This document shows, piece by piece, positions 1 through 64,000 of a stretch of 64,000 nucleotides of DNA. A program made the position numbers and the translations under genes. A model generated the notes under the pieces. That model searched no databases and was not told the DNA's origin. It saw only the letters and a program-made list of their open reading frames with translations. Location: NCBI GenBank assembly GCA_965206355.1, contig OZ242212.1, forward strand, positions 2,014,814 through 2,078,813. Reading direction: 5' to 3'. Numbering within the stretch: position 1 is the stretch's first letter; each line of letters begins with the position of its first letter. Source of the DNA: Candidatus Spongiihabitans sp. GTDB taxonomy: Bacteria; Pseudomonadota; Gammaproteobacteria; Arenicellales; Poriferihabitantaceae.

Positions 1-111
1 TTCAGACGTTTATTAGACATAGTAGATTCTCTTATTTTCAATTTAGTTTGGTTTGTTAAATATCCCCCACCGTTGGCAAATCACCCATAGTGCCAAAGTG
101 GAAAGGTCAGA

Positions 112-1482
112 TTATGAGACATCGAAAATCTGAAGTGCTTCTTCGATACGTCGCGGTGCGATAATCTTGATGTTGGACATACCAGACTTGGGTTTGTTCG
201 CCACTGGAATCAATGCGCGGGTGAATCCCAGTTTTTCTGCTTCTTTGAGGCGTTCCAGACCACGTTGTACCGGTCGCAGCTCACCAGACAAACCGACTTC
301 ACCGAATACAATCAGGTCGCTACCGACTGCCCGGTCTTTAACGCTTGACAGAATCGCCATCAACACCGCCAAATCTGCCGCTGGTTCACCGACCCGGACA
401 CCACCAGTAACATTGGTAAACACATCATAACTGTTCAAAGAAATTCCAGCGTGTCGATGTGCAATCGCCAATAACATTGCCAAGCGATTTTGTTCAAGAC
501 CAACGCATAACCGTCTGGGGTTTGCCAATACGCTATCGTCTGTTAATGCCTGAATTTCAACCAGCAATGGGCGACTCCCCTCTTGTGTCGCCAGCACCAC
601 GCTACCCGGTGTTTCCGCGCCATGCTTACTGACAAACATCGCTGAGGGATTACTTACGTCTTTTAACCCTTGTTCGGTCATTGCGAAAACACCGATTTCA
701 TTAACCGCGCCAAAGCGATTTTTAATAGCGCGAATCAAACGAAAGCTATTTGAACCCTCTCCCTCAAAATATAAAACACTATCAACCATGTGTTCCAAAA
801 TCCGTGGTCCTGCCAGTGCCCCCTCTTTGGTCACATGACCAACCAGAATCACGCAACAGCCACTTTGTTTGGCATATCGTACCAATCTGGCGGCACTTTC
901 TTTCACCTGTGAAACACTGCCCGGTGCTGCACTCAGCAGATCACTGTAAAAGGTCTGAATAGAATCGGCAACCAACACCGCTGGAGATTTTTTTTGGGCA
1001 ACATCCAACAGCGTTTCAAGACGATTTTCTGCCATTATTTGCATATCAGCACCATCCAGACGCAGACGGTGAGCGCGTAATGCAATTTGTTCCGTAGATT
1101 CTTCACCCGTAACGTATAACACCTGAGTATGTTGAGCGATATGACACAGATACTGCAATAACAATGTCGATTTACCGATGCCGGGATCACCGCCAATGAG
1201 GATAACAGAACCCAGTACCAGCCCGCCTCCCAACACGCGGTCGAATTCCGCACTACCACTGGAGATGCGTTTGATATTCTCAATCGCCACCTGCCCGAGC
1301 AGTTGCACATCCACACGCGGTGCAAAACCGGAGAAACGCTCGGTCAATGATGAATGTCGCTGCAACGGTTGTTGCACAAGCGTATTCCATTCCCCACATT
1401 CATTACACTGACCCGACCATTTTAGACTCTCTCCCCCACATTGCGAGCAAAAATAGCCGTATTTTTCTTTAGTTTTAGCCAC
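112..1482 (-). CDS. radA: DNA repair protein RadA/Sms
   Basis: 456-aa ORF with N-terminal zinc ribbon CSQCGGESLKWSGQCNECGEW, Walker A GGDPGIGKST, KNRFG motif (IKNRFGAVNE) and a Lon-protease-like C-terminal domain. Confidence 0.95.
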   Translation of the reverse strand: MAKTKEKYGYFCSQCGGESLKWSGQCNECGEWNTLVQQPLQRHSSLTERFSGFAPRVDVQLLGQVAIENIKRISSGSAEFDRVLGGGLVLGSVILIGGDPGIGKSTLLLQYLCHIAQHTQVLYVTGEESTEQIALRAHRLRLDGADMQIMAENRLETLLDVAQKKSPAVLVADSIQTFYSDLLSAAPGSVSQVKESAARLVRYAKQSGCCVILVGHVTKEGALAGPRILEHMVDSVLYFEGEGSNSFRLIRAIKNRFGAVNEIGVFAMTEQGLKDVSNPSAMFVSKHGAETPGSVVLATQEGSRPLLVEIQALTDDSVLANPRRLCVGLEQNRLAMLLAIAHRHAGISLNSYDVFTNVTGGVRVGEPAADLAVLMAILSSVKDRAVGSDLIVFGEVGLSGELRPVQRGLERLKEAEKLGFTRALIPVANKPKSGMSNIKIIAPRRIEEALQIFDVS

Positions 1483-1486
1483 CCTG

Positions 1487-2569
1487 TTAATTCACCGTTA
1501 CTCTTGGAACACGCGCCGTTACTTGACAAAGCAGCTCATAGGGTACGGTGTTTGCCCATTGCGCCACATCTTCAACAGCCAAGCCATGCCCCCACACCGT
1601 CACCTCATCACCAGCTTTAATGCCCTCCAAATCAGTCACATCAACCGTTATCATATCCATAGAAACCCGTCCAATAATCGTTGCCCGCTGATTGCCAATC
1701 AGCACAGTTGCGCGCGAATCTTCTAATCGGGGATAGCCATCACCATAGCCAAGACCGAGCATGGCAATTCTTGAAGTGCGGCGGCTACGAAAAATACCCC
1801 CATAACCAACCACTTGATTAGCCGCGATTGTTTTAACCGCAATCAAACGTGTCTGTAACTGCATGACTGGCTTCAAATCAAACTTTGCCGTTTTGTCATC
1901 TTGCTGTTGACAGGGGTTCACACCATAGAGCATCAGCCCCGGTCTGACCCATGAAAAATGTGTCGCTTGCCAGCGCATCACGCCGGCAGAATTTGCCAGA
2001 CTCTTTTCACATTTGAATCTATCCGTAGCACGATTAAACACTTGTAGTTGGGTGAGGGTAAAATCATCGTCAATTATATCCGCATTAGCAAGATGAGACA
2101 TTATCCGTACCTCTTTAATAGAACCCATATTCTCAAATTTTTTATAGATGGTTTCCAGTGCTTCTGCACTAACACCGAGTCGGTTCATACCACTATCAAA
2201 TTTAATCCATACTGACAGCGGCTTGCCCTGATATTGCTCCAGCCACCTAACCTGCTGTTGAGTATGCACCACCACATGCAGACGATATTGCTCAAAATAG
2301 TGGAGGTCAGCTTGCCATAATTCGGATAACACCACAATCGGTTTATCGTCCTGCACATGCCGACAGCGAATACCTTCATCAATGCTGGCAACCGCGAAAG
2401 CATCGACCTGATTGTGCAGTGCGGCGCAAATGTTTTCGAGCCCGTGCCCGTAGGCATCGGCCTTAATCACCGCCATCACTCGTGCCTGTGTCGCCTGCCT
2501 AATCTGATTTATGTTGTGTCGTAATGAATCCAGATCAATTAACGCTCTACTGCGCCACGAAGAATTCAT
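1487..2569 (-). CDS. alr: alanine racemase
   Basis: 360-aa ORF with PLP-lysine motif AVIKADAYGHG and C-terminal GYGDGYPR / VSMDM motifs typical of Alr. Confidence 0.9.
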   Translation of the reverse strand: MNSSWRSRALIDLDSLRHNINQIRQATQARVMAVIKADAYGHGLENICAALHNQVDAFAVASIDEGIRCRHVQDDKPIVVLSELWQADLHYFEQYRLHVVVHTQQQVRWLEQYQGKPLSVWIKFDSGMNRLGVSAEALETIYKKFENMGSIKEVRIMSHLANADIIDDDFTLTQLQVFNRATDRFKCEKSLANSAGVMRWQATHFSWVRPGLMLYGVNPCQQQDDKTAKFDLKPVMQLQTRLIAVKTIAANQVVGYGGIFRSRRTSRIAMLGLGYGDGYPRLEDSRATVLIGNQRATIIGRVSMDMITVDVTDLEGIKAGDEVTVWGHGLAVEDVAQWANTVPYELLCQVTARVPRVTVN

Positions 2570-2665
2570 TGATCGGAGAGAATCAAGTAGGTTGATGAGA
2601 AATTATTGGTTTTACCACGCTCCATTGTGCCATGATATTCCATCAATCCGAGTTACTCGGTACTA

Positions 2666-4042
2666 CTACGCGTAGTCACTAAAATCTGATTTGGCCAAGT
2701 TCTCAAAGCGAGTAAACTCCCCAAGAAACGCCAGTCTTGTCGTGCCAATCGGACCGTTTCGTTGTTTACCAATCACCACCTCGGCAATGCCTTTTTGCTC
2801 GGTATCCTCGTTATACACTTCATCCCGATAGATAAAGAAGATAACATCGGCATCCTGTTCAATCGCACCCGATTCCCTGAGATCGGACATAATCGGTCGT
2901 TTATTCGGGCGTTGTTCCAGACTGCGATTTAACTGTGACAAAGCAACCACTGGAACCTTCAACTCCCGCGCCAGCATTTTCAAGGCACGGGTAATTCCGG
3001 ATATTTCCGTAGCACGATTTTCAGTACTTTCCGATGCCTGCATAAGCTGAATATAATCCACCACTATTAAGCCTAATTGCCCCTGTTCAATCGCCATTCT
3101 GCGCGCTCTTGAGCGCAAATCAAGCGCATTGAGACCGCCTGAATCATCCACAAATATCGATACTTGATCCAACAATGCCATAGCAGACGTTAATCGTGTC
3201 CAGTCCAGATCATTGAGGCGACCGGTGCGGATTTTATTGGAATTGATTCTTCCCAGCGATGCCAGCATCCGCATCGCTAGTTGTTCTGCCGGCATTTCCA
3301 TACTGAATATAGCGACCGGCAATTTTTGCTCAACCGCGACATATTCGGCAATATTCATCGCAAAAGAGGTTTTACCCATAGACGGTCGCCCTGCCACAAT
3401 AACTAAATCCCCCGGCTGCAATCCCGCGGTCTTCTCATCAAGGTCAATAAAGCCAGTTGCAATACCGGTTATCGCATCTTTTGAGTTAGCCAGTTCGTGA
3501 ATACGATCAATGGAGCGCGACAGTAAATCCTGAATAGAAGCGAAGCCTTTTTGACTGTGACCATCGCGCTCAGAAATTTCAAACACCAGATGCTCCGCCT
3601 TATCGAGAATCTCACGCGGCGTTCGCCCTTGTGGATGATACGCACTGGTAGAAATATCATTGGCTGCGGTAATCAGTGAACGCAAGATAGCACGTTCCCT
3701 AACAATCTTCGCATACGTTAAAATATTTGCCGCACTGGGGGTGTTATTCGCCAATGTACCGATATAGGCAAGACCGCCAGCATTGTCCAACTTGTCTTCA
3801 GACTCCAGCCGTTCAGATGTGGTAACTACATCGGCTGGCTCCCCAGCATCCTGCAAAGCAGAAATAGCCGCAAAAATCAGTTGGTGACTTTGACTGTAAA
3901 AATCATGGACATGCACTTCATCAATAACCTCATGCCACTTATAATTATCCAACAACAAACCACCCAACAAAGACTGCTCTGCCTCCAGTGACTGGGGTGG
4001 CAATTTCGGCGAATTGGTTATAAATGATACGGTTTCAGGCAA
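2666..4042 (-). CDS. dnaB: replicative DNA helicase DnaB
   Basis: 458-aa ORF with N-terminal PPQSLEAEQSLLGGLL motif, Walker A GRPSMGKTSFA and Walker B LIVVDYIQLM. Confidence 0.95.
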   Translation of the reverse strand: MPETVSFITNSPKLPPQSLEAEQSLLGGLLLDNYKWHEVIDEVHVHDFYSQSHQLIFAAISALQDAGEPADVVTTSERLESEDKLDNAGGLAYIGTLANNTPSAANILTYAKIVRERAILRSLITAANDISTSAYHPQGRTPREILDKAEHLVFEISERDGHSQKGFASIQDLLSRSIDRIHELANSKDAITGIATGFIDLDEKTAGLQPGDLVIVAGRPSMGKTSFAMNIAEYVAVEQKLPVAIFSMEMPAEQLAMRMLASLGRINSNKIRTGRLNDLDWTRLTSAMALLDQVSIFVDDSGGLNALDLRSRARRMAIEQGQLGLIVVDYIQLMQASESTENRATEISGITRALKMLARELKVPVVALSQLNRSLEQRPNKRPIMSDLRESGAIEQDADVIFFIYRDEVYNEDTEQKGIAEVVIGKQRNGPIGTTRLAFLGEFTRFENLAKSDFSDYA

Positions 4043-4145
4043 TGGACAATGAACAGATTGGTCGGTGATTATTCAGATAATTGTTTAGGTGTTTATGGTA
4101 TCAGTAACGATCTGTTGTAACACTACCGAAACACGAAAAAGACGC

Positions 4146-4177
4146 AAAAAAAAAGCACCACAATTGCGATGCTTTTT
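4146..4177 (-). terminator. probable rho-independent terminator after rplI
   Basis: On the minus strand an imperfect hairpin (AGCATCGCAATTGTGGTGCT) is followed by a run of 9 T, about 75 nt downstream of the rplI stop. Confidence 0.5.
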
Positions 4178-4252
4178 CTGATAGGTTTGTTACTTTTTTC
4201 TTCTAATTTACTTAAAAAATATGCGCTATCCTATTATTTTTTAATAAAACAA

Positions 4253-4747
4253 TCATTCACTATCACTGATATCATCAGCTACAGTAGTGCTTGTATCACC
4301 CGCACGTTCACCTTGTACTGTGATTTTGACAGTAAAACGCACTTGCGGGTGCAGTATGACATCCGCCTCAAACTCACCGACATTTTTTATCGGCCCATCA
4401 GGCTGGGTGATTTCAGATTTCTCGATGCGGGTTCCCGCTTCGGTTAAGGCTTCCGCAATATCAATTGGAGACACCGATCCATAAAGTTGTCCCTCTTCAC
4501 CACATAATCGCGTCAGCGTAATGGCTTTCACCGCAAAATCTGCACGCGCTTTCGCACCATCCAGACGTTTACCCTCCTCTGCGGCTAATTGTCGCCGCCT
4601 CTCTTCCACGATAGCTCTTGCATCAGCGGTAGCAAGCACTGCCTTTTTATGAGGAATTAAAAAATTACGCGCATAGCCATTTTTTACATTAGCAACATCA
4701 CCAATCTCGCCGATATTTTGGATTCTTTCTAACAGAATAATTTCCAT
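4253..4747 (-). CDS. rplI: 50S ribosomal protein L9
   Basis: 164-aa ORF starting MEIILLERIQNIGEIGDVANVKNGYARNFLIP, the classic L9 N-terminus; sits in rpsF-rpsR-rplI order. Confidence 0.9.
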   Translation of the reverse strand: MEIILLERIQNIGEIGDVANVKNGYARNFLIPHKKAVLATADARAIVEERRRQLAAEEGKRLDGAKARADFAVKAITLTRLCGEEGQLYGSVSPIDIAEALTEAGTRIEKSEITQPDGPIKNVGEFEADVILHPQVRFTVKITVQGERAGDTSTTVADDISDSE

Positions 4748-4758
4748 AGCAACTCTCC

Positions 4759-4992
4759 TTAATTGTCGTGTTGATCAGTATAAGGGATTAACGCAAGAAA
4801 TCTGGCGCGTTTAATCGCTGTCGCTAACTGCCGCTGAAAATGTGCTTTGGTACCAGTACTACGACGCGACAAAATTTTCCCAGTCTCTCCAATATTCGCA
4901 GTCAGAATATCCATATCTTTATAATCGATAGCGTGAACACCCTCTACGGTGAACTTGCAGAATCGTGGTCGTCTTTGAAATTTACGCATCAT
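4759..4992 (-). CDS. rpsR: 30S ribosomal protein S18
   Basis: 77-aa ORF with IDYKD...[19 protein letters not shown] and [11 protein letters not shown] motifs. Confidence 0.9.
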
Positions 4993-5570
4993 ACTATTCC
5001 TCCATTTTTAAGTGCCGCATCTTTGATAGACTCTTCTTCAAGACTATCCTCTTCAAGGGCATATTCATCAAGAACGGCGTCATCAAGAACGGAGTCATCA
5101 AGAACGGAGTCATCAAGAGCTACCTCATCAGGCGGCAACTTCGCCAAATCATTTTCAGCCAATTTTGCAACATCCTTGTCTAATGTATCATCGCCATCAA
5201 CAGCGGATGTCAATTTGGCTACTTTTTCAGCCTCCACGACATCCTCCCGCGCTTTCTCTCTGGCTATCGGCGACTCCTCTGTCACGGCTGCCTTTCTGCG
5301 AATAACCAAGTGTCGTAAAATGAAGTCGTTAAACTTGAAGTTATTCTCGATCTCTCCTAGAACCTTGAGATCACATTCAATATTCAGCATCACATAATGC
5401 GCTTTATGCACATCATTGATTATATACGCCAAACGTCTGCGACCCCAGTTTTCAACGCGATGAACCTGACCCTGACCGGATATAACCACATTCCGATAAC
5501 GCTCAATCATGGCGGGGACTTGTTCACCCTGATCCGGATGGACCAGAAAGGTAATTTCGTAATGTCTCAT
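4989..5570 (-). CDS. rpsF: 30S ribosomal protein S6 with a long acidic repeat-containing C-terminal extension
   Basis: Starts [14 protein letters not shown] (S6 signature). At 193 aa it is longer than the ~130 aa I expect for bacterial S6; the tail contains [18 protein letters not shown] repeats. Confidence 0.9.
5066..5119. repeat. 15-bp tandem repeat (about 3.6 units) inside the rpsF 3' region
   Basis: CATCAAGAACGGNGT occurs at 5066, 5081 and 5096, with a partial unit at 5111. The repeat is in frame and encodes (V/A)LDDS pentapeptides. Confidence 0.85.
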
Positions 5571-5775
5571 TATTGCTCCCTATGGTTAGGTATCTTCCCG
5601 CTCGCCACACTTTTAGGCAACAAACACTGGAGTGGTGAAGAAAGGAGTTAGTAAACGGTGCGCGGGCGATTCTATATCAAGCATTTCGCTTATACAATAG
5701 CAATATCGTCAGAAATGTTGCTAGTGTAAACCCAAAAGCCGTCATGTTCAGTCGCGTTCGGGTTTAACACTATTA

Positions 5776-5914
5776 GAGACCTTTGCACGGAAGATGATTT
5801 CGCTTTTAGGCAAGGCAAAAACGCACGGAATGAGGGAGTTTATGCTTATAAATGACCGATTGAGTACGATTTTAACGCAGCATGCAGGTGAAATGGCTTT
5901 CGTGCAAAGGTCTC
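5776..5914 (-). mobile_element. MITE copy 1 (139 bp, short variant)
   Basis: Terminal inverted repeats GAGACCTTTGCACG...CGTGCAAAGGTCTC, flanked by a 5-bp direct duplication TATTA (5771-5775 and 5915-5919). Confidence 0.85.
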
Positions 5915-6162
5915 TATTAGACATAAACAGATACCCTCAACATTGAGGAGAGAAAAATCATGGACACCCACATCCCCCTGCGTGATAACTGTGTTATGAT
6001 GATTACTGTTGTTATGATCAGATGGTACTTGTGCTGAAACTCAAGATAACAAAATTGTCTAGTAATTAGCCAAAACAACTTGATTTTTAAGAATATATGG
6101 TCAGCGGATAACTTTGGTTGTTGCCTGTTGCAATGCTCCATTTTCAATTTTCAAGCGTTTGT

Positions 6163-7311
6163 TTAACCTGCCTGAAAATGACGCAGTGCTGCTCCGTTTA
6201 CAATTACCTTTCTGGCGCGCTCCGCGCCATCCGCCAGAGTTGAAGCTAGTCCAACGTGTCTGAGACCGATAGCCACGCCATAGATTAAACTGTCACGCAT
6301 GGGACCAGTGTTATTTGCCAGCGCATCCAGTCCTAGCTGCAGATTATGCTCCACTACCGCATGCAATTTATCGCTGTTCTGAAAGCCGGTTTGTTTGATG
6401 GCTTCTGCATACCGTTGTGGGATAGCAAGCATACGCACATCCTGCTCAATCCCCAGTTGTTTGGGGTCAAGCTGATGTAATTCTATGAGCGCATTGTCGG
6501 CATCATCAGCGTACTCGCTCTGATAGCCGAAATATCGAGATAATTGACTTAGCGAGGGAATACAACCACCTTCGGTGCCACGCACAATCATCGCCGAATC
6601 AAATCCGCTCTGCTTTGCCAGCATCGCATAAATAGGTGGATAAGCCTTATGCACAAATCCGCTCATCAGATGAGTACTTCGGCAACCTGACAACGGTTTC
6701 AACACCACCTCAAGTGTTGACAAGCAACTGCGCTTGACTATCGCCTCACGCAGTTCAAGCAGATTGTGCAACTCGGGGATATAGTGCCTCTGATCGAGAT
6801 AGCTCCAACCCACCTTGCCATCATCCAGACAAGAAACACTATCCGTCAGGTTTCTGTCAACATTTTTTCCTGCCGCTTCCAACACCAAACGTGTGGTAAT
6901 ACCGTATTTCGGGCCGACTGCCTCAAGCCCATGGGTATAGGTGGGCAAACCCGATGCCGCAAATACCGCAGGCAGAAAGGGGGTTGCGCTCAAGCCGCGC
7001 AAATAGCCATTAAAAGGATCGGCTATCGCCAGAATTTGCGCGGCTGTTGTTTGTTGCGTGCGTGTTTTCTTGATTAAGGCAGTTAAAATACCCCGATTTT
7101 CTGCCTCGCTCTCGCGTTTCATGCGCAATACGATAAGAAATAATCCTGCACGAACCGCATCAATCTCACCATTAAGAATCATCGACATAGCGTCTTCAGC
7201 CTGTGCCTGATTCAGTGATTTACTCAATTCCGGTCCGGTGGCAACACGTTGCAGATAGGCGCGCATCCGCGCTTGCGGGTTGGTTGTCTTGTTCACGGTA
7301 TCGGCGCTCAT
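6163..7311 (-). CDS. glycosyl transferase family 3 / anthranilate phosphoribosyltransferase-like (TrpD2-type) protein
   Basis: N-terminal helical region (LSKSLNQAQAEDAMSMILNGEIDAVRAGLFLIVLRMKRES) and a G-rich core resemble the TrpD fold. The ORF is open to 7422, but the MSADTV start at 7311 avoids abutting etfA; the start is uncertain. Confidence 0.5.
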   Translation of the reverse strand: MSADTVNKTTNPQARMRAYLQRVATGPELSKSLNQAQAEDAMSMILNGEIDAVRAGLFLIVLRMKRESEAENRGILTALIKKTRTQQTTAAQILAIADPFNGYLRGLSATPFLPAVFAASGLPTYTHGLEAVGPKYGITTRLVLEAAGKNVDRNLTDSVSCLDDGKVGWSYLDQRHYIPELHNLLELREAIVKRSCLSTLEVVLKPLSGCRSTHLMSGFVHKAYPPIYAMLAKQSGFDSAMIVRGTEGGCIPSLSQLSRYFGYQSEYADDADNALIELHQLDPKQLGIEQDVRMLAIPQRYAEAIKQTGFQNSDKLHAVVEHNLQLGLDALANNTGPMRDSLIYGVAIGLRHVGLASTLADGAERARKVIVNGAALRHFQAG

Positions 7312-7422
7312 TTCCCCGCGCTTGCCATTCACATCAAATCGCCTATAATCACCGCCCTGATCCAACGAAAGCCGCCAAACTCTAGCCAACTCTGACAAAC
7401 TTGGGCAAGCGTAATACCACAA

Positions 7423-8382
7423 CTATTTTTCTAGCTCTGCCTGTAACGCCGGCACAGCCACAAACAAATCCTCATTCCAGCCATAGTCAGCAATCTGAAA
7501 GATGGGAGCTTCGGCATCATTATTGATGGCAACGATGACTTTTGAGTCTTTCATTCCAGCCAGATGCTGAATCGCACCCGAAATACCCACTGCCATATAC
7601 AAATCTGGTGCAACTACTTTTCCGGTTTGTCCAACCTGATAGTCATTGGGGACAAATCCGGCATCAACCGCTGCCCGCGATGCACCAACGGCACCGCCAA
7701 GCTGATCAGCCAGTTTTTCAAGTATCGAAAAGTTCTCTCCGCTTTGCATCCCACGCCCACCCGAAACAACCACTCGGGCAGAAGTTAATTCTGGTCGTTC
7801 AGTGGCACTCAGTGCCTGTCCAACAAACTGCACCGCAGTGGTCGCACCGACCTCATCCAGCTTTTCAATGTCAGCACCGTCGTCGGCACTTTCAGCATCA
7901 GCCGCTTCAAATGCCGTGGTGCGGACGGTAATCATTTTCACCGCATCAGCAGATTTCACCTTTGACAACGCATTACCCGCATAAATTGATCGCACAAAGG
8001 TATCGCCATCAACCACCTCGCTAATATCCGAGATTGCCTGTACATCACACAGTGCAGCTGCATAGGGAATCAATGCCTTGCCAAAGGTTGAAGCGGCTGC
8101 CAGCACATGACTGTAAGCCGTGCTATCAACCACTGATTTCACCAGTGCCGCGGTGTTTTCAGTAATCTCATTGGCATAAGCAGCACAATCACACAGTCGT
8201 ACCTGACTAACCCCGACTATTTTCGCTGCCGCTTCGGCAACACCCGTGCAGTCCTGACCGACAACCAAAACATGCACATCGCCACCCACTGCTGTGGCAA
8301 TTTTTGTGGCAGCGGTTACGGTATTGAGGGTTGCTAATGCTAATACCGATTTATCGTGCTCTGCTATTACCAGAATACTCAT
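7423..8382 (-). CDS. etfA: electron transfer flavoprotein subunit alpha
   Basis: 319-aa ORF with C-terminal FAD-binding motifs VVSGGRG, GASRAAVDAG and QVGQTGKVVAPDLYMAVGISGAIQH. Confidence 0.9.
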   Translation of the reverse strand: MSILVIAEHDKSVLALATLNTVTAATKIATAVGGDVHVLVVGQDCTGVAEAAAKIVGVSQVRLCDCAAYANEITENTAALVKSVVDSTAYSHVLAAASTFGKALIPYAAALCDVQAISDISEVVDGDTFVRSIYAGNALSKVKSADAVKMITVRTTAFEAADAESADDGADIEKLDEVGATTAVQFVGQALSATERPELTSARVVVSGGRGMQSGENFSILEKLADQLGGAVGASRAAVDAGFVPNDYQVGQTGKVVAPDLYMAVGISGAIQHLAGMKDSKVIVAINNDAEAPIFQIADYGWNEDLFVAVPALQAELEK

Positions 8383-9132
8383 TTAAATCACCTTCGCTTC
8401 GTTTTTTAGTTTATCAACCAATTCAGCCGCACTTGCAACCATAATACCCGCATCTCGCTCCGCCGGTTCGGTGACTTGTAGCACTTCAATACGATTACTG
8501 ACATCCACCGCCAACTGTTCGGGCGTTATCATATCAATGGGTTTCTTCTTCGCCTTCATAATATTCGGCAAGGAAGCATATCGCGGCTCGTTCAGTCGCA
8601 AGTCAGTGGTCACCACCGCAGGACAGGTTATTTGTAATTGTTCCAATCCGGCATCAATTTCCCGAGTAATCGCAAATCCGCCGTCATTCTTTTCTATTTT
8701 AGAAATATAACTTCCCAGTGGTCGTTGCATAATCGCAGCCAGCATCTGACCGGTTTGATTATTGTCGTCATCAATAGATTGTTTACCGAGAATAATCAGA
8801 TCGGTTGCTTCTTGTTCTGCGACCGCTTTAATCATTTTAGCAATCACCAGCGGTTCCAATATGGCATCAGTATTGATATGAATGCCACGGTCAGCACCCA
8901 TTGCCAGACCCGAACGAATCGTTTCTTGACATTTTTCAGGACCGGCAGAAAGCAGAATAACCTCTTCAGCATGTCCGGCTTCTTTCAGACGCAACGCTTC
9001 CTCCACCGCAATTTCGCAAAACGGGTTCATCGCCATTTTAACATTAGCTGTTTCAACACCTGTTTGGTCAGCCTTAACTCTAACCCTGATGTTTGCGTCA
9101 ATGACGCGTTTGATAGGTACCAGTATCTTCAT
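8383..9132 (-). CDS. etfB: electron transfer flavoprotein subunit beta
   Basis: 249-aa ORF starting MKILVPIKRVID, with NPFCEIAVEEALRLKE; directly upstream of and adjacent to etfA. Confidence 0.9.
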   Translation of the reverse strand: MKILVPIKRVIDANIRVRVKADQTGVETANVKMAMNPFCEIAVEEALRLKEAGHAEEVILLSAGPEKCQETIRSGLAMGADRGIHINTDAILEPLVIAKMIKAVAEQEATDLIILGKQSIDDDNNQTGQMLAAIMQRPLGSYISKIEKNDGGFAITREIDAGLEQLQITCPAVVTTDLRLNEPRYASLPNIMKAKKKPIDMITPEQLAVDVSNRIEVLQVTEPAERDAGIMVASAAELVDKLKNEAKVI

Positions 9133-9348
9133 TTCGTTGATTCTCCTCGAAACAATGGATGGATAGCGAAAATTGGCGCGGATTTTACCCTAATATTAAT
9201 ATGGTGAGTAGTCGCTTATCCACTTAAATTAGCATAAATTTCACATCATAAAAAGATGACATTGTGCCGACCATTGGGACGATCATTAAGGTAAGATACA
9301 CCCTATTTTTGTACAGTTTTGTACGGGATAGCCCGTCATTAGCGCATT

Positions 9349-10140
9349 ATGCCAGAAAAACAATCTGTCGCCTTAGAACAATATGTGCAAACTGCCATTG
9401 AGGCAGCCGATCAGGCGCGTATTATCACCCGAAAATGGTTCCGTTCGGAGATGACCGTTGCTAACAAGCAGGACAAAACGCCAGTAACGATTGCTGACCA
9501 GCAAACCGAGCAGGTAATCAAAGACATCATCCTCAATCGCTATCCGCAGCACGGTTTTTTCGGTGAGGAAAGCGGTCAGCAGTTAAACCATGCTGAATGG
9601 CAATGGGTTGTTGATCCTATTGACGGCACCAAATGTTTCGCAACTGGCATGCCTACTTTTGGCACCTTGATTGGCTTGTTGTATCAGCAAGTGCCGGTCA
9701 TCGGCATCATTGATCATGCGCTACTGGACGAAAGATGGATTGGCATTCAGGGTTGCGAAACGACTCATAACGGCACGGTTTGTCGCACCCGCTCGACTGA
9801 CTCGCTGGCTAATGCGACCGCCTACATCACCACCGTGGATATGTTTGACGAAAGCAACAGCGAACGCGCCCATTCGCTCACTAAAAGCTGTCAATTCCGG
9901 GTATTTGGCGGCGATAGTTACAGTTATGGACTGCTCGCATCCGGCTATAATGATCTAGTGTGCGAAGCCGATCTCAAGCCGTATGATTATTGCGCCCTGA
10001 TAGCGGTGATAAACGGTGCCGGTGGCATAATAACCGACTGGCAAGGCAAGCCACTGACCTTGGCATCGGCTGGCGAAGTGCTGGCATCGGCAAATGCGTC
10101 ATTACATCAGCTTGCCCTAGAAAAACTGATGCAACCGTAA
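9349..10140 (+). CDS. inositol monophosphatase family protein (SuhB/HisN-like)
   Basis: 263-aa ORF with metal-binding motifs FFGEESG and WVVDPIDGTKCF. Confidence 0.8.
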   Translation: MPEKQSVALEQYVQTAIEAADQARIITRKWFRSEMTVANKQDKTPVTIADQQTEQVIKDIILNRYPQHGFFGEESGQQLNHAEWQWVVDPIDGTKCFATGMPTFGTLIGLLYQQVPVIGIIDHALLDERWIGIQGCETTHNGTVCRTRSTDSLANATAYITTVDMFDESNSERAHSLTKSCQFRVFGGDSYSYGLLASGYNDLVCEADLKPYDYCALIAVINGAGGIITDWQGKPLTLASAGEVLASANASLHQLALEKLMQP

Positions 10141-10219
10141 GCGGAATCAAAATCACCATTACTGCCACTCACATTTAGCGGTAAGACATGAACATAAAAA
10201 CAATTGAGGACTCTAATCA

Positions 10220-11881
10220 ATGGCGCAATACGTTTTCACCATGAATGGCGTGGGCAAAGTCGTCCCGCCGAATCGACAGATACTGAAAGATATTTATCTG
10301 AACTTTTTCCCCGGTGCAAAAATCGGTGTACTGGGCTATAACGGCGGCGGCAAATCGACACTACTCAAAATCATGGCTGGCATTGACACTAATATCATCG
10401 GCGAAGCGCGACCGCGAGCCGATGTGCGCATTGGCTATCTGGCGCAAGAACCCGAATTAGATGAATCCAAAGATGTTCGCGGTAATGTTGAAGAAGGCAT
10501 GGCAGACATTAACCGTGCTAAACAACAACTGGAAGCAGTGTATGCCGCTTATGCGGAGGCCGATGCTGATTTTGATGCACTGGCAAAGCAACAGGCACAT
10601 TTGGAAGACATTGTGCAGGCGGCAGACGCGCACAACCTTGAGCATAAATTTGAAATTGCCGCTGATGCGTTGCGGTTACCGCCCTGGGATACGCCTATCA
10701 AAACACTTTCGGGTGGTGAAAGACGACGGGTCGCACTCTGCCGATTGCTGTTATCCAATCCGGATATGTTGATTCTGGATGAACCAACCAACCACCTTGA
10801 TGCCGAATCCATCGCCTGGCTGGAGAGATTTTTGCTTGAATTTGAGGGTACCGTAGTTGCGGTTACCCATGATCGTTATTTTCTTGACAATGTTGCCGGC
10901 TGGATTCTTGAACTTGACCGTGGTGCAGGCATCCCTTGGGAAGGCAATTATTCTTCATGGCTTGAACAAAAAGAAACCCGACTAGCGCAGGAACAAAAGA
11001 GCGAGCAGGCTCGAATTAAAAGCATCAAAAACGAGCTGGAATGGGTTCGTTCCAACCCTAAAGGACGACACGCCAAAAGCAAGGCGCGTATTAAACGCTT
11101 CGAGGAAATTTGCTCAAGCGACTACCAAAAACGCGCTGAAACGAATGAAATTTATATTCCACCAGGACCACGCCTCGGCGATCTGGTCATTGAAGCCAAG
11201 CAGATTTCTAAATCTTTCGGCGACAACCTGCTGTATGAAAACTTGAGTTTCAGCCTACCCAAAGGTGGCATAGTCGGCATTATCGGTGCTAATGGTGCGG
11301 GCAAGACAACGCTCTTTCGTATGATGACGCAACAGCAACAACCGACATCGGGAGAGTTTCGGGTTGGCGAGACGGTCAAAGTTGCCTATGTTGATCAATC
11401 ACGAGATACGTTGGATGCCAATAAAAGTGTTTTTGAAGAGGTCTCCAACGGTCTGGATTTGATGCTAGTCAACGGTCACCAAGTACAATCGCGGCGTTAC
11501 CTCGGTCGTTTTAATTTCAAAAGTACCGACCAGCAAAAAAAGGTGGGGACTTTATCTGGTGGTGAACGTAATCGCGTACATTTAGCCAAAGTCCTCGCCA
11601 GTGGTGGTAATTTACTGCTACTTGATGAACCGACTAATGATCTGGATGTAGAAACGCTGCGCGCATTGGAAGAAGCCATCTTGAATTATCCGGGTTGTGT
11701 CGCTGTTATTGCTCACGACCGCTGGTTTCTGGACAGAATCGCAACCCACATCCTCGCTTTTGAAGGTCATTCTCAAGTTACTTGGTTTGACGGAAATTAT
11801 AGCGACTACGCCGAAGACTACAAACGCCGCCACGGCGGCACCATCAAGCCGCAGCGGATGCGTTATAAGCGATTAAAGTAA
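10220..11881 (+). CDS. ettA: energy-dependent translational throttle protein EttA (ABC-F ATPase)
   Basis: 553-aa ORF with two ABC cassettes (GYNGGGKST / LSGGERRRV; GANGAGKTT / LSGGERNRV) and N-terminus MAQYVFTMNGVGKVVPP, typical of EttA/YjjK. Confidence 0.9.
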   Translation: MAQYVFTMNGVGKVVPPNRQILKDIYLNFFPGAKIGVLGYNGGGKSTLLKIMAGIDTNIIGEARPRADVRIGYLAQEPELDESKDVRGNVEEGMADINRAKQQLEAVYAAYAEADADFDALAKQQAHLEDIVQAADAHNLEHKFEIAADALRLPPWDTPIKTLSGGERRRVALCRLLLSNPDMLILDEPTNHLDAESIAWLERFLLEFEGTVVAVTHDRYFLDNVAGWILELDRGAGIPWEGNYSSWLEQKETRLAQEQKSEQARIKSIKNELEWVRSNPKGRHAKSKARIKRFEEICSSDYQKRAETNEIYIPPGPRLGDLVIEAKQISKSFGDNLLYENLSFSLPKGGIVGIIGANGAGKTTLFRMMTQQQQPTSGEFRVGETVKVAYVDQSRDTLDANKSVFEEVSNGLDLMLVNGHQVQSRRYLGRFNFKSTDQQKKVGTLSGGERNRVHLAKVLASGGNLLLLDEPTNDLDVETLRALEEAILNYPGCVAVIAHDRWFLDRIATHILAFEGHSQVTWFDGNYSDYAEDYKRRHGGTIKPQRMRYKRLK

Positions 11882-11884
11882 ATT

Positions 11885-11964
11885 GAGACTTTTGCACGAA
11901 AGCCATTTCACCTGCATGTTGCGTTAAAATCGTACTCAATCGGTCATTTATAAGCATAAACTCC
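11885..11964 (+). mobile_element. MITE copy 2 (truncated, left half only)
   Basis: GAGACTTTTGCACGAAAGCCATTTCACCTGCATG... matches the first ~80 bp of the family. Homology stops after TTCCGT. Starts 4 nt after the ettA stop. Confidence 0.7.
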
Positions 11965-11999
11965 CTAATTCCGTAATTCGAATGAATACCAACCACCAG

Positions 12000-12383
12000 C
12001 TATGGCTGGTCAATGCGTTGTATGGTTATGGGTTTTCGATTTTTGTCTATGCAGACATAGGTATATGTTGCCTCGGTTACCTTCATATCCTGTTGCGGCG
12101 ATCGCTTGCGTCTAACCCAAGTTTCGATGTGTATGGAAATTGAGCTCGTGCCAATGTGTGTGGTTTTGCAAAAACAACTCACCTGATCACCGACAAACAC
12201 GGGCAGGTGGAAGGTCATACCTTCTACTGCCACAGTAACAATTCGCTCCTTGACGATATAGCTGGTATGGATTGCGCCGGCCAAATCCATTTGCGCCATA
12301 ATCCATCCGCCAAAAATATCACCGCTCGGATTCGCATCCGCTGGCATGGCGATGGTACGCAATGATGGAAACTGTTCGTTCAC
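12000..12383 (-). CDS. yciA: acyl-CoA thioesterase (YciA-like hotdog fold)
   Basis: 127-aa ORF with MPADANPSGDIFGGWIMAQMDLAG, characteristic of YciA-type thioesterases. Confidence 0.8.
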   Translation of the reverse strand: MNEQFPSLRTIAMPADANPSGDIFGGWIMAQMDLAGAIHTSYIVKERIVTVAVEGMTFHLPVFVGDQVSCFCKTTHIGTSSISIHIETWVRRKRSPQQDMKVTEATYTYVCIDKNRKPITIQRIDQP

Positions 12384-12437
12384 AAGCTCGGCTTGTACAG
12401 GCGGGTTGTTGTCATTTGCTCGATATGGCGCATTACG

Positions 12438-13079
12438 TTAGATTATCGGATTGAAATAGTGTCGCCCGGATGAAATGGCAGCTATTTCCTGTAACAACAG
12501 CTCAAAGTATTCCTCATTATGCAGAAAACTTAGACTTTCCGCATTGACCATCAACAGTGCCGAATTGCGGTATGACAGAAAATATCTGGCATATGATTCG
12601 GTTAACTGATCCAAATAATCACGCTCCATATTGCGTTCAAATAACACCCCTCTTCTGCGTATCCGACTAATCAACACATCAGTCGGTGCTTGTAAATAAA
12701 CCACTAAGTCCGGATCAGGAACCTCTGGCGAGAGTTGTCGGTAAACTTGATCGTACAGGTATAATTCGTCTTCATCCAGCGTGATATGTGCAAACAAGGG
12801 ATCCTTATCCAACATAAAATCAGCAATCCGTAGCGGTGTGAATAAATCTCCCTGACGTAACTCTTTTAATTGATGTACCCGTTGGAAAAGGAAATATAAC
12901 TGGGTTTGTAGCGCATACTGTTCTGGAAATTTATAAAATCGTTCCAGAAACGGATTCTCAGCAGGTTGTTCCAGCATCACAGTGCCACCCAGGGACGATG
13001 CGATTTTTCTGGCAAGGGTTGTCTTCCCTACTCCAATCGGCCCCTCTATAACAATGTATTTCTTGTTTATTTTTTTCAC
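12438..13079 (-). CDS. deoxynucleoside kinase
   Basis: 213-aa ORF with P-loop IVIEGPIGVGKTTLA and an ISRIRRRGVLFE (LID-like) motif. Confidence 0.75.
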   Translation of the reverse strand: MKKINKKYIVIEGPIGVGKTTLARKIASSLGGTVMLEQPAENPFLERFYKFPEQYALQTQLYFLFQRVHQLKELRQGDLFTPLRIADFMLDKDPLFAHITLDEDELYLYDQVYRQLSPEVPDPDLVVYLQAPTDVLISRIRRRGVLFERNMERDYLDQLTESYARYFLSYRNSALLMVNAESLSFLHNEEYFELLLQEIAAISSGRHYFNPII

Positions 13080-13261
13080 CTTGTTGTTTATATTGTCTGG
13101 TAATCGTTGCGGATCACCATAGTAACCCGAACAAAACTATAATCGGCACAAAAAGAGTTGCCAACATTGCGGAAAACCCCCTGATTATTATAGATGTTCC
13201 CTTAATTTTTTCTGTCAATCCGATATACTCCTGCAGATACCACAACCAACATACCACGATT

Positions 13262-13831
13262 ATGAAGCTTCTGTTTGACCTGTTTCCCCTGCTGATATTT
13301 TTTAGCGCATTCAAATTTTACGATATTTATGTCGCCACTGCGGCAACAATTATTGCCACATTCATCCAAGTTACCATATTCTGGATCAAAAATCGCTGCT
13401 TTGAATCGATGCACATCATGACGCTGGTAATTATCACCTTTTTTGGTGGTTTAACCATACTTTTACAAGATGATATATTTATAAAATGGAAACCTACTGT
13501 TATCAATTGGCTGTTTTCCGCTATCATTATCGGGATGTTGCTGTTTACCAGAAAATCTGCTTTGGAATACATCATGGGCAAGCAAATCACTTTGCCCGAT
13601 GCGATCTGGAAAAACCTGAACCGTGCCTGGGCAGGGTTCTTTCTGGTATTAGGCTTTCTTAATCTGTATATTGCATTTTACTACAATTTAGATGCCGAGC
13701 CAGCACACCGTACCGCAACATGGGTAAACTTCAAGGTATTCGGATTGCTCGGGCTGACGCTGATTTTTGCCCTTGGGCAGATGCTTTTTCTCGCCAAACA
13801 TATAAAAATGAAGAGCAGTGAGGATAACTAA
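13262..13831 (+). CDS. yciB: intracellular septation protein A (YciB)
   Basis: 189-aa polytopic membrane ORF starting [23 protein letters not shown]; sits in yciA/yciB/yciI neighbourhood. Confidence 0.85.
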
Positions 13832-14130
13832 TGTATTACAGCATTTACGCAACCGATGTCACAAATAGTCTGGAAAATCGCCTCAAAACGCGCATCGCCC
13901 ATATTGAACGCTTAAAAGAATTAGTCAATCAGGGGCGATTACTGGTTGCCGGACCCAGTCCCGCGATTGATAGTGAAGAGCCGGGAGCCGCCGGCTTTAG
14001 CGGCAGTGTAATCATCGCCGAATTTGATTCATTAGAAGCCGCCCAAAGCTGGGCAGAAACCGACCCATATTGGGCTGCGGGTGTTTATGAAAGCGTGGAA
14101 GTAAAACCCTATAAAAAAGTGCTACCTTGA
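13831..14130 (+). CDS. yciI: YciI family protein
   Basis: 99-aa ORF with [22 protein letters not shown] and DPYWAAGVY motifs; its start overlaps the yciB stop (ATG within TAATG). Confidence 0.8.
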
Positions 14131-14183
14131 GATTTAGCTTGTTTTGATTGCCACAAGGGTGAATAATTAAACATTCATAATTC

Positions 14184-14345
14184 GAGACCTTTGCACGAAA
14201 GCCATTTCACCTGCATGCTGCGTCGCCTAAAAGCGCCTACTGTTGGTAAAATCGTACTCAATCGGTCATTTATAAGCATAAACTCCCTCATTCCGTGCGT
14301 TTTTGCCTGGCCTGAAAGCGAAATCATCTTCCGTGCAAAGATCTC
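14184..14345 (+). mobile_element. MITE copy 3 (162 bp, long variant)
   Basis: Same termini as the other copies, plus a 23-bp internal insert CGCCTAAAAGCGCCTACTGTTGG. 5-bp duplication AATTC (14179-14183 and 14346-14350). Confidence 0.85.
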
Positions 14346-14514
14346 AATTCGTAATTACTCTCCCCTCTGTCGCTATTTTTTCTTCCTGACTTCGCGGTCT
14401 ACTGTTTCTAAATCGCTGACGGCCCAGTAAATACAGGAGTCTTTTGTTGAGATCGGTTTGCAATGCCTAGGTATTCTTTCTTTCCTTTATAAATCAATAG
14501 GTTAGACAACGAGT

Positions 14515-17500
14515 TTAGAGCCGGATGATGCCTTTCAGCAGGATGGCGTGCTCGGCACCGCCAGCGCTTTCGCTACGCTCGCCCACCAAGTTCAGATCGA
14601 ACAACGAATCTACCCCCCAATTCATCCCCAAACGGTAACGCTGGGCGGAGTTACTGGAGGTCATCTCGGCGTAAGGTGCCAGCAGCCCATGCCCGCCAGG
14701 TGCAGTCAGCCCGTAGCCGAGGCGCGTCTCCATCCGCATATCGTTATCCTGCTCGTCACTGATCTCTTCGAACAAGCCATCCTGCCACAGGGTTTGCGTG
14801 CCGCTGGCAGCGTTGCCGTAGACCGGACTCATACTGAACGATAGCCCTCGCCCGTCGCTACCCGTCTGTAGAAGTATTCGCCCAGAAACACCCCATTCCT
14901 GATAATCGGCCCGACCCAGCAGGGTGCGCACATTGCCTTCCACATTTAGCCCAACCGCAGGGTCGGCGTAGCACCAACCGGTCCCTAGCTCAAACCCGAA
15001 ACCAGTATCGCCGCCGCCGTCATAGCGCGCACCAGCCTCGAAACTCTGCTCCAGGTACGCCTCGCCAGACAACATCTGCCTGTGAGACCCTTCCAGAGCC
15101 ATCCGCAACAAGCTGGAATCCGTCTTCAGCGCCGCTATGCGACCGTTGCCCTTGACTTCCGAGTCGCTCAGCACACCTGAACCCTTTAGCCGGAAGATGG
15201 TCGTGCCCGGTAACTGATAATTGCCGCCTGCGCCCAGCATGCGCGTCTCGACATCGCTGGATGCTCGACCTTGTCCATCGGTGATTTCCAGATCGCCTTG
15301 ACCGAAACCAGCGGTAGCCCACAGGTCCAGCCCGGACAGCGTCTCCCAACTCGCGTAAGGATGGAGGGTGGTGATCTCCAACTGGTGCTCGCCGTGACCA
15401 GAGTCGCCTCGGTAATCAATATCGCTCTCGCTCCAGGAGGCCGCCACACCAATCAGCAGATCATCACGGAGTTTGCCATCTACGCCCAGCTGGGCACTGA
15501 ATAAATCGCCATCGAAATCCACGCCATTGCCGGAACCCTCGAAATCACGGTAGTCACCACCGCCCCAGAAGGTCAGGGAGGAGCCGCCGATGCCGCCGCT
15601 TGTGCCGCCGCCGCCAGTGCCATCCACAGCGTTCAAGGGCAAGGCGAAGCCGGAATTGCCGAGCATGGCCTTCACGTCCAACGTGCCATCAACTATGCCT
15701 TGTCCGTGCGCGGTTGCCACCCCAGCCAAGCTGGACTGCCCAGCGAAGGTGAGCGACTGGTTCGCACCAGTCCGGACTTGATCCATGCGCTGGGTTATCG
15801 CATCCACCGTCTGGTTGGTCAGGGCGCGCGCCACTTCCGGCAGAATCGTGTTGTTGAGATCGGTGAAGGCCTGTGTTTTGCTGGTGGTGATGGTAACGGT
15901 ATCCGCTACCGAGTCACTCACGCCATCGTTCACGGTCAAGGAGAACACCAGCACCACATTGGTCAGCAGATTGGCAGGTGCAGTGAAGGTCGGTGCGAAG
16001 GTGTCCGCGCCGGTCAGGGTCACTGTTGGTGTGCCGACCTGCCTCCAGGCGCAGATCAAAGCGCTGTTATCACCATCCGGATCGTCACTTCGACTGCCGT
16101 CCAGGGTGACGCTCGCGCCCTCGGCGACGGTCTGGTCAAGACCGGCATCGGCGGTGGGCGCGTCATTGGCCTGATTAACGCTCACGGTTGCCGTGGCCGT
16201 GACACTAAAATCAGTGCCGTCGGAGACGCTGAAGGTGAAGGTCGCATCGCCGTTGACATTGAGCGCCGGGGTATAGACCAGATTCGGAATACCGGCAACG
16301 GGAATCACTTGCCTCGCGGTAACCGCTGTGCCGTTCAGTGCCAGGCTGCCGCTGGTGCTGGCGGGTAGGGTATCGATACGCACTGCTTGCAGGCTGCCGC
16401 TAGCGCCCCCATTCCTAAAGGTGAAGTCCGCCTCCTTAAAGGTATAGGCGGTATCCTCAAGCGTCGTGACCGTCAGATCGCGGGTGGTGGGGGTACCCGT
16501 AGCAACGATGTTCAGGGTGGCCGTAGCGGGCGCGGCACTGAAGTCAGTGCCGTCAAAGACGCTGTAGGTAAAGGTATCTACTGTGCCAGCGGAATTCATG
16601 GCCGGGTGATAGAACAGGATGCCGAGCAGGTTAACGGGAAGCACTTGCCCCGCGATCACTGGTGTGTTGTTCAGGGATAGTAAACCGGCAGCGGGCAGGC
16701 TATCAATGCGCAGGCTGTGTAGCGTGGCACCGTCCGCATCGGCAAAGTTAAACTCGGCCACCCCCAAGTTATGGGCGGTACCCTCGAAGACTGTGACCGC
16801 CAACCCACTCGAGGTCGGCGGGCTATCCGTAGTAACGATGTTCAGGGTGCCCATAGCGGGCGCGACACTGAAGTCAGTGCCGTCGGAGACGCTGTAGGTA
16901 AAGGTCGCTGTGCCAGTGGTATCGGCCGCCGGGGTATAGACCAGAGTCGGAATATCGGCAACGGCAATCACTTGGGCCACGGTGACCGGCGCACCGTTCA
17001 GGCGCAGGTCGCCCAGGTTGGCGGGGGCGGGCAGGCTATCGATGCGCACTTGTTGCAGGCTATCGCCGATGTCCACATCGTTAAAGTTGAAATCATCCGC
17101 CAGGTTAAAGCCGGGATTACCCGCCGCAAAGGTATAGGGGGTATTCTCGAAGACTGTGACCTCCAGCCCGCTGGTGGTGGGCGGGGTATTGGTCCTTCTC
17201 ACCACTGGTAGCCCTCCCAACGCTGCTAGAAGCAGATCCTCAGCGTTATTCTGAAGATCAGTAAATCTGATGTCCAGATAGATAGGACCGCCGACATTGT
17301 CCTCTGTCAGCGTGTAGGTAGTGGAGTTCGCATTCGCGATCGGCGTCAGCCCTAATGCAAGCCACTGGTAGCTAAAGGCGGACGCATCGGTGGGCAGACC
17401 ATCAGCATCTTCTATGGTAGATATATCCGCCGTCAGGGTCGCGCCCACGCGCCTATCATCACCAATGACCGCGCCACCCGTGGCCTTGGTATTCTGCGCC

Positions 17501-17691
17501 ATGGCCTCGGTTGTCGAGAACAGCGATACCAGCAGAACCGTCAGCAGGCAACACCAGAACGGTCCTGAGTGTCCCTGAGAGTGGCCTTGTGGCCCAAAAA
17601 TCGGGGGGGGGGGGGGGGGGGGGGGGGTACTGGTGTGCCTGGTTTTGACGGGCTTATGGATGGTTGTACTCATGGCTGTATATGTGTGCAT
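14515..17691 (-). CDS. autotransporter-type outer-membrane adhesin (four cadherin-like ~110-aa repeats, a PKD-like domain and a C-terminal beta-barrel)
   Basis: 1058-aa ORF with signal-like segment FWCCLLTVLLVSLFSTTEAMA|Q. Four repeats of the pattern V.E.T.Y.F...F.F.D....L..VRIDSLP..G.L.LNG..V...Q.I....I..LVYTP...G...F.YSV.DG.DFS. The PKD-like block reads ANDAPTADAGLDQTVAEGASVTLDGSRSDDPDGD. A Gly/aromatic-rich C-terminal ~450 aa is typical of autotransporter barrels. The gene is visibly more GC-rich than its neighbours. Confidence 0.7.
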   Translation of the reverse strand: MHTYTAMSTTIHKPVKTRHTSTPPPPPPPPIFGPQGHSQGHSGPFWCCLLTVLLVSLFSTTEAMAQNTKATGGAVIGDDRRVGATLTADISTIEDADGLPTDASAFSYQWLALGLTPIANANSTTYTLTEDNVGGPIYLDIRFTDLQNNAEDLLLAALGGLPVVRRTNTPPTTSGLEVTVFENTPYTFAAGNPGFNLADDFNFNDVDIGDSLQQVRIDSLPAPANLGDLRLNGAPVTVAQVIAVADIPTLVYTPAADTTGTATFTYSVSDGTDFSVAPAMGTLNIVTTDSPPTSSGLAVTVFEGTAHNLGVAEFNFADADGATLHSLRIDSLPAAGLLSLNNTPVIAGQVLPVNLLGILFYHPAMNSAGTVDTFTYSVFDGTDFSAAPATATLNIVATGTPTTRDLTVTTLEDTAYTFKEADFTFRNGGASGSLQAVRIDTLPASTSGSLALNGTAVTARQVIPVAGIPNLVYTPALNVNGDATFTFSVSDGTDFSVTATATVSVNQANDAPTADAGLDQTVAEGASVTLDGSRSDDPDGDNSALICAWRQVGTPTVTLTGADTFAPTFTAPANLLTNVVLVFSLTVNDGVSDSVADTVTITTSKTQAFTDLNNTILPEVARALTNQTVDAITQRMDQVRTGANQSLTFAGQSSLAGVATAHGQGIVDGTLDVKAMLGNSGFALPLNAVDGTGGGGTSGGIGGSSLTFWGGGDYRDFEGSGNGVDFDGDLFSAQLGVDGKLRDDLLIGVAASWSESDIDYRGDSGHGEHQLEITTLHPYASWETLSGLDLWATAGFGQGDLEITDGQGRASSDVETRMLGAGGNYQLPGTTIFRLKGSGVLSDSEVKGNGRIAALKTDSSLLRMALEGSHRQMLSGEAYLEQSFEAGARYDGGGDTGFGFELGTGWCYADPAVGLNVEGNVRTLLGRADYQEWGVSGRILLQTGSDGRGLSFSMSPVYGNAASGTQTLWQDGLFEEISDEQDNDMRMETRLGYGLTAPGGHGLLAPYAEMTSSNSAQRYRLGMNWGVDSLFDLNLVGERSESAGGAEHAILLKGIIRL
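17603..17627. repeat. 25-nt homopolymeric G tract (poly-C on the coding strand)
   Basis: Counted directly in the sequence. It lies 64 nt downstream of the autotransporter ATG and encodes the poly-proline run between the start codon and the signal-like segment. Confidence 0.9.
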
Positions 17692-17694
17692 AAT

Positions 17695-18483
17695 CTATTC
17701 CTCCTCGTGCTTGTGACTGTACTCATGTTTGTATTGATATTTGATGCTACTAGATATTGGACAAATTTTCAACTCCTCGCCAACGCCCTCAGCGGAACCC
17801 GACGTAACGACTGCCACCTGTTCGACAACCGCAGCACCAATACGTGATGCTTGCGCCGACAAATCAGCCGAATTAAGCGCATATTGAATATTAAGCATCT
17901 CGGTTTCGCTGGTGAGATGCGTTTGCGCATAATTACGCGCAAACTCGGTTGATCTTAACAACTCCGATTTATCAACCACCGTGGATAGGCGTACTTTTGC
18001 GCGGTCATGATCCAGAGCTTGTCCACCAATGCGGGCGGCGGCAAAGCCTGCTCCCAGAAGCCCTCAAAATCGTCCCTTTGATGCTCCTAAGCGTTTACTG
18101 GCGGCATCGCGTTTTTCTATTGCCCGCTTTCGGCGTTGTAGCTTTTTAAGAGAAGCAGAAAGCCGATCATGCTCTTTGATGACAGAACCGATCTCAATCC
18201 CATAGGCACGTGCCTCACGTTTAGCCTGTCGATATTTTTGTTCGACCACCTCAATACCTGCCGCCAATCGCTGGCTTGATCCGCCCACAGCGGCTTGCTT
18301 GGCTTTTAAGTCGGTGAGCGTCTTTTTATAATGAATAACCCCTTTAGCCGCCCTGAGCTTGACATCCGTTTTGGTGACGGTTTCGCCAATTTGTGCTATA
18401 TTCTTGTGAACAGCACCAACAATCTGTTTGAATTTACCACCCAGAGCGGCTCCGATGACAATACCCAGTGATAAAGTTTTCAT
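17695..18483 (-). pseudogene. phage tail tape-measure protein remnant (5' part only, in-frame TGA at 18064-18066)
   Basis: ORFs 18064..18483 and 17695..17979 are in the same frame and separated only by one TGA. The sequence is coiled-coil and Ala/Gly-rich (LGASKGRF*GLLGAGFAAARIGGQALDHDRAKVRLSTVVDKSELL) and follows gpE/E' as in P2-like phages. It stops after ~260 codons, directly against the autotransporter start. Confidence 0.55.
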
Positions 18484-18820
18484 AATTATCTACTACCTTT
18501 CCTGTTACGCTATCATGTTTTATTTTAGTGATAGAAGCCTTCACCTTGACTACCTCATTGTATTAGCCATCCCGGCCATCATCTTGTCCGTGGTGTTATT
18601 GCCCGTACTGTGGTTCATCTTGATGACTTATGTTGTCATCGTTCATGTTTTGGCAGATATGGTGCGTTTTATCAGGATTGTTTATGTTGCAATTTCTGGT
18701 AGGCTGACACGGCATCTGCCCAATCATTCAGATTCTTAAGCAACATCGGCATAAAGTCTGACAATGGCCACCCCGTCACACTCGCCACGGCCACAATCAA
18801 TAAGCGGATATCGGACGGGT

Positions 18821-19090
18821 TTAATCTAAAAAATCCTGATACTGTGCCTGCAGTCGTAAATAGTCTTTCATATGTAATTCCTCAATCAGTGCTGGGGGTT
18901 GCCCAGTCAATGCGGCAAACACGGCAACCTCCGCATCTGCGGCTGTCATAGCGACTGTTTGAGCGGGTAGCACATCTTTTACACGCGGCTCACGCATCTG
19001 CAAAGTAGTTATCTGCTCGCCCTCAAATGTAAACGGATGTGCCAACATCACGTCTTTCTTTGGGCTTTTATTCGGTATTGTTTTACTCAT
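18821..19090 (-). CDS. phage tail assembly chaperone (P2 gpE-like)
   Basis: 89-aa ORF matching the pattern L.HPFTFEGEQITTLQMREPRVKDV.....A..TGQPPALIEELHMKDYLRLQ of the E/41/14 tail chaperone family; followed by a tape-measure remnant. Confidence 0.65.
   Translation of the reverse strand: MSKTIPNKSPKKDVMLAHPFTFEGEQITTLQMREPRVKDVLPAQTVAMTAADAEVAVFAALTGQPPALIEELHMKDYLRLQAQYQDFLD
18827..18833 (-). promoter_or_regulatory. candidate -1 programmed frameshift site (TTTTTTA) giving a gpE+E' fusion
   Basis: The canonical slippery heptamer T TTT TTA sits just before the gpE stop. The -1 frame stays open for 51 more codons (RLNPSDIRLLIVAVASVTGWPLSDFMPMLLKNLNDWADAVSAYQKLQHKQS) to a TGA at 18672, giving a ~140-aa product like P2 E+E'. 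Confidence 0.5.
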
Positions 19091-19177
19091 CGTTATTCTC
19101 CTAAAAATTGTGGGTTAAATGATTTATAGTCCGGCATTAGTGCGCGTCCGCTTGCTAGACAAGCCACTACCTTTAGA

Positions 19178-19663
19178 TTGGAATCTGAACGTCAACATTC
19201 AACCGACCCTCTCGCATATTTGATAACAGCTGGTATTGCCATAGAACTCTATATGAAGGCTTTAATGATATGTGCAAGAAATGGAACGATCACAAAGGGC
19301 CATGACCTTACAAAGTTGTACTCTGAGTTTCCCGAATTCCTTAAAACTCCATTAAATCAAAAATACCAACAGCAACTAGAATACAGGCAGATGGATTTAC
19401 AAAGCTACGCCTACACACTTTCCGAAGCCCAACCCGAGAGGCCAAGCGATAACATACCCTCCAACGATTACAGGAGTATGAACTCTGCCTTGTTGAGCTT
19501 ATCCGATATATTTACACGGTCTCGTTACTTTTTTGAAAAAAATCACGAAGGAGACTACGCCATATTCGAATTTCCTAAAGTTCAGATTGAGGCCATTTTC
19601 ACTTCTTTCGATAGCGTATATATTGAATACATGGAGGGAGTTTATGCGACTCGGACTAGGTAA
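19178..19663 (+). CDS. HEPN-like domain protein (cassette 1); start uncertain (TTG)
   Basis: AIELYMKALMICARNGTITKGHDLTKLY resembles the HEPN helix pattern A.E..lKAl....G.....HDL..L, and an Rx6H candidate RYFFEKNH lies near the C-terminus. No ATG start, so the gene may be 5'-truncated. Confidence 0.4.
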   Translation: MESERQHSTDPLAYLITAGIAIELYMKALMICARNGTITKGHDLTKLYSEFPEFLKTPLNQKYQQQLEYRQMDLQSYAYTLSEAQPERPSDNIPSNDYRSMNSALLSLSDIFTRSRYFFEKNHEGDYAIFEFPKVQIEAIFTSFDSVYIEYMEGVYATRTR

Positions 19664-19674
19664 AAACTAGTGCC

Positions 19675-19730
19675 GCCTAACAAAGTACTCCAGCGGACGG
19701 CTACGCCGCCGCTGAGTTTAATCGTTAGAA
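19675..19730 (+). other. attC site 1 (56 bp)
   Basis: Inverse core GCCTAAC (19675-19681), core GTTAGAA (19724-19730), internal pairing CAGCGGACGG / CCGCCGCTG. Confidence 0.8.
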
Positions 19731-19742
19731 CTCATAAGAATA

Positions 19743-20071
19743 ATGATGAAGAAACTACATATTGCAATTTCTACAAATAAGATAAACGAGACAATAAACG
19801 ATTACACTATTCGCCTAGGTGTCGAACCGTGTCTATTTGTTCCGAACGAATACGCATTATGGAGAACGGACTCGCTGAATGTATCGATTTGCCAAGATTT
19901 TTCTTGTACACTTGGAGACCTTCGACATTTAGGTTGGGAAGATGATTCCGCTCAAGAATTTAGCAAGATACTGACGTAAACGGAATTATTTGGGAATATT
20001 TTAATGCTCAACAACAAGCTGACGAAATTAACGAACTATGGTCAGAAATAAATTATCAGCCAGCAGATTGA
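19743..20071 (+). pseudogene. VOC/glyoxalase-like cassette gene with an apparent frameshift (cassette 2)
   Basis: The 78-aa ORF stops at 19979, but another frame continues NGIIWEYFNAQQQADEINELWSEINYQPAD* to 20071, ending exactly at the attC inverse core. The joined ..DVNGIIWEYF resembles the C-terminal D.dG..iE motif of VOC proteins. Confidence 0.35.
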
Positions 20072-20072
20072 G

Positions 20073-20129
20073 TTCTAACAAATTATTCCAGCCGACCGCT
20101 AACGCGGCGGCTGAATTCTAGCGTTATAC
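20073..20129 (+). other. attC site 2 (57 bp)
   Basis: Inverse core (GAG)TTCTAAC and core GTTATAC. The cassette starts TTAGAACTC, which is the reverse complement of GAGTTCTAA. Confidence 0.8.
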
Positions 20130-20144
20130 GCATAAGGAAATAAA

Positions 20145-20615
20145 ATGAAGAGAGTTCTAATTTTACCACTGCTGTTTTTTACATTATCAACTCATACTAT
20201 GGCTCAAGAAACGCCTGTTGATGAAATGTTTAGAGTTATGTCTATGGATAAACAAATAACGGGTGGTTTCGAAGCTATGATGCCTGTGATTGATCAAATG
20301 ACTTCTAAATTCAATTTAGATTCCGAAGGTAAGGAAGAGTTACGGGGGATTTTTCGCACATGGTTTAATGAAGATATTGACCGTGAAAAAATTATTCGGG
20401 AAGTTAAAAAACTGTATTCTCAAACTTTTACTAATGACGAACTTCGTGAAGTAACGAAATTTTATCAATCATCTGTAGGCAAAAAATTCTTAGAAAAATC
20501 AGCTTTACTAATACAAACCGGAACACAAATAGGTATGAAAGAAGCGCAAACTAAACAAGTTAAATTAATAGAACGTGTAAAACCTTTCTTAGAAAAACAT
20601 GGCATCAAGCAGTAA
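20145..20615 (+). CDS. secreted DUF2059-like protein (cassette 3)
   Basis: Signal peptide MKRVLILPLLFFTLSTHTMA|QE and RBS AAGGAA. The segment YSQTFTNDELREVTKFYQSSVGKKFLEKSALL matches my recollection of the DUF2059 family pattern. Confidence 0.55.
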   Translation: MKRVLILPLLFFTLSTHTMAQETPVDEMFRVMSMDKQITGGFEAMMPVIDQMTSKFNLDSEGKEELRGIFRTWFNEDIDREKIIREVKKLYSQTFTNDELREVTKFYQSSVGKKFLEKSALLIQTGTQIGMKEAQTKQVKLIERVKPFLEKHGIKQ

Positions 20616-20617
20616 GC

Positions 20618-20718
20618 GTATAACAAGCCATTCAAGCAGGACTTTTAACAGTTGGCTAGGTTCCGCTTCGCTTCACATTTTAGCCAACAATTAAAAGCCT
20701 CTTATTGGGCCGTTAGAC
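20618..20718 (+). other. attC site 3 (101 bp, long type)
   Basis: Inverse core GTATAAC and core GTTAGAC, with internal pairings CTTTTAA/TTAAAAG and TTGGCTA/TAGCCAA. The cassette starts TTATACGC, the reverse complement of GCGTATAA. Confidence 0.8.
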
Positions 20719-20735
20719 AACAGAAGAGGATAACG

Positions 20736-20987
20736 ATGAAATTTAATTTAACGACACCAAAGGCTATTTTGATAAGCTCCCTTATTATTACATTAGTGAT
20801 AACCCTCAAAACGGAAAATAGATTATCTTTTGTCCCAGAAGCAAAAGCGGAAGTTGCTGGTATGGGTTACCGTGATTTAAGAAGGGATAGAGATTTTAAA
20901 AAAGCAGTAAAATATATCGTAGAAAACTGTACCGTTAATGGATATGTAGAAGATGGCTATCTCTACAATTCACAAATATCTTGTTAA
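20736..20987 (+). CDS. small membrane-anchored hypothetical protein (cassette 4, first ORF)
   Basis: 83 aa from the ATG at 20736, preceded by AAGAGGA. One N-terminal TM helix (AILISSLIITLVITL). The longer ORF from 20652 would start inside attC 3. Confidence 0.45.
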   Translation: MKFNLTTPKAILISSLIITLVITLKTENRLSFVPEAKAEVAGMGYRDLRRDRDFKKAVKYIVENCTVNGYVEDGYLYNSQISC

Positions 20988-21007
20988 TCAAATCAAGGAG
21001 AAAAATT

Positions 21008-21214
21008 ATGTCTCAATACTATGTAAATAAAAATGCTCAATCAAATGGAGATCATGAAGTCCATACAACTGGCTGTTCATATCTGCCTGAACAGCAAAAT
21101 AGAGTATATCTAGGTGACTTCAGTAGTTGCCATTATGCAATAACTGAAGCACGGAAACACTATTCTCAAGTTAATGGATGCTATTATTGCTGTAATGCCT
21201 GTCACACTCAATAG
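21008..21214 (+). CDS. small Cys/His-rich hypothetical protein (cassette 4, second ORF)
   Basis: 68 aa from the ATG at 21008, preceded by AAGGAG: MSQYYVNKNAQSNGDHEVHTTGCSYLP...GCYYCCNACH. No attC separates it from the upstream ORF. Confidence 0.5.
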   Translation: MSQYYVNKNAQSNGDHEVHTTGCSYLPEQQNRVYLGDFSSCHYAITEARKHYSQVNGCYYCCNACHTQ

Positions 21215-21223
21215 ACAGCGATT

Positions 21224-21298
21224 GTCTAACAAGCACCTGCACTGGATGTCTTTTTCGCACTTCGTGCTCCAAAGTCACCAGTGAGGTGAACGTTAGCA
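21224..21298 (+). other. attC site 4 (75 bp)
   Basis: Inverse core GTCTAAC and core GTTAGCA, with internal pairing CACCTGCACTGG / CCAGTGAGGTG. The cassette starts TTAGACAA, the reverse complement of TTGTCTAA. Confidence 0.8.
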
Positions 21299-21894
21299 GT
21301 ACATGGAGTTTAGGTGCTTTGGGCAAGTTAATTATTAAAATTCTAAAGATATCGCTACTTTTGTTAGTTGCTATTGCTCTTATTATTGGAGCGTATTTCG
21401 GTTACCTAGACTACGAAAAATCTCAAAAACTAAAAGCCGAGTTAAGTTACAAATCTAAACATGAATGGATATGGCACGATGAATATGAACGTATTCAAAT
21501 AAGACATATTGATGCTATTGGCAAAAGTATGCTTCGCAAAGTTTATACTCATAAAAATCATGTTATTTATGCGTATAAAAATGACGACTATTCACTTCAA
21601 GCAACAGTTTTATTTTTTGTACCTTGTGAGCCACAAAGTGAAATCATAACATCACAAGAGTTTAGTTCGGGTGAACCCAAAAAACTTGTATGCAACTCAG
21701 ACGGTGAAGCTCTTCGTTTTGGTGTTAGTTGGTCAGATAAAAGTAGTGATAAGCTTTGGGAAGAAAAGCTTGATGGGTTTAGTTTAAGAGTTGATTTCTC
21801 AGATTGGGACTTTACGAAATTAGATCAAGAAGTAACTTTATCAAAAGCTGAGCCAAAAAGTACTGCTAACAAGTCGCTCAAGCGGACGCGCTAA
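21286..21894 (+). CDS. hypothetical membrane-anchored protein (cassette 5); start uncertain (GTG inside attC 4)
   Basis: 202-aa ORF with one N-terminal TM helix (ISLLLLVAIALIIGAYFGY). I recognise no motif. Its 3' end runs into attC 5. Confidence 0.45.
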   Translation: MNVSSTWSLGALGKLIIKILKISLLLLVAIALIIGAYFGYLDYEKSQKLKAELSYKSKHEWIWHDEYERIQIRHIDAIGKSMLRKVYTHKNHVIYAYKNDDYSLQATVLFFVPCEPQSEIITSQEFSSGEPKKLVCNSDGEALRFGVSWSDKSSDKLWEEKLDGFSLRVDFSDWDFTKLDQEVTLSKAEPKSTANKSLKRTR

Positions 21895-21919
21895 TCGCTC
21901 GCTTAGCAAGGCATTAGAT
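21864..21919 (+). other. attC site 5 (56 bp)
   Basis: Inverse core TGCTAAC and degenerate core ATTAGAT. The cassette starts TTAGCAGTA, the reverse complement of TACTGCTAA. Confidence 0.7.
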
Positions 21920-21937
21920 GACAAAAGGAAAATAACC

Positions 21938-22627
21938 ATGTTTTGGGATTCCGTTCTTGGTGGCCTTAAAGTGTTGACTTATTGGGAAGTGTATGTTGCC
22001 GGACTTGCGTATCTTGCAATATTTTTTATTCCGATGGCCATAATTAGCATGGTTATGGAAAAAGATGAAGGTCGTGGAGCATTTACAGGTTGTCTCAGTA
22101 AATTTTTAATACCTTTGCCTAAAGCAGTAGCAATGGCAATTATGATTCTTACCATCGCGCCGATAATCTTTGGCCTTTCCGAGGACGCAGCATGGAGTTT
22201 TCCATGGCAATTTATAGTTATGGAACCGGGCGTTTTTTTAATGCTTTTGAGTGTCCTAGCCGTCGTACATACAGCTATTCCAGGATTTGTACCAATCAAC
22301 CCGGTGCAATCATTACAAACGCTTGTGCTTGGCGGAATCACACTCGTGATTGTTCTCAACGGTATTCTTGATTCAATTAGTCCGGGCATAGTCAAAGATC
22401 GCGTAGATTTTATTCCTGGGTTCTGGTTTTCGACAAGCCTAATCGTATTGGGGTACGTTCTGTCAGGGGTTGGCATGATAGTAGGAACCATAATAGGATC
22501 GGTGTTTGCAATGGGCAAAAAAAATATCGGTGAGTTAATTGTGATCCCTATCTCAGAAATATTCGGTTTTGTTCCAGTATTTATGTATGGCGCATGGATA
22601 GGCGCACAAGTCCGAGGCGGTTTCTAA
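21938..22627 (+). CDS. hypothetical polytopic membrane protein (cassette 6)
   Basis: 229-aa ORF with about 6-7 hydrophobic helices and RBS AAAGGAA. No motif recognised. Confidence 0.5.
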   Translation: MFWDSVLGGLKVLTYWEVYVAGLAYLAIFFIPMAIISMVMEKDEGRGAFTGCLSKFLIPLPKAVAMAIMILTIAPIIFGLSEDAAWSFPWQFIVMEPGVFLMLLSVLAVVHTAIPGFVPINPVQSLQTLVLGGITLVIVLNGILDSISPGIVKDRVDFIPGFWFSTSLIVLGYVLSGVGMIVGTIIGSVFAMGKKNIGELIVIPISEIFGFVPVFMYGAWIGAQVRGGF

Positions 22628-22633
22628 TATGTC

Positions 22634-22694
22634 ATCTAACAAGGCGTAGAAAGCGAATTGCCAAAACGCTACGCACTTTATTAACCAGTTAACC
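22634..22694 (+). other. attC site 6 (61 bp)
   Basis: Inverse core ATCTAAC and core-like GTTAACC, with internal pairing GGCGTAG / CTACGC(A)C. The cassette starts TTAGATGAC, the reverse complement of GTCATCTAA. Confidence 0.75.
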
Positions 22695-22860
22695 TAGCAC
22701 TATATTTAGACCGATCCTGGATACTAATTTAGATGAATCTTAACCCATTTTTTTAATTAAAATGAGACCTTTGCACGAAACCACAAGAATCTGCGTTGAG
22801 AATTTGCGATAATAGGTTCAAGCACTATACCCCACCACACTACCCCCTGGAGGAGAAGAA

Positions 22861-24003
22861 ATGGCCTGGAAAAACCTCACGCAACGCAGTTTGGCGGATG
22901 GCATGTTGATCGAGCATGATGCCCTCAAAGAACTGGATGGTGTGCACGAATTAATCGATTGGTCGCGCCTTGAGCAACTGCTTTCAGGTATTCATGCAAG
23001 CCCTCGGGGCGAGAAGGCCTGGCCGCCATTGATGATGGTTAAAGCGTTGTTGCTGCAAAGCTGGTACGGGCTCAGTGATCCGGCACTGGAAAAGCAATTG
23101 GCGCGAGACCTGCTGTTTCGTCGCTTCACCGGTCTGGACATTTCAGAATCGGTGCCGGATCACACGACGTTGTGGCGGTTTAGACAAACGCTGGAGCGCT
23201 TATCCTTGATGGATGCGTGCCTGGGTGAGATCAACACGCAATTGAGCGAACAAGGGCTTTACATCCAATCGGGAGGGGTCAGTATTGTTGATGCCAGTGT
23301 GATTGAAGCGAAGCCATGTCGTCCCTACAAGGGTCGTCCCCATAAGAACCAGGAAGGTCATTCGACCCAAGACCCCGAGGCCAGCTGGAATGTGAAAGCC
23401 GGGTCGGATGGAAAGCGCAAAAGCACATATGGGTATAAGGCGCACATAAATGTGGATGAAGATGGGTTCATCAAGTCAACCGACTACAGCCCGGGTAATG
23501 TGCATGATTCCAATTGCTTTACGGATTTATTAGGCGGCGATGAGACGGCGGTTTATGCGGATAGTGCTTATCGTAGTCGGGCTCACGACCAGTGGCTGGC
23601 GGAGCGACAGATAGATAGAGACCTTTGCACGAAAGCCATTTCACCTGCATACTGCGTTAAAAACGTACTCAATCGGTCATTTATAAGCATAAACTCCCTC
23701 ATTCCGTGCGTTTTTGCCTTGCCTGAAAGCGAAATCATCTTCCGTGCAAAGGTCTCAGATAACCGGGTCATCAAACGTGGCTATCGGAACAAGCCGTTGG
23801 ATGCACAGGGGAGGAAGTTTAATCGGCTTCATTCTGGGGTACGCTGTACGGTGGAACGTGTCTTTGGGGTGCTCAAGCTACACTACGGGATGGGCAAAGC
23901 CCGCTACCTGGGTCTTGGCCGTAACCGCACGCGCTTTGAGTTGATGTGCGTCGCCCACAATATCAAGCGGGGTTTATCGCTTCAGCAGGCAAGTTGCGCC
24001 TAA
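22861..24003 (+). CDS. IS5-family DDE transposase with an in-frame 144-bp MITE+duplication insertion (probably inactive)
   Basis: WPPLMMVKALLLQSWYGLSDPALE, VDASVIEA, YADSAYRS and VERVFGVLK match the IS5/DDE_Tnp_1 pattern. Residues RDLCTKAISPAYCVKNVLNRSFISINSLIPCVFALPESEIIFRAKVSD are MITE-encoded, between the second D and the E. Confidence 0.8.
   Translation: MAWKNLTQRSLADGMLIEHDALKELDGVHELIDWSRLEQLLSGIHASPRGEKAWPPLMMVKALLLQSWYGLSDPALEKQLARDLLFRRFTGLDISESVPDHTTLWRFRQTLERLSLMDACLGEINTQLSEQGLYIQSGGVSIVDASVIEAKPCRPYKGRPHKNQEGHSTQDPEASWNVKAGSDGKRKSTYGYKAHINVDEDGFIKSTDYSPGNVHDSNCFTDLLGGDETAVYADSAYRSRAHDQWLAERQIDRDLCTKAISPAYCVKNVLNRSFISINSLIPCVFALPESEIIFRAKVSDNRVIKRGYRNKPLDAQGRKFNRLHSGVRCTVERVFGVLKLHYGMGKARYLGLGRNRTRFELMCVAHNIKRGLSLQQASCA
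23618..23756 (+). mobile_element. MITE copy 4 (139 bp) inside the IS5-family transposase gene
   Basis: Full termini are present. 5-bp duplication AGATA (23613-23617 and 23757-23761). Confidence 0.85.
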
Positions 24004-24011
24004 AAAATGAA

Positions 24012-24729
24012 GGGGCTGTCCTAGATAACACTGAAAGAGTGCTATCATGGGATCAATGAGAAAGAGTCGTTTAAGCCGTTATAAACAAGGTCGTCTTATC
24101 GAGCATTTTGTGTCGGGTTCAACCGCCCGCACGGCAGCGTTGCTGGTTGGGATCAACAAGTCCACATCGGCGTATTTTTATCACCGGTTGCGCGAGATTA
24201 TCGCATATGAGCTTGAACAAGAAAGCCATGAGGTTTTTGACGGGGAGATTGAAGTCGATGAAAGTTATTTTGGCGGTGGTCGCAAAGGCAAACGAGGTCG
24301 GGGAGCGGCGGGGAAAATCCCGGTGTTTGGCTTACTCAAACGGGGCGGGAGGGTTTACACCAAGATTATCCCGGATGCCTGTTCAGCAACCTTGATGCCA
24401 ATTATTGAGCGTAAAGTGGTTCCGGACAGCATCGTTTATTCCGACTGTTGGAGCGGTTATAATGTGCTGGACGTGAGCGATTTCAAGCACCACCGCATCA
24501 ACCATTCCCAACGCTTCGCGGAGCAGGGGAATCACATCAACGGCATTGAGAACTTTTGGAGTCAGGCGAAGCGTCATATGCACAAATTCAACGGTGTTCC
24601 CAAGGCGCATTTTGGGCTGTTTTTGAAGGAGTGCGAGTGGCGTTTTAACAACAGCGACCCAATATCTCAATTATTTCAATTAAAACAATGGGTTGGAGTT
24701 CATTTAAACTAGTTATCTAGGACAGCCCC
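24012..24729 (+). mobile_element. IS1595-family (IS1016-like, 718 bp) insertion sequence nested in the IS5-family element
   Basis: 18-bp perfect terminal inverted repeats GGGGCTGTCCTAGATAAC / GTTATCTAGGACAGCCCC. 8-bp target duplication AAAATGAA (24004-24011 and 24730-24737). Confidence 0.85.
24047..24712 (+). CDS. IS1595-family transposase (ISXO2-like DDE domain)
   Basis: 221-aa ORF. EVDESYFGG, IVYSDCWSGY, HHRINHS and INGIENFWSQAKR match my recollection of IS1595/IS1016 transposases. Confidence 0.8.
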   Translation: MGSMRKSRLSRYKQGRLIEHFVSGSTARTAALLVGINKSTSAYFYHRLREIIAYELEQESHEVFDGEIEVDESYFGGGRKGKRGRGAAGKIPVFGLLKRGGRVYTKIIPDACSATLMPIIERKVVPDSIVYSDCWSGYNVLDVSDFKHHRINHSQRFAEQGNHINGIENFWSQAKRHMHKFNGVPKAHFGLFLKECEWRFNNSDPISQLFQLKQWVGVHLN

Positions 24730-24861
24730 AAAATGAAAAAGGGGTGAAAGATGGGCTAATCGGCCAACCAATACGGCTGATTGAGTGCTTTTTGGGCATC
24801 TTTCTCAAAAAAAGCCCGTTTGGAGAACTGAGAAACCCTACAATGTGCCCGTGCAAAGGTT

Positions 24862-26652
24862 TCATTTTTTCTTAGGCATATACAAATCAGTAATCGTACC
24901 CTCAAAGGCTTCGGCAGCAAATCCTAATGTTTCTGCCAGAGTCGGGTGAGCGTGGATTGATAATCCAATATCAGCGGCATCCGCGTTCATCTCAATAGCG
25001 AGTACCGCTTCGGCGATGAGATCTCCGGCATTATTGCCAGTTATCCCAGCACCGATAATGCGATCATTGCCTTTATTAAAAAGTAATTTAGTTATACCTT
25101 CGTTGCGACCCTGAGACAGTGATCTACCGCTGGCTACCCAGGGGAAAACCCCTTTCCCATAATTCAAACCTTGTGCCTTGGCTTCGGTTTCGGTGATGCC
25201 AACCCAGGCTATCTCCGGATCGGTATAGGCAACATTCGGTATCACTTTGGCATCAAACCCGCTCTTTAATCCTGCTGCTACTTCTGCGGCAACTTTCCCT
25301 TCATGGGATGCTTTATGCGCCAGCATCGGTTGCCCGACGGTGTCGCCAATCGCAAAGATATGCGGGATATTGGTCTGTTGTTGGTTATTGACTTCAATAA
25401 AGCCACGCTCTGAGACGATAATACCTGCCGCTTCGGCGTTAATACGCTTGCCATTCGGAGTACGCCCAACCGCAACCAAAACACCATCAAAAGTGCTATG
25501 TGGCGGGGCTTTATCACCCTCAAAAGTTACTTTGATGCCGCTTTTTAATGCCTTCATTCCGGTTACTCTGGTTTTCAGCCAGATGTTTTGGTATTGCGCT
25601 TTAATACGTTTTAACAATGGGCGCACCAAGTCCACATCAGTACCCTGCATCAGACCATCAAGCATTTCCACAACGCTGATTTTACTGCCCAGCGCATGAT
25701 ATACCGTTGCCATTTCCAGACCAATAATGCCGCCGCCGACAATGAGTAATTTTTCAGGAATATTATTGAGTGCCAATGCCGCGGTAGAATCCATCACTCT
25801 GGCATCATGGTGAGGAAAGTCGGCAATCTCGACTGACTCCGAGCCGACGGCAATAATCATTTTGTCAAAGGAAATGGTCTCAGAGCCAGTGCTTGACGAC
25901 ACCTCAATCATATTTGCCGTTTGCAGTTGTCCGACACCTTGAATGACGGTTACCTTGCGTTTTTTTGCAAGCCCTGACAATCCCTGAGTTAATTGATTAA
26001 CGAGAGCGTTTTTCCAACTCAGGGTTTGTTTAATGTCGATTTTCGGTGCCGCGAAAGTCAAACCAACATGCTCGGCCTGCTCGCTTTCAGCAATCACTCT
26101 CGCCACATGCAGCAAGGCTTTTGAAGGGATACAACCGACATTGAGACAAACCCCACCCAAGCGTTGGTGTTTTTCAACAAGTGTAACCTGCAATCCGAGG
26201 TCGGCTGCCCGAAATGCCGCAGTATAACCACCCGGTCCCGCACCCAATACCAGCAACTCGGTATGTTTGTCGGCATTGTGTCCAACCGCCGCTCGTGATG
26301 AGGCGGGGGATGCGGGTGCGTCTCCTGCATCGGCTGGGGTGGATGAATTCGGGAATTCAGCGGCTTGTTCTGGCGGCGGTTGTGCGGGGAGCGTTTTTTG
26401 CTGAATCTGTGGGTCAGCTTCAATAATAAACAGCACCTGACCGCTGCAAATCCGATCACCCACCGCAATGTTCACTACCTTAACAACACCACCGTTGCTG
26501 GCGGGAATTTCCATAGTCGCCTTATCACTCTCAATAGCGAGCAATGGCTCATCGGTCGCTATAACATCACCAACCTGCACGAAAATCTCGATAATGGGAA
26601 CATTTTCAAATTCCCCTAAATCGGGGGTTTTGAGCTCAATTTGATTGGACAT
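24862..26652 (-). CDS. lpdA: dihydrolipoyl dehydrogenase (E3) with an N-terminal lipoyl domain
   Basis: 596-aa ORF with an N-terminal lipoyl motif (IESDKATMEIPA), FAD motif GAGPGGY, redox-active GGVCLNVGCIPSK, and a C-terminus ending ..TDLYMPKKK as in Lpd. Confidence 0.9.
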   Translation of the reverse strand: MSNQIELKTPDLGEFENVPIIEIFVQVGDVIATDEPLLAIESDKATMEIPASNGGVVKVVNIAVGDRICSGQVLFIIEADPQIQQKTLPAQPPPEQAAEFPNSSTPADAGDAPASPASSRAAVGHNADKHTELLVLGAGPGGYTAAFRAADLGLQVTLVEKHQRLGGVCLNVGCIPSKALLHVARVIAESEQAEHVGLTFAAPKIDIKQTLSWKNALVNQLTQGLSGLAKKRKVTVIQGVGQLQTANMIEVSSSTGSETISFDKMIIAVGSESVEIADFPHHDARVMDSTAALALNNIPEKLLIVGGGIIGLEMATVYHALGSKISVVEMLDGLMQGTDVDLVRPLLKRIKAQYQNIWLKTRVTGMKALKSGIKVTFEGDKAPPHSTFDGVLVAVGRTPNGKRINAEAAGIIVSERGFIEVNNQQQTNIPHIFAIGDTVGQPMLAHKASHEGKVAAEVAAGLKSGFDAKVIPNVAYTDPEIAWVGITETEAKAQGLNYGKGVFPWVASGRSLSQGRNEGITKLLFNKGNDRIIGAGITGNNAGDLIAEAVLAIEMNADAADIGLSIHAHPTLAETLGFAAEAFEGTITDLYMPKKK

Positions 26653-26705
26653 TGCCGTAGAAATTTTGAGTGGGTTTATCGGTGGCAGACATTAACAACT
26701 ATAAA

Positions 26706-26866
26706 GAGATTTTTGCACGAAAGCCATTTCACCTGCAGGCTACGTCGCCTAAAAGCACCTACTGTTGGTAAAATCGTACTCAATCGGTCATTTACAAGCA
26801 TAAACTCCCTCATTCCGTGCGTTTTTGCCTGTCTGAAAGCGAAATCATCTTCCGTGCAAAGATCTC
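26706..26866 (+). mobile_element. MITE copy 5 (161 bp, long variant) between lpdA and aceF
   Basis: Termini are GAGATTTTTGCACG...CGTGCAAAGATCTC. 5-bp duplication ATAAA (26701-26705 and 26867-26871). Its last two bases form part of the aceF stop codon. Confidence 0.85.
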
Positions 26867-28160
26867 ATAAAGACAACCTTCGGACATCCCCGAAAGACTG
26901 GATCAGAAAGGCAACAAATCGGGCCGCTTCTGCACCATCAATAACGCGATGATCATAAGACAAATCTAGGGGTAACATAAGTCTTGGCTGAAAAGATTGC
27001 CCATCCCAGAGCGCGCTCATTTTCGCTCTGGTTATGCCCAGTATCGCAACCTCTGGTGCATTGACGATAGGGGTAAAAGCACTTCCGCCAATGCCACCGA
27101 GACTAGAAATAGTGATGCACCCGCCCTTGAGGTCATCGGGTGTTAGTTTGCCCTCTCTGGAACGCACACTGATATCCGCCATCTCTTGCGCCAAATCAAA
27201 AACACTCTTGCGCTCAACCTCCCGAATCACTGGAACAACCAGCCCATTGGGCGTATCCACCGCGATACCGATGTTGTAGTATTTCTTGAGTAGCAAGTGC
27301 ACACCGTCAGTAGCCAGCGAGGCATTGACATTGGGATATTTTTTAAGTGCGCCAACCAATGCTTTCATCACGAACGACAGCAATGTGATTCTTACGCCAT
27401 CTTTGTCCGCTTCCTCTTTTAGCGACTGACGAAAGGCTTCAAGTTCGGTAATATCTGCTTCATCATGGTGGGTCACATGGGGAATATTTAGCCAAGCGCG
27501 TTGCAGATGGAGAGCGGATAACTTTTTAATTCGAGATAATTCAATAGTCTCAACTTCCCCAAATTGAGAGAAATCAACTTCAGGTATGAGTGGAATGCCC
27601 TGCCCTTTTAATGGCTTGGCAGTTGTCGTGCTTGGTGCGGAAAGTTTTTGCTTGACCCAGGCGATGACATCCTCTTTCATAATGCGTGCTTTTCGCCCGC
27701 TACCCGTAATTTGAGCTAAATCCGCACCCATTTCTCTGGCAAATCGGCGCACCCCCGGACCGGCATGAGGCAGAATGCCATCAGCTTGCACCTCTGAAGC
27801 GGGCAAGCCCGGCAACGGCGCGTGTTCATGCGTGATCGCTGGCTTTTGTGGCGCGGGATTGGCTTTGCCAACAGCTACAGCGTTATTCTCGCTGATATTT
27901 TGCTCGGCATTGTCACTCGCAGGAGTATCTTCAGCAGCAATACGCATTATCACCATCCCTTCGGACACACTATCACCAACGGCAACATCAATGGCAGTGA
28001 TGGTGCCATTATCCGGTGCCGGTATCTCCATCGTTGCCTTATCACTTTCCAGTGTCAATAGCGAATCCTCTGCCACAACCGTATCACCAACACGCACTAA
28101 AATTTCAATAATCTCAACCGTATCGAAATCACCAATATCAGGAACTTTTACTTCAGCCAT
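26865..28160 (-). CDS. aceF: dihydrolipoyllysine-residue acetyltransferase (pyruvate dehydrogenase E2), single lipoyl domain
   Basis: 431-aa ORF with lipoyl motif LESDKATMEIPA, a subunit-binding domain (GPGVRRFAREMGADL) and catalytic DHRVIDGA. Confidence 0.9.
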   Translation of the reverse strand: MAEVKVPDIGDFDTVEIIEILVRVGDTVVAEDSLLTLESDKATMEIPAPDNGTITAIDVAVGDSVSEGMVIMRIAAEDTPASDNAEQNISENNAVAVGKANPAPQKPAITHEHAPLPGLPASEVQADGILPHAGPGVRRFAREMGADLAQITGSGRKARIMKEDVIAWVKQKLSAPSTTTAKPLKGQGIPLIPEVDFSQFGEVETIELSRIKKLSALHLQRAWLNIPHVTHHDEADITELEAFRQSLKEEADKDGVRITLLSFVMKALVGALKKYPNVNASLATDGVHLLLKKYYNIGIAVDTPNGLVVPVIREVERKSVFDLAQEMADISVRSREGKLTPDDLKGGCITISSLGGIGGSAFTPIVNAPEVAILGITRAKMSALWDGQSFQPRLMLPLDLSYDHRVIDGAEAARFVAFLIQSFGDVRRLSL

Positions 28161-28166
28161 GACTTT

Positions 28167-30836
28167 TTACACCGTGACAGGGTTAGGTTTTTCCGGATCG
28201 ATGCCATATTTGGTAATAGCCTGTTTAACCTGTTTATTGGTTATTGACTCTTGATCCGCCAGTGCTTTCAATGCCGCCACCGTAACATGATGACGGTCAA
28301 CCTCAAAAAACTTTCTTAATTGTTGGCGCGTATCACTTCTGCCATAACCATCGGTGCCAAGCACATGGTATTGATTCGGAACAAAAGCACGAATCTGCTC
28401 AGCATACAGGCGTATGTAATCGGTTGCGGAAATCACCGGTCCTGCTGTATTTCCCAAACACATTTCCACATAATTCTGTTTCGGAGGTTTATCGGGATGC
28501 AAACGATTGTAACGCTCCACATGTTGCCCATCACGGCTTAATTCGTTGAAACTGGTCACGCTCCAGATATCAGCACCGATGTTAAATTCTGCATCCAGCA
28601 TGACTGCCGCCGCTTCAACCTCTCTTAATATCGCTCCACTGCCCAGCAACTGCACTTTGGTTTTATGTTTGCCACCCACTCGCCGCAACAAATACATACC
28701 CCGCAGGATACCTTCATTGGCATTTTTTGGCATTTCAGGATGGCTATAATTTTCATTCATTACCGTGATGTAGTAATAAACGCTCTCCTGTTGCTGATAC
28801 ATTCGTCGCAAACCATCATAGATAATAATTGCCAGCTCATAGCAATAAGTCGGATCATAGGAAATACAATTCGGTATCGTTGATGCCAAAATCAGACTAT
28901 GCCCATCCTGATGTTGCAGACCTTCTCCTGCCAGTGTCGTTCGCCCGGCAGTCCCGCCCATGATAAATCCACGCGCTCTGCTGTCGCCTGCTGCCCAACA
29001 TAAATCACCGATGCGCTGGAAACCGAACATAGAATAAAGAATATAAAACGGAATAGTACACAGATCATGGTTGCTATACGAGGTAGCCGCAGCAATCCAC
29101 GATGACATTGCGCCAGCTTCATTGATACCCTCCTGCAACACCTGTCCATTTTTGTCTTCACGGTAGAACATCAACTGCTCGGAATCCACTGGTTCATATA
29201 ACTGTCCTTTCGGCGAATAGATACCGAGCTGTCTAAACATTCCCTCCATACCAAATGTCCGCGATTCATCAGGGATAATTGGCACAATAACATCTTTAAG
29301 GGTTTTATCTCGCACCAACGCAGAGAGGATACGCACGAATGACATAGTCGTAGAAATTTCACGATCACCCGTGCCCGCCAACTGAGATTTGAAAATCGAC
29401 GGTGGTGGCAATGTAAGTGCCAACGCACTCATACTCCGCCGAGCCGGTAGAAAACCGCCCAGCGTATTTCTACGTTCCAGCAAATATTCGGTTTCCCGAG
29501 AATTTTTTTCCGGACGATAAAAGGGCGCATGAGCGACTTCTTCATCGGTCAAAGGAATGTTAAAACGATCACGAAATGCCAGTAGCGCTTCTTCGCCCAT
29601 TTTTTTTTGTTGGTGGGTGGTGTTCTGCCCCTCACCCGCCTCACCCATACCATAACCTTTTACCGTTTTAGCCAGAATCACCGTTGGCTGACCACCGTGC
29701 CGGATTGCGCTATAATAGGCAGCATAGATTTTATGCGGGTCGTGCCCACCCCGATTTAATCGCCAAATATCCTCATCGGTCATATTCGCAACCATTGCCT
29801 TTAACTCAGGATTAACCCCAAAGAACTTCTCCCGCACATAAGCTCCGTCATTCGCCTTGAACGTCTGATATTCGCCATCAACCGCCTCCTCCATACGCTT
29901 TTTCAGCAATCCTTTATCATCGCGCTGTAACAATTTATCCCAATACCCCCCCCAAATCACTTTGATGACATTCCAACCCGCACCACGAAAATCGCTTTCC
30001 AGCTCCTGAATTATTTTGCCATTACCACGCACCGGTCCATCGAGTCGCTGGAGGTTGCAGTTGACCACGAAAATCAAGTTGTCCAGGTTTTCCCTGCCAG
30101 CGATGGCCAGCGCACCCGTGGATTCAGGTTCATCCATTTCGCCATCACCTAGAAATGCCCAGACCTTACGATCTTGGGCATCAATCAAGCCGCGATTATG
30201 TAAATATTTCATATACCGCGCCTGATAGATTGCCATAATCGGCCCCAGTCCCATAGACACAGTAGGAAATTGCCAGAAGTCTGGCATCAACCACGGGTGC
30301 GGATAGGAGGCAAGCCCCGCCCCATCCACTTCCTGACGAAACAGTCGCAAGTCCTCTTTATTCAAGCGTCGTTCCAGATAGGCACGCGCATAAATTCCCG
30401 GCGCAGAATGTCCCTGAATAAACAGCATATCGCCGGCATGTTCGGCTGTGCTGGCGCGCCAGAAGTGATTAAAGCCAACGTCATAAAGGGTCGCCGCTGA
30501 GGCAAAACTAGCGATATGCCCGCCTAATTCTGAGGAGATTCGATTTGCGCGCACCACCATCGCCATCGCATTCCAGCGTATCAAGGCACGAATGCGCTGC
30601 TCCAGCCCATGATCCCCCGGACTCGGTTGCTCCTTATGCACTGGAATGGTATTTAAGTAAGCGGTATTAGCACGATACGGGATATGCGCTCCAGAGCGGC
30701 GCGCCGCATCAATCAATGATTCAAGCAGAAAATGAGCGCGTTCATGTCCCTGCGTTCCGATAACAGACGAAAGTGCATCAAGCCACTCCCCGGTTTCCGT
30801 CTCATCGGTGTCCATCAACCTCTCTTTAGCAACCAT
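28167..30836 (-). CDS. aceE: pyruvate dehydrogenase E1 component
   Basis: 889-aa homodimeric-type E1 with thiamine-diphosphate motif GDGEMDEPES...NLQRLDGPVRGN; sits in aceE-aceF-lpdA order. Confidence 0.95.
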   Translation of the reverse strand: MVAKERLMDTDETETGEWLDALSSVIGTQGHERAHFLLESLIDAARRSGAHIPYRANTAYLNTIPVHKEQPSPGDHGLEQRIRALIRWNAMAMVVRANRISSELGGHIASFASAATLYDVGFNHFWRASTAEHAGDMLFIQGHSAPGIYARAYLERRLNKEDLRLFRQEVDGAGLASYPHPWLMPDFWQFPTVSMGLGPIMAIYQARYMKYLHNRGLIDAQDRKVWAFLGDGEMDEPESTGALAIAGRENLDNLIFVVNCNLQRLDGPVRGNGKIIQELESDFRGAGWNVIKVIWGGYWDKLLQRDDKGLLKKRMEEAVDGEYQTFKANDGAYVREKFFGVNPELKAMVANMTDEDIWRLNRGGHDPHKIYAAYYSAIRHGGQPTVILAKTVKGYGMGEAGEGQNTTHQQKKMGEEALLAFRDRFNIPLTDEEVAHAPFYRPEKNSRETEYLLERRNTLGGFLPARRSMSALALTLPPPSIFKSQLAGTGDREISTTMSFVRILSALVRDKTLKDVIVPIIPDESRTFGMEGMFRQLGIYSPKGQLYEPVDSEQLMFYREDKNGQVLQEGINEAGAMSSWIAAATSYSNHDLCTIPFYILYSMFGFQRIGDLCWAAGDSRARGFIMGGTAGRTTLAGEGLQHQDGHSLILASTIPNCISYDPTYCYELAIIIYDGLRRMYQQQESVYYYITVMNENYSHPEMPKNANEGILRGMYLLRRVGGKHKTKVQLLGSGAILREVEAAAVMLDAEFNIGADIWSVTSFNELSRDGQHVERYNRLHPDKPPKQNYVEMCLGNTAGPVISATDYIRLYAEQIRAFVPNQYHVLGTDGYGRSDTRQQLRKFFEVDRHHVTVAALKALADQESITNKQVKQAITKYGIDPEKPNPVTV

Positions 30837-30998
30837 ACCGTTACACTATTCTGTTGTTCAACATGAATAACAGTGTAACACGTTACTCGAAAATTATGGC
30901 TGCTTCAAATAAAGATTGTTAGCCGAAAGCGAAAATGTCTCCTTTGAGTCATTCAGGAGGCATTTGGTGATTACCTATGGGTAGCTATTCCCCACAGC

Positions 30999-31745
30999 TT
31001 AAAAACGGTAGCGAATACCTAGCGACAAGGCCGGGTAGATTTTGAAACTTTTCAGATCGTCTTGTAACTCGTCATGTTCAACTTCAATATCTGTTTTGAA
31101 AGTAGCTTGATTCACATTCACGGCACATATCGAACTTCCTGTCACTGTTGCGATACCCGTCGTATTGATGCTGAAATTACAAGTATTGCCTGCATTGGTC
31201 GCAACACCATTGCCACTTAACCTCGGCACACCTTGGAACAGCGCGCCGACCTCAAAATCGACACTCAGTCCGCTCTGTTTCTGGCTACTCCAGCCCAAAC
31301 CAAAATAGGGAGCCAGTGATTTAAAATCCAACAATATATTAGCTCGACCGGTATATTGTTGATTATTGTACTCAAACTCCCCACCCTCAGTGCTGGCATT
31401 CAGTTCATTTTTATTGGAGAGAAAACCAACACTGAATCGAAAACTACCGCCCGTGGGGTGCCAATCACCAATCAGACCAACGCTATTCAGTTTCAACTCT
31501 CCCACGTTTCGATTGCCAGCGTCGGTTTCTGCATAACTTTTGTCATACTTGTTAAACACCAGCCTGCCGTTAATTTTTTCATGGAACGGATATTTAAGTT
31601 CAACACCGAGACCGAGTGTGCTGACTTTACCAGCCATACTGATATCTACTGCGCTTGCCACATTGGCAACACTCGCAATACTGATAGCAACAAACAAGGT
31701 ACAAAGGCTGAGTATGGTTTTAGCAATGCGCGTAATGTTGTTCAT
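30999..31745 (-). CDS. outer-membrane beta-barrel protein
   Basis: Signal peptide ...VANVASA|VD, alternating beta-strand pattern, C-terminal ..SLGIRYRF. The ORF is open to 31757; the MNNITR start is preferred. Confidence 0.55.
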   Translation of the reverse strand: MNNITRIAKTILSLCTLFVAISIASVANVASAVDISMAGKVSTLGLGVELKYPFHEKINGRLVFNKYDKSYAETDAGNRNVGELKLNSVGLIGDWHPTGGSFRFSVGFLSNKNELNASTEGGEFEYNNQQYTGRANILLDFKSLAPYFGLGWSSQKQSGLSVDFEVGALFQGVPRLSGNGVATNAGNTCNFSINTTGIATVTGSSICAVNVNQATFKTDIEVEHDELQDDLKSFKIYPALSLGIRYRF

Positions 31746-31950
31746 ATGTCCTCTCATAATGTTTGATGTTGTGAATAAGTCGCTGATGTCGCATGATGAA
31801 TAGAGTGCCGTGGTGCTTATGTTTGCAGTACGACGAATACCGTTACCATCTGAGGTAGCTGTTTGTAGTTAAATACGATGTGTCGTTTGACGTGGTCACA
31901 CAAAATGCTATAAATGCAAATGATTTTTCGTGTATACCGCAATTCTTATA

Positions 31951-33057
31951 TCATGAAAAAAAATTACCTCGACAATAATCTAACACTTCATCTCGGATAA
32001 TTGTTTGACTTTTCGCACATACTTTTTCTTTTTGTGCTTTTGAGGTATGTCGCCGCCAGTGCTTGATGGCGTATTTGAAATAATCCATGCCCCACATTAG
32101 TTTTGTGTGCTCGGATGCGCGGTTCAGAATTTTAAGTTGTTTAACTGCGGTTTTTAGCAAATCCGCATAGACCAAATCCTGGTAACCTTGACGCTCCAGT
32201 CTTTCCCAGTTCGACGAATAAACCAGCCAGCGCGTCAGGGTTGTTAGTAAATTTGGAAATGCCAGATAAAAACTGCCCACGCCTAAATAAGGCTCCAGAG
32301 TGAGCACTTTGTGGGTTAAATGTCCCGGCATAAACAGGGTTTGACCGCTTTCGATTGTGAACCAGTACGCGCTTTTTAACGATAACCACGTGTCCATATC
32401 AAAGGCACATTTTCCTTTTATTTTTTGTCGGTCCAGATCTTCCAGCCCGTTGGCAATACCTTCGTTGGTGTCCCAAGCAAGCCATAATTTCTTGCCGATG
32501 AAACAGTGGTTGCTGCCATCGGAATCATCGGAATGGGAATCAGAGACTGCCGCGCTACTGCTGATGACCAAGGTCATCATTTCCAGCCAAGCAGTGCGTG
32601 CTGTTGAACGTGGATAAAGGTTGAATTGACTCAAGCGTTTTGCATCTATGACTTTTTCAACCTGACTATCTCGAAAATGCAGATCCGTAACATTGATGAT
32701 CGCTTTGTTGCGTTGCCATTTTTCAGCGAGCTGGTCAATGGTCAAATATTTCCAAATTTCTTTTTTTCCGGTTTTGGTGCGGATTCGATATTCAATATCG
32801 GCATAGTTAAGGGCGTTCAATATCAACGCCGCTGGATTGGTTAGGTTGCGTTGCTTTTGCGTTCTAAGTGGCGATGGAAAATCTTCAAACAGAGATATAC
32901 GGGCTAATGCCATATTTTTGAACAGATGCTGTCGATTATAGCTACCGACTTTTATCTCCAGATTGGATAATTTTGGCAATAAATGCGGTTTTATTGCGAG
33001 TGTTGGGTCAATATTTTCGGCATCCTGAAATAACCGTGCGATGTCGCGGCTAGCCAT
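31951..33057 (-). CDS. JmjC/cupin-like putative Fe(II)/2-oxoglutarate oxygenase
   Basis: SDSHSDDSDGSNHCFIGKKLWLAWD (HxD...G.K.W) followed by GQTLFMPGHLTHKVLTLEPYLGVGSFY resembles the JmjC cupin core. Starts 9 nt after the upstream cyclase gene ends. Confidence 0.4.
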   Translation of the reverse strand: MASRDIARLFQDAENIDPTLAIKPHLLPKLSNLEIKVGSYNRQHLFKNMALARISLFEDFPSPLRTQKQRNLTNPAALILNALNYADIEYRIRTKTGKKEIWKYLTIDQLAEKWQRNKAIINVTDLHFRDSQVEKVIDAKRLSQFNLYPRSTARTAWLEMMTLVISSSAAVSDSHSDDSDGSNHCFIGKKLWLAWDTNEGIANGLEDLDRQKIKGKCAFDMDTWLSLKSAYWFTIESGQTLFMPGHLTHKVLTLEPYLGVGSFYLAFPNLLTTLTRWLVYSSNWERLERQGYQDLVYADLLKTAVKQLKILNRASEHTKLMWGMDYFKYAIKHWRRHTSKAQKEKVCAKSQTIIRDEVLDYCRGNFFS

Positions 33058-33066
33058 GCGTAATAC

Positions 33067-36000
33067 TCATGCCTGAATGGCTTCTGCGGTGTGATTGATT
33101 TTATCAATCCACCCTTGCGCTTTTTGTCGTCTGGCAATTTTCAGGGCTTGATTGAGATAAGATTTTGCCTCCGTCAGATAATTTTTATGATATTTTTTAC
33201 CGATGCGGCTGGCAATAACCCGTTCAGCTTTAAGACGATATAATTCTGCCTGATAAAATAATTCTTCGTTCTTCTCGCTCAGTGTTAATGCACGTTGCAG
33301 GGATTCTTGTGCTGCCGCATAGTCGCCCACAGCAATTTGTATCTCTGCGGTCATACCTAGCAAATAGGTTAAATCAATTTCTTCTTTGGACTCAAACAAG
33401 GTATTGGTCGCTTGCACCACTTGCTGCAATGCCTGTACATCTTGACGGCTACTGGCAATGGCAAGATTCTGAAATAACAACCCGCGTTTGATAAACATAT
33501 CTTGTCCCCGAGTACGCGCCAGCTCAATAACCTCTGCACTATACGCCAGTACCGTTGCCGTATCGCCTAACAGCATCTGCGTGAAACAACTGTTACTTAA
33601 CGCAGAGACTGTCGCGTAATCTGATTCCTGACGCGCACTTTCGATGGCTTGACGACACAGCAACCTGGCAGACTTCCGCTCACCGATAAAAAACTTCACA
33701 TAGGACAGGTAATCCAGACTCATGCTCGGATAACAATTCAGACCACTTACCTCTTGCCCTTTAATGTCCAGTGCCGATTCCAGATGTTGCTGTGCCTTGT
33801 TGAGTTCGCCCAGTACACAATGCGCTATACCCAGCACTTGCTGTCCGCTGATTTTTGCCGCCAGATGGTTATTGTCAATGCCAATATCTAAAATAGTTTG
33901 TGCCGAACTCAACGATTTTCGTATCATACCGGCATTAAAAGTAATACCAAACTCAAAATCCAGCGCATCAATTTCCTTTTCAATATCACCCATCTGAGCG
34001 GCAATTAACACGGCGTTACGAAAGCAGTCATGCGCATCTTCAGAGACCGCACCCAAGGTCGCATTCAAAGCACGCCCTCTGCTCATAGACAGGCGGTATC
34101 GCTGATTGAGGTCGGTGTATTGGCTAATTTTAGGCAGATGCGCCGTGGCATTATTAAGCAGACCCACTGCCTCAATGGTCGCTCCGGAATTGAATGCGCT
34201 TTCTCCAGCATCAAGCCAATAGCGGAAACCGTTTATGTCATCTCCGGCCTGATCGTAGTGGTAGGCTATCACTTGCTTATCTAATGCATGTGTTGGTACG
34301 GCCATCGATGGATCAGGATGAGAGAGATATTGCGCAATCATTGCGTGAATTTTTCTGCGGTTTTTCTTGAGCAGGCTTTCATAGGCGGCATCTCGTAACA
34401 AGATGTGTCGGAATTGAAAACCACAATATGAGACATCTGATTGCGCGTAGATAATGTCTTGCTTAATCAGGTTCTCCAGCCCGGCTTCAATCGTTTCATG
34501 CTGCTGTCCACAAATGTGATATAATAGTGATTTTGTGAATGATTCGCCAATGACAGCGGCACATTGCACCAGATATTTTGCTTCGCCCAGCCCATCTAAC
34601 CTTGACAACAAAGAGGCTTGCAGTGTATCTGGAACGTGTATGGGTTGACTCGAGTTTTGTTGTCGGTTGGGCGCGGAATAATTACTGTCCAGCATGACTT
34701 TGGTGACTTCCTCAATGAAGAGCGGGACACCCGCACCTTTGTCACTGATGCTATCCACTATGGATTCATCTAGCTCGCTCATCGCACTGTTTTTCGATAT
34801 TTCTTCAATCAAGCGATGTGATTGCTGAACCGTCAATTTCATCAACGAAAGATGGGTGACATGGGATTGCGGATAGGACAGCGGTTTATTTAAGCGATGA
34901 CTCACAAGCAACATTATTGAGTGGTTATGATTTCTGCGTACCAACATATCCAACACGTTGAGCGTTGTCGGATCAACCCAGTGCGTGTCTTCGATAATCA
35001 GCAATACCGATTCGCTATTGGATAATTCAATGATAAAGTTTGTCAAACTCTCCTGCGCTAACTGCAATTGGTGTTGTGAGTCAACATCAGGTTTTCTCTC
35101 GTCATTCACTTGTAGCGCGATCAGCGATGTTACGGTATGCAGAAAGTTTTCATCCAATTTGTATTTTTTCAACAACAATTCCTTGAGCTTTAAATACTGT
35201 ATTTGATCATCGTCGTTGGGAAATATCCCGGACTCCCACATCAGACTGACCAGATAGGGATAGAGTGGACTACGTGAATGATAGGGAGAGCCATGAATTC
35301 TTAACAGGTGATACGGTTCTTTTAACTGTTCAAGCAAGGAATCAATGAGTCGGGTTTTGCCAATTCCGGCTTCACCAGACAGCAACACCACCTGTCCTTT
35401 GTTCTGACAGGTCTGTTGCCAGCAATCAAGCAACAAAGTCAGTTCATTTTCGCGATTGATTAGTGATGTTAAATGCTTGTCTGTTTCCTTGCGAAAATAT
35501 TGTTTGATCGGCTGTTCCCGCCGCACCTGCCAGAGTCGAATCGGTTCGGCATAACCTTTTATCGGCTGCTCACCTAACTCGGTAAATTCAAATGTATTGA
35601 CGATAAGTCGATGGGTATCGGGTGCAACGACAATGGCATTCGGTGAAGCTAATCTCTGTAGTCTTGCCGCCAGATTAGGTGCTTCACCAACCACCGCATT
35701 TTCTTTGGTTATATCATCACCGATGGTTTCGATCACCACATATCCTGTGGCAATACCAATCCTAACCGACAGCGTCATATCGTTTGAGCAGGAAAATATC
35801 TTGTTGAGTTGATCAACCTGACGAACGATTTCCAAGCCTGCCCACACCGCCCGCTCGGCATCATCCTCCAGCATGAGCGGATATCCAAAATACACCAGCA
35901 AGCCATCACCCATGTAGCGGGCTATGTATCCACCAAATTTCTTGATGGCTCTGGCGCAACCCTCTTGATAAGCCCGATAAAGATCATGTATATCTTCAAT

Positions 36001-36318
36001 ATCAAACCCGCTCGCAATCCTGATTGAGTCCACAAGATCGCAAAACATTAATGTCATATATCGCCGCTCCGGATCAATATGAATGGGTTGCAGATTCGGT
36101 GATATATTTGACAGTGGCTGGTTTATTCGCTCTGCCTCATTGTTAAGTTTTCTGAGTGCTTTGAGTATTTTTTTACGATGTCCGAGGGAAACATTCAGTA
36201 TCGCAAGATCCGCTTCTGAAAGCTCACCGAGCACATCCATATCAATATCATTTGCCATAAATTTTTCGGTGTATTGCACCAGCCCAAGCTCTGACAACCA
36301 CTTATTGACCTCTGACAT
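33067..36318 (-). CDS. SAM-domain / class III adenylate-guanylate cyclase / STAND-type AAA ATPase / TPR multidomain protein
   Basis: The N-terminal SAM-like domain reads VNKWLSELGLVQYTEKFMANDIDMDVLGELSEADLAILNVSLGHRKKILKAL. Cyclase motifs are LMFCDLVDS, RYMGDGLLVYFG and GEAPNLAARLQ. The P-loop is LLSGEAGIGKTRL. The C-terminal ~450 aa is helical-repeat (TPR-like). Confidence 0.75.
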   Translation of the reverse strand: MSEVNKWLSELGLVQYTEKFMANDIDMDVLGELSEADLAILNVSLGHRKKILKALRKLNNEAERINQPLSNISPNLQPIHIDPERRYMTLMFCDLVDSIRIASGFDIEDIHDLYRAYQEGCARAIKKFGGYIARYMGDGLLVYFGYPLMLEDDAERAVWAGLEIVRQVDQLNKIFSCSNDMTLSVRIGIATGYVVIETIGDDITKENAVVGEAPNLAARLQRLASPNAIVVAPDTHRLIVNTFEFTELGEQPIKGYAEPIRLWQVRREQPIKQYFRKETDKHLTSLINRENELTLLLDCWQQTCQNKGQVVLLSGEAGIGKTRLIDSLLEQLKEPYHLLRIHGSPYHSRSPLYPYLVSLMWESGIFPNDDDQIQYLKLKELLLKKYKLDENFLHTVTSLIALQVNDERKPDVDSQHQLQLAQESLTNFIIELSNSESVLLIIEDTHWVDPTTLNVLDMLVRRNHNHSIMLLVSHRLNKPLSYPQSHVTHLSLMKLTVQQSHRLIEEISKNSAMSELDESIVDSISDKGAGVPLFIEEVTKVMLDSNYSAPNRQQNSSQPIHVPDTLQASLLSRLDGLGEAKYLVQCAAVIGESFTKSLLYHICGQQHETIEAGLENLIKQDIIYAQSDVSYCGFQFRHILLRDAAYESLLKKNRRKIHAMIAQYLSHPDPSMAVPTHALDKQVIAYHYDQAGDDINGFRYWLDAGESAFNSGATIEAVGLLNNATAHLPKISQYTDLNQRYRLSMSRGRALNATLGAVSEDAHDCFRNAVLIAAQMGDIEKEIDALDFEFGITFNAGMIRKSLSSAQTILDIGIDNNHLAAKISGQQVLGIAHCVLGELNKAQQHLESALDIKGQEVSGLNCYPSMSLDYLSYVKFFIGERKSARLLCRQAIESARQESDYATVSALSNSCFTQMLLGDTATVLAYSAEVIELARTRGQDMFIKRGLLFQNLAIASSRQDVQALQQVVQATNTLFESKEEIDLTYLLGMTAEIQIAVGDYAAAQESLQRALTLSEKNEELFYQAELYRLKAERVIASRIGKKYHKNYLTEAKSYLNQALKIARRQKAQGWIDKINHTAEAIQA

Positions 36319-36427
36319 ACGCGAAATAAATTATCTGTAAGAGCGCTTTGCATCATTGCCGATACCGAGATTGGGCGGCTCAATTTGAATGATGCAAGTT
36401 GAATGATGCAAGCGTCTCTTAGTACCA

Positions 36428-37921
36428 TTAAAAAGAGCTTGAAAACGGTGCAATCAAATATTTTTCGTTTAACCGATCTAATAATGCAACAGCTATTTTC
36501 AAATCTCCAGCGATCATATTCACTGCCTTTTTATCCGCATTATTATAGTCATAGCCCGAACCACCGAAAGCCTGTTGCATTTTCTCTTGGGCGAGATCAA
36601 TAATTTCTGCCGAGACCTCGCTATGTGTTTGCCGTAGTCGGGAATACATCGCGGATAAAACAGTAACTGCCACATATTCAGCATGCCATTCCCGAACACC
36701 GCTGAACGCATAACAGTGAATCCCATTGAACTCCTTCCAAATTTGTCGTTTCGCCTGCTCTGATGTCAAGCGTTTTCCCTGCTCACATATTCGTCGGGCA
36801 ATGGTCGCCAGCTCACAGTTTTTATAAATTTCAACGGGCACAAATTCTTCTTCATCATGATTAACATAGCCGTAATCCGGCAGTTCATCTTTAACCTTAC
36901 TGGTGTTAATTTGCCATCCAAGCTGATTGACATAAGCGACAAAGGCAGTCGGTTGCTGGTGCCTGTTATGCGCCAGCAATGCGGTCTGATTTTGTGGGTA
37001 GTCCATGGCGTTTTGCAGCACATGTGTCCATTCATGAATTACCGTCATCAAGGTCGCTATGCGATTGGCGGGGCTTGCTGAAATATCGCTTATGCTTTTC
37101 CGATAGATAATGATTTGCCCATTCACTGGCGACACTTCGGCAACGACACTATCATCAGAAACAACATCATATTGCAGTGCTGTGGTAACACTCCGAGCAT
37201 TCGCTTTCAGATTATATTTCGGGTACTGACCAGCAAAGATATTCAACACATCATTCACCAGATCAGCAATTTCAGGTGTGAATCTATAATCATTCTGCAC
37301 ATAAACAAGACCATATTGCTTGAATACTGAAAGTTGGGCATCAATCAAGTCGTGATTTTTTTGTTTTACGAAATCAAAGCGGTTGCTATTTGACCAATCC
37401 AGATGGTCTGGTAAGCCATCCTGATCTGCATCATTTTTATCTATTTTGTCCTGAATGGGTGCTGCTGTTTGCGGTCTCGGATCAAATAAATTACTGATAC
37501 CATCATTATCTGCATCGGTATCATTGGCTAAAAATGCCCCTTCCCCCTTGATTCTAAAATCCAGAACACCATCACCATCGCTATCCAGAAATGCCAGCAT
37601 CCTTAACATTTTCGGCTTGAAATACGTCTTGAAAAACAGCTGATCGTTACGTTTCAATTGATCAAACCGGTGTTGTGCCCGTTCATATTGAGCCGCCGTC
37701 ATACAAGTGAGTCGTGTTTTTTCTGCGACAGACTTGTTTCCACCATGATAGACATTGAGCAAACTTTTTAGCTGTTGTGTCGTCTGTTCAGTCCAATCAA
37801 GACACTTCGTCAAGGCAGAGGTTGTTGAATTTAGCAATCCACTCTCTGCCATCATCGGACTTGTAAGACATAAAAAAGCAATCATTGCCGAGATTGAAAA
37901 GGTTACGCAGTAATTACTCAT
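36428..37921 (-). CDS. secreted putative zinc metalloprotease with thrombospondin type 3-like Ca-binding repeats
   Basis: Signal-like N-terminus; Asp-rich repeats DSDGDGVLD, DTDADNDGISNLFD and DKNDADQDGLPD; HExxH motif VIHEWTHVLQ. The ORF is open to 37951; the MSNYCV start is preferred. Confidence 0.5.
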   Translation of the reverse strand: MSNYCVTFSISAMIAFLCLTSPMMAESGLLNSTTSALTKCLDWTEQTTQQLKSLLNVYHGGNKSVAEKTRLTCMTAAQYERAQHRFDQLKRNDQLFFKTYFKPKMLRMLAFLDSDGDGVLDFRIKGEGAFLANDTDADNDGISNLFDPRPQTAAPIQDKIDKNDADQDGLPDHLDWSNSNRFDFVKQKNHDLIDAQLSVFKQYGLVYVQNDYRFTPEIADLVNDVLNIFAGQYPKYNLKANARSVTTALQYDVVSDDSVVAEVSPVNGQIIIYRKSISDISASPANRIATLMTVIHEWTHVLQNAMDYPQNQTALLAHNRHQQPTAFVAYVNQLGWQINTSKVKDELPDYGYVNHDEEEFVPVEIYKNCELATIARRICEQGKRLTSEQAKRQIWKEFNGIHCYAFSGVREWHAEYVAVTVLSAMYSRLRQTHSEVSAEIIDLAQEKMQQAFGGSGYDYNNADKKAVNMIAGDLKIAVALLDRLNEKYLIAPFSSSF

Positions 37922-38367
37922 AGACCGTATCTTACACCTACATTTGTACATTGGCAGTATTTTTCGTTTTTATCCTTACCATCTTTCACAGTAATTTGTT
38001 GAGTTATAACCGAATCTGGTATCTGATGGGTTGAAAAAAAGCGGCGTATCTGGTTGATTGGAAGTTATCAAACAAGAAAATGTAGTACCCCCACAAATCA
38101 ACCGAAAGGCCACCGAGAAAATCAGGACGCCCTCACCTGACACAAAACAGCTATAAAAATCACGATAAATTGAGGAAATTTTGATGTAAAAAAAGTCAAA
38201 ATTAGGTTAATATTCATTGGACTTGGTGCGGTTGATTGTTTACTATCCGTCCGTCCAAATTTATCTAAATCTGCACAGCGATATTTAAGCTCTATTTATT
38301 TAGAGATAATAAAGTATCCAACAGCGCAGCGAAAAATCCACTCATCAATCCGGAGGTTAAAACTCGA

Positions 38368-38610
38368 ATGAGCGATATTGAAGAACGTGTAAAAAAAGTT
38401 GTTATTGAACAGCTTGGTGTCAATGAAGATCAAGTTACTCTGGAGGCATCTTTTGTTGATGACCTCGGTGCAGATTCGCTGGATACAGTAGAATTGGTCA
38501 TGGCATTGGAAGAGGAATTTGATGCTGAAATTCCTGATGATAAAGCAGAAACGATCACCCGAGTAAAAGATGCAGTAGATTACATTAAGGCTTCAATCGC
38601 CAGCGCATGA
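38368..38610 (+). CDS. acpP: acyl carrier protein
   Basis: 80-aa ORF starting [12 protein letters not shown], with phosphopantetheine site [21 protein letters not shown]. Confidence 0.95.
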
Positions 38611-38676
38611 ACAGTCCACTATTGCTCAAATCAAACCGTATTTGATAACCCCGTATTTGAGGCTGCAAATCAAATC

Positions 38677-38712
38677 AAACCGCTACCCGCTACGTCTCGG
38701 GTAGCGGTTTTT
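38677..38712 (+). terminator. rho-independent terminator downstream of acpP
   Basis: Perfect 12-bp stem AAACCGCTACCC / GGGTAGCGGTTT with a 10-nt loop, running into a T tract. Confidence 0.7.
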
Positions 38713-38896
38713 GCGTTCTGATCTTCGCCCATTAAGATTGACAGCGTTTTTTCCGAGCGCGAAGGCTCTGCAAACAACGTTGATTGACTATTGGAATAAT
38801 AGCATCAAGACCGGGCATGTCTGCGTTTGCTGGCCGACCATATCCGTACTAAACAACCTGCATCGCCCGGCATAACAGTCAAAATCATATGACAGT

Positions 38897-39035
38897 GAGA
38901 CCTTTGCACGGAAGATGGTTTCGCTTTCAGGCAAGGCAAAAACGCACGGAATGAGGGAGTTTATGCTTATAAATGACCGATTGAGTACGATTTTAACGCA
39001 GCATGCAGGTGAAATGGCTTTCGTGCAAAGGTCTC
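38897..39035 (-). mobile_element. MITE copy 6 (139 bp)
   Basis: Full termini are present, in the opposite orientation to copy 7. The flanks ACAGT / AGTAG do not form a clean 5-bp duplication. Confidence 0.85.
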
Positions 39036-39079
39036 AGTAGATTAAAAACCCTTAAATCGCTACCACGACCGCTTTATTT

Positions 39080-39088
39080 TGCTATAAT
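39080..39088 (+). promoter_or_regulatory. candidate extended -10 promoter element for ssrA
   Basis: TGCTATAAT (TGnTATAAT) lies 18 nt upstream of the tmRNA 5' end. No good -35 was seen. Confidence 0.4.
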
Positions 39089-39105
39089 CAGGACTCTTTC
39101 TTTTT

Positions 39106-39462
39106 GGGGGTGACTGGCTTCGACGTTGGTCGCGAAACCATTGGAGCATGTCGAGGTGTAGAGTTCCTCGTAAATCCAGCTACACAACATTAGTTGCCAA
39201 CGACGACAACTACGCACTAGCCGCTTAAGCCGGTTAGTCCTTTCGCTTGGCTCGCTTTTAGGCTGAGGTTTGAAAGGTCATCTTATAAAAGCTCGCTAGT
39301 CAGTTCTGCTCGTTAGCTGACGGTTAAAACCAATCGGGCTCGCCGACCTGTTTGCTTCGTCTGCCTGCTGGCAAGTCGGTTAACTTAAAGTGCAGACTAA
39401 GCATGTAGTGCCGATGTGTGTAGGATCTGCGGACGCGGGTTCAATTCCCGCCACCTCCACCA
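39106..39462 (+). ncRNA. ssrA: transfer-messenger RNA (tmRNA)
   Basis: 5' GGGGGTGACTGGCTTCGACG. Tag reading frame at 39196-39228: GCC AAC GAC GAC AAC TAC GCA CTA GCC GCT TAA, giving ANDDNYALAA. 3' tRNA-like end GGACGCGGGTTCAATTCCCGCCACCTCCACCA. Confidence 0.9.
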
Positions 39463-39467
39463 TAATC

Positions 39468-39494
39468 ACTGGTTTTTGTTCCTGAAAAACCAGT
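39468..39494 (+). terminator. stem-loop after ssrA (possible terminator)
   Basis: 10-bp stem ACTGGTTTTT / AAAAACCAGT with a 7-nt loop, 6 nt after the tmRNA CCA end. No trailing T tract. Confidence 0.35.
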
Positions 39495-39682
39495 ATTCCC
39501 GATCTCCACAGTGGAGACGATGCGGGAAACAAACACCGTCTTAGCCCGAAAAGCGAAGGCGGTTTTTTGTTTTGATTAGTGGTTGTTAGAGGATATAGCC
39601 AACCGTAATGACATAACATTATCCATCACATTCTGACTGTGGACAGGTTTGTTCAAAAGTTCAAGCACTATAGTGCATCCTC

Positions 39683-41935
39683 TCAACGCTTGGTAATATC
39701 AAACCCGAGTTTATCTTTATCCCGTTTAACGACAACATGCCCACCTTTTGCCAGTTTTCCAAATAACAGTTCTTCGGCAAGAGGTTGTTTAATTTGTTGC
39801 TGGATTAGTCGCGCCATGGGTCGCGCTCCCATCGCTGAATCATAGCCCTGTTCGGCTAACCAAGCGATGGCATCGTCATTCACTTCCAGTACGACATCTT
39901 TTTCTACAAGTTGTTGTCCCAGTTCCAGAACAAATTTTTTAACGACATGGATAATGGTTTTATTGTCGAGTCCGTTGAAGCGAATGATGTTGTCCAAGCG
40001 ATTGCGAAACTCAGGAGAGAACATTTTTTTAACCACTTCCATATCATCAACACTATGATCCTGAGTAACAAAACCGATGGTCTCGTGCGCCGACTGCGCT
40101 GCTCCGGCATTGGTGGTCATGACCATGATGACATTGCGAAAATCGGATTTACGCCCATTGTTATCGGTCAAACTGCCGTAATCCATTACCTGCAACAGTA
40201 CATTAAACACATCCGGGTGAGCTTTTTCAATTTCATCGAATAATAGTACCGCATGGGGATGCTTGTTTATGGAGTCGGTAAGTAATCCGCCCTGATCAAA
40301 TCCCACATAACCCGGCGGGGCACCGATTAACCGGGCAACGGTGTGGCGTTCCATATACTCCGACATATCAAAGCGTATAAATTCTATCCCCAATGCATTG
40401 GCGAGTTGTTTGGTTACTTCGGTTTTACCGACACCAGTAGGTCCGGAAAACAAAAAGGAGGCAATCGGTTTATCGGCAGTACCGATTCCGGCCCGTGCCA
40501 TTTTGATAGATGATGCCAGTGCGCTTATTGCCGTGTCCTGACCAAATATCAGCATTTTCAGATCGCGTTCGAGATTTTTCAGCGACTTCAAATCCGATGC
40601 CGAAACATGCTTGGGTGGAATTCGGGCAATATCCGCAATCATACTTTCTATTTCTTTAACCCCGATGGTTTTCTTACGCGACTTCTCATCACTCAAGCGC
40701 GTTTTCGCACCCGCCTCATCAATGACATCAATCGCGGTGTCTGGCAACTGTCGTTCGGACAAATGACGTGCCGACAGTTCAACAGCGGAGCGTAACGCCG
40801 GATTGGTATATTTAACGCCGTGGTGTTGCTCAAAGGCACGCTTTAGACCTCGTAAAATATCTACTGCCTCATCAATGCTCGGTTCAACAATATCAATCTT
40901 CTGGAAGCGGCGCGACAAGGCGCGGTCTTTTTCAAAAATATGACGATATTCACTGTAGGTGGTCGAACCAATACATTTCAATTCTCCCGATGCCAGCATC
41001 GGCTTGAGCAGGTTGGACGCATCCAACACACCCCCAGAAACCGCGCCTGCCCCGATGATGGTATGAATCTCATCAATGAACAGAATTGATCCCGTCTGTT
41101 GCTCTAATGCCTTCAAGACCGCTTTCAGTCTTTGCTCAAAATCCCCGCGATATTTCGCACCTGCTAACAATGCACCCATGTCCAGGCTATAAATTGTGCA
41201 TTCTGATAATATATTCGGTACTTGTTTTTCAACGATTTTTCGCGCCAGCCCTTCCGCCATGGCGGTTTTTCCGACTCCGGCTTCTCCGACAAACAACGGG
41301 TTGTTTTTACGGCGACGGCACAGTATCTGAACCGTTCTTTCCAATTCCTTCTGCCTGCCAATCAGTGAATCTATTTTGCCATCAACGGCGAGTTGATTCA
41401 GGTTCAGGGTATATGCTTGCAGAGGCACGTCAATATCATCCTGCTCCTGATGATCACCCTCCTCTTCATCTGGCGCAGGTAAACGATCACCTTGCGGCAC
41501 TTTGCTTATACCGTGCGAAAGATAATTCACGACATCGTATCGGGTAATTTCCTGCTGGCTAAGAAAATAAACCGCATAGGATTCTTTTTCACTAAAAACG
41601 GCTACCAGCACATTGTTTCCCTTCACTTCCAGAGTGCCGGAACTCTGGCTGGAATTTTGTACATGTATAATGGCGCGTTGTAAAACTCGTTGAAAACCAA
41701 GCCCTGGCTGCGGCTCGGCATCCTCTGGAATCAATGGAATTGCGTTGTTCAGATACTCTGCCAGAGACTTGCCAAGAATGTCGGTATTGCCGCCGCATGA
41801 GGTGATAGTCTTTCTGGTTTCCTTATCGTCAAGCAGTGAATACAGCAGATGCTCAACCGTAATAATTTCATGGTGTTCTTTGCGCGCCAATGTAACGGCG
41901 TTGCCAAGGGCAATTTCCAATTGTTCTGAAAACAT
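39683..41935 (-). CDS. clpA: ATP-dependent Clp protease ATP-binding subunit ClpA
   Basis: 750-aa ORF with two AAA+ modules (GEAGVGKTA and GPTGVGKTE) and an N-terminal Clp repeat; lies downstream of clpS. Confidence 0.95.
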
Positions 41936-41971
41936 TTCGTCAAGACTCCAACGGTATAAGCGGGAAAGGCA

Positions 41972-42358
41972 TCAGTTTTTTTCCATCGTACACTGTAACG
42001 GATGCTGATTTTCGCCGGCAAAATCAGTTACGATGCGCACCTTTGTTTCGGCAATTTCTTTTGGGAAAACCCCGCAGACACCCATGCCTTTAGTATGCAC
42101 ATGAATCATAACGCGTTCAGCTTGCTCCTGACTCATACTGAAAAAACGTATCAGTATAATCACCACAAACTCCATAGGCGTATAATCATCATTCAATAAC
42201 AGCACTTTATACAGTGGCGGTTTTTTAGGTTTTGGTTTCGACTTCTCTGCAACCAGATCGGTTACGATGATAGCACCCTGCCCCGTCCTCGCGCCTGAGT
42301 GCTGACCCGTATTATCTCCGCCACAATGCGGTGGCGTTTTCGATGGCTGTTTGTTCAT
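41972..42358 (-). CDS. clpS: ATP-dependent Clp protease adaptor ClpS
   Basis: Core sequence [47 protein letters not shown]. The N-terminal extension makes the start uncertain. Confidence 0.9.
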
Positions 42359-42396
42359 TAGCTGTTATTGCCTGATAATTTGACGGCACCTAGCCA

Positions 42397-42768
42397 CTAG
42401 GCGGCACCGCTACCACAGCCACCACACGCACCACTACCACCGACAGCTTGAAAAACATTGTTAAACACAAAAGTAGCGTTGACGCCATCATCGGCATAGT
42501 CAATTTCAGCGCCACGGAGAAAACTTAACGCAACCGGATCAACCACCAATCTGAAACCGTTTTCGCCACTCATCGTACTATCACTGACGACATCATTTTC
42601 GGCAAATGTCATGCCATAATTCATTCCGGAACAACCGCCACCCGAAACAAAAATACGCACCGCTGAAGCATCTCCATGGGTGTCGTTAATCAAATTCGCT
42701 ATTTTGCTTCTCGCACTCTCAGTAACCGACAGGTCTGATTCAGCAAGAATCTGTTTGTATTCATTCAT
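42397..42768 (-). CDS. iron-sulfur cluster insertion protein (IscA/ErpA/HesB family)
   Basis: VRIFVSGGGCSGMNYGMTF plus a C-terminal Cys pair ACGGCG. Confidence 0.75.
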   Translation of the reverse strand: MNEYKQILAESDLSVTESARSKIANLINDTHGDASAVRIFVSGGGCSGMNYGMTFAENDVVSDSTMSGENGFRLVVDPVALSFLRGAEIDYADDGVNATFVFNNVFQAVGGSGACGGCGSGAA

Positions 42769-42917
42769 TTGTTTAGTACCTCGTGCTGCTGTTAAAACGG
42801 TTATCTATTAAAAAATCACATCAATACAGATGGCGACCTTATACCCATAATCAAGGCATCGCCATAGGTATGACCTCAAGGAAAGCAACTTAATTCCCCA
42901 GCCATTCAACATAAGCC

Positions 42918-43691
42918 CTACCTGCGCGCTGTCGAAAATAGCTGGAAAAAATTATCGGTGGTCGTGGCTGCCAGTTGCTCAATCGGCTCATTACGAATTT
43001 GCGCCAATAATTCAGCGGTATGTTTGATATAGCTCGGTTCATTGGTTTTACCGCGAACCGGTACTGGAGCCAGATAAGGTGCATCAGTCTCTATTAACAG
43101 GTACTCCAGCGGTATTTTTTTTGCCAAATCTCGTAAAGATTTGGCATTTTTGAAAGTAACAATACCCGAAAAAGAAATGTAAAAACCGATGTTCAGGGCA
43201 CGTTTTGCGGTAGGCCAATCTTCGCCGAAACAGTGCATCACCCCACCGCAGGATGCTGCGCCACAACCTTCAAGCATATCCATCGTCTCATTTGCTGCCG
43301 CTCTGGTATGGATAATCAATGGTTTTTGAGCGGTTTTTGCAGCTTCAATGTGGTTTTCAAAGCGTTGTCGTTGCCTGTCTAATCCAGCTTCGCTACGGAA
43401 GTAATCCAATCCAGTTTCGCCGATGGCGACCACATTCGGATTTTCTGCCAATGCTACAAGTGTCTCGCAATCGGGGTCATGGCATTCGCTGGCATTCGGA
43501 TGTACACCGACTGATGAAAAAATATGTGCATAATTTGCCGACAGTTTTTCAATCTGCGGATAGTCCTCCAGATTAACGGCGACACATAACATATAGTCAA
43601 CATGATTGCTGCGCGCCCGCTCCAGCACGCCGTCCAAGTCTTGCGATAGGGCTTCAAAATTGATATGACAGTGAGAATCGACCAGTTGCAT
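42918..43691 (-). CDS. TatD-family metal-dependent hydrolase (YcfH-like)
   Basis: Starts MQLVDSHCHINF, with IGETGLDY, HTR and ETDAPYL motifs; sits in the conserved position after holB. Confidence 0.85.
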   Translation of the reverse strand: MQLVDSHCHINFEALSQDLDGVLERARSNHVDYMLCVAVNLEDYPQIEKLSANYAHIFSSVGVHPNASECHDPDCETLVALAENPNVVAIGETGLDYFRSEAGLDRQRQRFENHIEAAKTAQKPLIIHTRAAANETMDMLEGCGAASCGGVMHCFGEDWPTAKRALNIGFYISFSGIVTFKNAKSLRDLAKKIPLEYLLIETDAPYLAPVPVRGKTNEPSYIKHTAELLAQIRNEPIEQLAATTTDNFFQLFSTARR

Positions 43692-43727
43692 CTTTAATCG
43701 CGGTTTGACAGGGTTCTGAATATTCGC

Positions 43728-44825
43728 TCAATGCCGAGCAAGGGCGGTGGTTACAGCACAAGCCGTTACCACAACCCGTTGAAAAATCAACACCAAATCT
43801 TCAAGAGCAAGTTGCTCATTAAGTGGCTCGCGAGCAATACGCCGATAATAACTTATTCTATCATAAAGGCGATACAGTCTTTCAACAGAGGTTTTACGGA
43901 CATCAATACCCATACCCTTCGGCCAATGCGCTTCGACATTGCTCACGCAGCACTTTATCAGTCTGGCAACAAAACGATGTAGCCAGAGTAATAGCGGCTC
44001 AAAATCCAATTTGTTAAGCTGAGCGGCAAGATCGACCGCACTAATCTGCCCTGCCACTATCTCGGAAAAGCCTTTAAGACACTGTTGATGGTGTTGCAAA
44101 AAGCCATTGTCCACTAATTGTCGCGCCTCCAGCGGGCATCCATTTGCCAGCGTTAATGCCAATTCAGCCTGCTCTTCGTTAAGGTCTTGTGCGAGCAACG
44201 CCAAGGCACTTTCCCAATCTGGGACAGTCAGATTATGTGTCATGCAGCGACTGCGAATGGTTGCTGGCAAGTGGCTGGGGTTTGCAGTAACCAGAATAAA
44301 AATTGAACCCGGTGGTGGTTCTTCAAGTAATTTTAACAAAGCATTCGCCGCATTGATATTCAGACAATCCGCTGGCAGGATGAGGGCAACTCTGATACTC
44401 GAAATATGTGCATGAGTGGTGAACCGTTCTATCAATTCCCGCACCTGATCAATGGCAATAATGCGACTGTATTTTTTCTTTTTTTCTCTTTCCTTGCTAT
44501 CCAAATAACGGTTACTGTATGCCCCTAACAGTGGCAAGCGACCTTCGGTAGCTTCCAACTCACTGCTTAAAACATGCAAGTCGGGATGGCTTCCAGCAGC
44601 AAATAATTGGCAATTCTGACACTGCCCACACACGACATTGCGCGCTGATTGCGTTGACGAATCGATCTCTTCTGTCACTTCAGAACATAACAGGTATTGA
44701 CATAGTGCAAGCGCAAATTCGCGCTTGCCGATACCCGATTGTCCGCTTATTAAAAGACCATGATGCAACCTGCTCTTGTCTTTGCTGAGCTGTTTCCAAT
44801 CCGATTGTTGCCACGAAAAGATCAT
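43728..44825 (-). CDS. holB: DNA polymerase III subunit delta'
   Basis: HHGLLISGQSGIGKREFA, zinc module CGQCQNCQLFAAGSHPDL, and LLKLLEEPP. Confidence 0.8.
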   Translation of the reverse strand: MIFSWQQSDWKQLSKDKSRLHHGLLISGQSGIGKREFALALCQYLLCSEVTEEIDSSTQSARNVVCGQCQNCQLFAAGSHPDLHVLSSELEATEGRLPLLGAYSNRYLDSKEREKKKKYSRIIAIDQVRELIERFTTHAHISSIRVALILPADCLNINAANALLKLLEEPPPGSIFILVTANPSHLPATIRSRCMTHNLTVPDWESALALLAQDLNEEQAELALTLANGCPLEARQLVDNGFLQHHQQCLKGFSEIVAGQISAVDLAAQLNKLDFEPLLLWLHRFVARLIKCCVSNVEAHWPKGMGIDVRKTSVERLYRLYDRISYYRRIAREPLNEQLALEDLVLIFQRVVVTACAVTTALARH

Positions 44826-45520
44826 TTGTTACAAGCATGCCGTGTCATTAAAAATGCCTCAACGCTGACAATTAAATCACGTTCAACCTCCGTAATCGTC
44901 CTGTTAGCATCAAGCAACTTGATTCTTTTCGGATATTTTTTTGCACGTTGCAAATAGCGCTGACGAACCGCCTCTTTGAACGCAATGTGCTGTTGTTCAA
45001 AGCGATCACCTTTGCTGCCACGTTGTCGAGCTCGCTGCAATCCGATATCAACCGGCACATCAAGCATAATAGTGAGATCAGGTTGCAATCCATTTTGCAC
45101 CCAGTCTTCAAGCTGTTGTATGCGCCGCTCGCTAATACCTCGCCCACCTCCCTGATAGGCATAGGTCGCATCAGTAAAACGGTCGCAAAGCACATATTGA
45201 CCGGCTGCCATCGCCGGCAAAATCACCTCGTGCAGATGCTGCATCCGCGCCGCAAACATTAACATCAGCTCCGTATCATCACTTATTCTGGCACTGTTGC
45301 GGGTGTTTTTTCCGAGCTTATTGTCATACTCATCATCGTCATCAAGTAAAATTTTTCGCAGTGATTCACCCAACCGTGTTCCACCCGGTTCACGGCTGGC
45401 AATAACATCAAACTTTTTATTTATCAGCCAGTTCTGTAGATATTCAACAAGGGTGGTTTTACCCGCTCCATCAGCACCTTCAATAGTAATGAGTACACCT
45501 TTTTTGACGGTATTATTCAT
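44822..45520 (-). CDS. tmk: dTMP kinase (with an acidic ~20-aa insertion)
   Basis: P-loop ITIEGADGAGKTT, CDRFTDATYAYQGGGRG, and an extra DDDDEYDNKLGKNTRNSARISDD segment. Confidence 0.9.
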   Translation of the reverse strand: MNNTVKKGVLITIEGADGAGKTTLVEYLQNWLINKKFDVIASREPGGTRLGESLRKILLDDDDEYDNKLGKNTRNSARISDDTELMLMFAARMQHLHEVILPAMAAGQYVLCDRFTDATYAYQGGGRGISERRIQQLEDWVQNGLQPDLTIMLDVPVDIGLQRARQRGSKGDRFEQQHIAFKEAVRQRYLQRAKKYPKRIKLLDANRTITEVERDLIVSVEAFLMTRHACNK

Positions 45521-45522
45521 TA

Positions 45523-46566
45523 TTAATTCTGCTTGAAAATATATTTTCGCACTGCCGCATTGTGCTGTTTCAGCGTCTCGGAAAATTTATGCTTACCTGC
45601 ACCCATCGCCACAAAATAAAGCGACCGGGTTGTTTTCGGATGGACTGCCGCACGCAATGAATCATGTCCAGGCAGACTAATCGGCGTAGGCGGCAACCCA
45701 TATCTCGTATAGGTATTATAGGGAGTGTCTGTCTTCAGATGTTTGCGCGTGATATTACCTTTATATTCGCGTCCCAGCCCATAGATAACCGTTGGATCGG
45801 TTTGCAGACGCATACCGATTCTTAATCGGTTATTGAATACGCCAGCGATATGGGATTGCTCACTTCGATCCTGCGTTTCTTTTTCAATAATTGAAGCCAG
45901 AATCAGTGCCTGATAGCGATTTTTTATTTGCAGGTTGTCTGCGCGATTCGCCCACACTCGATCCAACTCCTCCTGCATCAGCTTAAAGGCTTCTTTATAA
46001 ACACTAATATCACTATCGCCCCTGTGGTAATGATAGGTTTCCGGGTAAAACTGCCCCTCTGGATGCAACTGCGGATGCCCCATCGCCTGCATGATTTGTT
46101 GATCGCTCCAAGACAAAGTTGTCTTTTCCAACTTCGGTGCCGCATTAATGAACGCCCGCATCTGCGCGAAGGTCCAGCCTTCAATGATAGTGATTTTTAT
46201 GCCTACCTGCCCTTTACCGCTCACCAGCCTGTGCATAAGCTCTGCCACTGAAATACCATCAGGGAAACGATATTCACCCGCTTTAACTCGGGTTTCCAGC
46301 GCATGCAATCGTGCGTATATTCTTAAACTGTAAGGTTCGTCAATAACCTGATGATCAACTAGCCGATTGACGATAGAAGTCAGCGATTCACCACGCGCAA
46401 CCAAAAAAGTCTGATTAGTAAACTTGAGCGGTTTCGATATGGTCGAGTTGTAATACCAAAATAAGCACAGCACAACAATGACTGCCAACAGGGCAACCAG
46501 CACACTGGTTTTTTTATGCCACGAGTCCAACATTGTCACCAACCCGATTATTGACCTACGTAGCAA
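45523..46566 (-). CDS. mltG: endolytic murein transglycosylase MltG (YceG-like)
   Basis: N-terminal TM anchor; motifs LASIIEKET, VFNNRL and LQTDPTVIYG; sits in mltG-tmk-holB order. Confidence 0.85.
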   Translation of the reverse strand: MLRRSIIGLVTMLDSWHKKTSVLVALLAVIVVLCLFWYYNSTISKPLKFTNQTFLVARGESLTSIVNRLVDHQVIDEPYSLRIYARLHALETRVKAGEYRFPDGISVAELMHRLVSGKGQVGIKITIIEGWTFAQMRAFINAAPKLEKTTLSWSDQQIMQAMGHPQLHPEGQFYPETYHYHRGDSDISVYKEAFKLMQEELDRVWANRADNLQIKNRYQALILASIIEKETQDRSEQSHIAGVFNNRLRIGMRLQTDPTVIYGLGREYKGNITRKHLKTDTPYNTYTRYGLPPTPISLPGHDSLRAAVHPKTTRSLYFVAMGAGKHKFSETLKQHNAAVRKYIFKQN

Positions 46567-46596
46567 TCAACAACTCCAAAGCAGCGACAGCGCTCA

Positions 46597-47835
46597 TCAA
46601 ATCCTGCGGAACACCAAGGTACCATTAGTCCCTCCGAATCCAAATGAATTACTCAGTGCAACTTCAATTTTATGCGTTCTAGCCTCACCCGGCACATAAT
46701 CGAGATCACATTCGGGATCTTGATCCAGCAGATTGATGGTTGGCGGAATCGCCTGTTCATAAATTGACATCACCGTCATTGCCGCTTCCACCCCCCCCGC
46801 CGCACCCAACAAATGCCCAATCATTGACTTGTTGGAACTAATTAGCAGTTTTTTCGCATGCGCACCAAAAGACCTTTTTACTGCCCGCGTTTCGATAACA
46901 TCACCCAGCGGTGTGGAAGTACCATGGGCGTTCAAATATTGAACCTGCGTGGCTTCGACTTTGGCATTACTCAGCGCGTTATTCATACATCTGGACGCAC
47001 CTTCACCATCCGGAGACGGGCTGGTTATATGATAAGCATCACCGCTCAGACCAAAACCGATTAGCTCTGCATAAATTCGTGCCCCACGTTTTTTGGCATG
47101 CTCATATTCTTCCAGCACCAAAACCCCAGCCCCTTCACCCATAACAAACCCGTCCCTACCCGTATCCCAAGGACGGCTTGCAGATTCGGGGTCATCGTTA
47201 CGGGAGCTCAATGCCCGCGCCGAGGCAAATCCTGCCAGCGCAGTCGGCGAGATGGGTGCTTCGGCACCGCCCGCAATCATAACATCGGCATCACCGTATT
47301 CAATCAATCGCCCAGCCTCACCAATAGCATGCGTACCGGTGCTACAGGCCGTTACCATAGACAGGTTTGGTCCCTGCAAACCATGTACAATGGATAGGTT
47401 ACCCGAAATCATATTGGTGATGGTCATAGGAATATAAAAGGGCGATATGCGGCGCGCACCCTTTTCCCGCAACAGCTCTGTAGTTGATTCAATGGTATTA
47501 ACCCCGCCAATACCCGAGCCGATATACGCCCCTACTCGTGGCGCATTGCTTGCGGTGATTACAAGTGCAGAATCCCTGATCGCCTCATTGCCACACGCCA
47601 GACCGATCTGCATAAACCGATCCATTTTTCGGGTAGTTTTCTCAGGAAAATGTTCGCCGAGTACAAAATTATCAACCTCGCCAGCAACAGAACATGGAAA
47701 CGAGGATGCGTCAAAATGGCTAATATGCGAAATACCGTTTTTGCCGTTCAACATCCCTTGCCAAGATGCCGTCAAACCAATACCAATAGGCGTGATTGCG
47801 CCCATACCCGTAACTACTACACGTCTATTATTCAT
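46597..47835 (-). CDS. fabF: 3-oxoacyl-ACP synthase II
   Basis: Starts RRVVVTGMGAITPIG, with active-site TACSTG, HGTSTPLGD and GHLLGAAG. The MNNRR start is preferred over the ORF start at 47859. Confidence 0.9.
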   Translation of the reverse strand: MNNRRVVVTGMGAITPIGIGLTASWQGMLNGKNGISHISHFDASSFPCSVAGEVDNFVLGEHFPEKTTRKMDRFMQIGLACGNEAIRDSALVITASNAPRVGAYIGSGIGGVNTIESTTELLREKGARRISPFYIPMTITNMISGNLSIVHGLQGPNLSMVTACSTGTHAIGEAGRLIEYGDADVMIAGGAEAPISPTALAGFASARALSSRNDDPESASRPWDTGRDGFVMGEGAGVLVLEEYEHAKKRGARIYAELIGFGLSGDAYHITSPSPDGEGASRCMNNALSNAKVEATQVQYLNAHGTSTPLGDVIETRAVKRSFGAHAKKLLISSNKSMIGHLLGAAGGVEAAMTVMSIYEQAIPPTINLLDQDPECDLDYVPGEARTHKIEVALSNSFGFGGTNGTLVFRRI

Positions 47836-47987
47836 TAAATATTCTACCTTTTTAAGCAAGCTGTATTATACAAGACAAAATTTTTAAGAACATCGGTTCA
47901 GCGTGATTTTTTCGTAGCCGGTTTTTGTTAGTGCAGGTGATGGACTCATACACCGTATTCCTAAACTTTCGCGGATAATGATATTAT

Positions 47988-48125
47988 GAGACCTTTGCAC
48001 GAAAGCCATTCACCTGCATGCTGCGTTAAAAACGTACTCAATCGGTCATTTATAAGCATAAACTCCCTCATTCCGTGCGTTTTTGCCTTACCTGAAAGCG
48101 AAATCATCTTCCGTGCAAAGGTCTC
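47988..48125 (+). mobile_element. MITE copy 7 (138 bp)
   Basis: Full termini are present. Perfect 5-bp duplication ATTAT (47983-47987 and 48126-48130). Confidence 0.85.
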
Positions 48126-48208
48126 ATTATTGACCATAAATCAGACATGATATAAATGTAGAGGCTATACCCTTAAAAGCCTTAAACAATAACGACTGTT
48201 GACACGCG

Positions 48209-48790
48209 ATGCTCAAAAACATTAATAAAAAACGAGTTCTGCAACTCGCCTTTTTTCATATCAGCATCATCGCACTGGCAAATTACACGGTACAGTTTTC
48301 TGCAACCTTTATAGGTTATTCTTTTACTTGGGCGATGTTCGTCTTTCCACTGGTTATTCTGGCGACCGATATGACCGTGCGCTTATCCAATAAGTCCAAT
48401 GCCCGTGTTATTGTCGGCATCGCCTACATTCCGGCAATATTGATTAGTGCATGGCTGGCGAATTGGCGGATTGGTCTTGCCAGCGGTAGCGCCTATCTGG
48501 TCGGGCAATTACTGGATATTACGGTTTTTCAACGAGTACGCGAGCGCACAATATCCTGGTGGCCAGCGCCACTACTATCCACTTTTTTCGCTAACATCAT
48601 AGACACTTATACCTTCTTTTTCGCCGCCTTTTACCAATCTGCCGATGAATTTATGGCAGCAAACTGGGTCGAAGTCGCAACTGTGGATTTAGCCTTCAAA
48701 GTGGTTGTCTCTATCGTGCTGTTCCTCCCCGCTTATGGTATTTTATTGAATTTTCTGCTTCGCAAAAGTGGTGCCGAGGTTAAAAATTAG
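48209..48790 (+). CDS. yhhQ: queuosine-precursor transporter (YhhQ/DUF165 family)
   Basis: 193-aa polytopic ORF. ANYTVQF, FTWAMFVFPLVILATDMTVR and YLVGQLLDITVFQRVR match my recollection of YhhQ. Confidence 0.75.
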   Translation: MLKNINKKRVLQLAFFHISIIALANYTVQFSATFIGYSFTWAMFVFPLVILATDMTVRLSNKSNARVIVGIAYIPAILISAWLANWRIGLASGSAYLVGQLLDITVFQRVRERTISWWPAPLLSTFFANIIDTYTFFFAAFYQSADEFMAANWVEVATVDLAFKVVVSIVLFLPAYGILLNFLLRKSGAEVKN

Positions 48791-48798
48791 ATCGTAAA

Positions 48799-48999
48799 TT
48801 ACGACAAATCTTCCGTTTTGCCGTCAACAGCGGGCCAGCGCACAAACGCAAATACCCAGAGCATGATGAGATTAACAACTGGGATAAATGCCAATATCCC
48901 CCACCATTTAGATAAGCCGGTTCTGCCTATAATTTTAAAATATGGGTAAACAAGCAAACACACAAATAAAGCAATCAATATTATTGACACAATGTCCAT
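48799..48999 (-). CDS. small two-helix membrane protein (hypothetical)
   Basis: 66-aa ORF with two clear hydrophobic helices. No motif recognised. Confidence 0.35.
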   Translation of the reverse strand: MDIVSIILIALFVCLLVYPYFKIIGRTGLSKWWGILAFIPVVNLIMLWVFAFVRWPAVDGKTEDLS

Positions 49000-49158
49000 C
49001 TTACACCTCGCGATTTCAATTTGGTGGTCGAGTATAGCATTATCAATTTCTTCGTTGTGTTTTTAAGGCAAAGACCAAACAAATGGGTTAGAATAGGCGT
49101 GGTCATATCAGCGATTCATGCGCTGATAACCGATAACTAATCTATAGCGTTAAAACGT

Positions 49159-49515
49159 ATGCTGACCAATTATGTTCCGATTTTACTGTTCATCCTGATG
49201 GGCTTGGGTCTGGGTGCCGTGGCAATCGCTGTGGGTAAGGTGCTTGCTCCCAATAACCCTGACGACCAAAAACTCTCACCCTATGAATGTGGGTTTGAGG
49301 CTTTTGAGGATTCCAGAATGAAGTTTGATGTACGTTATTATCTGGTCGCGATTCTGTTTATTATTTTTGATCTTGAAATTGCGTTTCTATTTCCATGGGC
49401 GATTGTGTTGGATGAGATAGGTGTTTTCGGGTTTTGGGCAATGATGTTATTTCTTGGCATTTTGGTTATCGGCTTCATCTACGAGTGGAAAAAAGGCGCG
49501 TTGGAATGGGAGTAA
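49159..49515 (+). CDS. nuoA: NADH-quinone oxidoreductase subunit A
   Basis: [43 protein letters not shown]. Confidence 0.95.
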
Positions 49516-49521
49516 GTCAAT

Positions 49522-49998
49522 ATGGCTCTTGAAGGCAAGTTGTCGGCAGGTTTTGCTACGGCAAAACTTGATGACCTGATAAACTGGGCGCGTACCGGCT
49601 CAATGTGGCCGATGACCTTTGGTCTCGCCTGTTGTGCGGTGGAAATGATGCAAGCGGGAGCTGCACGTTATGACCTTGATCGTTTTGGCATTATATTTCG
49701 TCCCAGCCCCAGACAATCCGATGTTATGATTGTTGCTGGCACGCTGACCAATAAAATGGCACCGGCTTTACGCAAGGTTTACGATCAGATGGCAGAACCG
49801 CGTTGGGTCATTTCTATGGGTTCGTGTGCCAACGGGGGTGGCTACTACCATTATTCCTATTCCGTAGTACGCGGTTGCGATCGCATTGTGCCTGTGGATG
49901 TTTATGTACCCGGTTGCCCACCAACCGCGGAAGCCCTTATTTATGGTATTTTACAGTTGCAGAAGAAAATAAAGAAAACCAATACCATTGCCCGATAG
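49522..49998 (+). CDS. nuoB: NADH-quinone oxidoreductase subunit B
   Basis: [26 protein letters not shown] and PGCPP (N2 cluster ligands). Confidence 0.95.
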
Positions 49999-50075
49999 TC
50001 GCCATTTAATGCGCAGCAGATAACCCACTAACCGCCGTCTGCACCGCTATCAATACCTGTGCCCTACTTACAAAT

Positions 50076-50837
50076 ATGGCTACAACATGCCCACAATATA
50101 TCCGCGAGATGAATGAGTTACGATTAAGAGAAGCCTTGCCCACCCTGTTGGGCGATGTGCTGTTGTCTGATCGGCTGGAGTTTGGCGAACTGACCTGCGA
50201 AATAAAATATCAGGACATCAAAAGCGTCTGTCAAACACTGCGCGATCACCCCGACACCCAATTTGATCAGCTTATTGATTTGTGTGGCATAGATTATTCC
50301 ACCTATGCTGTCGAGGACAATACCCACGCTCATCAAAGCAGCAGTCATAAAGGTTCAATCCAAACAGAAGCAGACCAGACAGAAACAGATCAGACAAAAG
50401 CAAACCATAAAAAGGCAAAGAACCATAGTCGCTATGCGGTGGTGTATCATCTGCTGTCATTAAACCACAATTTCCGCCTGCGCTTACGCACCACATTGGA
50501 CGCTGAAAAATCAGGGGGGCAGCCAAGTACCGAATCGGTCATTGATATTTGGGCAACTGCAAATTGGTTTGAACGAGAAGCCTTTGACTTGCTGGGCATT
50601 ATGTTCACTGGACACCCCGATCTGCGGCGTTTGCTGACCGACTACGGTTTCATTGGTCATCCGTTTCGCAAGGATTTCCCCTTATTCGGTCAGGTTGAAA
50701 TGCGTTACGATGAGGAACAAGGTCGGGTCATTTATCAACCCGTGACCATAGAGGAGCGAATATTGACACCCCGAACCATCAGAAAAGACAGTTTTGTCAA
50801 GACTGCCCATAATGGCGCGGATGAGGCATCAAAATAA
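50076..50837 (+). CDS. nuoC: NADH-quinone oxidoreductase subunit C (with a low-complexity insertion)
   Basis: [41 protein letters not shown], plus an inserted His/Gln/Thr/Asp/Lys-rich segment. Confidence 0.9.
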
Positions 50838-52090
50838 TGGCAGAAATCAGAAACTATACGATGAATTTTGGGCCGCAGCACCCGGCTGCCCACGGTGTCC
50901 TGCGGGTTATTATGGAAATGGACGGAGAGGTTATTGAACGTTGCGACCCGCACATCGGGCTACTCCATCGCGCCACCGAAAAACTCGCCGAGTCCAAGCC
51001 CTATAACCAGAGCATCGGCTATATGGATCGGCTTGATTATGTGTCAATGATGTGCAATGAACACGCCTATGTGTTAGCCATTGAAAAAATGCTGGGGGTA
51101 ACGCCGCCCATTCGAGCGCAGTATATCCGCGTCCTATTTGATGAAATTACCCGTATCCTCAATCACTGTTTATGGCTTGGGGCACATGCGTTGGATGTCG
51201 GGGCAATGACGGTATTTTTATATTGTTTCCGCGAACGTGAAGATTTGATGGATTGTTATGAGGCGGTTTCTGGTGCGCGTATGCACGCGACTTATTATCG
51301 TCCGGGTGGTGTCTATCGGGATCTACCCGGGCAAATGCCGAAATATGCACCAACGCAACGTCATTCCGATGAACAAACCAAAGCACGCAATGCCGACCGC
51401 GAAGGTTCCTTACTCGATTTCATTGAAGCCTTTAGCACGCGATTTCCGCACTATGTTGACGAATATGAAACATTGTTAAGCGACAATCGTATCTGGAAAC
51501 AACGTACTGTTGATATTGGCATTGTCAGCCCGGAACGTGCTAAGGCACTGGGTTTTACCGGGCCGATGTTGCGCGGTTCTGGTGTTGAATGGGATTTGCG
51601 GAAAAAACAACCGTATGAAGTTTACGCACAGATGGATTTTGATATTCCGGTCGGCAACAACGGCGACTGTTATGATCGCTATCTGGTTCGTGTGGAAGAG
51701 ATGCGACAATCGAACCGGATTATAAAACAATGTGTGGACTGGTTACGCAAAAATCCGGGAGCGGTTATTGTTGATGACCATAAGTTGATTCCACCGTCCC
51801 GAGAAAATATGAAAGGCGATATGGAATCGCTGATTCACCATTTCAAATTGTTTACCGAAGGCTATTGTGTGCCCGCGGGAGAGGCTTATGCCGCCATTGA
51901 ACACCCGAAAGGTGAGTTCGGTATTTATCTGCTTTCCGATGGTAGCAACAAACCTTATCGGCTAAAAATTCGGGCCCCGGGCTTTCCGCATTTGGCCGCA
52001 TTGCATGAAATGTCGCAGGGGCATATGCTAGCGGATATGGTGGCCATCATCGGTTCTCAGGATATTGTTTTCGGGGAGATCGACCGCTGA
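50837..52090 (+). CDS. nuoD: NADH-quinone oxidoreductase subunit D
   Basis: [15 protein letters not shown] and a C-terminus ..[14 protein letters not shown]. Confidence 0.95.
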
Positions 52091-52557
52091 TGCTCTCCGA
52101 CGCATCTCTCGCGGCGATCGAACGGGAACTCGCCAAATACCCCGAAGACCGGCGCCAGTCGGCATTGATGGCGGCGCTGCGCATCGCTCAGGATGAACAT
52201 AACTGGTTGAGTGATGCGCTTATTGAATATGTTGCCGAGGTCATTCAGGTGGCACCGATTCGTGCTTATGAAGTCGCCACATTTTATTCGATGTATGAAC
52301 TAAAACCGGTCGGCAAACATAAAATCAATGTCTGCACCAATATTTCCTGTCTGTTGCGTGGTTGTGATGAGGTGGTCAGCCATTTACAGCATAAATTGGG
52401 TATCGGTTTTGGTGAAACAACTGCAGACGGTAAGTTTACGCTGAAAGAAGTAGAATGTCTGGCCGCCTGCGCGGGTGCGCCGATGATGCAGGTTGACCAC
52501 GACTACCACGAAAACCTCACCCCCGCGCGCATTGACGAGATTTTGGACGGGGTTTGA
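52090..52557 (+). CDS. nuoE: NADH-quinone oxidoreductase subunit E
   Basis: 2Fe-2S ligand pattern VCTNISCLLRGC ... ECLAACAGAPMMQVD. Confidence 0.95.
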   Translation: MLSDASLAAIERELAKYPEDRRQSALMAALRIAQDEHNWLSDALIEYVAEVIQVAPIRAYEVATFYSMYELKPVGKHKINVCTNISCLLRGCDEVVSHLQHKLGIGFGETTADGKFTLKEVECLAACAGAPMMQVDHDYHENLTPARIDEILDGV

Positions 52558-52613
52558 TTCGAGCAAGTATTTACAAGTATCAAATGCATTCCAACAGCCT
52601 ACGAAACTAAAAA

Positions 52614-53756
52614 ATGTCGACTGACAATAGCGCAGTATTTACGGCAATCCACACGGAATTGCTTGATGAGTACCAGCAAAACCACAACCATCCATGGGTT
52701 GTTGGTTATTCCGGCGGCAAAGATAGCACGCTGGTAGCACACCTGGTGTTCGAGATGTTATTATCCCTGCCACCAAGTATGCGAACGCGGCATGTACACA
52801 TAGTGTCCAATGACACATTGGTTGAAAGCCCGTTGGTTATTCGCCACACCACCAAAAGTTTGCGTGAAATCGGTACAGCAGCAACAGTATTTCGGTTACC
52901 TGTCAAAACCCATATGACACGCCCGGATGCCAATCAGTCTTTTTGGGTAAATTTGATTGGGCGAGGATATCCATCACCAAACCGATCATTCCGATGGTGC
53001 ACTGACCGTATGAAAATTCAACCCACCAGCCGATATATCAAAGAGCGCATCAATGTCTCCGGTGAAGTGATACTGCTGTTGGGCGTACGACGCTCCGAAA
53101 GTGCGTCTCGCAGCAGGTCGGTGGCGCGCTACGATAATGGTGGGCGACTTAATCCACATGGTGATCTGGCCAAATGCATGGTATTTCGTCCCATCGTTGA
53201 TCTTTCGACCGATGAGGTATGGGAGTACTTGGCGAACAACGATTCACCGTGGGGCGGTTCGCATGCTAATTTAATCAAACTATACCGCGACGCTGGCGGC
53301 GGCGAGTGCCCGGTGGTCACGCAAAAATCGGACACCCCTTCATGCGGGACACGGTCATCGCGATTTGGTTGCTGGACATGCACGGTGGTGGATAAAGATC
53401 GCAGCCTTGCGGGGTTCGTAGAAGCCGGGTTTGGTGAGTTTGAACCGCTTATGGATTTTCGCGATTGGCTGGTGTCTATTCGCAACGATCCGAACAGGCG
53501 ACAAGCCCGCAGGCGAAACGGGCGCATTACAATGACCCGAGATGGTACTTTTGTGCCGGGCCCCTTTACAATCCAAGCCCGGTCTGAAATTATGGGGCGC
53601 CTGCAAGCATTACAAACCGAAACCAATCAAACATTGATTAGCGATGATGAAATTGATGCCATCCATAAAATTTGGGTCGAGGATATCGTTCGATCAACCG
53701 ACACACAGCCCATGCAAGTGTGTGTAATCAACAAGAGAAAAACAAATGTCGCATAA
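52614..53756 (+). CDS. dndC: DndC-like PAPS-reductase/PP-loop ATP pyrophosphatase (DNA sulfur-modification type)
   Basis: 380-aa ORF with PP-loop VVGYSGGKDSTL, RWCTDRMKIQP, and cysteine cluster GECPVVTQKSDTPSCGTRSSRFGCWTCT typical of DndC. It is shorter than the DndC proteins I recall. Confidence 0.75.
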   Translation: MSTDNSAVFTAIHTELLDEYQQNHNHPWVVGYSGGKDSTLVAHLVFEMLLSLPPSMRTRHVHIVSNDTLVESPLVIRHTTKSLREIGTAATVFRLPVKTHMTRPDANQSFWVNLIGRGYPSPNRSFRWCTDRMKIQPTSRYIKERINVSGEVILLLGVRRSESASRSRSVARYDNGGRLNPHGDLAKCMVFRPIVDLSTDEVWEYLANNDSPWGGSHANLIKLYRDAGGGECPVVTQKSDTPSCGTRSSRFGCWTCTVVDKDRSLAGFVEAGFGEFEPLMDFRDWLVSIRNDPNRRQARRRNGRITMTRDGTFVPGPFTIQARSEIMGRLQALQTETNQTLISDDEIDAIHKIWVEDIVRSTDTQPMQVCVINKRKTNVA

Positions 53757-53943
53757 TCACATCGTGCTGTTGAATAATCCGGAAAGCCGCGAAATGGTCG
53801 AGAGATTGTGCGCAGAACATGGGTTTGAATTTACGGTGTTTGAGGAGTTGATTGAGGCCGAGATGAAGCAAATCGGCAAACTAAAAAAGCATGGACTGTG
53901 GTTAGATTTTGACGAGATACTTGACCGTATTGAAATAGAATAA
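53746..53943 (+). CDS. 65-aa acidic hypothetical protein, translationally coupled to the DndC-like gene
   Basis: The ATG overlaps the upstream stop by 11 nt (ATGTCGCATAA). The frame is closed 18 nt upstream (TAA at 53725-53727), so it is not a frameshifted DndC C-terminus. No motif recognised. Confidence 0.5.
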   Translation: MSHNHIVLLNNPESREMVERLCAEHGFEFTVFEELIEAEMKQIGKLKKHGLWLDFDEILDRIEIE

Positions 53944-53950
53944 TGCTGCC

Positions 53951-56014
53951 ATGTATATTCGCCGAATAGAACTAAATAACTGGAAAGCATACCAATCTGC
54001 TGTTTTTGAATTTCCAGCACCCTCCGACAATCAAAATATTGTTTTGATTGGGGCACGCAATGGTTATGGGAAGACCAGTTTGTTTCAAGCAATTTTACTT
54101 GGCATGTATGGCAAGGACGGCTTTGATTTGATAAAACGATCGCTGTTGTCTGGCAGGGATGGACAATACAGTTCGTACTCCAACTTTCTCAAAAGTGTTT
54201 TGCATAAAAATGCCATTGGTGAAGGGGCGAGATCATGTGCGATTAAAATTAAATTTGTTAATGGCAGCCAAACTCCGATAGAGATTGACAGGCGTTGGTA
54301 TTTTAGTTCTGCGGGTGTTCATCTTGCGAAAGACGATCAGGTGGACATATTCGAATCCGATAACCGTACCCCAGTGGGACCAGCGAATAAAAATGAAGAT
54401 CCTATCGTTTGGAAGCGTAATTATATCGAACGCGCTCTGCTTCCTCCTAATCTGTCGTCATTCTTTTTGTTTGATGGTGAAAAAGCAAGCATTTTTGCTG
54501 ACCACGATATGGCAGTACAAGTCAAAATGGGGATCACTGGATTGCTTGGCATCCCCATCATTCAAGAACTAGCGGAAGATTTACGATCATATGTAATCGC
54601 TCGTAAGCCGAAAGCCCCGAATGTGTCAGACGATACTATTGCGGAGTCAGAAAATACTCGCACCCAACTAAAAAAACAGTTGGACCAACAAGAAAAGCTT
54701 TGGAATGATGCCCAATGTGAATTAACACAACTCAAACACGACAGAGACAGTATTTTGCAAGAACTTATGTCCTTTGGTGTTGACTCACAAACGAACATCC
54801 GCCAAAAAACAGAACAACTTTCTAAGTTGGAAAATGAAATAGCCAATAAAGAAGAACAACTATCCAATTTGCTCGCCACCGACATAGCGCTTGCATTAGC
54901 GGGAAGGAGCTTGCGGAAAAATCTGGCTACGCGACTAAAAAGCGAAAGCACGCTCAACAAATGGGAAGCCGGCAAACAACAAGGAGATAGCCGGATAGAT
55001 GCTTTCATTGACGCGCTGAGCAAAGGAATGACTGAAATTGCGCCGCCTATCTATGCTAGTCAGCGCACACGTATTTTGGAAATCGCCCGCGCAGCATGGG
55101 AGAAATTGTGGTTTCCTCCGCCTGAAAATTGCGCTCGTGACTATTTGCATCCCTATTTAACTGAAGGGGAACGGGGAACGGTCACACAACACTTGGAAAA
55201 ATTAAATACGGTTAGCGCACCGCAGATCATATCATTGCTCGCGTCTATCAAGTCCGCCGGAATAAAACAGAAGGAGTTGAGGGCTGAAGTCAACCGTCTT
55301 GCCGCAATAGAACCTCATTTACAAGAAAAGCGAAATCTGCTGACTCCTCTGAACAAGAATATCGACGCTCTGAATCAACAAATTGGAGAAATACGTCGTA
55401 AAAAAACCTCATTGGACGCAAAAATTAACAGCAAGAATGAGGAGTTGGGTCGACTCTACACAAAAAAAGACAGTGCAAAGCCGCATGCTCGGAGAAATTA
55501 TCGTGCTACTAAAGTAGCAAACATGATCGATGCAATTGTGAACGATGCTGTGCCCAGTCAGATAAATGCGATCGCCGGAGCAATGACAAGCGCGTATAAG
55601 GATATTGCACACAAAGGACTTGTGGAAAAAATTGATATTGATGACCAATGCGGTGTCAAATTGCTGAATGGAGATGGGGAGGATGTACGCGATCTTGATA
55701 CATCAGCTGGTGAGAAACAAATATTCACTCAAGCGTTAATTTCTGCGATTTCGGCGGTATCGGGTCGTGCCTTCCCGATGGTCATAGACACGCCGCTTGG
55801 CAGACTAGATAAACGGCACCGAGTGGGCGTCCTACGACATTTGGTAAAACCACACAGACAAGTGATACTGCTGTCTACTGACACCGAAGTAGTCCAGGAG
55901 TACTTGTGTGCAATTGAATCACAAATTCAGAAAAAGTACTTGATTAACCACGATGTTGTGACTGGTACATCAACCGCAACGGTCGGGTATTTTGACTCGG
56001 AGGTGACGGAATGA
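53951..56014 (+). CDS. dndD: DndD-like SMC/ABC-type ATPase
   Basis: 687-aa ORF with Walker A at the extreme N-terminus (LIGARNGYGKTSLFQAI), a long central coiled coil, signature SAGEKQ and Walker B/D-loop PMVIDTPLGRLD. Confidence 0.75.
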   Translation: MYIRRIELNNWKAYQSAVFEFPAPSDNQNIVLIGARNGYGKTSLFQAILLGMYGKDGFDLIKRSLLSGRDGQYSSYSNFLKSVLHKNAIGEGARSCAIKIKFVNGSQTPIEIDRRWYFSSAGVHLAKDDQVDIFESDNRTPVGPANKNEDPIVWKRNYIERALLPPNLSSFFLFDGEKASIFADHDMAVQVKMGITGLLGIPIIQELAEDLRSYVIARKPKAPNVSDDTIAESENTRTQLKKQLDQQEKLWNDAQCELTQLKHDRDSILQELMSFGVDSQTNIRQKTEQLSKLENEIANKEEQLSNLLATDIALALAGRSLRKNLATRLKSESTLNKWEAGKQQGDSRIDAFIDALSKGMTEIAPPIYASQRTRILEIARAAWEKLWFPPPENCARDYLHPYLTEGERGTVTQHLEKLNTVSAPQIISLLASIKSAGIKQKELRAEVNRLAAIEPHLQEKRNLLTPLNKNIDALNQQIGEIRRKKTSLDAKINSKNEELGRLYTKKDSAKPHARRNYRATKVANMIDAIVNDAVPSQINAIAGAMTSAYKDIAHKGLVEKIDIDDQCGVKLLNGDGEDVRDLDTSAGEKQIFTQALISAISAVSGRAFPMVIDTPLGRLDKRHRVGVLRHLVKPHRQVILLSTDTEVVQEYLCAIESQIQKKYLINHDVVTGTSTATVGYFDSEVTE

Positions 56015-57570
56015 GTATTTCAATGGTGGAGGTTACTGGTGCGAATTTTCGCACCGATGGTAAAAGCGACAACACCAACACCCAGTTCATGGATCACCTT
56101 GGGATGCGGTTGCGTTATCTACCCGCCCGCCTTGCCATTTCCAGATCACTATCAATAGTTTCTCCAGTGACGACATTTAGCGGGAAAAACGATGGAAAGA
56201 CCATCAAAGGCGATACCCTGTTCGGTAACGATGCAACCCTACTGGTTTGGGTTTCACTTATCGTGGAACATGCCGGTGATCGCGATATGGACATAAAAAA
56301 ATTAATTGATTTAGTCGCCGGACATTGGCGCAGGGGCATCGACATCCTTGATAAGGAATGGAAACAGTCTAACGACATTGAGGAATTTGTAGCTAGATTA
56401 GTGGATGTAGCAGAGTTGCCGCGCGATGGTGGGCATACAACCGTTGTCCCTGACAACTACGGCGATGCGATTGCTCTTCCTGCATCAAACATCACCGTGC
56501 CTATCGGCGAAGTTTCCAAAGACACTACAACCAATAAAAACGTGTTGTGGAATTTGAACGGGGCGGGTGGGTCGCCGCATAGCGCGATTATGGGCGGGGT
56601 CGGTTCGGGCAAAACCCGAACGGCGGTTGCCATGCTGAAAAGCATTCGCGAACAAACACAGGTGCCTTTAATCGCCTTTGACTTTAAGGGTGACCTGGGC
56701 ACCGATGACAATGGCAATGGCTATCACATTGAGAAAATTTTTAATGCGGACATTTCTGCACCGCCACGACGACCCATACCATTGAATGTTTTTTTATTAA
56801 ATTCAAGAGATGACATAGATATCGCAGAAGCAGCGTCACGTTTCCGTGATGCATTTGATCACTTAAAAGTCGGGCAATTTGGCGCGAAACAGAGGGACGC
56901 AATACACGAAGCTGCAACAGCCGCATTAACAACACACGAAGTGTGCGAGATCACACATATACGAGATGCGTTAGAGAGAGTGTACGAAGAACGGGAATAC
57001 AAAGAAGACGGTGCCATTTCCACGATGCGAGACATTTGCCGCTTCCCATTGTTTGAGCCTAGATTTACTCCTTCAGCTTTTTTTACAAATAATCATTTAA
57101 TTAAACTGCCGCCTAATATAGCGGGAGACAACCGAAAATTGATTGTCAATCTAGTATTAAACGCTTTGGATCAATACCTTAACAGTCTAGCAGATTCTCA
57201 AACCAATGATGACGGAGCACGAGCATTGCGAGTTTTGTGTATGGTGGACGAAGCGCATCAAATTTTAGGACAAAAACTACCCTCTCTTTCCAATCTTATG
57301 CGCATGAGCAGATCCAAAGGTGGCGCAATTATGCTGGTTTCGCAATCACCGGATGATTTTTCTGGTGTGGAAGATGATTTCTTGAACGAGATGGGATTGA
57401 TCGTCGCCTTCAACACCAACGCTTCGCCACGAAATGTAGGTCGTATTCTTGGCGGAAAGGCTAAATTAACTGGATTGAAAACCGGACAGTGTTTTGTAAA
57501 ACGACGGGAAGACTCGAATAGTAAACGAGTAGTCGCGTGGTCAAACGAAAACCGATCTGATACAGAATAA
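56011..57570 (+). CDS. DndE-like N-terminal domain fused to a HerA/FtsK-type P-loop ATPase (DndEi-like)
   Basis: 519-aa ORF whose start overlaps the DndD-like stop (ATGA). Residues ~10-130 (LGMRLRYLPARLAISRSLS...DGKTIKGDTLFG...GHWRRGIDIL) resemble DndE. It has Walker A GGVGSGKTRTA, Walker B LCMVDEAHQIL and a downstream LVSQSPDDF. Confidence 0.6.
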   Translation: MSISMVEVTGANFRTDGKSDNTNTQFMDHLGMRLRYLPARLAISRSLSIVSPVTTFSGKNDGKTIKGDTLFGNDATLLVWVSLIVEHAGDRDMDIKKLIDLVAGHWRRGIDILDKEWKQSNDIEEFVARLVDVAELPRDGGHTTVVPDNYGDAIALPASNITVPIGEVSKDTTTNKNVLWNLNGAGGSPHSAIMGGVGSGKTRTAVAMLKSIREQTQVPLIAFDFKGDLGTDDNGNGYHIEKIFNADISAPPRRPIPLNVFLLNSRDDIDIAEAASRFRDAFDHLKVGQFGAKQRDAIHEAATAALTTHEVCEITHIRDALERVYEEREYKEDGAISTMRDICRFPLFEPRFTPSAFFTNNHLIKLPPNIAGDNRKLIVNLVLNALDQYLNSLADSQTNDDGARALRVLCMVDEAHQILGQKLPSLSNLMRMSRSKGGAIMLVSQSPDDFSGVEDDFLNEMGLIVAFNTNASPRNVGRILGGKAKLTGLKTGQCFVKRREDSNSKRVVAWSNENRSDTE

Positions 57571-57588
57571 CTGCGACCGACTGGCCAA

Positions 57589-58995
57589 ATGAACACTTTA
57601 AACACCATGCGCATCTGCCACGGCGTTTGTCTGCCCACCGAGCATGACCGTTGCTGGACGCTGGCAAGCTATAAAGCGAATGGCGGATATCATGCCCTTG
57701 AAAAAATCCTCAAAGAGCATATCCCGGCAACCGACATCAATGAAGCCTTAAAAGAAGCCAACCTGCGCGGGCGTGGTGGTGCCGGTTTTCCGGTTGGCGT
57801 TAAATGGAGCTTTATGCCACGTGATGCCGATGTGCAAAAATATGTGGTGTGTAATTCTGACGAGGGCGAGCCCGGAACCTGTAAAGATCGTGACATCCTG
57901 CGCTACAACCCCCACGCGCTCATCGAAGGCATGGCCATCGGCGGCTACGCGATGGGTGCGACGGTGGGCTACAACTACATCCGCGGCGAGTTTTGGGAGC
58001 CCTATCAGCAGATGGAAGCCGCCATGGCTGAAGCCTACGACACCGGCTTGTTGGGTAAAAACTTGCTCGGTTCAGGGTTTGATTTTGACCTGTACAGTCA
58101 TTTGGGGGCGGGGGCCTATATTTGTGGAGAAGAAACTGCCCTGCTTAATTCTCTGGAAGGCTTAAAAGGGCAACCCCGCTTCAAACCGCCTTTCCCCGCT
58201 ACCTTCGGCTTATACGGTAAGCCGACCACCATTAACAATACCGAATCTTTTGCATCCATTCCAGCTATTTTGCGTGGTAACGGCAAATGGATGGATAGCC
58301 AGTGGTTCAAGGGTCTGGGTGTCGAAAACTCAGGCGGTGTGAAAATATTTTCGGTGACTGGTCATGTTGAATTACCGGGAAACTATGAAATCAAGATGGG
58401 TACGCCATTTAGTGAACTGTTGCAGATGGCAGGCGGGGTCTGGAAAAATCGAAAATTGAAGGCGGTTATCCCCGGCGGCTCTTCAGTACCAGTGATGCCT
58501 GCCGAAAATATTATGCAAGCGAATATGGATTATGATTCGCTACAAAAAAACGGTTCTGCGGTCGGTGCCGGTTCGGTTATTGTCATGGATGAAAACACCG
58601 ATATGGTCAAAGTGTTAGAACGCATTTCCTATTTTTATTTTGAAGAATCATGTGGGCAATGTACGCCGTGTCGGGAAGGCACTGGCTGGCTATATCGTAT
58701 CATTAGACGTATTAATAATGGACAAGGGGTGCGCTCAGATCTGGATACCTTGCTGGATGTTGCCAATCGCATTGAAGGGCGCACCATCTGTGCATTAGGG
58801 GATGCCGCCGCTTGGCCAGTGCAGAGTTTTCTGAAACATTTCCGCCATGAGTTTGAAGCGAAGATAAGCAAAAGCCTGCACCCTGTCGTTAATAATCAGT
58901 CCCATGACCCTGCCGATGACCATACCGACAATGTCGCGTCAGACGACCACCTTGCCGAGCAAGCGCAATCTCGGGCAGAGCAAATAACCATATGA
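57589..58995 (+). CDS. nuoF: NADH-quinone oxidoreductase subunit F
   Basis: [25 protein letters not shown], and N3 cluster motif [12 protein letters not shown]; ~40-aa C-terminal extension. Confidence 0.95.
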
Positions 58996-61526
58996 GTAGC
59001 ATTACCATAGAAGTGGACGGCAAAGCGTTGCAAGCGCAGGCTGGCGAAATGCTGATTGTTGTTACCGACAGAAACGCTATTGAGATTCCCCGATTCTGCT
59101 ATCACGAAAAATTGTCGGTCGCTGCCAACTGTCGCATGTGTCTGGTTGAAGTGGAAAAAGCACCCAAACCGCTACCCGCCTGCGCTACGCCGGTGATGGA
59201 TGGCATGAAAGTGTTTACCCGTTCACAATACGCCCGCGCAGCACAACAGGGCACGATGGAATTTCTGCTCATCAATCATCCGCTTGATTGCCCGGTTTGT
59301 GATCAGGGCGGGGAATGCCCGTTACAGGATCAGGCCATGGCTTATGGCAACGATGGCTCCAGATTTCTGGAGCGAAAACGCAGTGTGCCCAGTCACCACA
59401 TCGGACCACTGATTGCCACCGAGATGACCCGCTGTATTCACTGTACCCGCTGTGTGCGCTTTGGTGATGAAGTGGCAGGGATGACTGAAATGGGTGCGCC
59501 CGGTCGGGGTGAGTTTATGAGCATCAGCACATTTCTTAATCATTCGATAGATTCGGAAGTTTCCGGCAACATGATCGATTTATGCCCGGTGGGCGCACTA
59601 ACCTCCAAGCCCTACCGCTTCGCCGCGCGCTCGTGGGAACTGCAAAATCATCGCGGCATCAGCCCGCACGACTGCGTCGGCGCCAACCTTAACATCCAAA
59701 CCTTGCGTGATCGAGTTGAACGGGTATTGCCGATTGACAATCATGAGATTAACCAATGCTGGCTCGCCGACCGAGATCGTTATAGTTATGAAGCCGTCAA
59801 CAGCGATCAGCGCTTAACCGAACCGATGATTAAAACCGATGGGGTATGGTGCGAAGTGGACTGGGAAACGGCACTGCTTCACACCGCTAGCGCGATAACA
59901 ACCGTCCGTGATTGTGCCCCTGGTAGCGAGCTCGGCGGCTTAGCCGCAGCGACCTCGACTTTAGAAGAATTTTATTTATTGCAGAAACTGATGCGTGCTC
60001 TGGGTAGTGAGAATGTCGATCACCGCTTACAGCAATGCGACTTCAGAGACGATAGCATTGCGCCGCACTTCCCATTGTCGGAAGTGCCGATTCAACAATA
60101 CAATGATCTGGCATCGGTCCTATTGGTCGGCTCCAATATCCGCAAAGAACAACCACTACTCGCATTACGACTGCGCGATGGTTGCAACAACAGGGGTACG
60201 AAAATAAGCGTGATCAATCCTATTGCGTTTGATTTTAATTTTGATACGGTTGCAACATACGCCGGTGCTGGCAGGCAAATGCTTGAGAGTTTAGCCACAC
60301 TGGCGTGCTGTGTGGCAGAACTGAAATCTGCCACCTCGCCGACTCCCCTGCCCGATGAAATCCAGCGTCTGGCTGGCAACAAAGCAAGTCGCTCCGCAAC
60401 CGTTATGTCCAAAACAGCCACGCATCTTGTTGATGGTGCTGAAAACACCTTGATTATTATTGGCGGTATTGCGCAACAACATGCGGATGCCAGCCTGCTC
60501 AAGGCAATTTGCCATTGGATTTGCCAAGCTAGCGGATGCAAATTGGCAGTTTTACCTGTCGGCAACAGTGCGGCTGCTTGGATAGCGCATTGCATACCCG
60601 GCAATCAGGGTATGAATGCCGGGCAAATGCTCGGGCAAACAAGCCGTTATGTGCCGAAACATCGGTCTGCCGAAAAAACGGCTGTCGGACTACGCGCCAT
60701 GATACTCCTTGCGACTGAACCTGAGCTGGATAGTATAGAAGGCCAGGCCGCATTGACTGCCCTGCACAATGCCAAATTGGTGGTGCAGATTAGCGCATTC
60801 AAAAGCGCATCGGTTATGCAATATGCCGATGTCTTATTGCCTATGGCCGCTTTTACCGAGTCGGCAGGCACCTTTATCAACTGCGAAGGTCGCAGACAAC
60901 GTGCAGAAGTGGCAGCCTCTCCACAAGGTCAAGCGCGCCCGGCATGGAAAATTCTGCGGGTATTAGCTAACTTTCTTGAACTTGAGGGTTTTGATTATAT
61001 TACGCTGGATGACGTTAGTGCGGAGATCAACGCGCAGATTAGTGATGTTGCAGGCGAGGAACCGCCTACAAACCGTTGCACACAAGACCCGGTGCAATTT
61101 GCCAAATGGGACACCCTTAAATCCGCACCTAACAATCCCGACAGCAATTGCTTGCAACGCATTGCCGATATGCCGATGTACCGCGGCGACAGCACGCTGC
61201 GCCACGCCCATGCACTCCAGCAAACTGCCGACAATCCGCCAGTAGCCGCCAATCTCAACCCGGCCACTATGGCAAAATTGAATCTCAATGCAGGCGACAA
61301 GGTGCGGGTACGCCACATATCCGAACAGCCCGGGCAAACAGAAGCCGCAGACAGCACGTTGCCGCTACGGCTAAACAGTGGCATACCCGATGACTGTGTT
61401 TATATTCCCGCAGGATTCAGCGAAAGCGCAACTCTGGGCCGACATGCTATGCTCTGCTTGCTACCCTGTCAAGATGATACGCAGAGAAATGGTACGCACA
61501 GCGAACAGGTAGCGACCGAACCGTGA
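58992..61526 (+). CDS. nuoG: NADH-quinone oxidoreductase subunit G
   Basis: N-terminal 2Fe-2S/4Fe-4S motifs ([46 protein letters not shown]) and a molybdopterin-like domain. Confidence 0.95.
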
Positions 61527-62572
61527 TATACACATTTTATCTTTCTGCGACTGAATGGCTACCTCAGGTAATCCGGGAAAGCCTCTGGATTGTCATTAAA
61601 ATTATGGCAATTTTGTTACCGCTGATGCTGAGTGTCGCCTATTTCACCTTTGCCGAACGTAAGCTGATTGGTTATATGCAAACCCGAGTCGGACCCAATC
61701 GGGTCGGACCGAAAGGCTGGCTTCAGCCGATTGCCGATGCCTTGAAATTACTGATGAAGGAAATCATCCTGCCGAGTAAATCCAATAAGTTTCTGTTTTT
61801 GATTGCGCCGATTCTCTCGCTGGCACCAGCGCTCGCCGCCTGGGCAGTGATTCCATTTACCGATTTTCTGGTGCTGGCGGATATTGATGCCAGCTTACTG
61901 TATGTTCTTGCGCTCACATCTATGGGCGTGTACGGGGTCATTATTGCTGGCTGGGCTTCAAATTCAAAATACGCTTTTCTGGGGGCGATGCGCTCGGCGG
62001 CACAAATTGTCGCTTATGAAATTGCCATGGGTTTTGCGCTGGTCGGAGTGTTAATGGTAGCAGGTAGTCTCAACTTGCGGGAGATTGTGCTTCATCAGGC
62101 AGGTGGCTTCTGGCACTGGTACTTTTTACCCTTGTTTCCTTTGTTTATTGTGTATTTTATTTCAGGTGTGGCAGAAACCAACCGTGCGCCGTTTGATGTT
62201 GCCGAAGGTGAGTCAGAAATCGTTGCTGGTTTTCATGTTGAATATTCGGGCATGGCGTTTGCAGTGTTCTTTTTAGCCGAATATGCCAACATGATATTGA
62301 TTGCTGCCCTGACCGTGCTGATGTTTTTAGGCGGCTGGTTACCTCCCGTTGAGTCGGCACCGTTTATCTGGATGCCACCGTTATTTTGGTTTGCCGTTAA
62401 AACCGCTTTCGTTTCTTTTTTCTTTTTATGGCTCAGAGCCACTTTCCCGCGCTACCGCTATGATCAAATTATGCGCTTGGGTTGGAAAGTGTTAATCCCG
62501 GTAACGCTGGTTTGGATTGTGGTCATCGGTCTGGGTAAGTTTTACACACCTTTTGGCAGCATATTTCAATAA
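61523..62572 (+). CDS. nuoH: NADH-quinone oxidoreductase subunit H
   Basis: [21 protein letters not shown] and [27 protein letters not shown]. Confidence 0.95.
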
Positions 62573-62591
62573 CCGATATAGGCACGACATT

Positions 62592-63083
62592 ATGGGGCTG
62601 GACATTAAACAACTGTATAAAACCTTTTCACTACAAGAGTTAAGAAAGGGACTCTGGGTGACCGGTCGTCAATTGTTACACAAAAAAACGACCATTATGT
62701 ATCCCGAAGAAAAAACCCCGAAATCACCTCGCTTTCGGGGACTGCACGCATTGCGGCGTTATGCCAACGGTGAAGAGCGTTGCATTGCCTGTAAATTGTG
62801 TGAAGTCGTTTGTCCGGCTTTGGCGATCACCATTGACTCCGAAGAACGCGAAGATGGTAGCCGTCGGACAACACGGTATGATATTGATTTGTTCATGTGT
62901 GTTTATTGCGGTTTTTGTGAAGAAGCCTGTCCGGTTGATGCGATCGTAATGACCGATATTCACGAATTCCACATGGAAGAAAATAATGAACGCATTATTG
63001 ACAAACAACATTTGCTTGAACTAGGTGATAAGTATGAAAAGGACATTGCAGCAGCACGTAAACAAGATGCCCCTTACCGATAA
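62592..63083 (+). CDS. nuoI: NADH-quinone oxidoreductase subunit I
   Basis: Two ferredoxin motifs, [12 protein letters not shown] and [12 protein letters not shown]. The MGLDIKQ start at 62592 is preferred over the ORF start at 62517, which overlaps nuoH. Confidence 0.9.
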
Positions 63084-63130
63084 CCTGCCCGATAACCTAT
63101 CATACCTGACCAACAACCTATCCGATATCA

Positions 63131-63784
63131 ATGACATTTCTACAACTTAGCTTTTATGGGTTCAGTGCGCTACTGATTTTTGCCGCCATCATGGTAGTGC
63201 TAATTCGTAACCCGGTGCAATCTGCCCTGTTTCTGGTGCTGGCATTTTTCAGTGCTGCCTGTGTCTGGATCACATTACAAGCCGAATTTTTAGCCATCGT
63301 GCTGGTTCTGGTCTATGTCGGCGCAGTCATGGTCTTGTTTTTGTTTGTGGTGATGATGCTAGACATTGATCTGGCGAAATTACGCGCTGGATTTACCCGT
63401 TATCTACCAGTTGGCGGTTTAATCGCGATATTGCTGGTTGTGGAAATTGCACTGGTCATGCACGCTTCTTTTGATGCCGGAAAATACAGCAATCCTACCG
63501 TATATGGGATTGAATACAGCAATACCAAAGTCCTAGGGCGGCAGATTTATACCGATTATGTGTATGCTTTTGAAATTGCCGCTTTCATTTTACTGGTTGC
63601 CATCATTGCCGCTATTGCCGTAACCATGCGGCGGCGACCCAATAGTAAATACAACAGTCCGGCAGCGCAGGTGCAAGTCAAGCGCGAACATCGCTTGCGC
63701 ATTGTCAGTATGGATGCCGTACCCACTGCACCAAGCGCCAGCGCATCAACACCAGCAACAACAACCGAAGAGGACGAATCATGA
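63131..63784 (+). CDS. nuoJ: NADH-quinone oxidoreductase subunit J
   Basis: Polytopic membrane ORF ([20 protein letters not shown]) with a Ser/Thr/Ala-rich C-terminal tail. Confidence 0.9.
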
Positions 63785-64000
63785 TTCCTTTATCGCATTA
63801 TTTGATACTCGGCGCACTATTGTTTGCCATTGGCGTGGTCGGGATTTTCCTCAATCGAAAGAATCTAATTATTTTGTTGATGTCCATTGAATTACTGCTG
63901 TTGGCAGTGAATATCAACTTCATCGCCTTTTCGCATTATCTTCAGGACATTGCCGGTCAGGTGTTTGTATTTTTTATTTTAACTGTTGCTGCCGCAGAAG
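63781..64000 (+). CDS. nuoK: NADH-quinone oxidoreductase subunit K (3' end outside the window)
   Basis: The ATG overlaps the nuoJ stop (ATGA). The translation [47 protein letters not shown] is typical NuoK. Confidence 0.9.

Follow-up and report, generated by a model that had tools for sequence, protein, structure and literature searches.

The window examined here, a 64-kb stretch of DNA taken as a whole, carries a family of short repeats that raises the question of what moved them, whether the mover still works and where their interior comes from. The first-pass annotation had listed seven MITE copies and had named the transposase of a resident IS5-family element as their likely mobiliser. 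Alignment of the window copies gave six full copies and one left-hand fragment, at coordinates that proved exact (Table 1), and a covariance-model scan of the entire window returned the same seven copies with no additions. The ends GAGACCTTTGCACG / CGTGCAAAGGTCTC form inverted repeats on every copy, and the 14-mer GAGACCTTTGCACG, with up to two mismatches allowed, has 15 matches in the window where 0.36 would be expected. The copies at 5776 and 38897 are inverted relative to all others. Five of the six full copies are flanked by the perfect 5-bp duplications originally described; the sixth, at 38897, was correctly set apart, as its flanks have just AGT in common. The two size classes in the window differ by the 23-bp insert, and a third class, of 157 bp, was found elsewhere in the genome.

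Table 1. Positions of the MITE copies and of the composite IS element in the 64-kb window
Feature	Position	Strand	Evidence
MITE copy, 139 bp	5776–5914	-	TSD TATTA
Truncated MITE, left ~83 bp only	11885–~11967	+	alignment, covariance model
MITE copy, 162-bp class with 23-bp insert	14184–14345	+	TSD AATTC
Composite element: ISAba23-like IS5-family IS with two nested insertions	22764–24863	+	termini, blastn
IS5-family transposase ORF (DUF772 + DDE_Tnp_1; NF033581)	22861–24003	+	PF05598 + PF01609
MITE copy, 139 bp, in frame inside the IS5-family transposase gene	23618–23756	+	TSD AGATA
Nested IS1595-family IS, 718 bp, transposase ORF 24047–24712	24012–24729	+	perfect 18-bp IRs
MITE copy, 161 bp	26706–26866	+	TSD ATAAA
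MITE copy, 139 bp	38897–39035	-	without a clean TSD
MITE copy, 138 bp	47988–48125	+	TSD ATTAT

The MITE contains no transposase gene, its longest stop-free frame being 46 codons. A stop-free frame had been reported in one orientation; such a frame does exist, but the 139-bp class has one in each orientation, and only this class keeps the reading frame on insertion (139 + 5 = 144). The truncated copy lies between convergent genes, an ABC-F ATPase gene (10220–11881) and an ORF at 12000–12383. The 161-bp copy separates the E2 (aceF-like) and E3 (lpd-like) genes of a pyruvate dehydrogenase cluster, the copy at 38897 is 70 bp upstream of a tmRNA gene (39106–39462), and the neighbours of the copy at 47988 are a KAS II-like gene and a Vut_1 transporter gene.

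A genome-wide count, which had been proposed as a check, found 313 complete copies with paired termini in the 2.4-Mb genome, amounting to approximately 2% of the chromosome, together with 31 solo termini. Mean identity to the consensus was 96.8–98.1% depending on size class, and 98.1% in the 139-bp majority class. The repeats are true MITE copies, of an ordinary kind, and with 313 copies approximately 98% identical to the consensus the family underwent a recent burst in the host lineage. The target duplication was consistent across the genome: a perfect 5-bp TSD was present in 243 of the 313 copies (78%), compared with 3.3 expected from shuffled flanks, while lengths of 3, 4 and 6–10 bp were not enriched among the same copies. 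The target-site logo built from the genome-wide copies is palindromic, Y|A-N-W-N-T|R. In 45 copies the TSD had more than one mismatch, and a search of these for a recombination signature gave reciprocal 5-mer matches that were too few and prone to chance. Empty sites were sought in five congeneric genomes, where DNA identity is 73–77% and synteny is broken; none was recovered, and the flanks of the copy at 5776 map far apart in all five.

The element proposed as the source of the transposase has its termini where they had been placed, though its 2100 bp are a composite of an IS5-family IS, a MITE and an IS1595-family IS. When both nested insertions are removed, the IS5-family IS is 1230 bp long. 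Its transposase scored 265 bits against NF033581 (cut-off 140) and is 332 aa without the insert; it reads as 380 aa as the MITE and its TSD add 48 in-frame codons, which fall downstream of the second Asp region of the DDE motif and ahead of its Glu. The nested IS1595 is flanked by an 8-bp TSD, AAAATGAA, and the composite itself by AAAAT and ATTTT, which form no direct repeat. The resident IS is single-copy, as blastn and tblastn searches of the genome recovered only the window copy and a 290-bp remnant, and no intact transposase of the ISAba23-like clade was found by either search. The sole resident transposase gene is broken, with a MITE inserted in frame and a nested IS1595 carried by the same element.

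Several features tie the MITE to this IS lineage. The MITE left end, GAGACCTTTGCACGAAA, is identical to the IS left end over 17 bases, and the other ends are identical over 14 bases. The resident IS conforms to the ISAba23-like clade in its length of approximately 1.2 kb and in its IRs of ~16 bp that start GA[GA]ACCTTTGCACG. ISAba23 is a 1249-bp member of the IS5 family with 16-bp IRs and a 5-bp TSD (PMC4110982); its ends are GAAACCTTTGCACGAA / TTCGTGCAAAGGTCTC and its TSD is TATCT. The resident element resembles ISAba23, found in Acinetobacter and Moraxella, in its match to the NF033581 model, in the 53% amino acid identity of its transposase and in its length of about 1.2 kb, as well as in termini of the form GA[GA]ACCTTTGCACGAA; the 5-bp target duplication of ISAba23 is shared by the MITE (PMC4110982). 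The MITE, unlike the autonomous ISAba23, is without a gene and has only 14–17 terminal bases in common with it. Intact relatives of the resident IS, 72–97% identical, approximately 1200 bp (1.2 kb) long and with the same termini, were found in other genomes, including those of the marine Gammaproteobacteria Pseudohongiella, Cycloclasticus and Candidatus Endonucleobacter. A perfect 5-bp TSD flanked 35 of the 55 full-length relatives in other genomes, and these share the Y|A-N-W-N-T|R logo.

The termini, TSD length and target logo all agree with the resident IS lineage and support the IS5-family mobiliser named in the first-pass annotation. On these three matches we consider it very probable (roughly 0.9) that the MITEs are non-autonomous elements of 139, 157 and 162 bp that were mobilised by an ISAba23-like IS5-family DDE transposase in a recent burst. 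Each MITE would carry the approximately 14–17 terminal bases recognised by such a transposase and nothing else of that IS. Acting in trans, the transposase would bind both inverted ends, as their anatomy suggests, and insertion at the AT-rich palindromic target would proceed via cuts staggered by 5 bp, with repair of the gaps producing the 5-bp duplication. Because the single copy of the resident IS is interrupted by the MITE and carries IS1595, the family is probably frozen now; most likely it has lost its mobility, barring the arrival of a related transposase or residual activity of the interrupted protein. The family illustrates burst-and-freeze dynamics as well as the disabling of a presumed mobiliser by its own MITE, and its 313 young copies, sharp palindromic logo and single dead master make it a clean natural data set.

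Other resident elements could also be considered as the mover. IS1595 is the only other abundant IS in the genome and, with 17 near-identical copies (97.5–100% identity), the only one that looks currently active, while the long hairpin formed by the MITE is a shape also seen in REPINs and might point to a REP/RAYT-type Y1 transposase. The first-pass annotation had raised the case of termini that fit a different IS family; IS1595 has ends GGGGCTGTCCTAGATAAC and an 8-bp TSD, and the MITE matches neither. For the REP/RAYT type, no Y1_Tnp (PF01797) gene was found in the genome, and REP and REPIN sequences make no target duplications, whereas 78% of the MITE copies have one of 5 bp. A mover of either kind is scarcely credible. 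The MITE could instead have arisen from the resident IS by internal deletion, as a classical type I MITE with decayed IS sequence as its interior. Textbooks explain the origin of MITEs in this way (PMC3184786), and the identity of the termini over 17 and 14 bases accords with it. Past the termini, however, the interior has no similarity to the resident IS, in line with the original description, nor to ISAba23 or the IS of G016, and the same interior was found in further genera, families and classes, in MITEs whose ends match different transposons. An origin by internal deletion is accordingly very improbable.

The interior is a long hairpin. Folding of the two strands, one of the checks originally suggested, gave −41.5 and −58.8 kcal/mol (z = −5.6 and −8.1), and the central 66 nt covary. 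The layout of this core is an A-tract, a covarying stem, a long inner helix, the stem and a T-tract. Its two helices covary across genera, with 86% of cells paired and 53 double changes, against 33–50% and 5–12, respectively, in slid controls. The core was found in 52 of the 151 sampled families of the host's class, Pseudomonas included, and also in other classes of the phylum, and the ends of the MITEs that carry it are of at least eight unrelated types; searches of E. coli genomes returned no copy of it. No Rfam family matched the element, even with E values of up to 10 allowed. For MITEs with TAGAACCTATCTCAAAAT-type ends, a search for a partner IS found none, and the single 1.6-kb pair of such ends inspected encloses a glutathione-synthetase-like gene rather than an IS. 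A literature search for the core sequence or for a conserved MITE core returned nothing relevant and no description of it, and no link to the core was established for the MITEs of P. syringae (PMC3189936) or the repeat families of P. fluorescens (PMC3184786).

It is possible, though somewhat short of probable, that the MITE is a chimera in which short ISAba23-like ends flank a covarying module of approximately 66–85 nt that is conserved across at least one phylum and is a selected functional unit. Such a module could serve as a bidirectional terminator or insulator, provide a binding site for a host factor that aids transposition, or itself be the mobile or founding part, taking on new ends time and again. 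If the core is indeed selected, this would contradict the standard view of MITE interiors as unrelated leftovers (PMC3184786). Current ideas on the origin of MITEs do not explain why a third of the sampled families have a covarying core in common, inside MITEs whose ends are unrelated. The MITE being otherwise ordinary, the shared core is its interesting part, and the question it poses is testable in cultivable species.

A related possibility is that the MITE was spread by a transposase but has been kept mainly by selection, as a hairpin useful to the host, for instance one acting as a bidirectional terminator or insulator or a 3′ structure that stabilises RNA. The layout of the core reads as a terminator both ways, yet a simple terminator scan flagged no copy, and some copies lie inside operons, such as the one separating E2 from E3 in the pyruvate dehydrogenase cluster, a setting in which strong termination would have polar effects. 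Likewise, the covariation of the two helices across genera would fit a structure under selection in the host, but the balance of wobbles in the core (G-U and A-C, 16 versus 18) gives no indication that either RNA strand is selected over the other. In tandem contexts orientations that place the better-folding strand in the transcript predominate (90 versus 58, p = 0.01), a modest bias based on crude gene calls. Copies are also nearer to upstream stops than to downstream starts, though convergent, tandem and divergent spacers hold copies nearly in proportion to their length. Retention for host use thus seems unlikely. A simple promoter scan flagged nothing inside the MITE copies.

Known repeat families offer partial parallels to these ISAba23-like-ended MITEs. 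Correia elements (CREE/NEMIS) of Neisseria are present in hundreds of copies, making up about 2% of a genome of approximately 2 Mb, and duplicate TA. Compared by description, they are similar to the MITE in density, long-hairpin shape and location next to genes but differ in termini and duplication, and identification as a Correia element was rejected as the MITE has termini GAGACC... and a 5-bp TSD. The type II MITEs ATR (with ISNme1) of Neisseria meningitidis and BrickBuilt and MITEPgRS (with ISPg1/ISPg4) of Porphyromonas gingivalis have GAGACCTTTGCA termini in common with IS5-family elements (PMC4596501). The MITE described here is, like them, non-coding, with likeness to an IS confined to the GAGACC(T)TTGCA terminal repeat (PMC4596501). 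Copy numbers in those families are approximately 19 per genome and their duplications are irregular (PMC4596501), in contrast to 313 copies and a clean 5-bp TSD here; the comparison covers termini, copy number and duplications.

Almost all surviving copies occupy intergenic positions or the outermost ends of genes. Using crude longest-ORF gene calls, 80% of the MITE copies were intergenic compared with 14% of the genome, and on the same crude calls occupancy per matching target motif was 13–19 times higher at intergenic sites. That a compact genome tolerates 2% MITE DNA can be related to survival between genes, to in-frame insertions of 144 bp and to regeneration of stop codons. Insertion in a stop codon is neutral when the flanking T and the first two bases of the MITE, GA, remake TGA, and TGA was regenerated in this way at 12 gene ends. 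One of these is the E2 gene in the window, where the original TAG was replaced by a TGA (26865–26867, minus strand) made up of the flanking T and the terminal GA of the MITE.

The terminal 14-mer GAGACCTTTGCACG, with up to two mismatches allowed, was found 15 times in the window, each time at the coordinates assigned to a repeat in the first-pass annotation, where 0.36 occurrences are expected from shuffled sequence. Alignment of the seven loci resolved them into six complete MITEs and one left-hand fragment of approximately 83 bp at 11885, with two size classes that, as had been claimed, differ by a 23-bp insert; the copies starting at 5776 and 38897 are in the opposite orientation to the remainder. 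The exact 5-bp flanking duplications TATTA, AATTC, AGATA, ATAAA and ATTAT were recovered, as was the lack of a clean duplication at 38897, and a covariance-model scan with filters off found no eighth copy in the window. The copy at 38897, the only full one in the window without a target-site duplication (TSD), is 70 bp upstream of a tmRNA gene (39106–39462; Rfam RF00023, 217 bits), and nothing connects the two. The copy at 5776 lies at a synteny breakpoint (window 4500–7200) despite its perfect TSD, and the genes on its two flanks are separated by 0.4–2 Mb in each of the five congeners searched.

Pairing of forward and reverse termini across the whole genome (a chromosome of 2.36 Mb, 46.9% GC, and two small extra contigs) identified 313 complete MITEs and 31 solo termini. 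Exactly 139 bp was the length of 204 of the complete copies, 61 were 162 bp and 16 were 157 bp, with a few of odd length. Without the MITEs and a single TSD per copy the chromosome would be 46.8 kb (2.0%) shorter, and the seven copies in the window thus represent the average genomic density rather than a hot spot. The 5-bp duplication held genome-wide, being perfect in 243 of the 313 copies and within one mismatch in 268, against a chance level of 3.3 (maximum 12) when left flanks were shuffled against right; TSD lengths of 3, 4 and 6–10 bp were not enriched among the 313. The target logo reconstructed from the flanks is a palindrome, with T or C immediately 5' of the TSD in 94% of copies, A/T at TSD positions 1, 3 and 5 in 94, 86 and 92% (preferentially A, then W, then T) and A or G immediately 3' in 88%. 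A fainter alternating AT preference extends five further bases to either side.

Mean identity to the class consensus is 96.8–98.1% (98.1% for the majority 139-bp class, in which 21 copies match the consensus exactly), and this level of identity indicates a recent burst. In the 157-bp subfamily the left terminal repeat is five bases short (GAGACCTTTGC-A / GAGACCTTTGC-AGCC; for example at chromosome positions 846549 and 1083908). Perfect 5-bp TSDs flank 10 of the 17 chromosomal copies of this subfamily, and approximately 12 terminal bases therefore seem to be enough for transposition.

The 2100-bp IS at 22764–24863 is composed of three elements, one inside another (table). The nested MITE separates the ADSAY aspartate region from the VERVFG glutamate of the transposase, and an IS1595-family element encoding a transposase of 221 aa begins eight bases past the stop codon of the outer ORF. 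When both inserts were deleted in silico, a 1230-bp IS with an intact ORF of 332 aa was restored, which scored 265 bits against the IS5-family model NF033581 (NCBIfam; cut-off 140).

Elements nested in the resident IS and the hairpin core of the MITEs (window positions)
Feature	Position	Details
Outer IS5 ORF	22861–24003	DUF772 and DDE_Tnp_1 domains
Nested MITE	23618–23756	TSD AGATA; adds 144 bp (48 stop-free codons)
Nested IS1595-family element	24012–24729	718 bp; perfect 18-bp IRs; 8-bp TSD AAAATGAA
Core	23655–23719 and centre of all other copies; loci L087–L172	66-nt covarying hairpin

No second copy of the resident IS was found in the genome by blastn, tblastn or Pfam search, which returned a 290-bp right-end remnant on the chromosome (914185–914475) and an unrelated 154-aa DDE fragment. 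By comparison, the genome has 17 copies of the IS1595-family element with 97.5–100% identity, and this IS is thus apparently the one now active there.

The first-pass annotation had proposed the IS5-family transposase as the likely mobiliser, and its relatives bear this out. Among the 137 found in a scan of species-representative genomes, the best (72–97% identical) were in Pseudohongiella, Cycloclasticus, Candidatus Endonucleobacter (dozens of copies), Methylococcaceae and others. Both ends were retained at 55 loci, where the elements are approximately 1200 bp and begin GAGACCTTTGCACGAA. A perfect 5-bp duplication flanked 35 of these, and the logo was that of the MITE, with T/C before the duplication in 31, A first in 26, T last in 27 and A/G after it in 31 of the 35. 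The closest named relative is ISAba23 (53% identity), described as an IS5-family element of 1249 bp with 16-bp IRs and a 5-bp duplication (PMC4110982); in an Acinetobacter plasmid it has the ends GAAACCTTTGCACGAA ... TTCGTGCAAAGGTCTC with TATCT on either flank. The MITE and the ISAba23-like clade agree in termini, duplication length and target preference, and the mobiliser interpretation therefore stands. IS1595 differs from the MITE in all three respects, and no Y1/RAYT transposase was found in the source genome.

Termini of the form GAGACCTTTGCA shared by IS5-family elements and otherwise unrelated MITEs have been described, in Neisseria (ISNme1 and ATR) and Porphyromonas gingivalis (ISPg1 and BrickBuilt) (PMC4596501). 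The evidence supports assignment of the repeats to IS5/ISAba23-type MITEs, an element of a kind already known. To this are added here a genome-wide census and target logo, a single master IS copy that is dead, a mechanism of stop-codon regeneration at insertions and independent evidence for a phylum-wide core within unrelated MITE ends.

The burst would have been driven by the resident IS or by sister copies since lost. The MITE interrupts the sole resident transposase gene within the catalytic domain, IS1595 further lengthens the IS, and the family is presumably now frozen. Mobility may return if the interrupted protein of 380 aa still works or if a related transposase arrives; the congeners G001 and G005 carry intact transposase copies (51–56% identical).

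Gene context was assessed using crude longest-ORF calls on MITE-free sequence. On these calls, 249 of 313 insertions are intergenic, compared with 14% of the genome, and occupancy per target-motif site is 13–19 times higher in intergenic than in coding sequence. Purifying selection is the likely cause, as composition alone fails to account for the bias. Most of the 'genic' insertions are at the extreme ends of the called ORFs. At 12 gene ends genome-wide, a stop codon is formed at the junction by the flanking T and the initial GA of the MITE. The aceF-like E2 gene of the pyruvate dehydrogenase cluster (minus strand), at the copy 26706–26866, reads ...tct tta TGA/gatc, with its stop at 26865–26867; the sequence beyond the copy gives TAG as the original stop, and its replacement by TGA leaves the E2 protein unchanged. 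Since most TSDs have T as their last base, an insertion within a stop codon is neutral. A further 12 ORFs run 6–34 codons into a MITE before stopping. The stop-free frame noted earlier for the 139-bp MITE does exist, but in each orientation rather than in one. This class adds 48 codons in the open frame, and approximately eight copies are found within open frames, including the transposase gene. Another of these, a 139-bp copy outside the window (C1:1029131–1029269), is in frame mid-way in a D12-class DNA-methyltransferase-like ORF with NYAGSK ... DPPY motifs that is open for 430 codons.

The entire MITE is an imperfect palindrome, and its two strands fold as RNA with −41.5 and −58.8 kcal/mol (z = −5.6 and −8.1). 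Between tandem genes the MITE more often has the orientation in which its better-folding strand would be transcribed (90 v 58, p=0.01), a modest bias that depends on approximate gene calls. The MITE matched no Rfam family, and simple scans flagged no promoters or terminators within the copies.

As had been noted, the MITE interior is unlike that of the IS, similarity to the resident IS, ISAba23 and another IS being confined to the termini. The congeners G001 and G006 contain on the order of a hundred diverged MITEs (75–81% identical) with the same ends and centre and different arms. In another genus (G016) MITEs have a homologous centre, but their ends (GAGACTGCAGCATAAC) match those of that genome's own IS5-family element (ends GAGAGTGCAGCATAAC, 5-bp TSD), the transposase of which is 43% identical. 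Within the order, a sequence model of the centre matched 18 of 151 genomes. Across the class, sampled at a single genome per family, R2, a two-helix model, had full-length matches in 52 of 151 genomes; it also matched 19 genomes from other classes of the phylum, frequently in 10–30 or more copies each. At least eight unrelated types of ends flank the core (for example TAGAACCTATCTCAAAAT, AGGCCGTTGAAAAAC, AGGAACCTCTGATTAAT, AGAGCCTATTCAATATC and GGAAGCTCTGCAAAAC), and named carriers include plasmids of Pseudomonas veronii, P. aeruginosa and the P. syringae group, Halomonas and Candidatus Fukatsuia.

In 29 diverse cores the two helices were 86% paired, compared with 33–50% for slid partners, with 53 double-change cells (5–12 in slid controls) and a covariation score of 0.298 (at most 0.074). 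The layout (A-tract, variable covarying stem, conserved imperfect inner helix, stem, T-tract) reads as terminator-like in both directions. Wobble pairs showed no strand bias (16 v 18), which leaves a DNA-level explanation equally open. According to a review (PMC3184786), the cores of MITEs from different taxa are not similar to one another, and a literature search found no published description of this core sequence. The evidence points to the MITE centre belonging to a phylum-wide covarying hairpin module of MITEs with unrelated ends. The shared core makes the finding more than routine, and is a lead to a possible function. At one locus in another genome (L151, G032:C4:85808–87431), two MITEs of the TAGAACCTATCTCAAAAT type in inverted orientation surround a glutathione-synthetase-like gene, in an arrangement resembling a composite transposon.

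What the first reader, a model, noticed from the sequence alone, without database searches (positions are those of the whole stretch)
17603..17627. 25-nt poly-G/C tract in the 5' coding region of the autotransporter: a candidate phase-variation switch
Seen: an uninterrupted run of 25 G (C on the coding strand) begins 64 nt after the only available ATG and precedes the signal-like hydrophobic segment. No alternative ATG/GTG/TTG start lies between the tract and the signal sequence, so translation must pass through the tract. Established: homopolymeric tracts in the 5' ends of surface-protein genes cause slipped-strand on/off switching in Neisseria, Haemophilus, Campylobacter and Bordetella. At the present length the gene is in frame (ON), and any change of one or two nucleotides would truncate the protein after ~30 codons. 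A run this long is also a classic site of sequencing or assembly error.
Basis: partly seen in the sequence, partly recalled or inferred. Interest (0 to 1): 0.6.

Follow-up and report, generated by a model that had tools for sequence, protein, structure and literature searches.

The report
Poly-C on/off switch in adhesin gene
A run of 25 C's lies between the start codon and the export signal of a surface-adhesin (autotransporter) gene of an uncultured, probably sponge-associated bacterium, and it most likely acts as a slippage-prone on/off switch of a kind known from pathogens, although its variability could not be measured here.

Summary
An uninterrupted G25 (C25 on the coding strand) lies at window 17603-17627. 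It starts 64 nt after an ATG with a good ribosome-binding site and precedes the hydrophobic export signal of a 1058-aa autotransporter.

No ATG, GTG or TTG lies in frame between the tract and the signal, so translation must read through the tract. At 25 C the gene is in frame. At 24 or 26 C the product would be 49 or 77 aa.

The tract belongs to a set. The chromosome holds eight G/C runs of 11-25 nt where about 0.1 is expected. Five sit just behind start codons (three exported proteins, this adhesin and a Type III methylase), one is a remnant of a homologous leader, and one lies upstream of another autotransporter.

Related genomes show the same layout. One has about 30 such leaders with C17-C36, about 11 in frame and 19 out. 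Paralogs with identical flanks differ in tract length.

Best reading: a slipped-strand phase-variation switch like meningococcal nalP and ausI (confidence 0.7).

This scan has already reported the same theme on other DNA, including another gene of this genome. I class it as a new member of a known kind, in a group where I found no published description.

The parts
17603..17627 (-). Homopolymeric tract: C25 on the coding strand (G25 on +). It codes the last two bases of Thr22 and Pro23-Pro30 (7 x CCC, then CCG).
   Evidence: CCC is only 22.7% of Pro codons in long ORFs of this genome.
17700..17706 (-). Shine-Dalgarno-like GAGGAGG, 8 nt upstream of the ATG
   Evidence: Read directly.
17628..17691 (-). 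Translated leader before the tract (MHTYTAMSTTIHKPVKTRHTST). ATG at 17691-17689 and a second in-frame ATG at 17673-17671.
   Evidence: It is 80% identical at DNA level to a second leader with C19 at G000:C1:833567-833702.
17497..17602 (-). Post-tract part of the export signal: IFGPQGHSQGHSG, then the hydrophobic core PFWCCLLTVLLVSLFSTT, then a likely signal-peptidase site AMA/Q. There is no in-frame ATG/GTG/TTG before residue 64.
   Evidence: The signal-peptide reading is inferred from the sequence; no predictor was run.
14515..17691 (-). Whole gene: 1058-aa type Va autotransporter adhesin. Passenger of Big_9 / cadherin-like / PKD-like Ig folds, with a C-terminal Autotransporter beta-domain.
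   Evidence: GC is 0.56-0.58, against 0.43-0.47 in the flanks.
17744..17772 (-). Sigma-70-like promoter match TTGAAA-17-TAGCAT, about 50 nt upstream of the ATG
   Evidence: This is a consensus match only, 9 of 12 positions, not evidence of function.

Best explanation
The C25 run is a simple-sequence contingency switch.

The gene is translated from the ATG at 17691. The ribosome reads 21 leader codons, then the tract as Thr-Pro8, then the hydrophobic export signal, the Ig-like adhesin passenger and the outer-membrane barrel.

During replication the two strands of the homopolymer can misalign, so daughter chromosomes gain or lose one or more C:G pairs. Lengths of 25 plus or minus 3n keep the adhesin in frame (ON). 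All other lengths end translation after 49 or 77 residues with no export signal attached (OFF).

The population would therefore always contain cells with and without this surface protein. Switching here would be independent of the other tracts in the genome, which gives combinatorial surface variation.

Shown here: the anatomy, the lack of any other start, the pure-homopolymer coding, the genome-wide and family-wide recurrence, and the mixed frame states.

Inferred: that the length actually changes at this locus, at what rate, and that expression follows it.
For: (1) Anatomy. SD-ATG, 64 nt, C25, then an export signal without its own start.

(2) The DNA, not the protein, is constrained. There are 7 consecutive CCC codons where CCC usage is 0.227. 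The only other Pro run of 5 or more in long ORFs that is not a tract uses four different codons.

(3) A genome-wide set. The chromosome has eight G/C runs of 11-25 nt, and none of 10.
- C14 in a periplasmic binding protein gene (in frame).
- C15 in a lipoprotein gene (out of frame with its SD-ATG).
- C23 in a lipoprotein gene (in frame).
- G24 in a DNA methylase gene next to a Res-like helicase (out of frame).
- C25 here (in frame).
- G19 in a remnant of a homologous leader.
- G12 about 105 nt upstream of a 1615-aa autotransporter.
- In addition, a C8 in a subtilase autotransporter (out of frame).

(4) Homolog pair. P0003 carries ATG-leader-C7TC12 and a signal peptide without its own ATG. P0005 has the same mature N-terminus with its own ATG and no tract.

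(5) Relatives. Runs of at least 12 G/C occur in 20 of 24 genomes of the same family, against 3 of 16 in other families of the order. Genome G009 has 34 such runs (C17-C36). About 30 have the SD-ATG-leader-polyC-long-ORF layout, about 11 in frame and 19 out, close to the 1:2 ratio expected if frame is random.

(6) Tracts change faster than their flanks. G009 L037 (C19) and L044 (C24), and G006 L126 (C14) and L127 (C16), have 100% identical 100-nt flanks on both sides.

(7) The mechanism is established for poly-C tracts in the coding regions of the meningococcal autotransporter genes nalP and ausI (PMC5472700). Homopolymers at 5' gene ends have been shown to be hypermutable (PMC2831843).
Against: No read-level or strain-level data for this locus could be obtained. 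The protein is unique in the protein collection. No near-identical contig was offered.

Homopolymers of 20-36 nt are hard to size in any sequencing chemistry. The ON state here, and the in-frame/out-of-frame census in relatives, could therefore partly reflect assembly error rather than biology.

Identical flanks in paralogs could be kept by gene conversion rather than by recency.

MutS and MutL are intact, so there is no mismatch-repair defect to raise slippage further.

Expression of the gene was not tested. Its promoter is only a consensus match.
Confidence: 0.7

Rival explanations
1. The tract works as a leaky dimmer, not a heritable binary switch. It is so long that RNA polymerase slippage on the G25 template and ribosome slippage on eight identical CCC codons produce all three frames from any DNA length. 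The tract would then set a low, noisy expression level, further tuned by EF-P-dependent poly-proline stalling, rather than ON or OFF.
For: All three frames of the tract read poly-Pro, so re-pairing is perfect in any register. EF-P is present. Tract lengths of 17-41 nt in this family far exceed what is needed for a DNA switch. Transcriptional slippage on long homopolymers, and +1 slippage at CCC-C, are known from my own knowledge; I did not check this in a paper here.
Against: No RNA data could be examined. This reading does not exclude DNA slippage, which must also occur at such a length. No frameshift-stimulating RNA structure is detectable around the tract (z = 0.36).
Confidence: 0.12
2. The tract is a neutral mutational by-product. 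This lineage has a replication or repair bias that expands G/C runs, and the tracts mark genes that are dispensable or decaying. They would not be a selected switch.
For: Long G/C runs are a family-wide trait. One copy of this very leader heads a dead remnant (61-aa ORF). Half of the tract-bearing genes in this genome are out of frame. The gene sits in a mosaic accessory region of deviant GC.
Against: The runs are not scattered. Most lie within about 20-110 nt after a start codon of otherwise intact long ORFs of 360-1058 aa and more, before the export signal, and mostly with C on the coding strand. Downstream ORFs of more than 600 codons stay open in about 30 G009 loci, whatever the frame of the leader. 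That pattern argues for purifying selection on genes that are only temporarily off.
Confidence: 0.1
3. Assembly or sequencing artefact: the true sequence has a short or no C run, or a mis-joined contig created it.
For: Long homopolymers are classic error sites. Some poly-G hits in a relative sit at contig ends, as two-colour-chemistry artefacts do (G030).
Against: The tract is internal to a 2.36-Mb contig and is flanked by unique, coding sequence that is in frame across it. A homologous leader with C19 exists elsewhere in the genome. The same layout is found in independently assembled genomes and in an ENA contig. An artefact would not be placed repeatedly between start codons and signal peptides.
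Confidence: 0.05

Closest known systems
[quoted passage not shown]
   Same: Type Va autotransporter. A homopolymeric C run on the coding strand in the 5' coding part. Frame, and so expression, depends on tract length. About half, or a random share, of copies are found in frame.
   Different: The tract here is much longer (25 nt; 17-41 nt in relatives) than I recall for the meningococcal tracts; their length was not checked here. The passenger is an Ig/cadherin/PKD-type adhesin, not a protease. The organism is an uncultured marine, probably sponge-associated, gammaproteobacterium. Variation is not demonstrated.
[quoted passage not shown]
   Same: A repeat placed right after the start codon of an autotransporter gene, ahead of the signal peptide and mature protein, so that the whole protein depends on the repeat number.
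   Different: Tetranucleotide repeat rather than homopolymer. No sequence homology of the leader.
Homopolymeric tracts at 5' ends of genes as a general reversible inactivation device (Orsi et al. 2010, PMC2831843; inlA poly-A)
   Same: A 5'-proximal homopolymer in a surface-protein gene. A frameshift gives a short truncated peptide.
   Different: That study concerns short poly-A/T runs (about 7 nt). Here the run is a very long G/C tract, part of a multi-locus set.
Poly-G contingency loci of Campylobacter jejuni and Helicobacter pylori, including the capA autotransporter and phase-variable Type III mod genes (from my own knowledge, not checked here)
   Same: A genome-wide 'phasome' of G/C homopolymers in surface-structure genes and in a Type III methylase gene.
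   Different: Those tracts are typically 8-13 nt. C. jejuni lacks functional mismatch repair, whereas MutS and MutL are intact here.

Membership tests
Simple-sequence contingency (phase-variable) locus, intragenic homopolymer type | Hypermutable simple repeat inside the 5' coding region (or promoter) | tested here: met
   Uninterrupted C25 at codons 22-30. It is far longer than the background run-length distribution.
Simple-sequence contingency (phase-variable) locus, intragenic homopolymer type | Reading frame of the functional protein depends on repeat number, with no bypass start | tested here: met
   No in-frame ATG/GTG/TTG between the tract and the hydrophobic signal. C24 gives 49 aa and C26 gives 77 aa. 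Non-canonical starts (ATT, CTG) are not excluded.
Simple-sequence contingency (phase-variable) locus, intragenic homopolymer type | Repeat number varies within populations or between close strains | tested here: inconclusive
Indirect evidence exists. The homologous leader in the same genome has C19. Paralogs with identical flanks in relatives differ by 2-5 nt. About 11 of about 30 leaders in G009 are in frame and 19 are out.
Simple-sequence contingency (phase-variable) locus, intragenic homopolymer type | Expression switches with repeat number | not testable with these tools
   Needs reporter fusions, proteomics or immunodetection.
Type Va (classical) autotransporter | C-terminal Autotransporter beta-domain (PF03797) | tested here: met
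   40.1 bits against a cut-off of 26, E 4.8e-10, residues 710-825 matching profile positions 3-124. C-terminal 560 residues are 64% identical to two other autotransporters of the genome. No solved structure was found by sequence.
Type Va (classical) autotransporter | N-terminal Sec signal peptide followed by a passenger domain | tested here: inconclusive
   A hydrophobic core (residues about 44-61) and an AMA/Q site can be read from the sequence. The passenger is Big_9, Cadherin_5 and PKD-like. No signal-peptide predictor was available.
ESPR-type extended autotransporter signal peptide (PF13018) | Conserved ESPR motif in the N-terminal extension | tested here: not met
   No ESPR hit in the Pfam scan of the whole protein. 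The 43-residue extension is a lineage-specific leader plus poly-Pro.

The most novel reading that the evidence does not exclude
The SD-ATG-short leader-polyC unit may be a portable 5' cassette. On this reading it replaces the native start codon of exported-protein genes and spreads between genes by recombination, possibly using the tract itself as the joint. That would give a whole family of marine symbionts a plug-in stochastic switch.

At 25-40 nt the tracts are so unstable, and so prone to RNA-polymerase and ribosome slippage, that they would act as a population-level dimmer rather than a clean heritable ON/OFF switch.

Hints:
- The same leader heads two different downstream sequences in this genome.
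- One leader is shared by G001 and G006 in front of different ORFs.
- P0003 and P0005 differ only in cassette versus native ATG.
- In G009 the former start codon is kept, but it sits in the loop of a covarying GC hairpin.
Probability: 0.2. Interest if true: 0.7.

Novelty: new member of a known kind. Interest (0 to 1): 0.45.

Why it matters
Phase variation by simple repeats has been worked out almost entirely in host-adapted pathogens and commensals of vertebrates.

This locus is one of eight long G/C tracts in a 2.4-Mb genome. It points to the same bet-hedging strategy in uncultured marine, probably sponge-associated, symbionts. The tracts there are two to three times longer than I recall for the classical pathogen cases, and up to about 30 switchable adhesin genes occur per genome in relatives.

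If confirmed, the surface of these symbionts would be a stochastic mosaic. That bears on how they avoid being eaten or recognised by a filter-feeding host and its phages.

It also matters practically. Gene callers and MAG pipelines will mis-annotate these genes as truncated or as pseudogenes, depending on a homopolymer length that the assembly cannot fix reliably.

Tried and rejected

2. Near-identical strains. The protein's 90% cluster has one member. An exact look-up of the neighbouring yciB-like protein found nothing. A flank-anchored pattern with a variable gap found nothing in JGI metagenomes.

3. Genome-contig scan. The best hit (OZ242251, labelled Pseudohongiella sp. MAG, 79% identity over residues 58-570) is an internal repeat block of a larger protein, not an orthologous 5' end.

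4. DNA search with the leader in 40 relatives matched only the homopolymer itself, apart from the second copy in the own genome. The leader sequence is therefore species-specific.

5. mRNA structure around the tract that could sequester the SD or stimulate frameshifting: none (MFE -39.7 against shuffles -41.0, z = 0.36). A 12-nt imperfect inverted repeat flanking the tract was seen in that fold, but it is not significant.

6. ESPR-type extended signal peptide: not detected.

7. Solved-structure relatives of the C-terminal 461 residues by sequence: none.

8. The four G12 runs on contig C2 were set aside. C2 has no match to the chromosome. It consists of about 3.9-kb tandem units with reverse-transcriptase-like ORFs and poly-A runs, so it looks like host DNA.

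9. Mismatch-repair loss as the cause of tract instability: rejected. MutS and MutL are intact.

10. Literature. Four full-text searches and one paper check found no description of poly-C switches in sponge-symbiont autotransporters.

Full report
**1. Observation**

The + strand carries exactly 25 consecutive G at window 17603-17627. On the minus strand this is C25 inside the only long ORF of the region, 14515..17691, 1058 aa.

The ORF starts with ATG at 17691-17689, preceded by GAGGAGG (17706-17700) with an 8-nt spacer. A second in-frame ATG lies at 17673-17671. The tract begins 64 nt after the first ATG and is read as the end of Thr22 plus Pro23-Pro30.

After the tract come:
- IFGPQGHSQGHSG;
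- the hydrophobic core PFWCCLLTVLLVSLFSTT;
- AMA/Q, which I read as an export signal with a signal-peptidase site. This is an inference from the sequence; no predictor was available.

A script confirmed that the first in-frame ATG/GTG/TTG after the tract is the ATG of residue 64, behind the hydrophobic core.

With 24 C the frame runs into TGA 19 codons after the tract (49-aa product). With 26 C it stops after 47 codons (77 aa).

Pfam finds four Big_9 repeats, Cadherin_5, a PKD-like domain and the Autotransporter beta-domain above its gathering score. The gene is therefore a type Va autotransporter with an Ig-like adhesin passenger.

**2. Is it more than chance?**

The genome laid in the Python box has 2.39 Mb in 3 contigs, GC 0.47. 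In the chromosome, G/C runs fall off steeply: 1380 of 5 nt, then 200, 50, 16, 2, and 0 of 10 nt. Then eight runs of 11, 12, 14, 15, 19, 23, 24 and 25 nt appear. Extrapolating the decay predicts about 0.1 runs of 11 nt or more.

The proline stretch is written only in CCC, although CCC is 22.7% of proline codons in long ORFs. The only Pro run of five or more that is not one of these tracts uses four different codons. What is conserved is the DNA homopolymer, not a poly-proline peptide.

**3. The other tracts of the genome**

- C14 at C1:267823 lies 22 nt after the SD-ATG of a periplasmic binding protein gene. In frame.
- C15 at 573482 lies in the leader of a lipoprotein gene. Out of frame with its SD-ATG.
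- C23 at 604410 lies 55 nt after the SD-ATG of another lipoprotein gene. In frame.
- G24 at 1494068 lies 108 nt after the ATG of an N6/N4 DNA methylase gene, which is followed by an 890-aa Res-like helicase gene. This is a Type III restriction-modification module. Out of frame.
- G12 at 1927164 lies about 105 nt upstream of the ATG of a 1615-aa autotransporter.
- G19 at 833567 follows a leader that is 80% identical at DNA level to the leader studied here. The identity runs from about 48 nt upstream of the ATG to about 20 nt beyond the tract. This copy now heads only a 61-aa ORF, so it is a remnant.
- G11 at 1547806 was not resolved.
- A C8 at 2115757 puts a subtilase autotransporter out of frame. 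An earlier report of this scan (e1-2203876) described it, and I confirmed the S8 domain and the frame.

Most long G/C runs therefore sit just behind start codons of exported or surface proteins, or in a methylase gene. Three are in frame and three are out. This is the signature of a set of contingency loci.

**4. Related sequences**

The protein itself is unique in the 5.8-billion-protein collection.

Its closest full-length homolog is P0003 (51% identity, an ENA metagenome contig). Its layout is ATG, 12 leader codons, C7TC12, 'GATCGAATC', and a signal peptide that has no ATG of its own.

The next homolog, P0005, has the same mature N-terminus but its own ATG directly before the signal peptide, and no tract. 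The leader-plus-tract unit thus stands in for a native start codon.

Across 40 relatives, runs of at least 12 G/C occur in 20 of 24 genomes of the same family. They occur in 3 of 16 genomes of other families of the order, and one of those three shows contig-end artefacts.

Genome G009 (another genus, 2.3 Mb) has 34 runs of C17-C36. About 30 have the layout SD-ATG, 15-35 leader codons, poly-C, then an ORF open for more than 600 codons. About 11 are in frame and about 19 are out, close to the 1:2 ratio expected if frame is random.

Same-genus genomes G001 and G004-G006 show the same layout at many of their 7-20 tracts, mostly with C on the coding strand.

Two paralog pairs have 100% identical 100-nt flanks on both sides but different tract lengths: G009 L037 (C19) and L044 (C24), and G006 L126 (C14) and L127 (C16). 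The tract therefore changes faster than its surroundings, unless this is assembly error or gene conversion.

**5. Mechanism**

The best-supported mechanism is slipped-strand mispairing at the homopolymer during replication. It would give heritable but reversible frame changes, and so stochastic ON/OFF expression of the adhesin, independent of the other tracts.

This is the mechanism accepted for the poly-C tracts in the coding regions of the meningococcal autotransporter genes nalP and ausI, and for the AAGC repeats just after the start codons of autA and autB (PMC5472700). Orsi et al. measured hypermutability of 5'-proximal homopolymers (PMC2831843).

MutS, MutL and EF-P are intact in this genome. 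The tracts therefore exist in a repair-proficient background, and the Pro8 stretch can be translated with EF-P.

What is not shown is the decisive point: that the length varies at this locus and that expression follows it.

**6. Rivals**

(a) A leaky dimmer. With 25 identical bases, RNA-polymerase slippage and ribosome slippage on eight CCC codons are plausible. They would blur ON and OFF. This was untested because no RNA data could be reached.

(b) A neutral by-product of a lineage-specific expansion bias. The placement of the tracts argues against it, as do the long ORFs that stay open downstream of out-of-frame leaders.

(c) An assembly artefact. The tract is internal to a 2.36-Mb contig, the gene is in frame across it, and the layout recurs in independent assemblies. 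The existence of a long tract is therefore safe, but the exact number 25, and so the ON state, is not.

**7. What could not be done**

No near-identical strain was offered by any look-up.

A fold of the mRNA leader shows no structure beyond shuffled controls.

**8. Comparison and novelty**

By mechanism and layout this is a member of the known class of intragenic homopolymer contingency loci in autotransporter genes. Its differences from the classical cases are:
- the tract length (25 nt here, up to 41 nt in relatives);
- the number of such loci per genome in the family;
- the ecological setting.

Relatives are ENA metagenome chromosomes labelled 'Gammaproteobacteria bacterium' or 'Pseudohongiella sp.'. 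The sponge association comes from earlier notes of this scan and was not verified here.

Four literature searches found no description of such switches in sponge symbionts. The scan itself has already reported the same theme at least 16 times in at least 14 genomes, including another gene of this genome.

I rate this locus as a new member of a known kind, with moderate interest.

Noticed in passing
G000:C1:1494068-1494091 (outside the window; locus L136 568-591): A G24 run lies 108 nt after the ATG of a DNA methylase gene (PF01555; motifs IIHGDNLDAL and DPPYNTG). An 890-aa Res-like DEAD helicase gene follows it. This is a Type III restriction-modification module whose mod gene is out of frame in the assembly, so it is a candidate phasevarion.
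   Followed up: partly
G000:C1:267823-267836, 573482-573496, 604410-604432 (loci L133-L135): C14, C15 and C23 runs lie directly behind the start codons of a periplasmic binding protein gene (in frame) and two lipoprotein genes of unknown family (one out of frame, one in frame). The switch is therefore not confined to autotransporters.
   Followed up: partly
G000:C1:833464-833702 (locus L025 about 1398-1640): A second copy of the same leader (80% DNA identity from -48 to +20 around the tract), with C19. It is followed by a short signal-peptide-like ORF with its own ATG and an early stop. It is a decayed paralog or a relic of cassette transfer.
   Followed up: partly
G000:C1:1927164-1927175 (locus L138 5164-5175): A G12 run lies about 105 nt upstream of the ATG of a 1615-aa autotransporter, directly before a TTGCAT hexamer. 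It may be a promoter-spacing type of switch rather than a frame switch. The region upstream shares a repeat (TTATG..TATAAATGACCGATTGAG...GCATGCAGGTGAAA) with the 833-kb remnant locus.
   Followed up: no
G009 loci L035, L037, L039, L044, L046, L049, L057, L058, L061, L063 and others: In this related genome, about 18 of 32 tract loci keep an in-frame ATG 31-34 nt after the poly-C. That ATG sits in the loop of a 7-10-bp GC hairpin whose stems covary between paralogs (GGCGGGCG/CGCCCGCC, GGGAGGCG/CGCCUCCC, GGGGGGCG/CGCCCCCC). The two other frames hit stops just before it. The hairpin may suppress independent initiation, or it may couple initiation to the leader ORF.
   Followed up: partly
G001 L115, and G006 L126 and L127: The same 90-nt leader (SD-ATG-MKSSFTIKTLNNHIVT) heads tracts of C21, C14 and C16. 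The sequence and ORF after the tract differ between G001 and G006, which suggests leader swapping at or near the tract.
   Followed up: no
G000 contig C2 (22,331 bp): This contig has no match to the chromosome. It consists of about 3.9-kb tandem units with reverse-transcriptase-like and Pro/Ser-rich ORFs, and poly-A runs of 26-58 nt. It looks like eukaryotic (host) DNA binned with the bacterial genome. Its four G12 runs are unrelated to the switch.
   Followed up: partly
window 14001-18000: The autotransporter gene has GC 0.56-0.58, against 0.43-0.47 on both sides. This is consistent with foreign origin or with its Gly/Ala/Thr/Asp-rich composition.
   Followed up: no
However, the 45 nt upstream of the ATG are homologous to the second leader copy at 833 kb. 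The junction with the prophage fragment must therefore lie at least 45 nt upstream, and the end of the 94-aa ORF overlaps the leader cassette.
   Followed up: partly

Follow-up and report, generated by a model that had tools for sequence, protein, structure and literature searches.

A probable CALIN, an integron cassette array without an integrase, between a prophage remnant and nested insertion sequences in Candidatus Spongiihabitans

Results

Six cassette-like units on one strand

We analysed a window of 64 kb (the whole stretch of DNA considered here) from the 2.36-Mb genome of Candidatus Spongiihabitans sp. The region 19137-22763 holds six units, each consisting of one or more ORFs followed by a palindrome, and all of the cassette ORFs and all of the attC sites lie on the plus strand. 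The G+C content of the array is 35-40%, compared with about 47% in the surrounding genome. The features are as follows.

17695-19090, minus strand: prophage remnant, with a gpE-like gene and a tape-measure fragment
19130-19724, plus strand: cassette 1, 5'-truncated, weakly HEPN-like
19675-19730 (56 nt), plus strand: attC1, R'' GCCTAAC, R' GTTAGAA
19725-20123 (399 bp), plus strand: cassette 2, pseudogene with a frameshift, from a family whose proteins have about 110 aa
20073-20129 (57 nt), plus strand: attC2, R'' TTCTAAC, R' GTTATAC
20124-20712 (589 bp), plus strand: cassette 3, secreted DUF2059 protein at 20145-20615
20618-20718 (101 nt), plus strand: attC3, Vibrio/Pseudoalteromonas type
20713-21292 (580 bp), plus strand: cassette 4, two ORFs
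21224-21298 (75 nt), plus strand: attC4, R'' GTCTAAC, R' GTTAGCA
21293-21913 (621 bp), plus strand: cassette 5, protein of 191 aa, membrane helix at the N-terminus
21864-21919 (56 nt), plus strand: attC5, eroded, core ATTAGAT, stem imperfect
21914-22688, plus strand: cassette 6, 229-aa multi-pass membrane protein (21938-22627)
22634-22694 (61 nt), plus strand: attC6, degenerate, L boxes replaced, R' ambiguous
22695-22708 (about 14 bp), plus strand: possible stub of cassette 7, following site 6 and preceding the IS1595-family remnant
22709-22763 (55 bp), minus strand: end remnant of a diverged second IS1595-family element, truncated by the IS5-family element
22764-24863, plus strand: IS5-family element (Pfam DDE_Tnp_1/DUF772), holding a MITE and an IS1595-family element

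The palindromes as attC sites

A sequence-only reading of this DNA had proposed six integron recombination sites, and all six palindromes were found where it had placed them: each starts with xxxTAACAA and ends in the core that had been quoted for it. The AAC and GTT triplets are both present in sites 1-4, which look intact in their sequence. Site 5 keeps AAC, but an A replaces the conserved G of GTT (ATT). Site 6 keeps AAC as well, and its R'' (ATCTAACAA) is conserved in homologous cassettes when aligned with their attC sites; its R' is not assignable with confidence, the candidates being ATTAACC at 22679, GTTAACC at 22688 or a partly deleted core. The set is heterogeneous, with 44-74% pairwise identity.

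The sites were scored with R1, an attC covariance model made from 12 attC sites of four unrelated integron arrays and distinct from IntegronFinder's model. Its training stems covary (94% of cells paired, compensatory changes in five pairs), and as a positive control it scored three sites in the class 1 integron of pRSB105, all outside the training set and one of them the dfrB2 attC, at 48-54 bits. The top five R1 matches on both strands of the 64 kb are attC1 (55.4 bits, E=5.5e-11), attC2 (45.8 bits, E=1e-8), attC4 (26.3 bits, E=5e-4), attC5 (25.4 bits, E=8e-4) and attC3 (15.3 bits, E=0.21), each with exact ends. The covariance check thus bears out the earlier assignment for these five, whereas attC6 fails at 2.7 bits. 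Folding of the bottom strand, which had also been proposed as a check, favours attC1 (z=-4.5), attC2 (z=-3.9), attC3 (z=-3.1) and attC4 (z=-4.35), with 0/200 shuffles as good, whereas attC5 (z=-0.8) and attC6 (z=-1.1) fold no better than shuffles. The expected extrahelical bases are seen: the bottom strands of attC1 and attC2 have an extrahelical G and T, 5 nt apart on the 3' arm, and that of attC4 has an extrahelical C and T at the equivalent positions. Only four or five of the six attC sites are sound.

Imperfect palindromes downstream of ORFs might instead be generic REP elements or intrinsic terminators that follow the ORFs by chance, and the earlier reading had itself named a scattered REP-type family as the finding that would speak against it. 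R1 returned no match in the 64-kb window beyond the five sites at E<0.7, and no palindrome could be called terminator-like because a T-tract is lacking. With neither scattered copies nor T-tracts, this explanation is refuted within the window; nor can it account for two observations described below, the footprints at the cassette boundaries and the homologous attC sites in genuine integrons. We consider it almost certainly wrong.

Footprints of cassette integration

An integron integrase inserts a circular cassette by recombining its folded bottom-strand attC at G|TT. Insertion by way of a folded bottom-strand attC makes the first bases of a cassette complementary to its own inverse core, and this is what was observed. 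In cassettes 2-6 the start of the cassette, from the G|TT crossover onwards, is the exact reverse complement of its own R'' over 10, 8, 8, 10 and 10 nt, respectively; the earlier reading had noticed 8-9 nt. The TTAG/CTAA consensus dictates just 4 nt of each of these 8-10-nt footprints.

Cassette cargo

Cassette 1 differs from the others at its 5' end. The array had been said to begin at 19137, but the cassette 1 frame is open from 19130 with neither ATG nor GTG; its first possible start is a TTG at 19178 and its stop codon ends at 19663. The sole homologue, P0136 (201 aa, 39% identity), has about 17-20 extra N-terminal residues. The expected cassette start complementary to the cassette's own R'', TTAGGCGG, is absent and the DNA at 19138 reads TTAGTGCG. 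Judged by these features, cassette 1 is 5'-truncated and 19137 is not a cassette start. Its proposed HEPN-like character is weak, at 20.1 bits, below the Pfam cut-off of 22.

Cassette 2 had been described as a frameshifted VOC-like gene. The frameshift stands: the pseudogene runs from 19743 to 19979 and then in another frame to a stop at 20069-20071, and joining the two frames gives a translation 58% identical to residues 1-107 of P0148, a homologue of 110 aa. The VOC assignment is weak and falls below the Pfam threshold, the only evidence for it being a 14-bit Glyoxalase_4 hint in one homologue. The cassette 3 protein does belong to the DUF2059 family (Pfam E=4.7e-14) and its N-terminus in translation is signal-peptide-like, in keeping with the secreted protein suggested before. 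Cassette 4 is indeed a two-ORF cassette: an 83-aa ORF with one hydrophobic helix (20736-20987) and a Cys-rich 68-aa ORF (21008-21214) that matches phrog_4298, of unknown function (E=1.4e-27), are 20 nt apart with no attC in between. The ORF of cassette 5 extends from a TTG start at 21319 to 21894, with its stop codon within attC5, and the protein has homologues in Pseudoalteromonas, Marinobacter and Vibrio at 76-81% identity. The cassette 6 protein has 147 homologues from a family that occurs across many phyla, and none of them has a Pfam domain; the 3' end of this cassette is uncertain because attC6 is degenerate. Signs of decay in the array are the truncation of cassette 1, the frameshift in cassette 2, ATT in attC5 and the loss of the L boxes from attC6.

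Relatives in other integrons

The dfrB2 cassette, which lies beside intI1 in the class 1 integron of pRSB105, has an attC with 86% identity to attC1, and the identity is confined to the interval from R'' to R'. A comparison with chromosomal integrons had been suggested, and it placed attC3 at 76-85% identity to repeats on secondary replicons of Pseudoalteromonas, Aliivibrio and Vibrio campbellii; in V. campbellii R1 matches two sites about 1.2 kb apart, one of which is the repeat in question. In P. lipolytica the homologue of cassette 5 is followed by a 98-nt attC of another type.

Cassette 6 has relatives in arrays with an integrase. At locus L002 its homologue P0007 occupies the second cassette position next to a divergent 325-aa IntI, and at locus L088 a homologue adjoins an IS-disrupted intI. 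DNA homology between cassette 6 and loci L002-L005 begins at the crossover (21910/21914) and extends to R'' (22642). The P0007 cassette occurs in three different arrays whose flanks part exactly at G|TTAGATGAC.

The left boundary

To the left of the array lies a gpE-like tail assembly chaperone gene (18821-19090; Pfam Phage_TAC_7, E=1e-18), so the P2-like gpE reported to abut the array was correctly identified. It is accompanied by an N-terminal tape-measure fragment at 18064-18483, and the PHROG matches of the remnant are phrog_166 tail protein (E=2e-20) and phrog_1272 tape measure (E=8e-5). The tail-tube gene expected before gpE is missing from the remnant. The junction between phage DNA and cassette 1 lies somewhere in about 19105-19140.

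Two other origins for the array turn on this joint. The first is that an IntI acting in trans used a GTT-like site in the chromosome for the first cassette, whose attC then took up the later ones, which would mean that intI was never adjacent to the array. ATTAGTG at 19137 does resemble a core site, and IntI insertion outside att sites is documented (bioRxiv 10.1101/2022.09.11.507474; cited in PMC4889954). This build-up is at odds with a cassette 1 frame that crosses 19137 without a start codon when its homologue calls for about 17-20 more N-terminal residues, and with the lack of TTAGGCGG. The left neighbour is moreover a truncated block of phage genes, and since it is itself truncated the joint looks like a deletion; we judge a secondary-site origin to be quite improbable. 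The second is that the P2-like prophage brought the cassettes in as cargo. gpE directly adjoins cassette 1, and PMC9892861 reports phage genomes with integrons and cassette recombination sites. Both partners at the joint are truncated, however, the one lacking the tail-tube gene upstream of gpE and the other its 5' end. The array has no match among phage records, and the homologues of its cassettes come from arrays of chromosomal or metagenomic origin rather than from phages. Carriage by the prophage is accordingly a very unlikely source.

The right boundary

The earlier reading ended the array in a 75-bp seventh cassette cut by an IS5-family element. What is found there is a 14-bp stub and a 55-bp end remnant of an IS1595-family element: read on the opposite strand, 22715-22763 matches 24673-24722, where an intact IS1595 element has its right end, at about 82% identity. 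The approximately 14 bp at 22695-22708 may be all that is left of a seventh cassette. Pfam agrees with the IS5 family assignment, but the element at the right is a nest of three, not one. A 140-bp MITE (23618-23756), with the same inverted repeats as its host element, lies inside the IS5-family transposase gene, and a complete IS1595-family element with 18-bp perfect inverted repeats (Pfam DDE_Tnp_IS1595) is nested at 24012-24729. The IS5-family element is flanked by AAAAT and ATTTT and has no target-site duplication; MITE copies with clean ends have 5-bp target duplications. Its right end overlaps the lpd stop codon.

The search for an integrase

No intI or intI pseudogene was detected in the window, that is in 19 kb upstream and 41 kb downstream of the array. 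Six-frame segments were searched by tblastn with two divergent IntI proteins (that of L002 and IntI1 of pRSB105) and with an HMM of both; the best E value was 1.6, in agreement with the earlier statement that no intI is visible. The flanking 10 kb are mostly accounted for by other genes or elements. In place of the intI, attI and Pc of a complete integron, the opposite-strand phage gpE lies upstream of truncated cassette 1.

The array could nevertheless be the detached part of a live integron whose intI and attI are elsewhere in the genome, an IS- or phage-mediated rearrangement having split it and its cassettes being shuffled in trans. According to Cury et al. (2016, PMC4889954), about half of CALINs are on replicons that encode IntI and integrons can be split by rearrangement. 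Here the array ends at a prophage joint on one side and at IS elements on the other, and attC1-4 are seemingly intact. The absence of intI from the 19 kb upstream and 41 kb downstream weighs against a live integron, and the decay of attC5, attC6 and cassette 2 speaks against ongoing selection for recombination. We regard this possibility as worth entertaining, if on the unlikely side.

Discussion

Our findings make it very probable that this locus is a CALIN, a group of integron gene cassettes without an integrase, and that it is what survives from the middle of an integron array. The reading put forward from the sequence is supported by the R1 model, by the sequence similarity of attC1 and attC3 to sites of genuine integrons, by the cassette 6 homologue beside IntI and by the absence of intI from the 64 kb; it is because the window holds neither intI nor an intI pseudogene that the array is assigned to this class.

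For the CALIN we propose the following history. Each unit would formerly have been a circular cassette, inserted by an integron integrase. The end with intI, attI and Pc must have been to the left of the array because of the orientation of the cassettes. With that end lost, a piece of a P2-like prophage would have been joined to cassette 1, itself cut short at its 5' end. On the distal side, loss would have come after insertion of an IS1595-family element and then insertion of, or deletion by, the IS5-family element; the sequence of these deletions is inferred from the anatomy alone. Deprived of its integrase and of the Pc promoter, the array would now be decaying, and any expression of the cassettes would have to come from promoters within them.

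Cassettes 2, 3 and 4, which seem complete and have intact sites on both flanks, could be excisable were an IntI supplied in trans. A doubtful extension of this idea is that the array is not dead: cassettes 2-4 would still be excised in trans and the host would be a donor to the cassette pool of class 1 integrons. If so, a small-genome gammaproteobacterium of uncultured type feeds the same pool as the clinical dfrB2 cassette, whose attC is the 86% identical relative of attC1. In a rarer variant, the cassettes would have travelled with the P2-like phage whose tail gene adjoins them.

With class 1 arrays (e.g. intI1-blaOXA-10-dfrB2-qacEdelta1-sul1 of pRSB105) the array shares a short length and heterogeneous attC sites, but it has no intI1, attI1, Pc, 3' conserved segment or resistance genes and is carried by neither a transposon nor a plasmid. 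The sedentary chromosomal integrons of Vibrio and Pseudoalteromonas share with it the repeat family of attC3 and the closest named relatives of the cassette 5 protein; their arrays are long, with homogeneous attC sites, and have kept intI, whereas only one of the six sites here is of their type. The CALINs of Cury et al. (2016, PMC4889954) are the nearest match. As in these, there are at least two attC sites on the same strand, separated by less than 4 kb, with no intI nearby (the five R1-supported sites are spaced 400-640 bp, start to start), about five sites in all, no resistance genes, cargo that is mostly of unknown function and an IS at the edge. We see no categorical difference: this is a real but ordinary integron remnant, of a kind already known and common, distinguished by its visible decay (one truncated and one frameshifted cassette, two eroded attC sites) and by having been cut at both ends by identifiable mobile DNA.

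The array contains six attC sites

The array comprises six units of open reading frame and palindrome (cassettes 1-6) at about 19130-22694, and the six imperfect palindromes proposed for it in a sequence-only reading are all in place.

attC sites of the array, with their scores under the attC covariance model R1
19675-19730, + strand: attC1, 56 nt; 55.4 bits, E=5.5e-11
20073-20129, + strand: attC2, 57 nt; 45.8 bits, E=1e-8
20618-20718, + strand: attC3, 101 nt; 15.3 bits, E=0.21
21224-21298, + strand: attC4, 75 nt; 26.3 bits, E=5e-4
21864-21919, + strand: attC5, 56 nt; 25.4 bits, E=8e-4
22634-22694, + strand: attC6, 61 nt; 2.7 bits

All six open with xxxTAACAA and close with the core heptamers that had been read for them. 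Cassettes 2-6 (399, 589, 580, 621 and 775 bp) were said to begin with the reverse complement of their own inverse core (R''), and they do so in exact runs of 10, 8, 8, 10 and 10 nt, counted from the G|TT of the preceding site against the bases that end the cassette's own inverse core. The consensus dictates only 4 nt of each 8-10-nt run, so the remainder is not due to chance.

Bottom strands were folded as single-stranded DNA and their stability was compared with that of 200 dinucleotide shuffles. Those of attC1 to attC4 fold as expected, with an R-box helix, an unpaired spacer and a bulged stem, and no shuffle was as good (0/200; z = -4.5, -3.9, -3.1 and -4.35, respectively), while attC5 (z = -0.8) and attC6 (z = -1.1) show no gain in stability over shuffles. 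The expectation of extrahelical bases was borne out in part: attC1 and attC2 have a G and a T on the 3' arm, and attC4 has a C and a T at equivalent positions.

Model R1 was used in place of IntegronFinder's own model. It was built from 12 attC sites picked by hand from four arrays on unrelated metagenomic and genomic contigs that were reached via homologues of the cassette-6 protein; the homologous cassette's own sites were excluded and none came from the window. In its alignment (A2, from which one candidate site, i7, was left out) 94% of cells are paired in the canonical structure, versus 31-44% when the partners are slid, and compensatory changes occur in five pairs; this covariation supports the canonical attC structure. 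With filters off and both strands of all 64 kb scanned, the top five matches were five of the six array sites, with exact ends, and the next match (13 bits) lay within lpd and had no R boxes. The covariance test thus recovered attC1, 2, 4, 5 and 3 as best matches but failed for attC6. As a positive control, the class 1 integron of pRSB105, a plasmid, gave three sites from outside the training set at 48-54 bits; two Vibrio campbellii repeats scored 20-21 bits.

Comparison with known integrons, also proposed at the outset, found relatives for two sites. In a search of plasmid-collection DNA, attC1 matched at 86% identity the stretch of pRSB105 that separates dfrB2 from qacEdelta1 in its intI1-blaOXA-10-dfrB2 array, with identity starting at R'' and ending at the core, R'. 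attC3 is 76-85% identical to secondary-replicon repeats of Pseudoalteromonas, Aliivibrio and Vibrio. The array sites are heterogeneous (pairwise identity 44-74%), and they represent three origins: one class-1-like, one Vibrio/Pseudoalteromonas-like and one of a G+C-rich environmental type. Their presence in one array illustrates the breadth of cassette exchange.

Cassette cargo and mobility

The DUF2059 assignment among the cargo is solid. The HEPN-like protein, at 20.1 bits, fell short of the cut-off of 22, and cassettes 2, 4, 5 and 6 had no Pfam match even when E-values up to 1 were allowed. Neither the phage collection nor Rfam yielded a match for the array. The cassette-2 reading frame (78 aa) corresponds to residues 1-74 in a family whose members are ~110 aa long, and a fused two-frame translation is 58% identical to residues 1-107 of its homologue P0148. 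Cassette 2 is therefore a pseudogene; the frameshift that had been noted is real, but its VOC label comes down to one homologue with a Glyoxalase_4 hint of 14 bits.

Pseudoalteromonas, Marinobacter and Vibrio have relatives of the cassette-5 protein that are 76-81% identical to it. In Pseudoalteromonas lipolytica (locus L089, 10555-10652) the homologue is followed by an attC of another type: the shared DNA runs through the inverse core (AAAAGTACTSCTAACAAGTC), beyond which the attC bodies are unrelated, 56 nt in the window (21864-21919) versus 98 nt in L089. The same gene is thus found with two attC types.

Cassette 6 (protein at 21938-22627) encodes a multi-pass membrane protein of about 228 aa with 147 homologues in very different phyla, none of which has a Pfam domain. 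Family members at 45-66% identity come from Acidobacteriia, Tectomicrobia, Brocadia, Desulfobacterales, Nitrospira and Gammaproteobacteria, and an integron-cassette context recurs in the window and at loci L002, L004, L005, L087 and L088. In L002, P0007 (a homologue at 63% identity) takes second place among the cassettes downstream of a 325-aa IntI that is transcribed divergently; this divergent position and the domains Phage_int_SAM_4 and Phage_integrase identified the protein as IntI. In L088 another homologue adjoins an IS-broken intI. DNA homology between the window and L002-L005 extends from 21910/21914 to 22642, that is, from crossover to inverse core. An identical P0007 cassette is found in three different arrays, and their flanks part precisely at G|TTAGATGAC and immediately after GCGTTAG, which is direct evidence that cassettes move at these boundaries. 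This uncharacterised membrane family, travelling in integrons across many phyla, may merit a study of its own.

What look like integrase-less arrays of about two cassettes, between housekeeping genes, are also seen at L087 9900-11440 (an Acidobacteriia MAG) and at L089 9990-10960 (P. lipolytica CP032091). The first cassette of L087 begins at TTAGGTGAC and no attC precedes it, suggesting that it was inserted at a secondary site.

The edges of the array

To the left, as had been claimed, the array abuts a gpE gene of the P2-like prophage remnant.

Left neighbour of the array
18821-19090, - strand: gpE-type tail assembly chaperone

The tape-measure N-terminus comes after this gene, and the tail-tube gene expected before it is absent. 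The proposed cassette start at 19137 has to be given up. The expected TTAGGCGG is not present at 19138; the cassette-1 frame is open from 19130 and has no ATG or GTG; and the sole homologue among ~5.8 billion sequences searched (P0136, 201 aa, 39% identity) extends about 17-20 residues further at its N-terminus. Cassette 1 is therefore 5'-truncated, and the joint reads as a deletion joint rather than a recombination site. Judging by the orientation of the cassettes, the phage fragment occupies the left-hand side on which intI and attI would once have been located.

The immediate left-hand neighbour of the prophage remnant is a gene (14515-17691, - strand) for a 1058-aa autotransporter whose N-terminus is poly-proline and whose repeats are of the Big_9, cadherin and PKD kinds. 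The G+C content of this gene is ~60%, versus ~47% for the genome, so the interval from ispA to lpd (~13.9-24.9 kb) looks like a patchwork of foreign DNA.

Elements at the right edge
22764-24863: IS5-family element, the right boundary
23618-23756: 140-bp MITE in the IS5-family transposase gene, with the same inverted repeats and the duplication AGATA
24012-24729: complete IS1595-family element with 18-bp perfect inverted repeats, between the IS5-family transposase stop and right inverted repeat

The IS5-family element is at the right edge as described, but it does not cut 75 bp of a seventh cassette. Positions 22715-22763 match the right end of the IS1595 element in reverse complement at ~82% identity, so the supposed 75 bp consist of a stub of ~14 bp and 55 bp left over from a second IS1595-family element that was truncated by the IS5-family element. 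The outer flanks of the IS5-family element differ (AAAAT vs ATTTT), whereas clean 5-bp duplications (TATTA, AATTC, ATAAA, ATTAT) flank MITE copies in other parts of the window; the missing duplication points to deletion or recombination at the IS5-family copy.

The MITEs (~140-163 bp) share their terminal inverted repeats (GAGACCTTTGCACG) with the IS5-family element and lie at 5776-5914, 11879-11974 (partial), 14184-14346, 23618-23756, 26705-26867, 38897-39035 and 47988-48125, most with 5-bp target duplications. One is ~70 bp upstream of the tmRNA gene (39106-39462; tag peptide ANDDNYALAA), the sole Rfam/ARAGORN match in the window. The idea that the MITE at 14184 and the IS5-family element bracket a composite transposon was rejected because the outer flanks mismatch.

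The right end of the IS5-family element contributes two nt of the stop codon of lpd (dihydrolipoyl dehydrogenase; 24862-24864), and Lpd still aligns with its relatives to the last residue. Its nearest genome representatives, both Arenicellales, are a sponge-associated Ca. Spongiihabitans (69% identity) and a Ca. Poriferihabitaceae (67%). The Lpd scan of the genome collection found only distant relatives, none with an integron near lpd, so synteny is uninformative.

Discussion

A CALIN is defined as at least two attC sites <4 kb apart, on one strand and with no intI (PMC4889954). In the window, tblastn with the L002 IntI and the IntI1 of pRSB105 gave a best E of 1.6, an HMM of both proteins found nothing better than E=1.6 in 1,192 six-frame segments, and other genes or elements account for most of the flanking 10 kb. 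The array is thus a CALIN, as the sequence-only reading had it. Our findings show that the sites are attC sites and the units cassettes, that no integrase is nearby and that other mobile DNA cuts the array off on either side.

On the basis of established integron biology, IntI would have inserted the cassettes singly at an attI that was later lost, and without Pc they would rely on internal promoters; a promoter scan found sites no more numerous than in shuffles and is uninformative on expression. In attC5 an A replaces the conserved G of the GTT core, and attC6 keeps the inverse core common to its homologues, has lost the L-box region (inner repeats) and has a core that cannot be assigned. 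Cassettes 2-4 are potentially excisable in trans, and the distal cassettes are probably not excisable.

The array is of modest value as a cleanly dissected example of integron death, in which a prophage fragment stands in place of the integrase end, nested insertion sequences have consumed the far end, recombination sites erode from the distal end and one cargo gene is frameshifted. CALINs are common (279 in 2,484 genomes in the survey of Cury et al., PMC4889954), and the array changes no concept: it is a member of a well-known class.

Follow-up and report, generated by a model that had tools for sequence, protein, structure and literature searches.

A Dnd-type module with a DndE::HerA/FtsK fusion between nuoE and nuoF of a gammaproteobacterial complex I operon, probably a horizontally acquired passenger

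Why should a four-gene Dnd-type module lie between nuoE and nuoF, inside the operon for respiratory complex I? The question is raised by a 64-kb stretch of DNA (the window) from an uncultured, symbiont-like gammaproteobacterium whose nearest named relative is the sponge symbiont Candidatus Spongiihabitans (Arenicellales). In the list of open reading frames (ORFs) of the window, the module and the nuo genes are all encoded on the + strand, with nuoA to nuoE together spanning 49159-52557. Of the four ORFs of the module, ORF1 starts 56 nt after nuoE and overlaps ORF2 by 11 nt; ORF3 follows ORF2 after 7 nt and shares a 4-nt ATGA overlap with ORF4, which ends 18 nt before nuoF (Table 1). This list reproduced all coordinates and spacings given for the nuo genes and the four ORFs in a preliminary description of the locus. 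The motifs quoted there were all found in the cassette proteins, which also contain GGVGSGKT at residue 195 and LCMVDE at residue 409.

Table 1. Features around the nuoE-nuoF junction, with positions counted from the first nucleotide of the window
Feature	Position	Strand	Basis or remark
nuoA, nuoB, nuoC, nuoD	49159..52090	+	ORF list; upstream part of complex I operon
nuoE, 155 aa	52090..52557	+	PF01257 E 4e-57; TIGR01958 above cutoff
nuoE-ORF1 spacer, 56 nt	52558..52613	+	aligns with L001 spacer; travels with cassette
ORF1, 380 aa, DndC-type PP-loop ATP pyrophosphatase/sulfurtransferase	52614..53756	+	TIGR03183
ORF2, 65 aa, conserved cassette partner	53746..53943	+	family alignment
ORF3, 687 aa, DndD	53951..56014	+	TIGR03185
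ORF4, 519 aa, DndE domain plus HerA/FtsK-type P-loop ATPase	56011..57570	+	Pfam, AF2 model, fold search
ORF4-nuoF spacer, 18 nt	57571..57588	+	sequence
nuoF, 468 aa	57589..58995	+	TIGR01959 621 bits
nuoG, nuoH, nuoI, nuoJ	58992..63784	+	ORF list; downstream operon genes
Tract differing from cassette-free L019, read as imported	52431..57654	+	blastn and mismatch list

Profile searches upheld the Dnd assignment, with ORF1 scoring over the DndC cutoff and ORF3 over the DndD cutoff. ORF1 reached 390.7 bits against the DndC equivalog TIGR03183 (cutoff, 290.4), covering model positions 9 to 373 of 447. Its best PADLOC model was DndC (E = 5e-124), whereas the SspD model gave just E = 5.5e-10. The protein has both the PP-loop ATP pyrophosphatase fold and the conserved cysteine cluster of DndC, with SGGKDS at residue 33, RWCTDRMK at residue 127, and GCWTC at residue 252. 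It lacks the C-terminal ~75 to 100 residues of canonical DndC, and its PRK06850 score is under the cutoff (436 versus 536). The dN/dS ratio of ORF1 is 0.06 to 0.11.

ORF2 was initially taken for an orphan, a view that does not stand. It is a member of a conserved family of small cassette proteins, which was found in at least 60 of the 88 additional loci retrieved and which sits between dndC and dndD across Alpha- and Gammaproteobacteria. The family comprises 403 clusters at 90% identity and 107 representatives at 50% identity; these representatives are short save for a few longer ones, and none of the 107 is a DndC fusion. In the family alignment, Cys22 is invariant and the C terminus carries the motif FD(D/E)ILDxI. 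Ten or 11 of 16 members weakly match the C-terminal region of the DndC model, and the dN/dS ratio of ORF2 is 0.13 to 0.20. ORF2 may act as an adaptor or a sulfur relay. An ORF2-type partner does not figure in the discussion in the available text of PMC10853773.

ORF3 supplies the DndD component. It scored 258.1 bits against TIGR03185 (cutoff, 245.85), with residues 1 to 681 aligned to the full length of the model (positions 1 to 650), and it carries a Walker A-type RNGYGKTS motif, the signature SAGEKQ at residue 585, and a Walker B/D-loop VIDTP at residue 611. The top PADLOC model for ORF3 is labeled PbeC (E = 7e-241), which seems to be a matter of how that model is named. No C.C motif (CxC zinc hook) was found in ORF3, the cysteines of which are at residues 96, 256, 394, 567, and 653.

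The description of ORF4 as a DndE domain joined to a P-loop ATPase was supported by Pfam, by a homologue search, and by fold matching. The DndE family PF08870 scored 20.3 bits on ORF4 itself (cutoff, 25; E = 7e-4) and matched 34 of 34 ORF4 homologues (best E = 4e-9). The TIGR03184 equivalog cutoff was not reached (17.6 versus 71.85), and a PDB profile search with ORF4 did not recover DndE. An AF2 model of ORF4 (pLDDT, 84.7) contains two strand-helix-helix units within residues 11 to 118. The N-terminal part of ORF4 is a DndE double ribbon-helix-helix domain, fused rather than free-standing. Pfam matches on the ATPase part include PF01935 and PF10412 (DUF87, HerA_C, TrwB_AAD_bind). The top PDB fold match was the DndH C-domain 7es4 (E = 1e-16; TM, 0.78 on the target), HerA 4d2i was also among the matches (E = 1e-11), and ORF4 matches the PADLOC DndH and mad8 models. 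Thus, DndE and a HerA/FtsK ATPase occupy one polypeptide beside a DndD-related ABC ATPase, the genes for ORF3 and ORF4 overlapping by 4 nt.

All four reading frames are intact, the catalytic motifs are all present, and dN/dS against three relatives is 0.06 to 0.21 across the four genes. These data establish the cassette genes as intact and under purifying selection. The impression that the DndD-like gene is AT-rich holds only modestly: the GC content is 0.44 in ORF3 and 0.46 in ORF4, compared with 0.43 to 0.53 in the nuo genes and 0.469 in the whole window.

The statement that dndA, dndB, and any nuclease or restriction partner are missing from the window agrees with both tblastn and a survey of the large ORFs. 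With Escherichia coli IscS as the query, no IscS-like gene was found in the 64-kb window of this 2.36-Mb genome. No DndB-like gene was found in the window either, ORF4 being followed after 18 nt by nuoF, and the partner proteins that flank the cassette elsewhere were not detectable in the window by tblastn. Neither the cassette nor the window's large ORFs include a nuclease or another effector; the ten largest of the remaining ORFs encode housekeeping or otherwise unrelated proteins (RadA-like, DnaB, pyruvate dehydrogenase components, ClpA, an IS transposase, an autotransporter, and a cyclase/AAA/TPR protein). A DndB regulator occurs in about half of Dnd systems and so is not strictly defining. 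Among the other cassette loci, 22 have a DndB-family gene after the cassette. IscS can replace DndA as the sulfur donor, according to the available text of PMC10853773.

Positions 48700-59200 were scanned for expression signals. Terminator-like hits numbered 17 against 11.9 ± 3.6 in shuffled sequence, which is not clearly above chance. Promoter-like hits numbered 15 against 17.6 ± 4.0, also not above chance, in a scan for the sigma-70-type consensus alone, which other internal promoters could escape. On the + strand, neither edge of the cassette had a terminator-like or promoter-like hit in this interval, confirming that the edges lack a terminator. The scan and the ORF list therefore agree with the initial picture of a same-strand module nested in the nuo operon. 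Barring an unrecognised promoter, nuoG to nuoJ would have to be transcribed through the cassette.

Comparison with an empty site had been proposed for the locus, and a cassette-free nuoE-nuoF junction was found in a near-identical contig, L019. By blastn, L019 is 99.4 to 99.9% identical to the window outside 52431-57654 (99.4% over 45536-52523 and 99.92% over 57655-62823), and in it nuoE overlaps nuoF by 4 nt. Mismatches begin at 52431 in nuoE and identity returns at 57655 in nuoF, so that the differing tract comprises 127 nt of the nuoE 3' end, the cassette, and 66 nt of the nuoF 5' end. The C terminus of the window's NuoE (...ENLTPARIDEILDGV) resembles that of the cassette-bearing contigs L001 and L003 and not that of L019, and the N terminus of NuoF is closer to L003 than to L019. 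We read the tract as a single recombination import or, seen from L019, a single replacement. The cassette may be a gain of the window strain; alternatively, L019 may have taken up an empty allele in its place. The diverged nuoE 3' and nuoF 5' ends, being like those of L001 and L003, suggest that the cassette has spread by homologous recombination in which nuo sequences served as arms. In comparison with L001, synonymous divergence (pS) is 0.47 to 0.66 in the cassette and 0.70 to 0.83 in nuoD and nuoE; therefore, the cassette shares a more recent common ancestor with L001 than the host genes do.

L001 and L003, which are more distantly related, likewise have the cassette between nuoE and nuoF. 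The arrangement is thus common to three independent assemblies, and L003 spans both junctions. Another copy, in L002, lies outside nuo beside fragments of an IS91-family Y2 transposase, and it retains stubs of ~40 nt of the nuoE 3' end and ~18 nt of the nuoF 5' end. The window's nuoE-ORF1 spacer is 89% identical over 46 nt to the stub upstream of the L002 copy. Our survey of relatives was a small convenience sample that covered eleven nuo operons and, apart from the window, 88 cassette loci. The four-gene order is kept in these 88 loci, as far as the contigs reach, down to 39% ORF4 identity; 86 lie outside nuo, and the same cassette is found on the megaplasmid of Methylorubrum extorquens AM1. 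At the nuoB/C, D/E, or I/J junctions, five of the eleven related nuo operons (L003, L092, L093, L094, and L096) contain genes for DNA methyltransferases, which belong to several unrelated families. In addition, L001 and L003 have a GIY-YIG gene at nuoB/C.

Together, these findings make it probable that the cassette is an intact, horizontally acquired DndE::HerA/FtsK core module, a promoterless passenger at the nuoE-nuoF junction that has spread through recombination in nuo. We infer that the module phosphorothioates DNA and is co-transcribed with nuo. A housekeeping cysteine desulfurase encoded elsewhere would provide persulfide sulfur, which DndC, with its PP-loop and cysteine cluster, would activate and transfer. 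The DndD ABC ATPase and the DndE ribbon-helix-helix domain would find and hold target sites, while the fused HerA/FtsK ring would drive the complex along duplex DNA. The predicted outcome is a set of sequence-specific phosphorothioate marks on host DNA. Expressed by nuo read-through, the cassette would place a constitutive mark free of DndB control. Homologous recombination, with the conserved nuoE and nuoF as arms, would move the cassette among related strains, and its imprecise deletion or silencing would be expected to harm nuoF to nuoN.

The position of the cassette is thus best explained by mobility and persistence rather than by the biology of respiration. The preliminary description had offered two possibilities, a hitch-hiker and a redox link, of which the former is favored, because methyltransferases without redox chemistry fill other nuo junctions in relatives and because the cassette varies between strains and brings the ends of nuo genes along with it. 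Under the redox link, phosphorothioate sulfur would serve as an antioxidant or redox buffer, co-regulated with the main respiratory source of reactive oxygen. The literature contains proposals that phosphorothioate DNA acts as an antioxidant, co-orientation and the absent terminator imply co-expression with nuo, and the same junction is occupied in three related genomes. We nevertheless consider this link improbable, given that the N6 and N4 DNA methyltransferases located at three further junctions, like the GIY-YIG gene, have no redox chemistry, that a 99.5% identical strain (L019) does without the cassette, and that nearly all of the other cassette loci are outside nuo. An assembly chimera or a decaying pseudogene remnant has the origin of the window in a single assembly as its sole formal ground. 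The independently assembled L001 and L003 have the same arrangement, which rules out a chimera, and the intact, selected frames leave this explanation effectively refuted.

The same four genes might instead form a self-contained defense that marks self and acts on invaders without a nuclease, with DndD-DndE::HerA/FtsK loading on unmodified incoming DNA and blocking its replication or packaging, as has been proposed for Pbe-type and "HerA/FtsK capture" systems. The nearest fold to the ORF4 ATPase is the C-domain of the restriction component DndH, the PADLOC matches of ORF4 (DndH and mad8) agree with this, and the top model for ORF3 bears the PbeC label. HerA/FtsK domains have also been argued, in the available text of PMC10853773, to help defense systems engage invader DNA. 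We judge a self-contained defense unlikely, since the cassette and the window contain no nuclease or other effector and ORF3 is missing the CxC hook that defines PbeC. DndB-family genes and other partners often lie beside the cassette elsewhere, a sign that the four genes by themselves form only a modification core. A different chemistry, in which the truncated DndC-like enzyme and ORF2 make or process another thio-modification or an adenylated intermediate, would account for the missing canonical C-terminal region of ORF1 with its low PRK06850 score and for the presence of ORF2, which this family has in addition and in which one cysteine is invariant. Other modification enzymes can be recruited by DndDE cores, as the available text of PMC10853773 has it. 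This chemistry has little probability in our view: ORF1 scores 100 bits over the equivalog cutoff for DndC and retains both the PP-loop and the cysteine motifs, and the weak match of ORF2 to the missing DndC C terminus is consistent with one enzyme split in two.

The genomic context of the passenger module appears to be undescribed. A search of the searchable literature found no description of strain-variable DNA-modification cargo at the junctions of a conserved essential operon. The interest lies in this context, with flanking core-gene sequence as the transfer vehicle for cargo, and not in the module, which adds little to a subtype already catalogued by comparative genomics. It is quite possible, and we propose it tentatively, that the complex I operon in this sponge-symbiont-related lineage serves promoterless DNA-modification genes as a safe harbor and as a platform for exchange. 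If so, it would house a phosphorothioation module at nuoE/F and, at nuoB/C, nuoD/E, and nuoI/J, solitary methyltransferases from several unrelated families. Read-through of an operon that cannot be silenced would express the cargo, essential neighbors would guard it against imprecise deletion, and the conserved nuo genes would pass it between diverged strains by homologous recombination. The epigenome of these bacteria would then be tied to a core respiratory operon and reshuffled by way of it. If it holds across relatives, such a pattern would bear on how symbiont genomes come to retain selfish or epigenetic genes and on the limits that operon architecture sets to the loss of these genes. The window strain and L019 form a natural pair for testing a phosphorothioation module without restriction or regulator genes, and M. 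extorquens AM1 offers a tractable model for the DndE::HerA subtype and its 65-aa partner.

Among known systems, SspABCD was rejected on the basis of the SspD and DndC scores of ORF1 (E = 5.5e-10 versus 5e-124) and the lack of an Orc/Cdc6-type ATPase (SspC). Like the cassette, PbeABCD and other CxC-ABC ATPase systems combine an ABC ATPase and a DndE-like protein, and PbeC is the top PADLOC model of ORF3; they differ in the CxC zinc hook, absent from ORF3, and in the DndC that is present here. PbeABCD was rejected, as the cassette and the large ORFs of the window have no HKD nuclease-SF2 helicase (PbeA) and no disordered PbeB, and ORF3 has no CxC. The canonical DndABCDE systems of Streptomyces lividans, Salmonella Cerro 87, and E. 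coli B7A share the DndC and DndD equivalogs and the DndE domain. Unlike them, the cassette has no dndA or dndB and no dndFGH nearby, its DndC is ~75 to 100 residues shorter and followed by a separate 65-aa gene, and its DndE is fused to a motor ATPase. The cassette type is already known, namely, as the DndE::HerA/FtsK subtype, and we know of no biochemical characterization of that subtype.

DndE fused to HerA/FtsK beside a DndD-related ABC ATPase was described by Rakesh, Aravind and Krishnan (NAR 2024; PMC10853773). As far as the available text of that paper goes, its "clade-3 HerA/FtsK" context resembles the present locus in the architecture of ORF4, the adjacent DndD-clade ATPase, the upstream DndC, and an ATPase akin to the DndH C-domain. 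The module here differs from that context in consisting of four core genes without a DndB-family gene or partner and in lying inside an essential respiratory operon, the transcription of which it apparently uses. The strain-variable cassette also invites comparison with extra genes in other genomes. The nuo/nqo operons of Alphaproteobacteria (Paracoccus and Rhodobacter) contain extra, unrelated same-strand reading frames between complex I genes; to our knowledge, these are not DNA-modification genes and are not strain-variable cargo. Defense and modification cargo at core-gene hotspots is exchanged by homologous recombination in the flanks. In contrast to such general hotspots, the cargo here has no promoter or terminator, and the site lies within one essential operon, at junctions that are a few nucleotides long.

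The interval between nuoE and nuoF is occupied by four ORFs on the same strand, and the ORF list reproduced the layout of the preliminary description exactly. Both flanking genes are unambiguous, with NuoE matching PF01257 (E = 4e-57) and NuoF matching TIGR01959 (621 bits). There are 56 nt between nuoE and ORF1 and 18 nt between ORF4 and nuoF; within the cassette, ORF1 and ORF2 overlap by 11 nt, ORF2 and ORF3 are 7 nt apart, and ORF3 and ORF4 share a 4-nt ATGA overlap. Consensus scans found no terminator-like or promoter-like site on the plus strand at the cassette edges and no excess of either in the scanned region, in agreement with the earlier reading that no terminator lies there. An Rfam scan of the window found nothing in the cassette; the sole family match was a tmRNA gene at 39106-39462 (RF00023, 217 bits). 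The DndD-like gene had been judged more AT-rich than the nuo genes. Its GC content is 0.44 (ORF4, 0.46; nuo genes, 0.43 to 0.53; window, 0.469), but the cassette is just slightly AT-richer than its surroundings. The codon usage correlation with the nuo set is somewhat lower for the cassette, at 0.40 to 0.59 versus 0.68 to 0.76.

Coordinates of the cassette, of genes inserted at nuo junctions, and of a repeated element. L001 and L003 are cassette-bearing relatives, L002 is a cassette copy outside nuo, and L092, L093, L094, and L096 are nuo operons of related gammaproteobacteria.
Feature	Locus	Coordinates	Strand	Remark
nuoA-E	window	49159-52557	+	
ORF1 (DndC)	window	52614-53756	+	380 aa
ORF2	window	53746-53943	+	65 aa
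ORF3 (DndD-clade)	window	53951-56014	+	687 aa
ORF4 (DndE + HerA/FtsK)	window	56011-57570	+	519 aa
nuoF	window	57589-58995	+	nuoG-J downstream
Dnd cassette	window, L001, L003			nuoE/F
Methyltransferases, N6/N4	L003	16923-18613	same strand	nuoI/J
Methyltransferases, N6/N4	L092	6548-9094	same strand	nuoI/J; two genes
Methyltransferases, N6/N4	L093	13288-14942	same strand	nuoI/J
N6_Mtase/Eco57I-type methyltransferase	L094	5568-7121	same strand	nuoD/E
Methyltransferases, three in one operon	L096	3192-4847, 6912-8507, 14383-15864	same strand	nuoB/C (methyltransferase), nuoD/E (N6_Mtase/Eco57I-type), nuoI/J (N6/N4)
GIY-YIG protein + glyoxalase-family gene	L001	3066-4128		nuoB/C
GIY-YIG protein + glyoxalase-family gene	L003	1958-3020		nuoB/C
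nuoE/nuoF stubs bordering cassette	L002	6440-6504, 11550-11585		
140-nt element copies	window	47987-48126; 23618-23757; 38896-39036; 5776-5914; 14184-14346; 26769-26867; 11884-11974		

Profile searches bore out the assignment of ORF1 to DndC and of ORF3 to DndD, both of which exceeded the equivalog cutoffs. ORF1 scored 390.7 bits against TIGR03183 (cutoff, 290.4) and matched the PADLOC DndC model with an E value of 5e-124. Since its match spans only positions 9 to 373 of the 447 in the DndC model, the canonical C-terminal region of DndC is missing. ORF3 matched TIGR03185 over its full length (258.1 bits; cutoff, 245.85). Its best PADLOC model is nevertheless PDLC02736, which is labeled PbeC (E = 7e-241, versus 8e-93 at best for DndD models). 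According to Rakesh, Aravind and Krishnan (PMC10853773), the defining feature of PbeC is a CxC zinc hook. No C.C motif occurs anywhere in the ORF3 sequence; because the defining hook is absent, PbeC was rejected and ORF3 was assigned to the DndD clade. Automated defense annotation could mislabel the cassette as Pbe via PDLC02736.

ORF4 had been described as a DndE-like domain fused to a P-loop ATPase, and Pfam matches, an AlphaFold2 model, and a fold match all support this. Its N-terminal part matches DndE weakly (PF08870, E = 7e-4) and its C-terminal part gives HerA/FtsK-type matches in Pfam, while PF08870 matches all 34 of the aligned ORF4 homologues (best E = 4e-9). The AlphaFold2 model (pLDDT, 84.7) contains two strand-helix-helix units and, after them, a P-loop domain. 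The closest fold to it in the PDB is that of the DndH C-domain (7es4; E = 1e-16), with HerA, VirB4, and TrwB ranking lower. Searches of solved structures by sequence returned nothing for DndC and only Rad50 heads for ORF3, and the ORF4 profile search of solved structures did not recover DndE. Every catalytic motif of ORF1, ORF3, and ORF4 is intact, and dN/dS values of the cassette genes are 0.06 to 0.21. These data show that the four genes are intact and under purifying selection.

ORF2 had been called an orphan, a view that did not hold: the same small gene separates dndC from dndD in at least 60 of the other cassette loci fetched (88 in all), and its family comprises 403 clusters at 90% identity. 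The alignment contains an invariant cysteine and the C-terminal motif FD(D/E)ILDxI, and dN/dS is 0.13 to 0.20. We rejected the possibility that ORF1 and ORF2 form a frameshifted pseudogene, since the two-gene layout recurs in those loci and purifying selection acts on both genes. A TusA-like sulfur carrier was not supported, since the Pfam TusA score is below the cutoff (20.3 versus 28.6 bits) and the AlphaFold2 model, itself of low confidence (pLDDT, 62), is all-helical. A Pup-like match (E = 0.07) was taken as chance. Ten or 11 of 16 ORF2 family members weakly match the C-terminal region of PADLOC DndC models (E = 0.001 to 0.1). That ORF2 could be a detached DndC C terminus is thus weakly suggested, as a lead and not a finding. 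An exhaustive search of 1.84 billion representatives with an ORF2 profile yielded no DndC fusion, almost all matches being stand-alone proteins of about 65 aa.

The cassette is strain-variable. L019, a contig found via a NuoF at least 90% identical to that of the window, is 99.44% identical to the window over 45536-52523 and 99.92% identical over 57655-62823, yet the cassette is absent and nuoE overlaps nuoF by 4 nt. An empty nuoE-nuoF site, which the preliminary description had proposed to seek in close genomes, therefore exists, and the comparison rules out an assembly artifact. The same four genes lie between nuoE and nuoF in two metagenomic contigs, L001 and L003, with ORF4 identities to the window of 75% and 64%, respectively. 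NuoB and NuoD of L001 and L003 are 95% and 88% identical to those of the window, and L003 continues into nuoF-J. NuoC of L001 (228 aa) and L003 (220 aa) is shorter than the 253-aa window protein, with about 53% identity to it; window NuoC contains a low-complexity insert at about 50325-50430 that is common to L019.

The difference between the window and L019 is not a clean insertion. Mismatches start within nuoE at 52431, and identity returns within nuoF at 57655. The C terminus of window NuoE (ENLTPARIDEILDGV) resembles those of L001 and L003, and the N terminus of window NuoF resembles that of L003, both unlike L019. Since these ends match those of cassette-bearing relatives, the cassette moves with the adjoining nuo gene ends, a pattern characteristic of allelic replacement through homologous recombination. 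Between the window and L001, synonymous divergence is lower in the cassette (pS, 0.47 to 0.66) than in nuoD and nuoE (0.70 to 0.83), so that the cassette is younger than the host split. The polymorphism may reflect either a gain in the window or a loss in L019. In nuoD, 12 mismatches to L019 are concentrated in the 43 nt at 50941-50983, most of them 3 nt apart, and the remainder of the gene is nearly identical; a short patch of gene conversion, distinct from the cassette tract, would account for this. The window strain and L019 form a natural near-identical pair with and without the cassette that can be used for testing.

The 88 other loci comprise 15 from species-representative genomes, 72 from metagenomes, and the Methylorubrum extorquens AM1 megaplasmid. 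They are mostly from Alphaproteobacteria, plus one Candidatus Spongiihabitans chromosome, and the ORF4 family is large (at least 677 clusters). Gene order is kept wherever the contig reaches, down to 39% ORF4 identity, and at least 86 of the 88 loci lie outside nuo. The closest of the copies found outside nuo, L002, retains about 40 nt of the nuoE 3' end and about 18 nt of the nuoF 5' end at its borders and is directly downstream of frameshifted IS91-family (Y2_Tnp) transposase fragments (L002 5640-6123). The L002 copy was evidently moved out of a nuo operon. Frequent extra partners elsewhere are a DndB-family gene with a small protein encoded directly before it, of two types (13 and 9 loci), and a convergent membrane-anchored SAM methyltransferase (13 loci). 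No sequence like these partners was found across the whole 64-kb window, confirming the reported absence of dndB, so the window copy is a stripped-down core. The Candidatus Spongiihabitans chromosome (L013 6519-11506) also has a core-only four-gene cassette, on one strand, flanked by genes for an MlrC-like metallopeptidase and a sulfatase and without DndB or a nuclease. In M. extorquens AM1, the four-gene cassette is located at 8001-12941 of the fetched locus (NC_012811.1, about 1013899-1018839), with identities to the window of 68% (ORF1), 44% (ORF2), 43% (ORF3), and 53% (ORF4). M. extorquens AM1 would be a tractable species in which to test this Dnd subtype.

NuoF relatives at 80 to 86% identity include those of Candidatus Spongiihabitans (Arenicellales, Ca. 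Poriferihabitaceae) and gammaproteobacterial assemblies, the 86% match being to a cluster that includes Candidatus Spongiihabitans proteins. Among 11 nuo operons of this group, window included, the cassette recurs at nuoE/F and modification genes recur at other nuo junctions. No cargo was found in nuo of L019 (visible to nuoI only) or of three further relatives (L097, L098, and L099). The methyltransferases belong to several unrelated families, which indicates multiple independent acquisitions. A tie between phosphorothioate chemistry and respiration could be invoked to explain the nuo location, but the presence of DNA methyltransferases at several nuo junctions of relatives speaks against it. 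The comparison argues instead that the persistence and spread of DNA-modification genes in this lineage account for the location. More speculatively, intercistronic insertions may follow a homing-endonuclease-like route, with GIY-YIG-type endonucleases helping the original insertions. The GIY-YIG protein between nuoB and nuoC has 197 aa and a catalytic-domain match just above the cutoff (E = 7e-5). In L003 and L093, a conserved 222-aa protein without a Pfam match follows the methyltransferase, and nuoC and nuoD of L003 are separated by an SDH-protease/NfeD-like gene plus a 67-aa ORF.

The window also contains at least seven copies of a 140-nt element that is bounded by perfect terminal inverted repeats (TGAGACCTTTGCACG...) and folds as a long hairpin (-39.6 kcal/mol). 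Its distribution is polymorphic relative to the 99.5% identical L019, where a further copy lies at 2825-2965. An 18-nt match to the element end at 22763-22780, just upstream of an IS transposase gene, suggests that the element is a MITE derived from that IS. The intact DDE transposase gene (DUF772 and DDE_Tnp_1) lies at 22861-24003, and one element copy falls within these coordinates. On the minus strand, 33067-36318 encodes a 1,083-aa protein of unusual architecture, in which a sterile alpha motif (SAM) domain of eukaryotic type occurs together with an adenylate/guanylate cyclase domain, an AAA_16 ATPase, and TPR repeats.

Judging from the protein families, a housekeeping cysteine desulfurase would donate sulfur, DndC would catalyze its transfer, DndD and the DndE domain would recognize target sites, and the HerA/FtsK ring would provide translocation. 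Expression would occur by nuo read-through and transfer by homologous recombination. A search of open-access literature turned up nothing relevant on nuo operons that contain Dnd or DNA methyltransferase genes; the genomic arrangement is unusual and apparently undescribed. The biochemistry, in contrast, is predicted to be ordinary in type. PMC10853773 already describes the fusion of DndE with a HerA/FtsK domain next to a DndD-related ATPase, and the cassette shares both that ORF4 architecture and that neighboring ATPase, which identifies it as a member of a known Dnd subtype.
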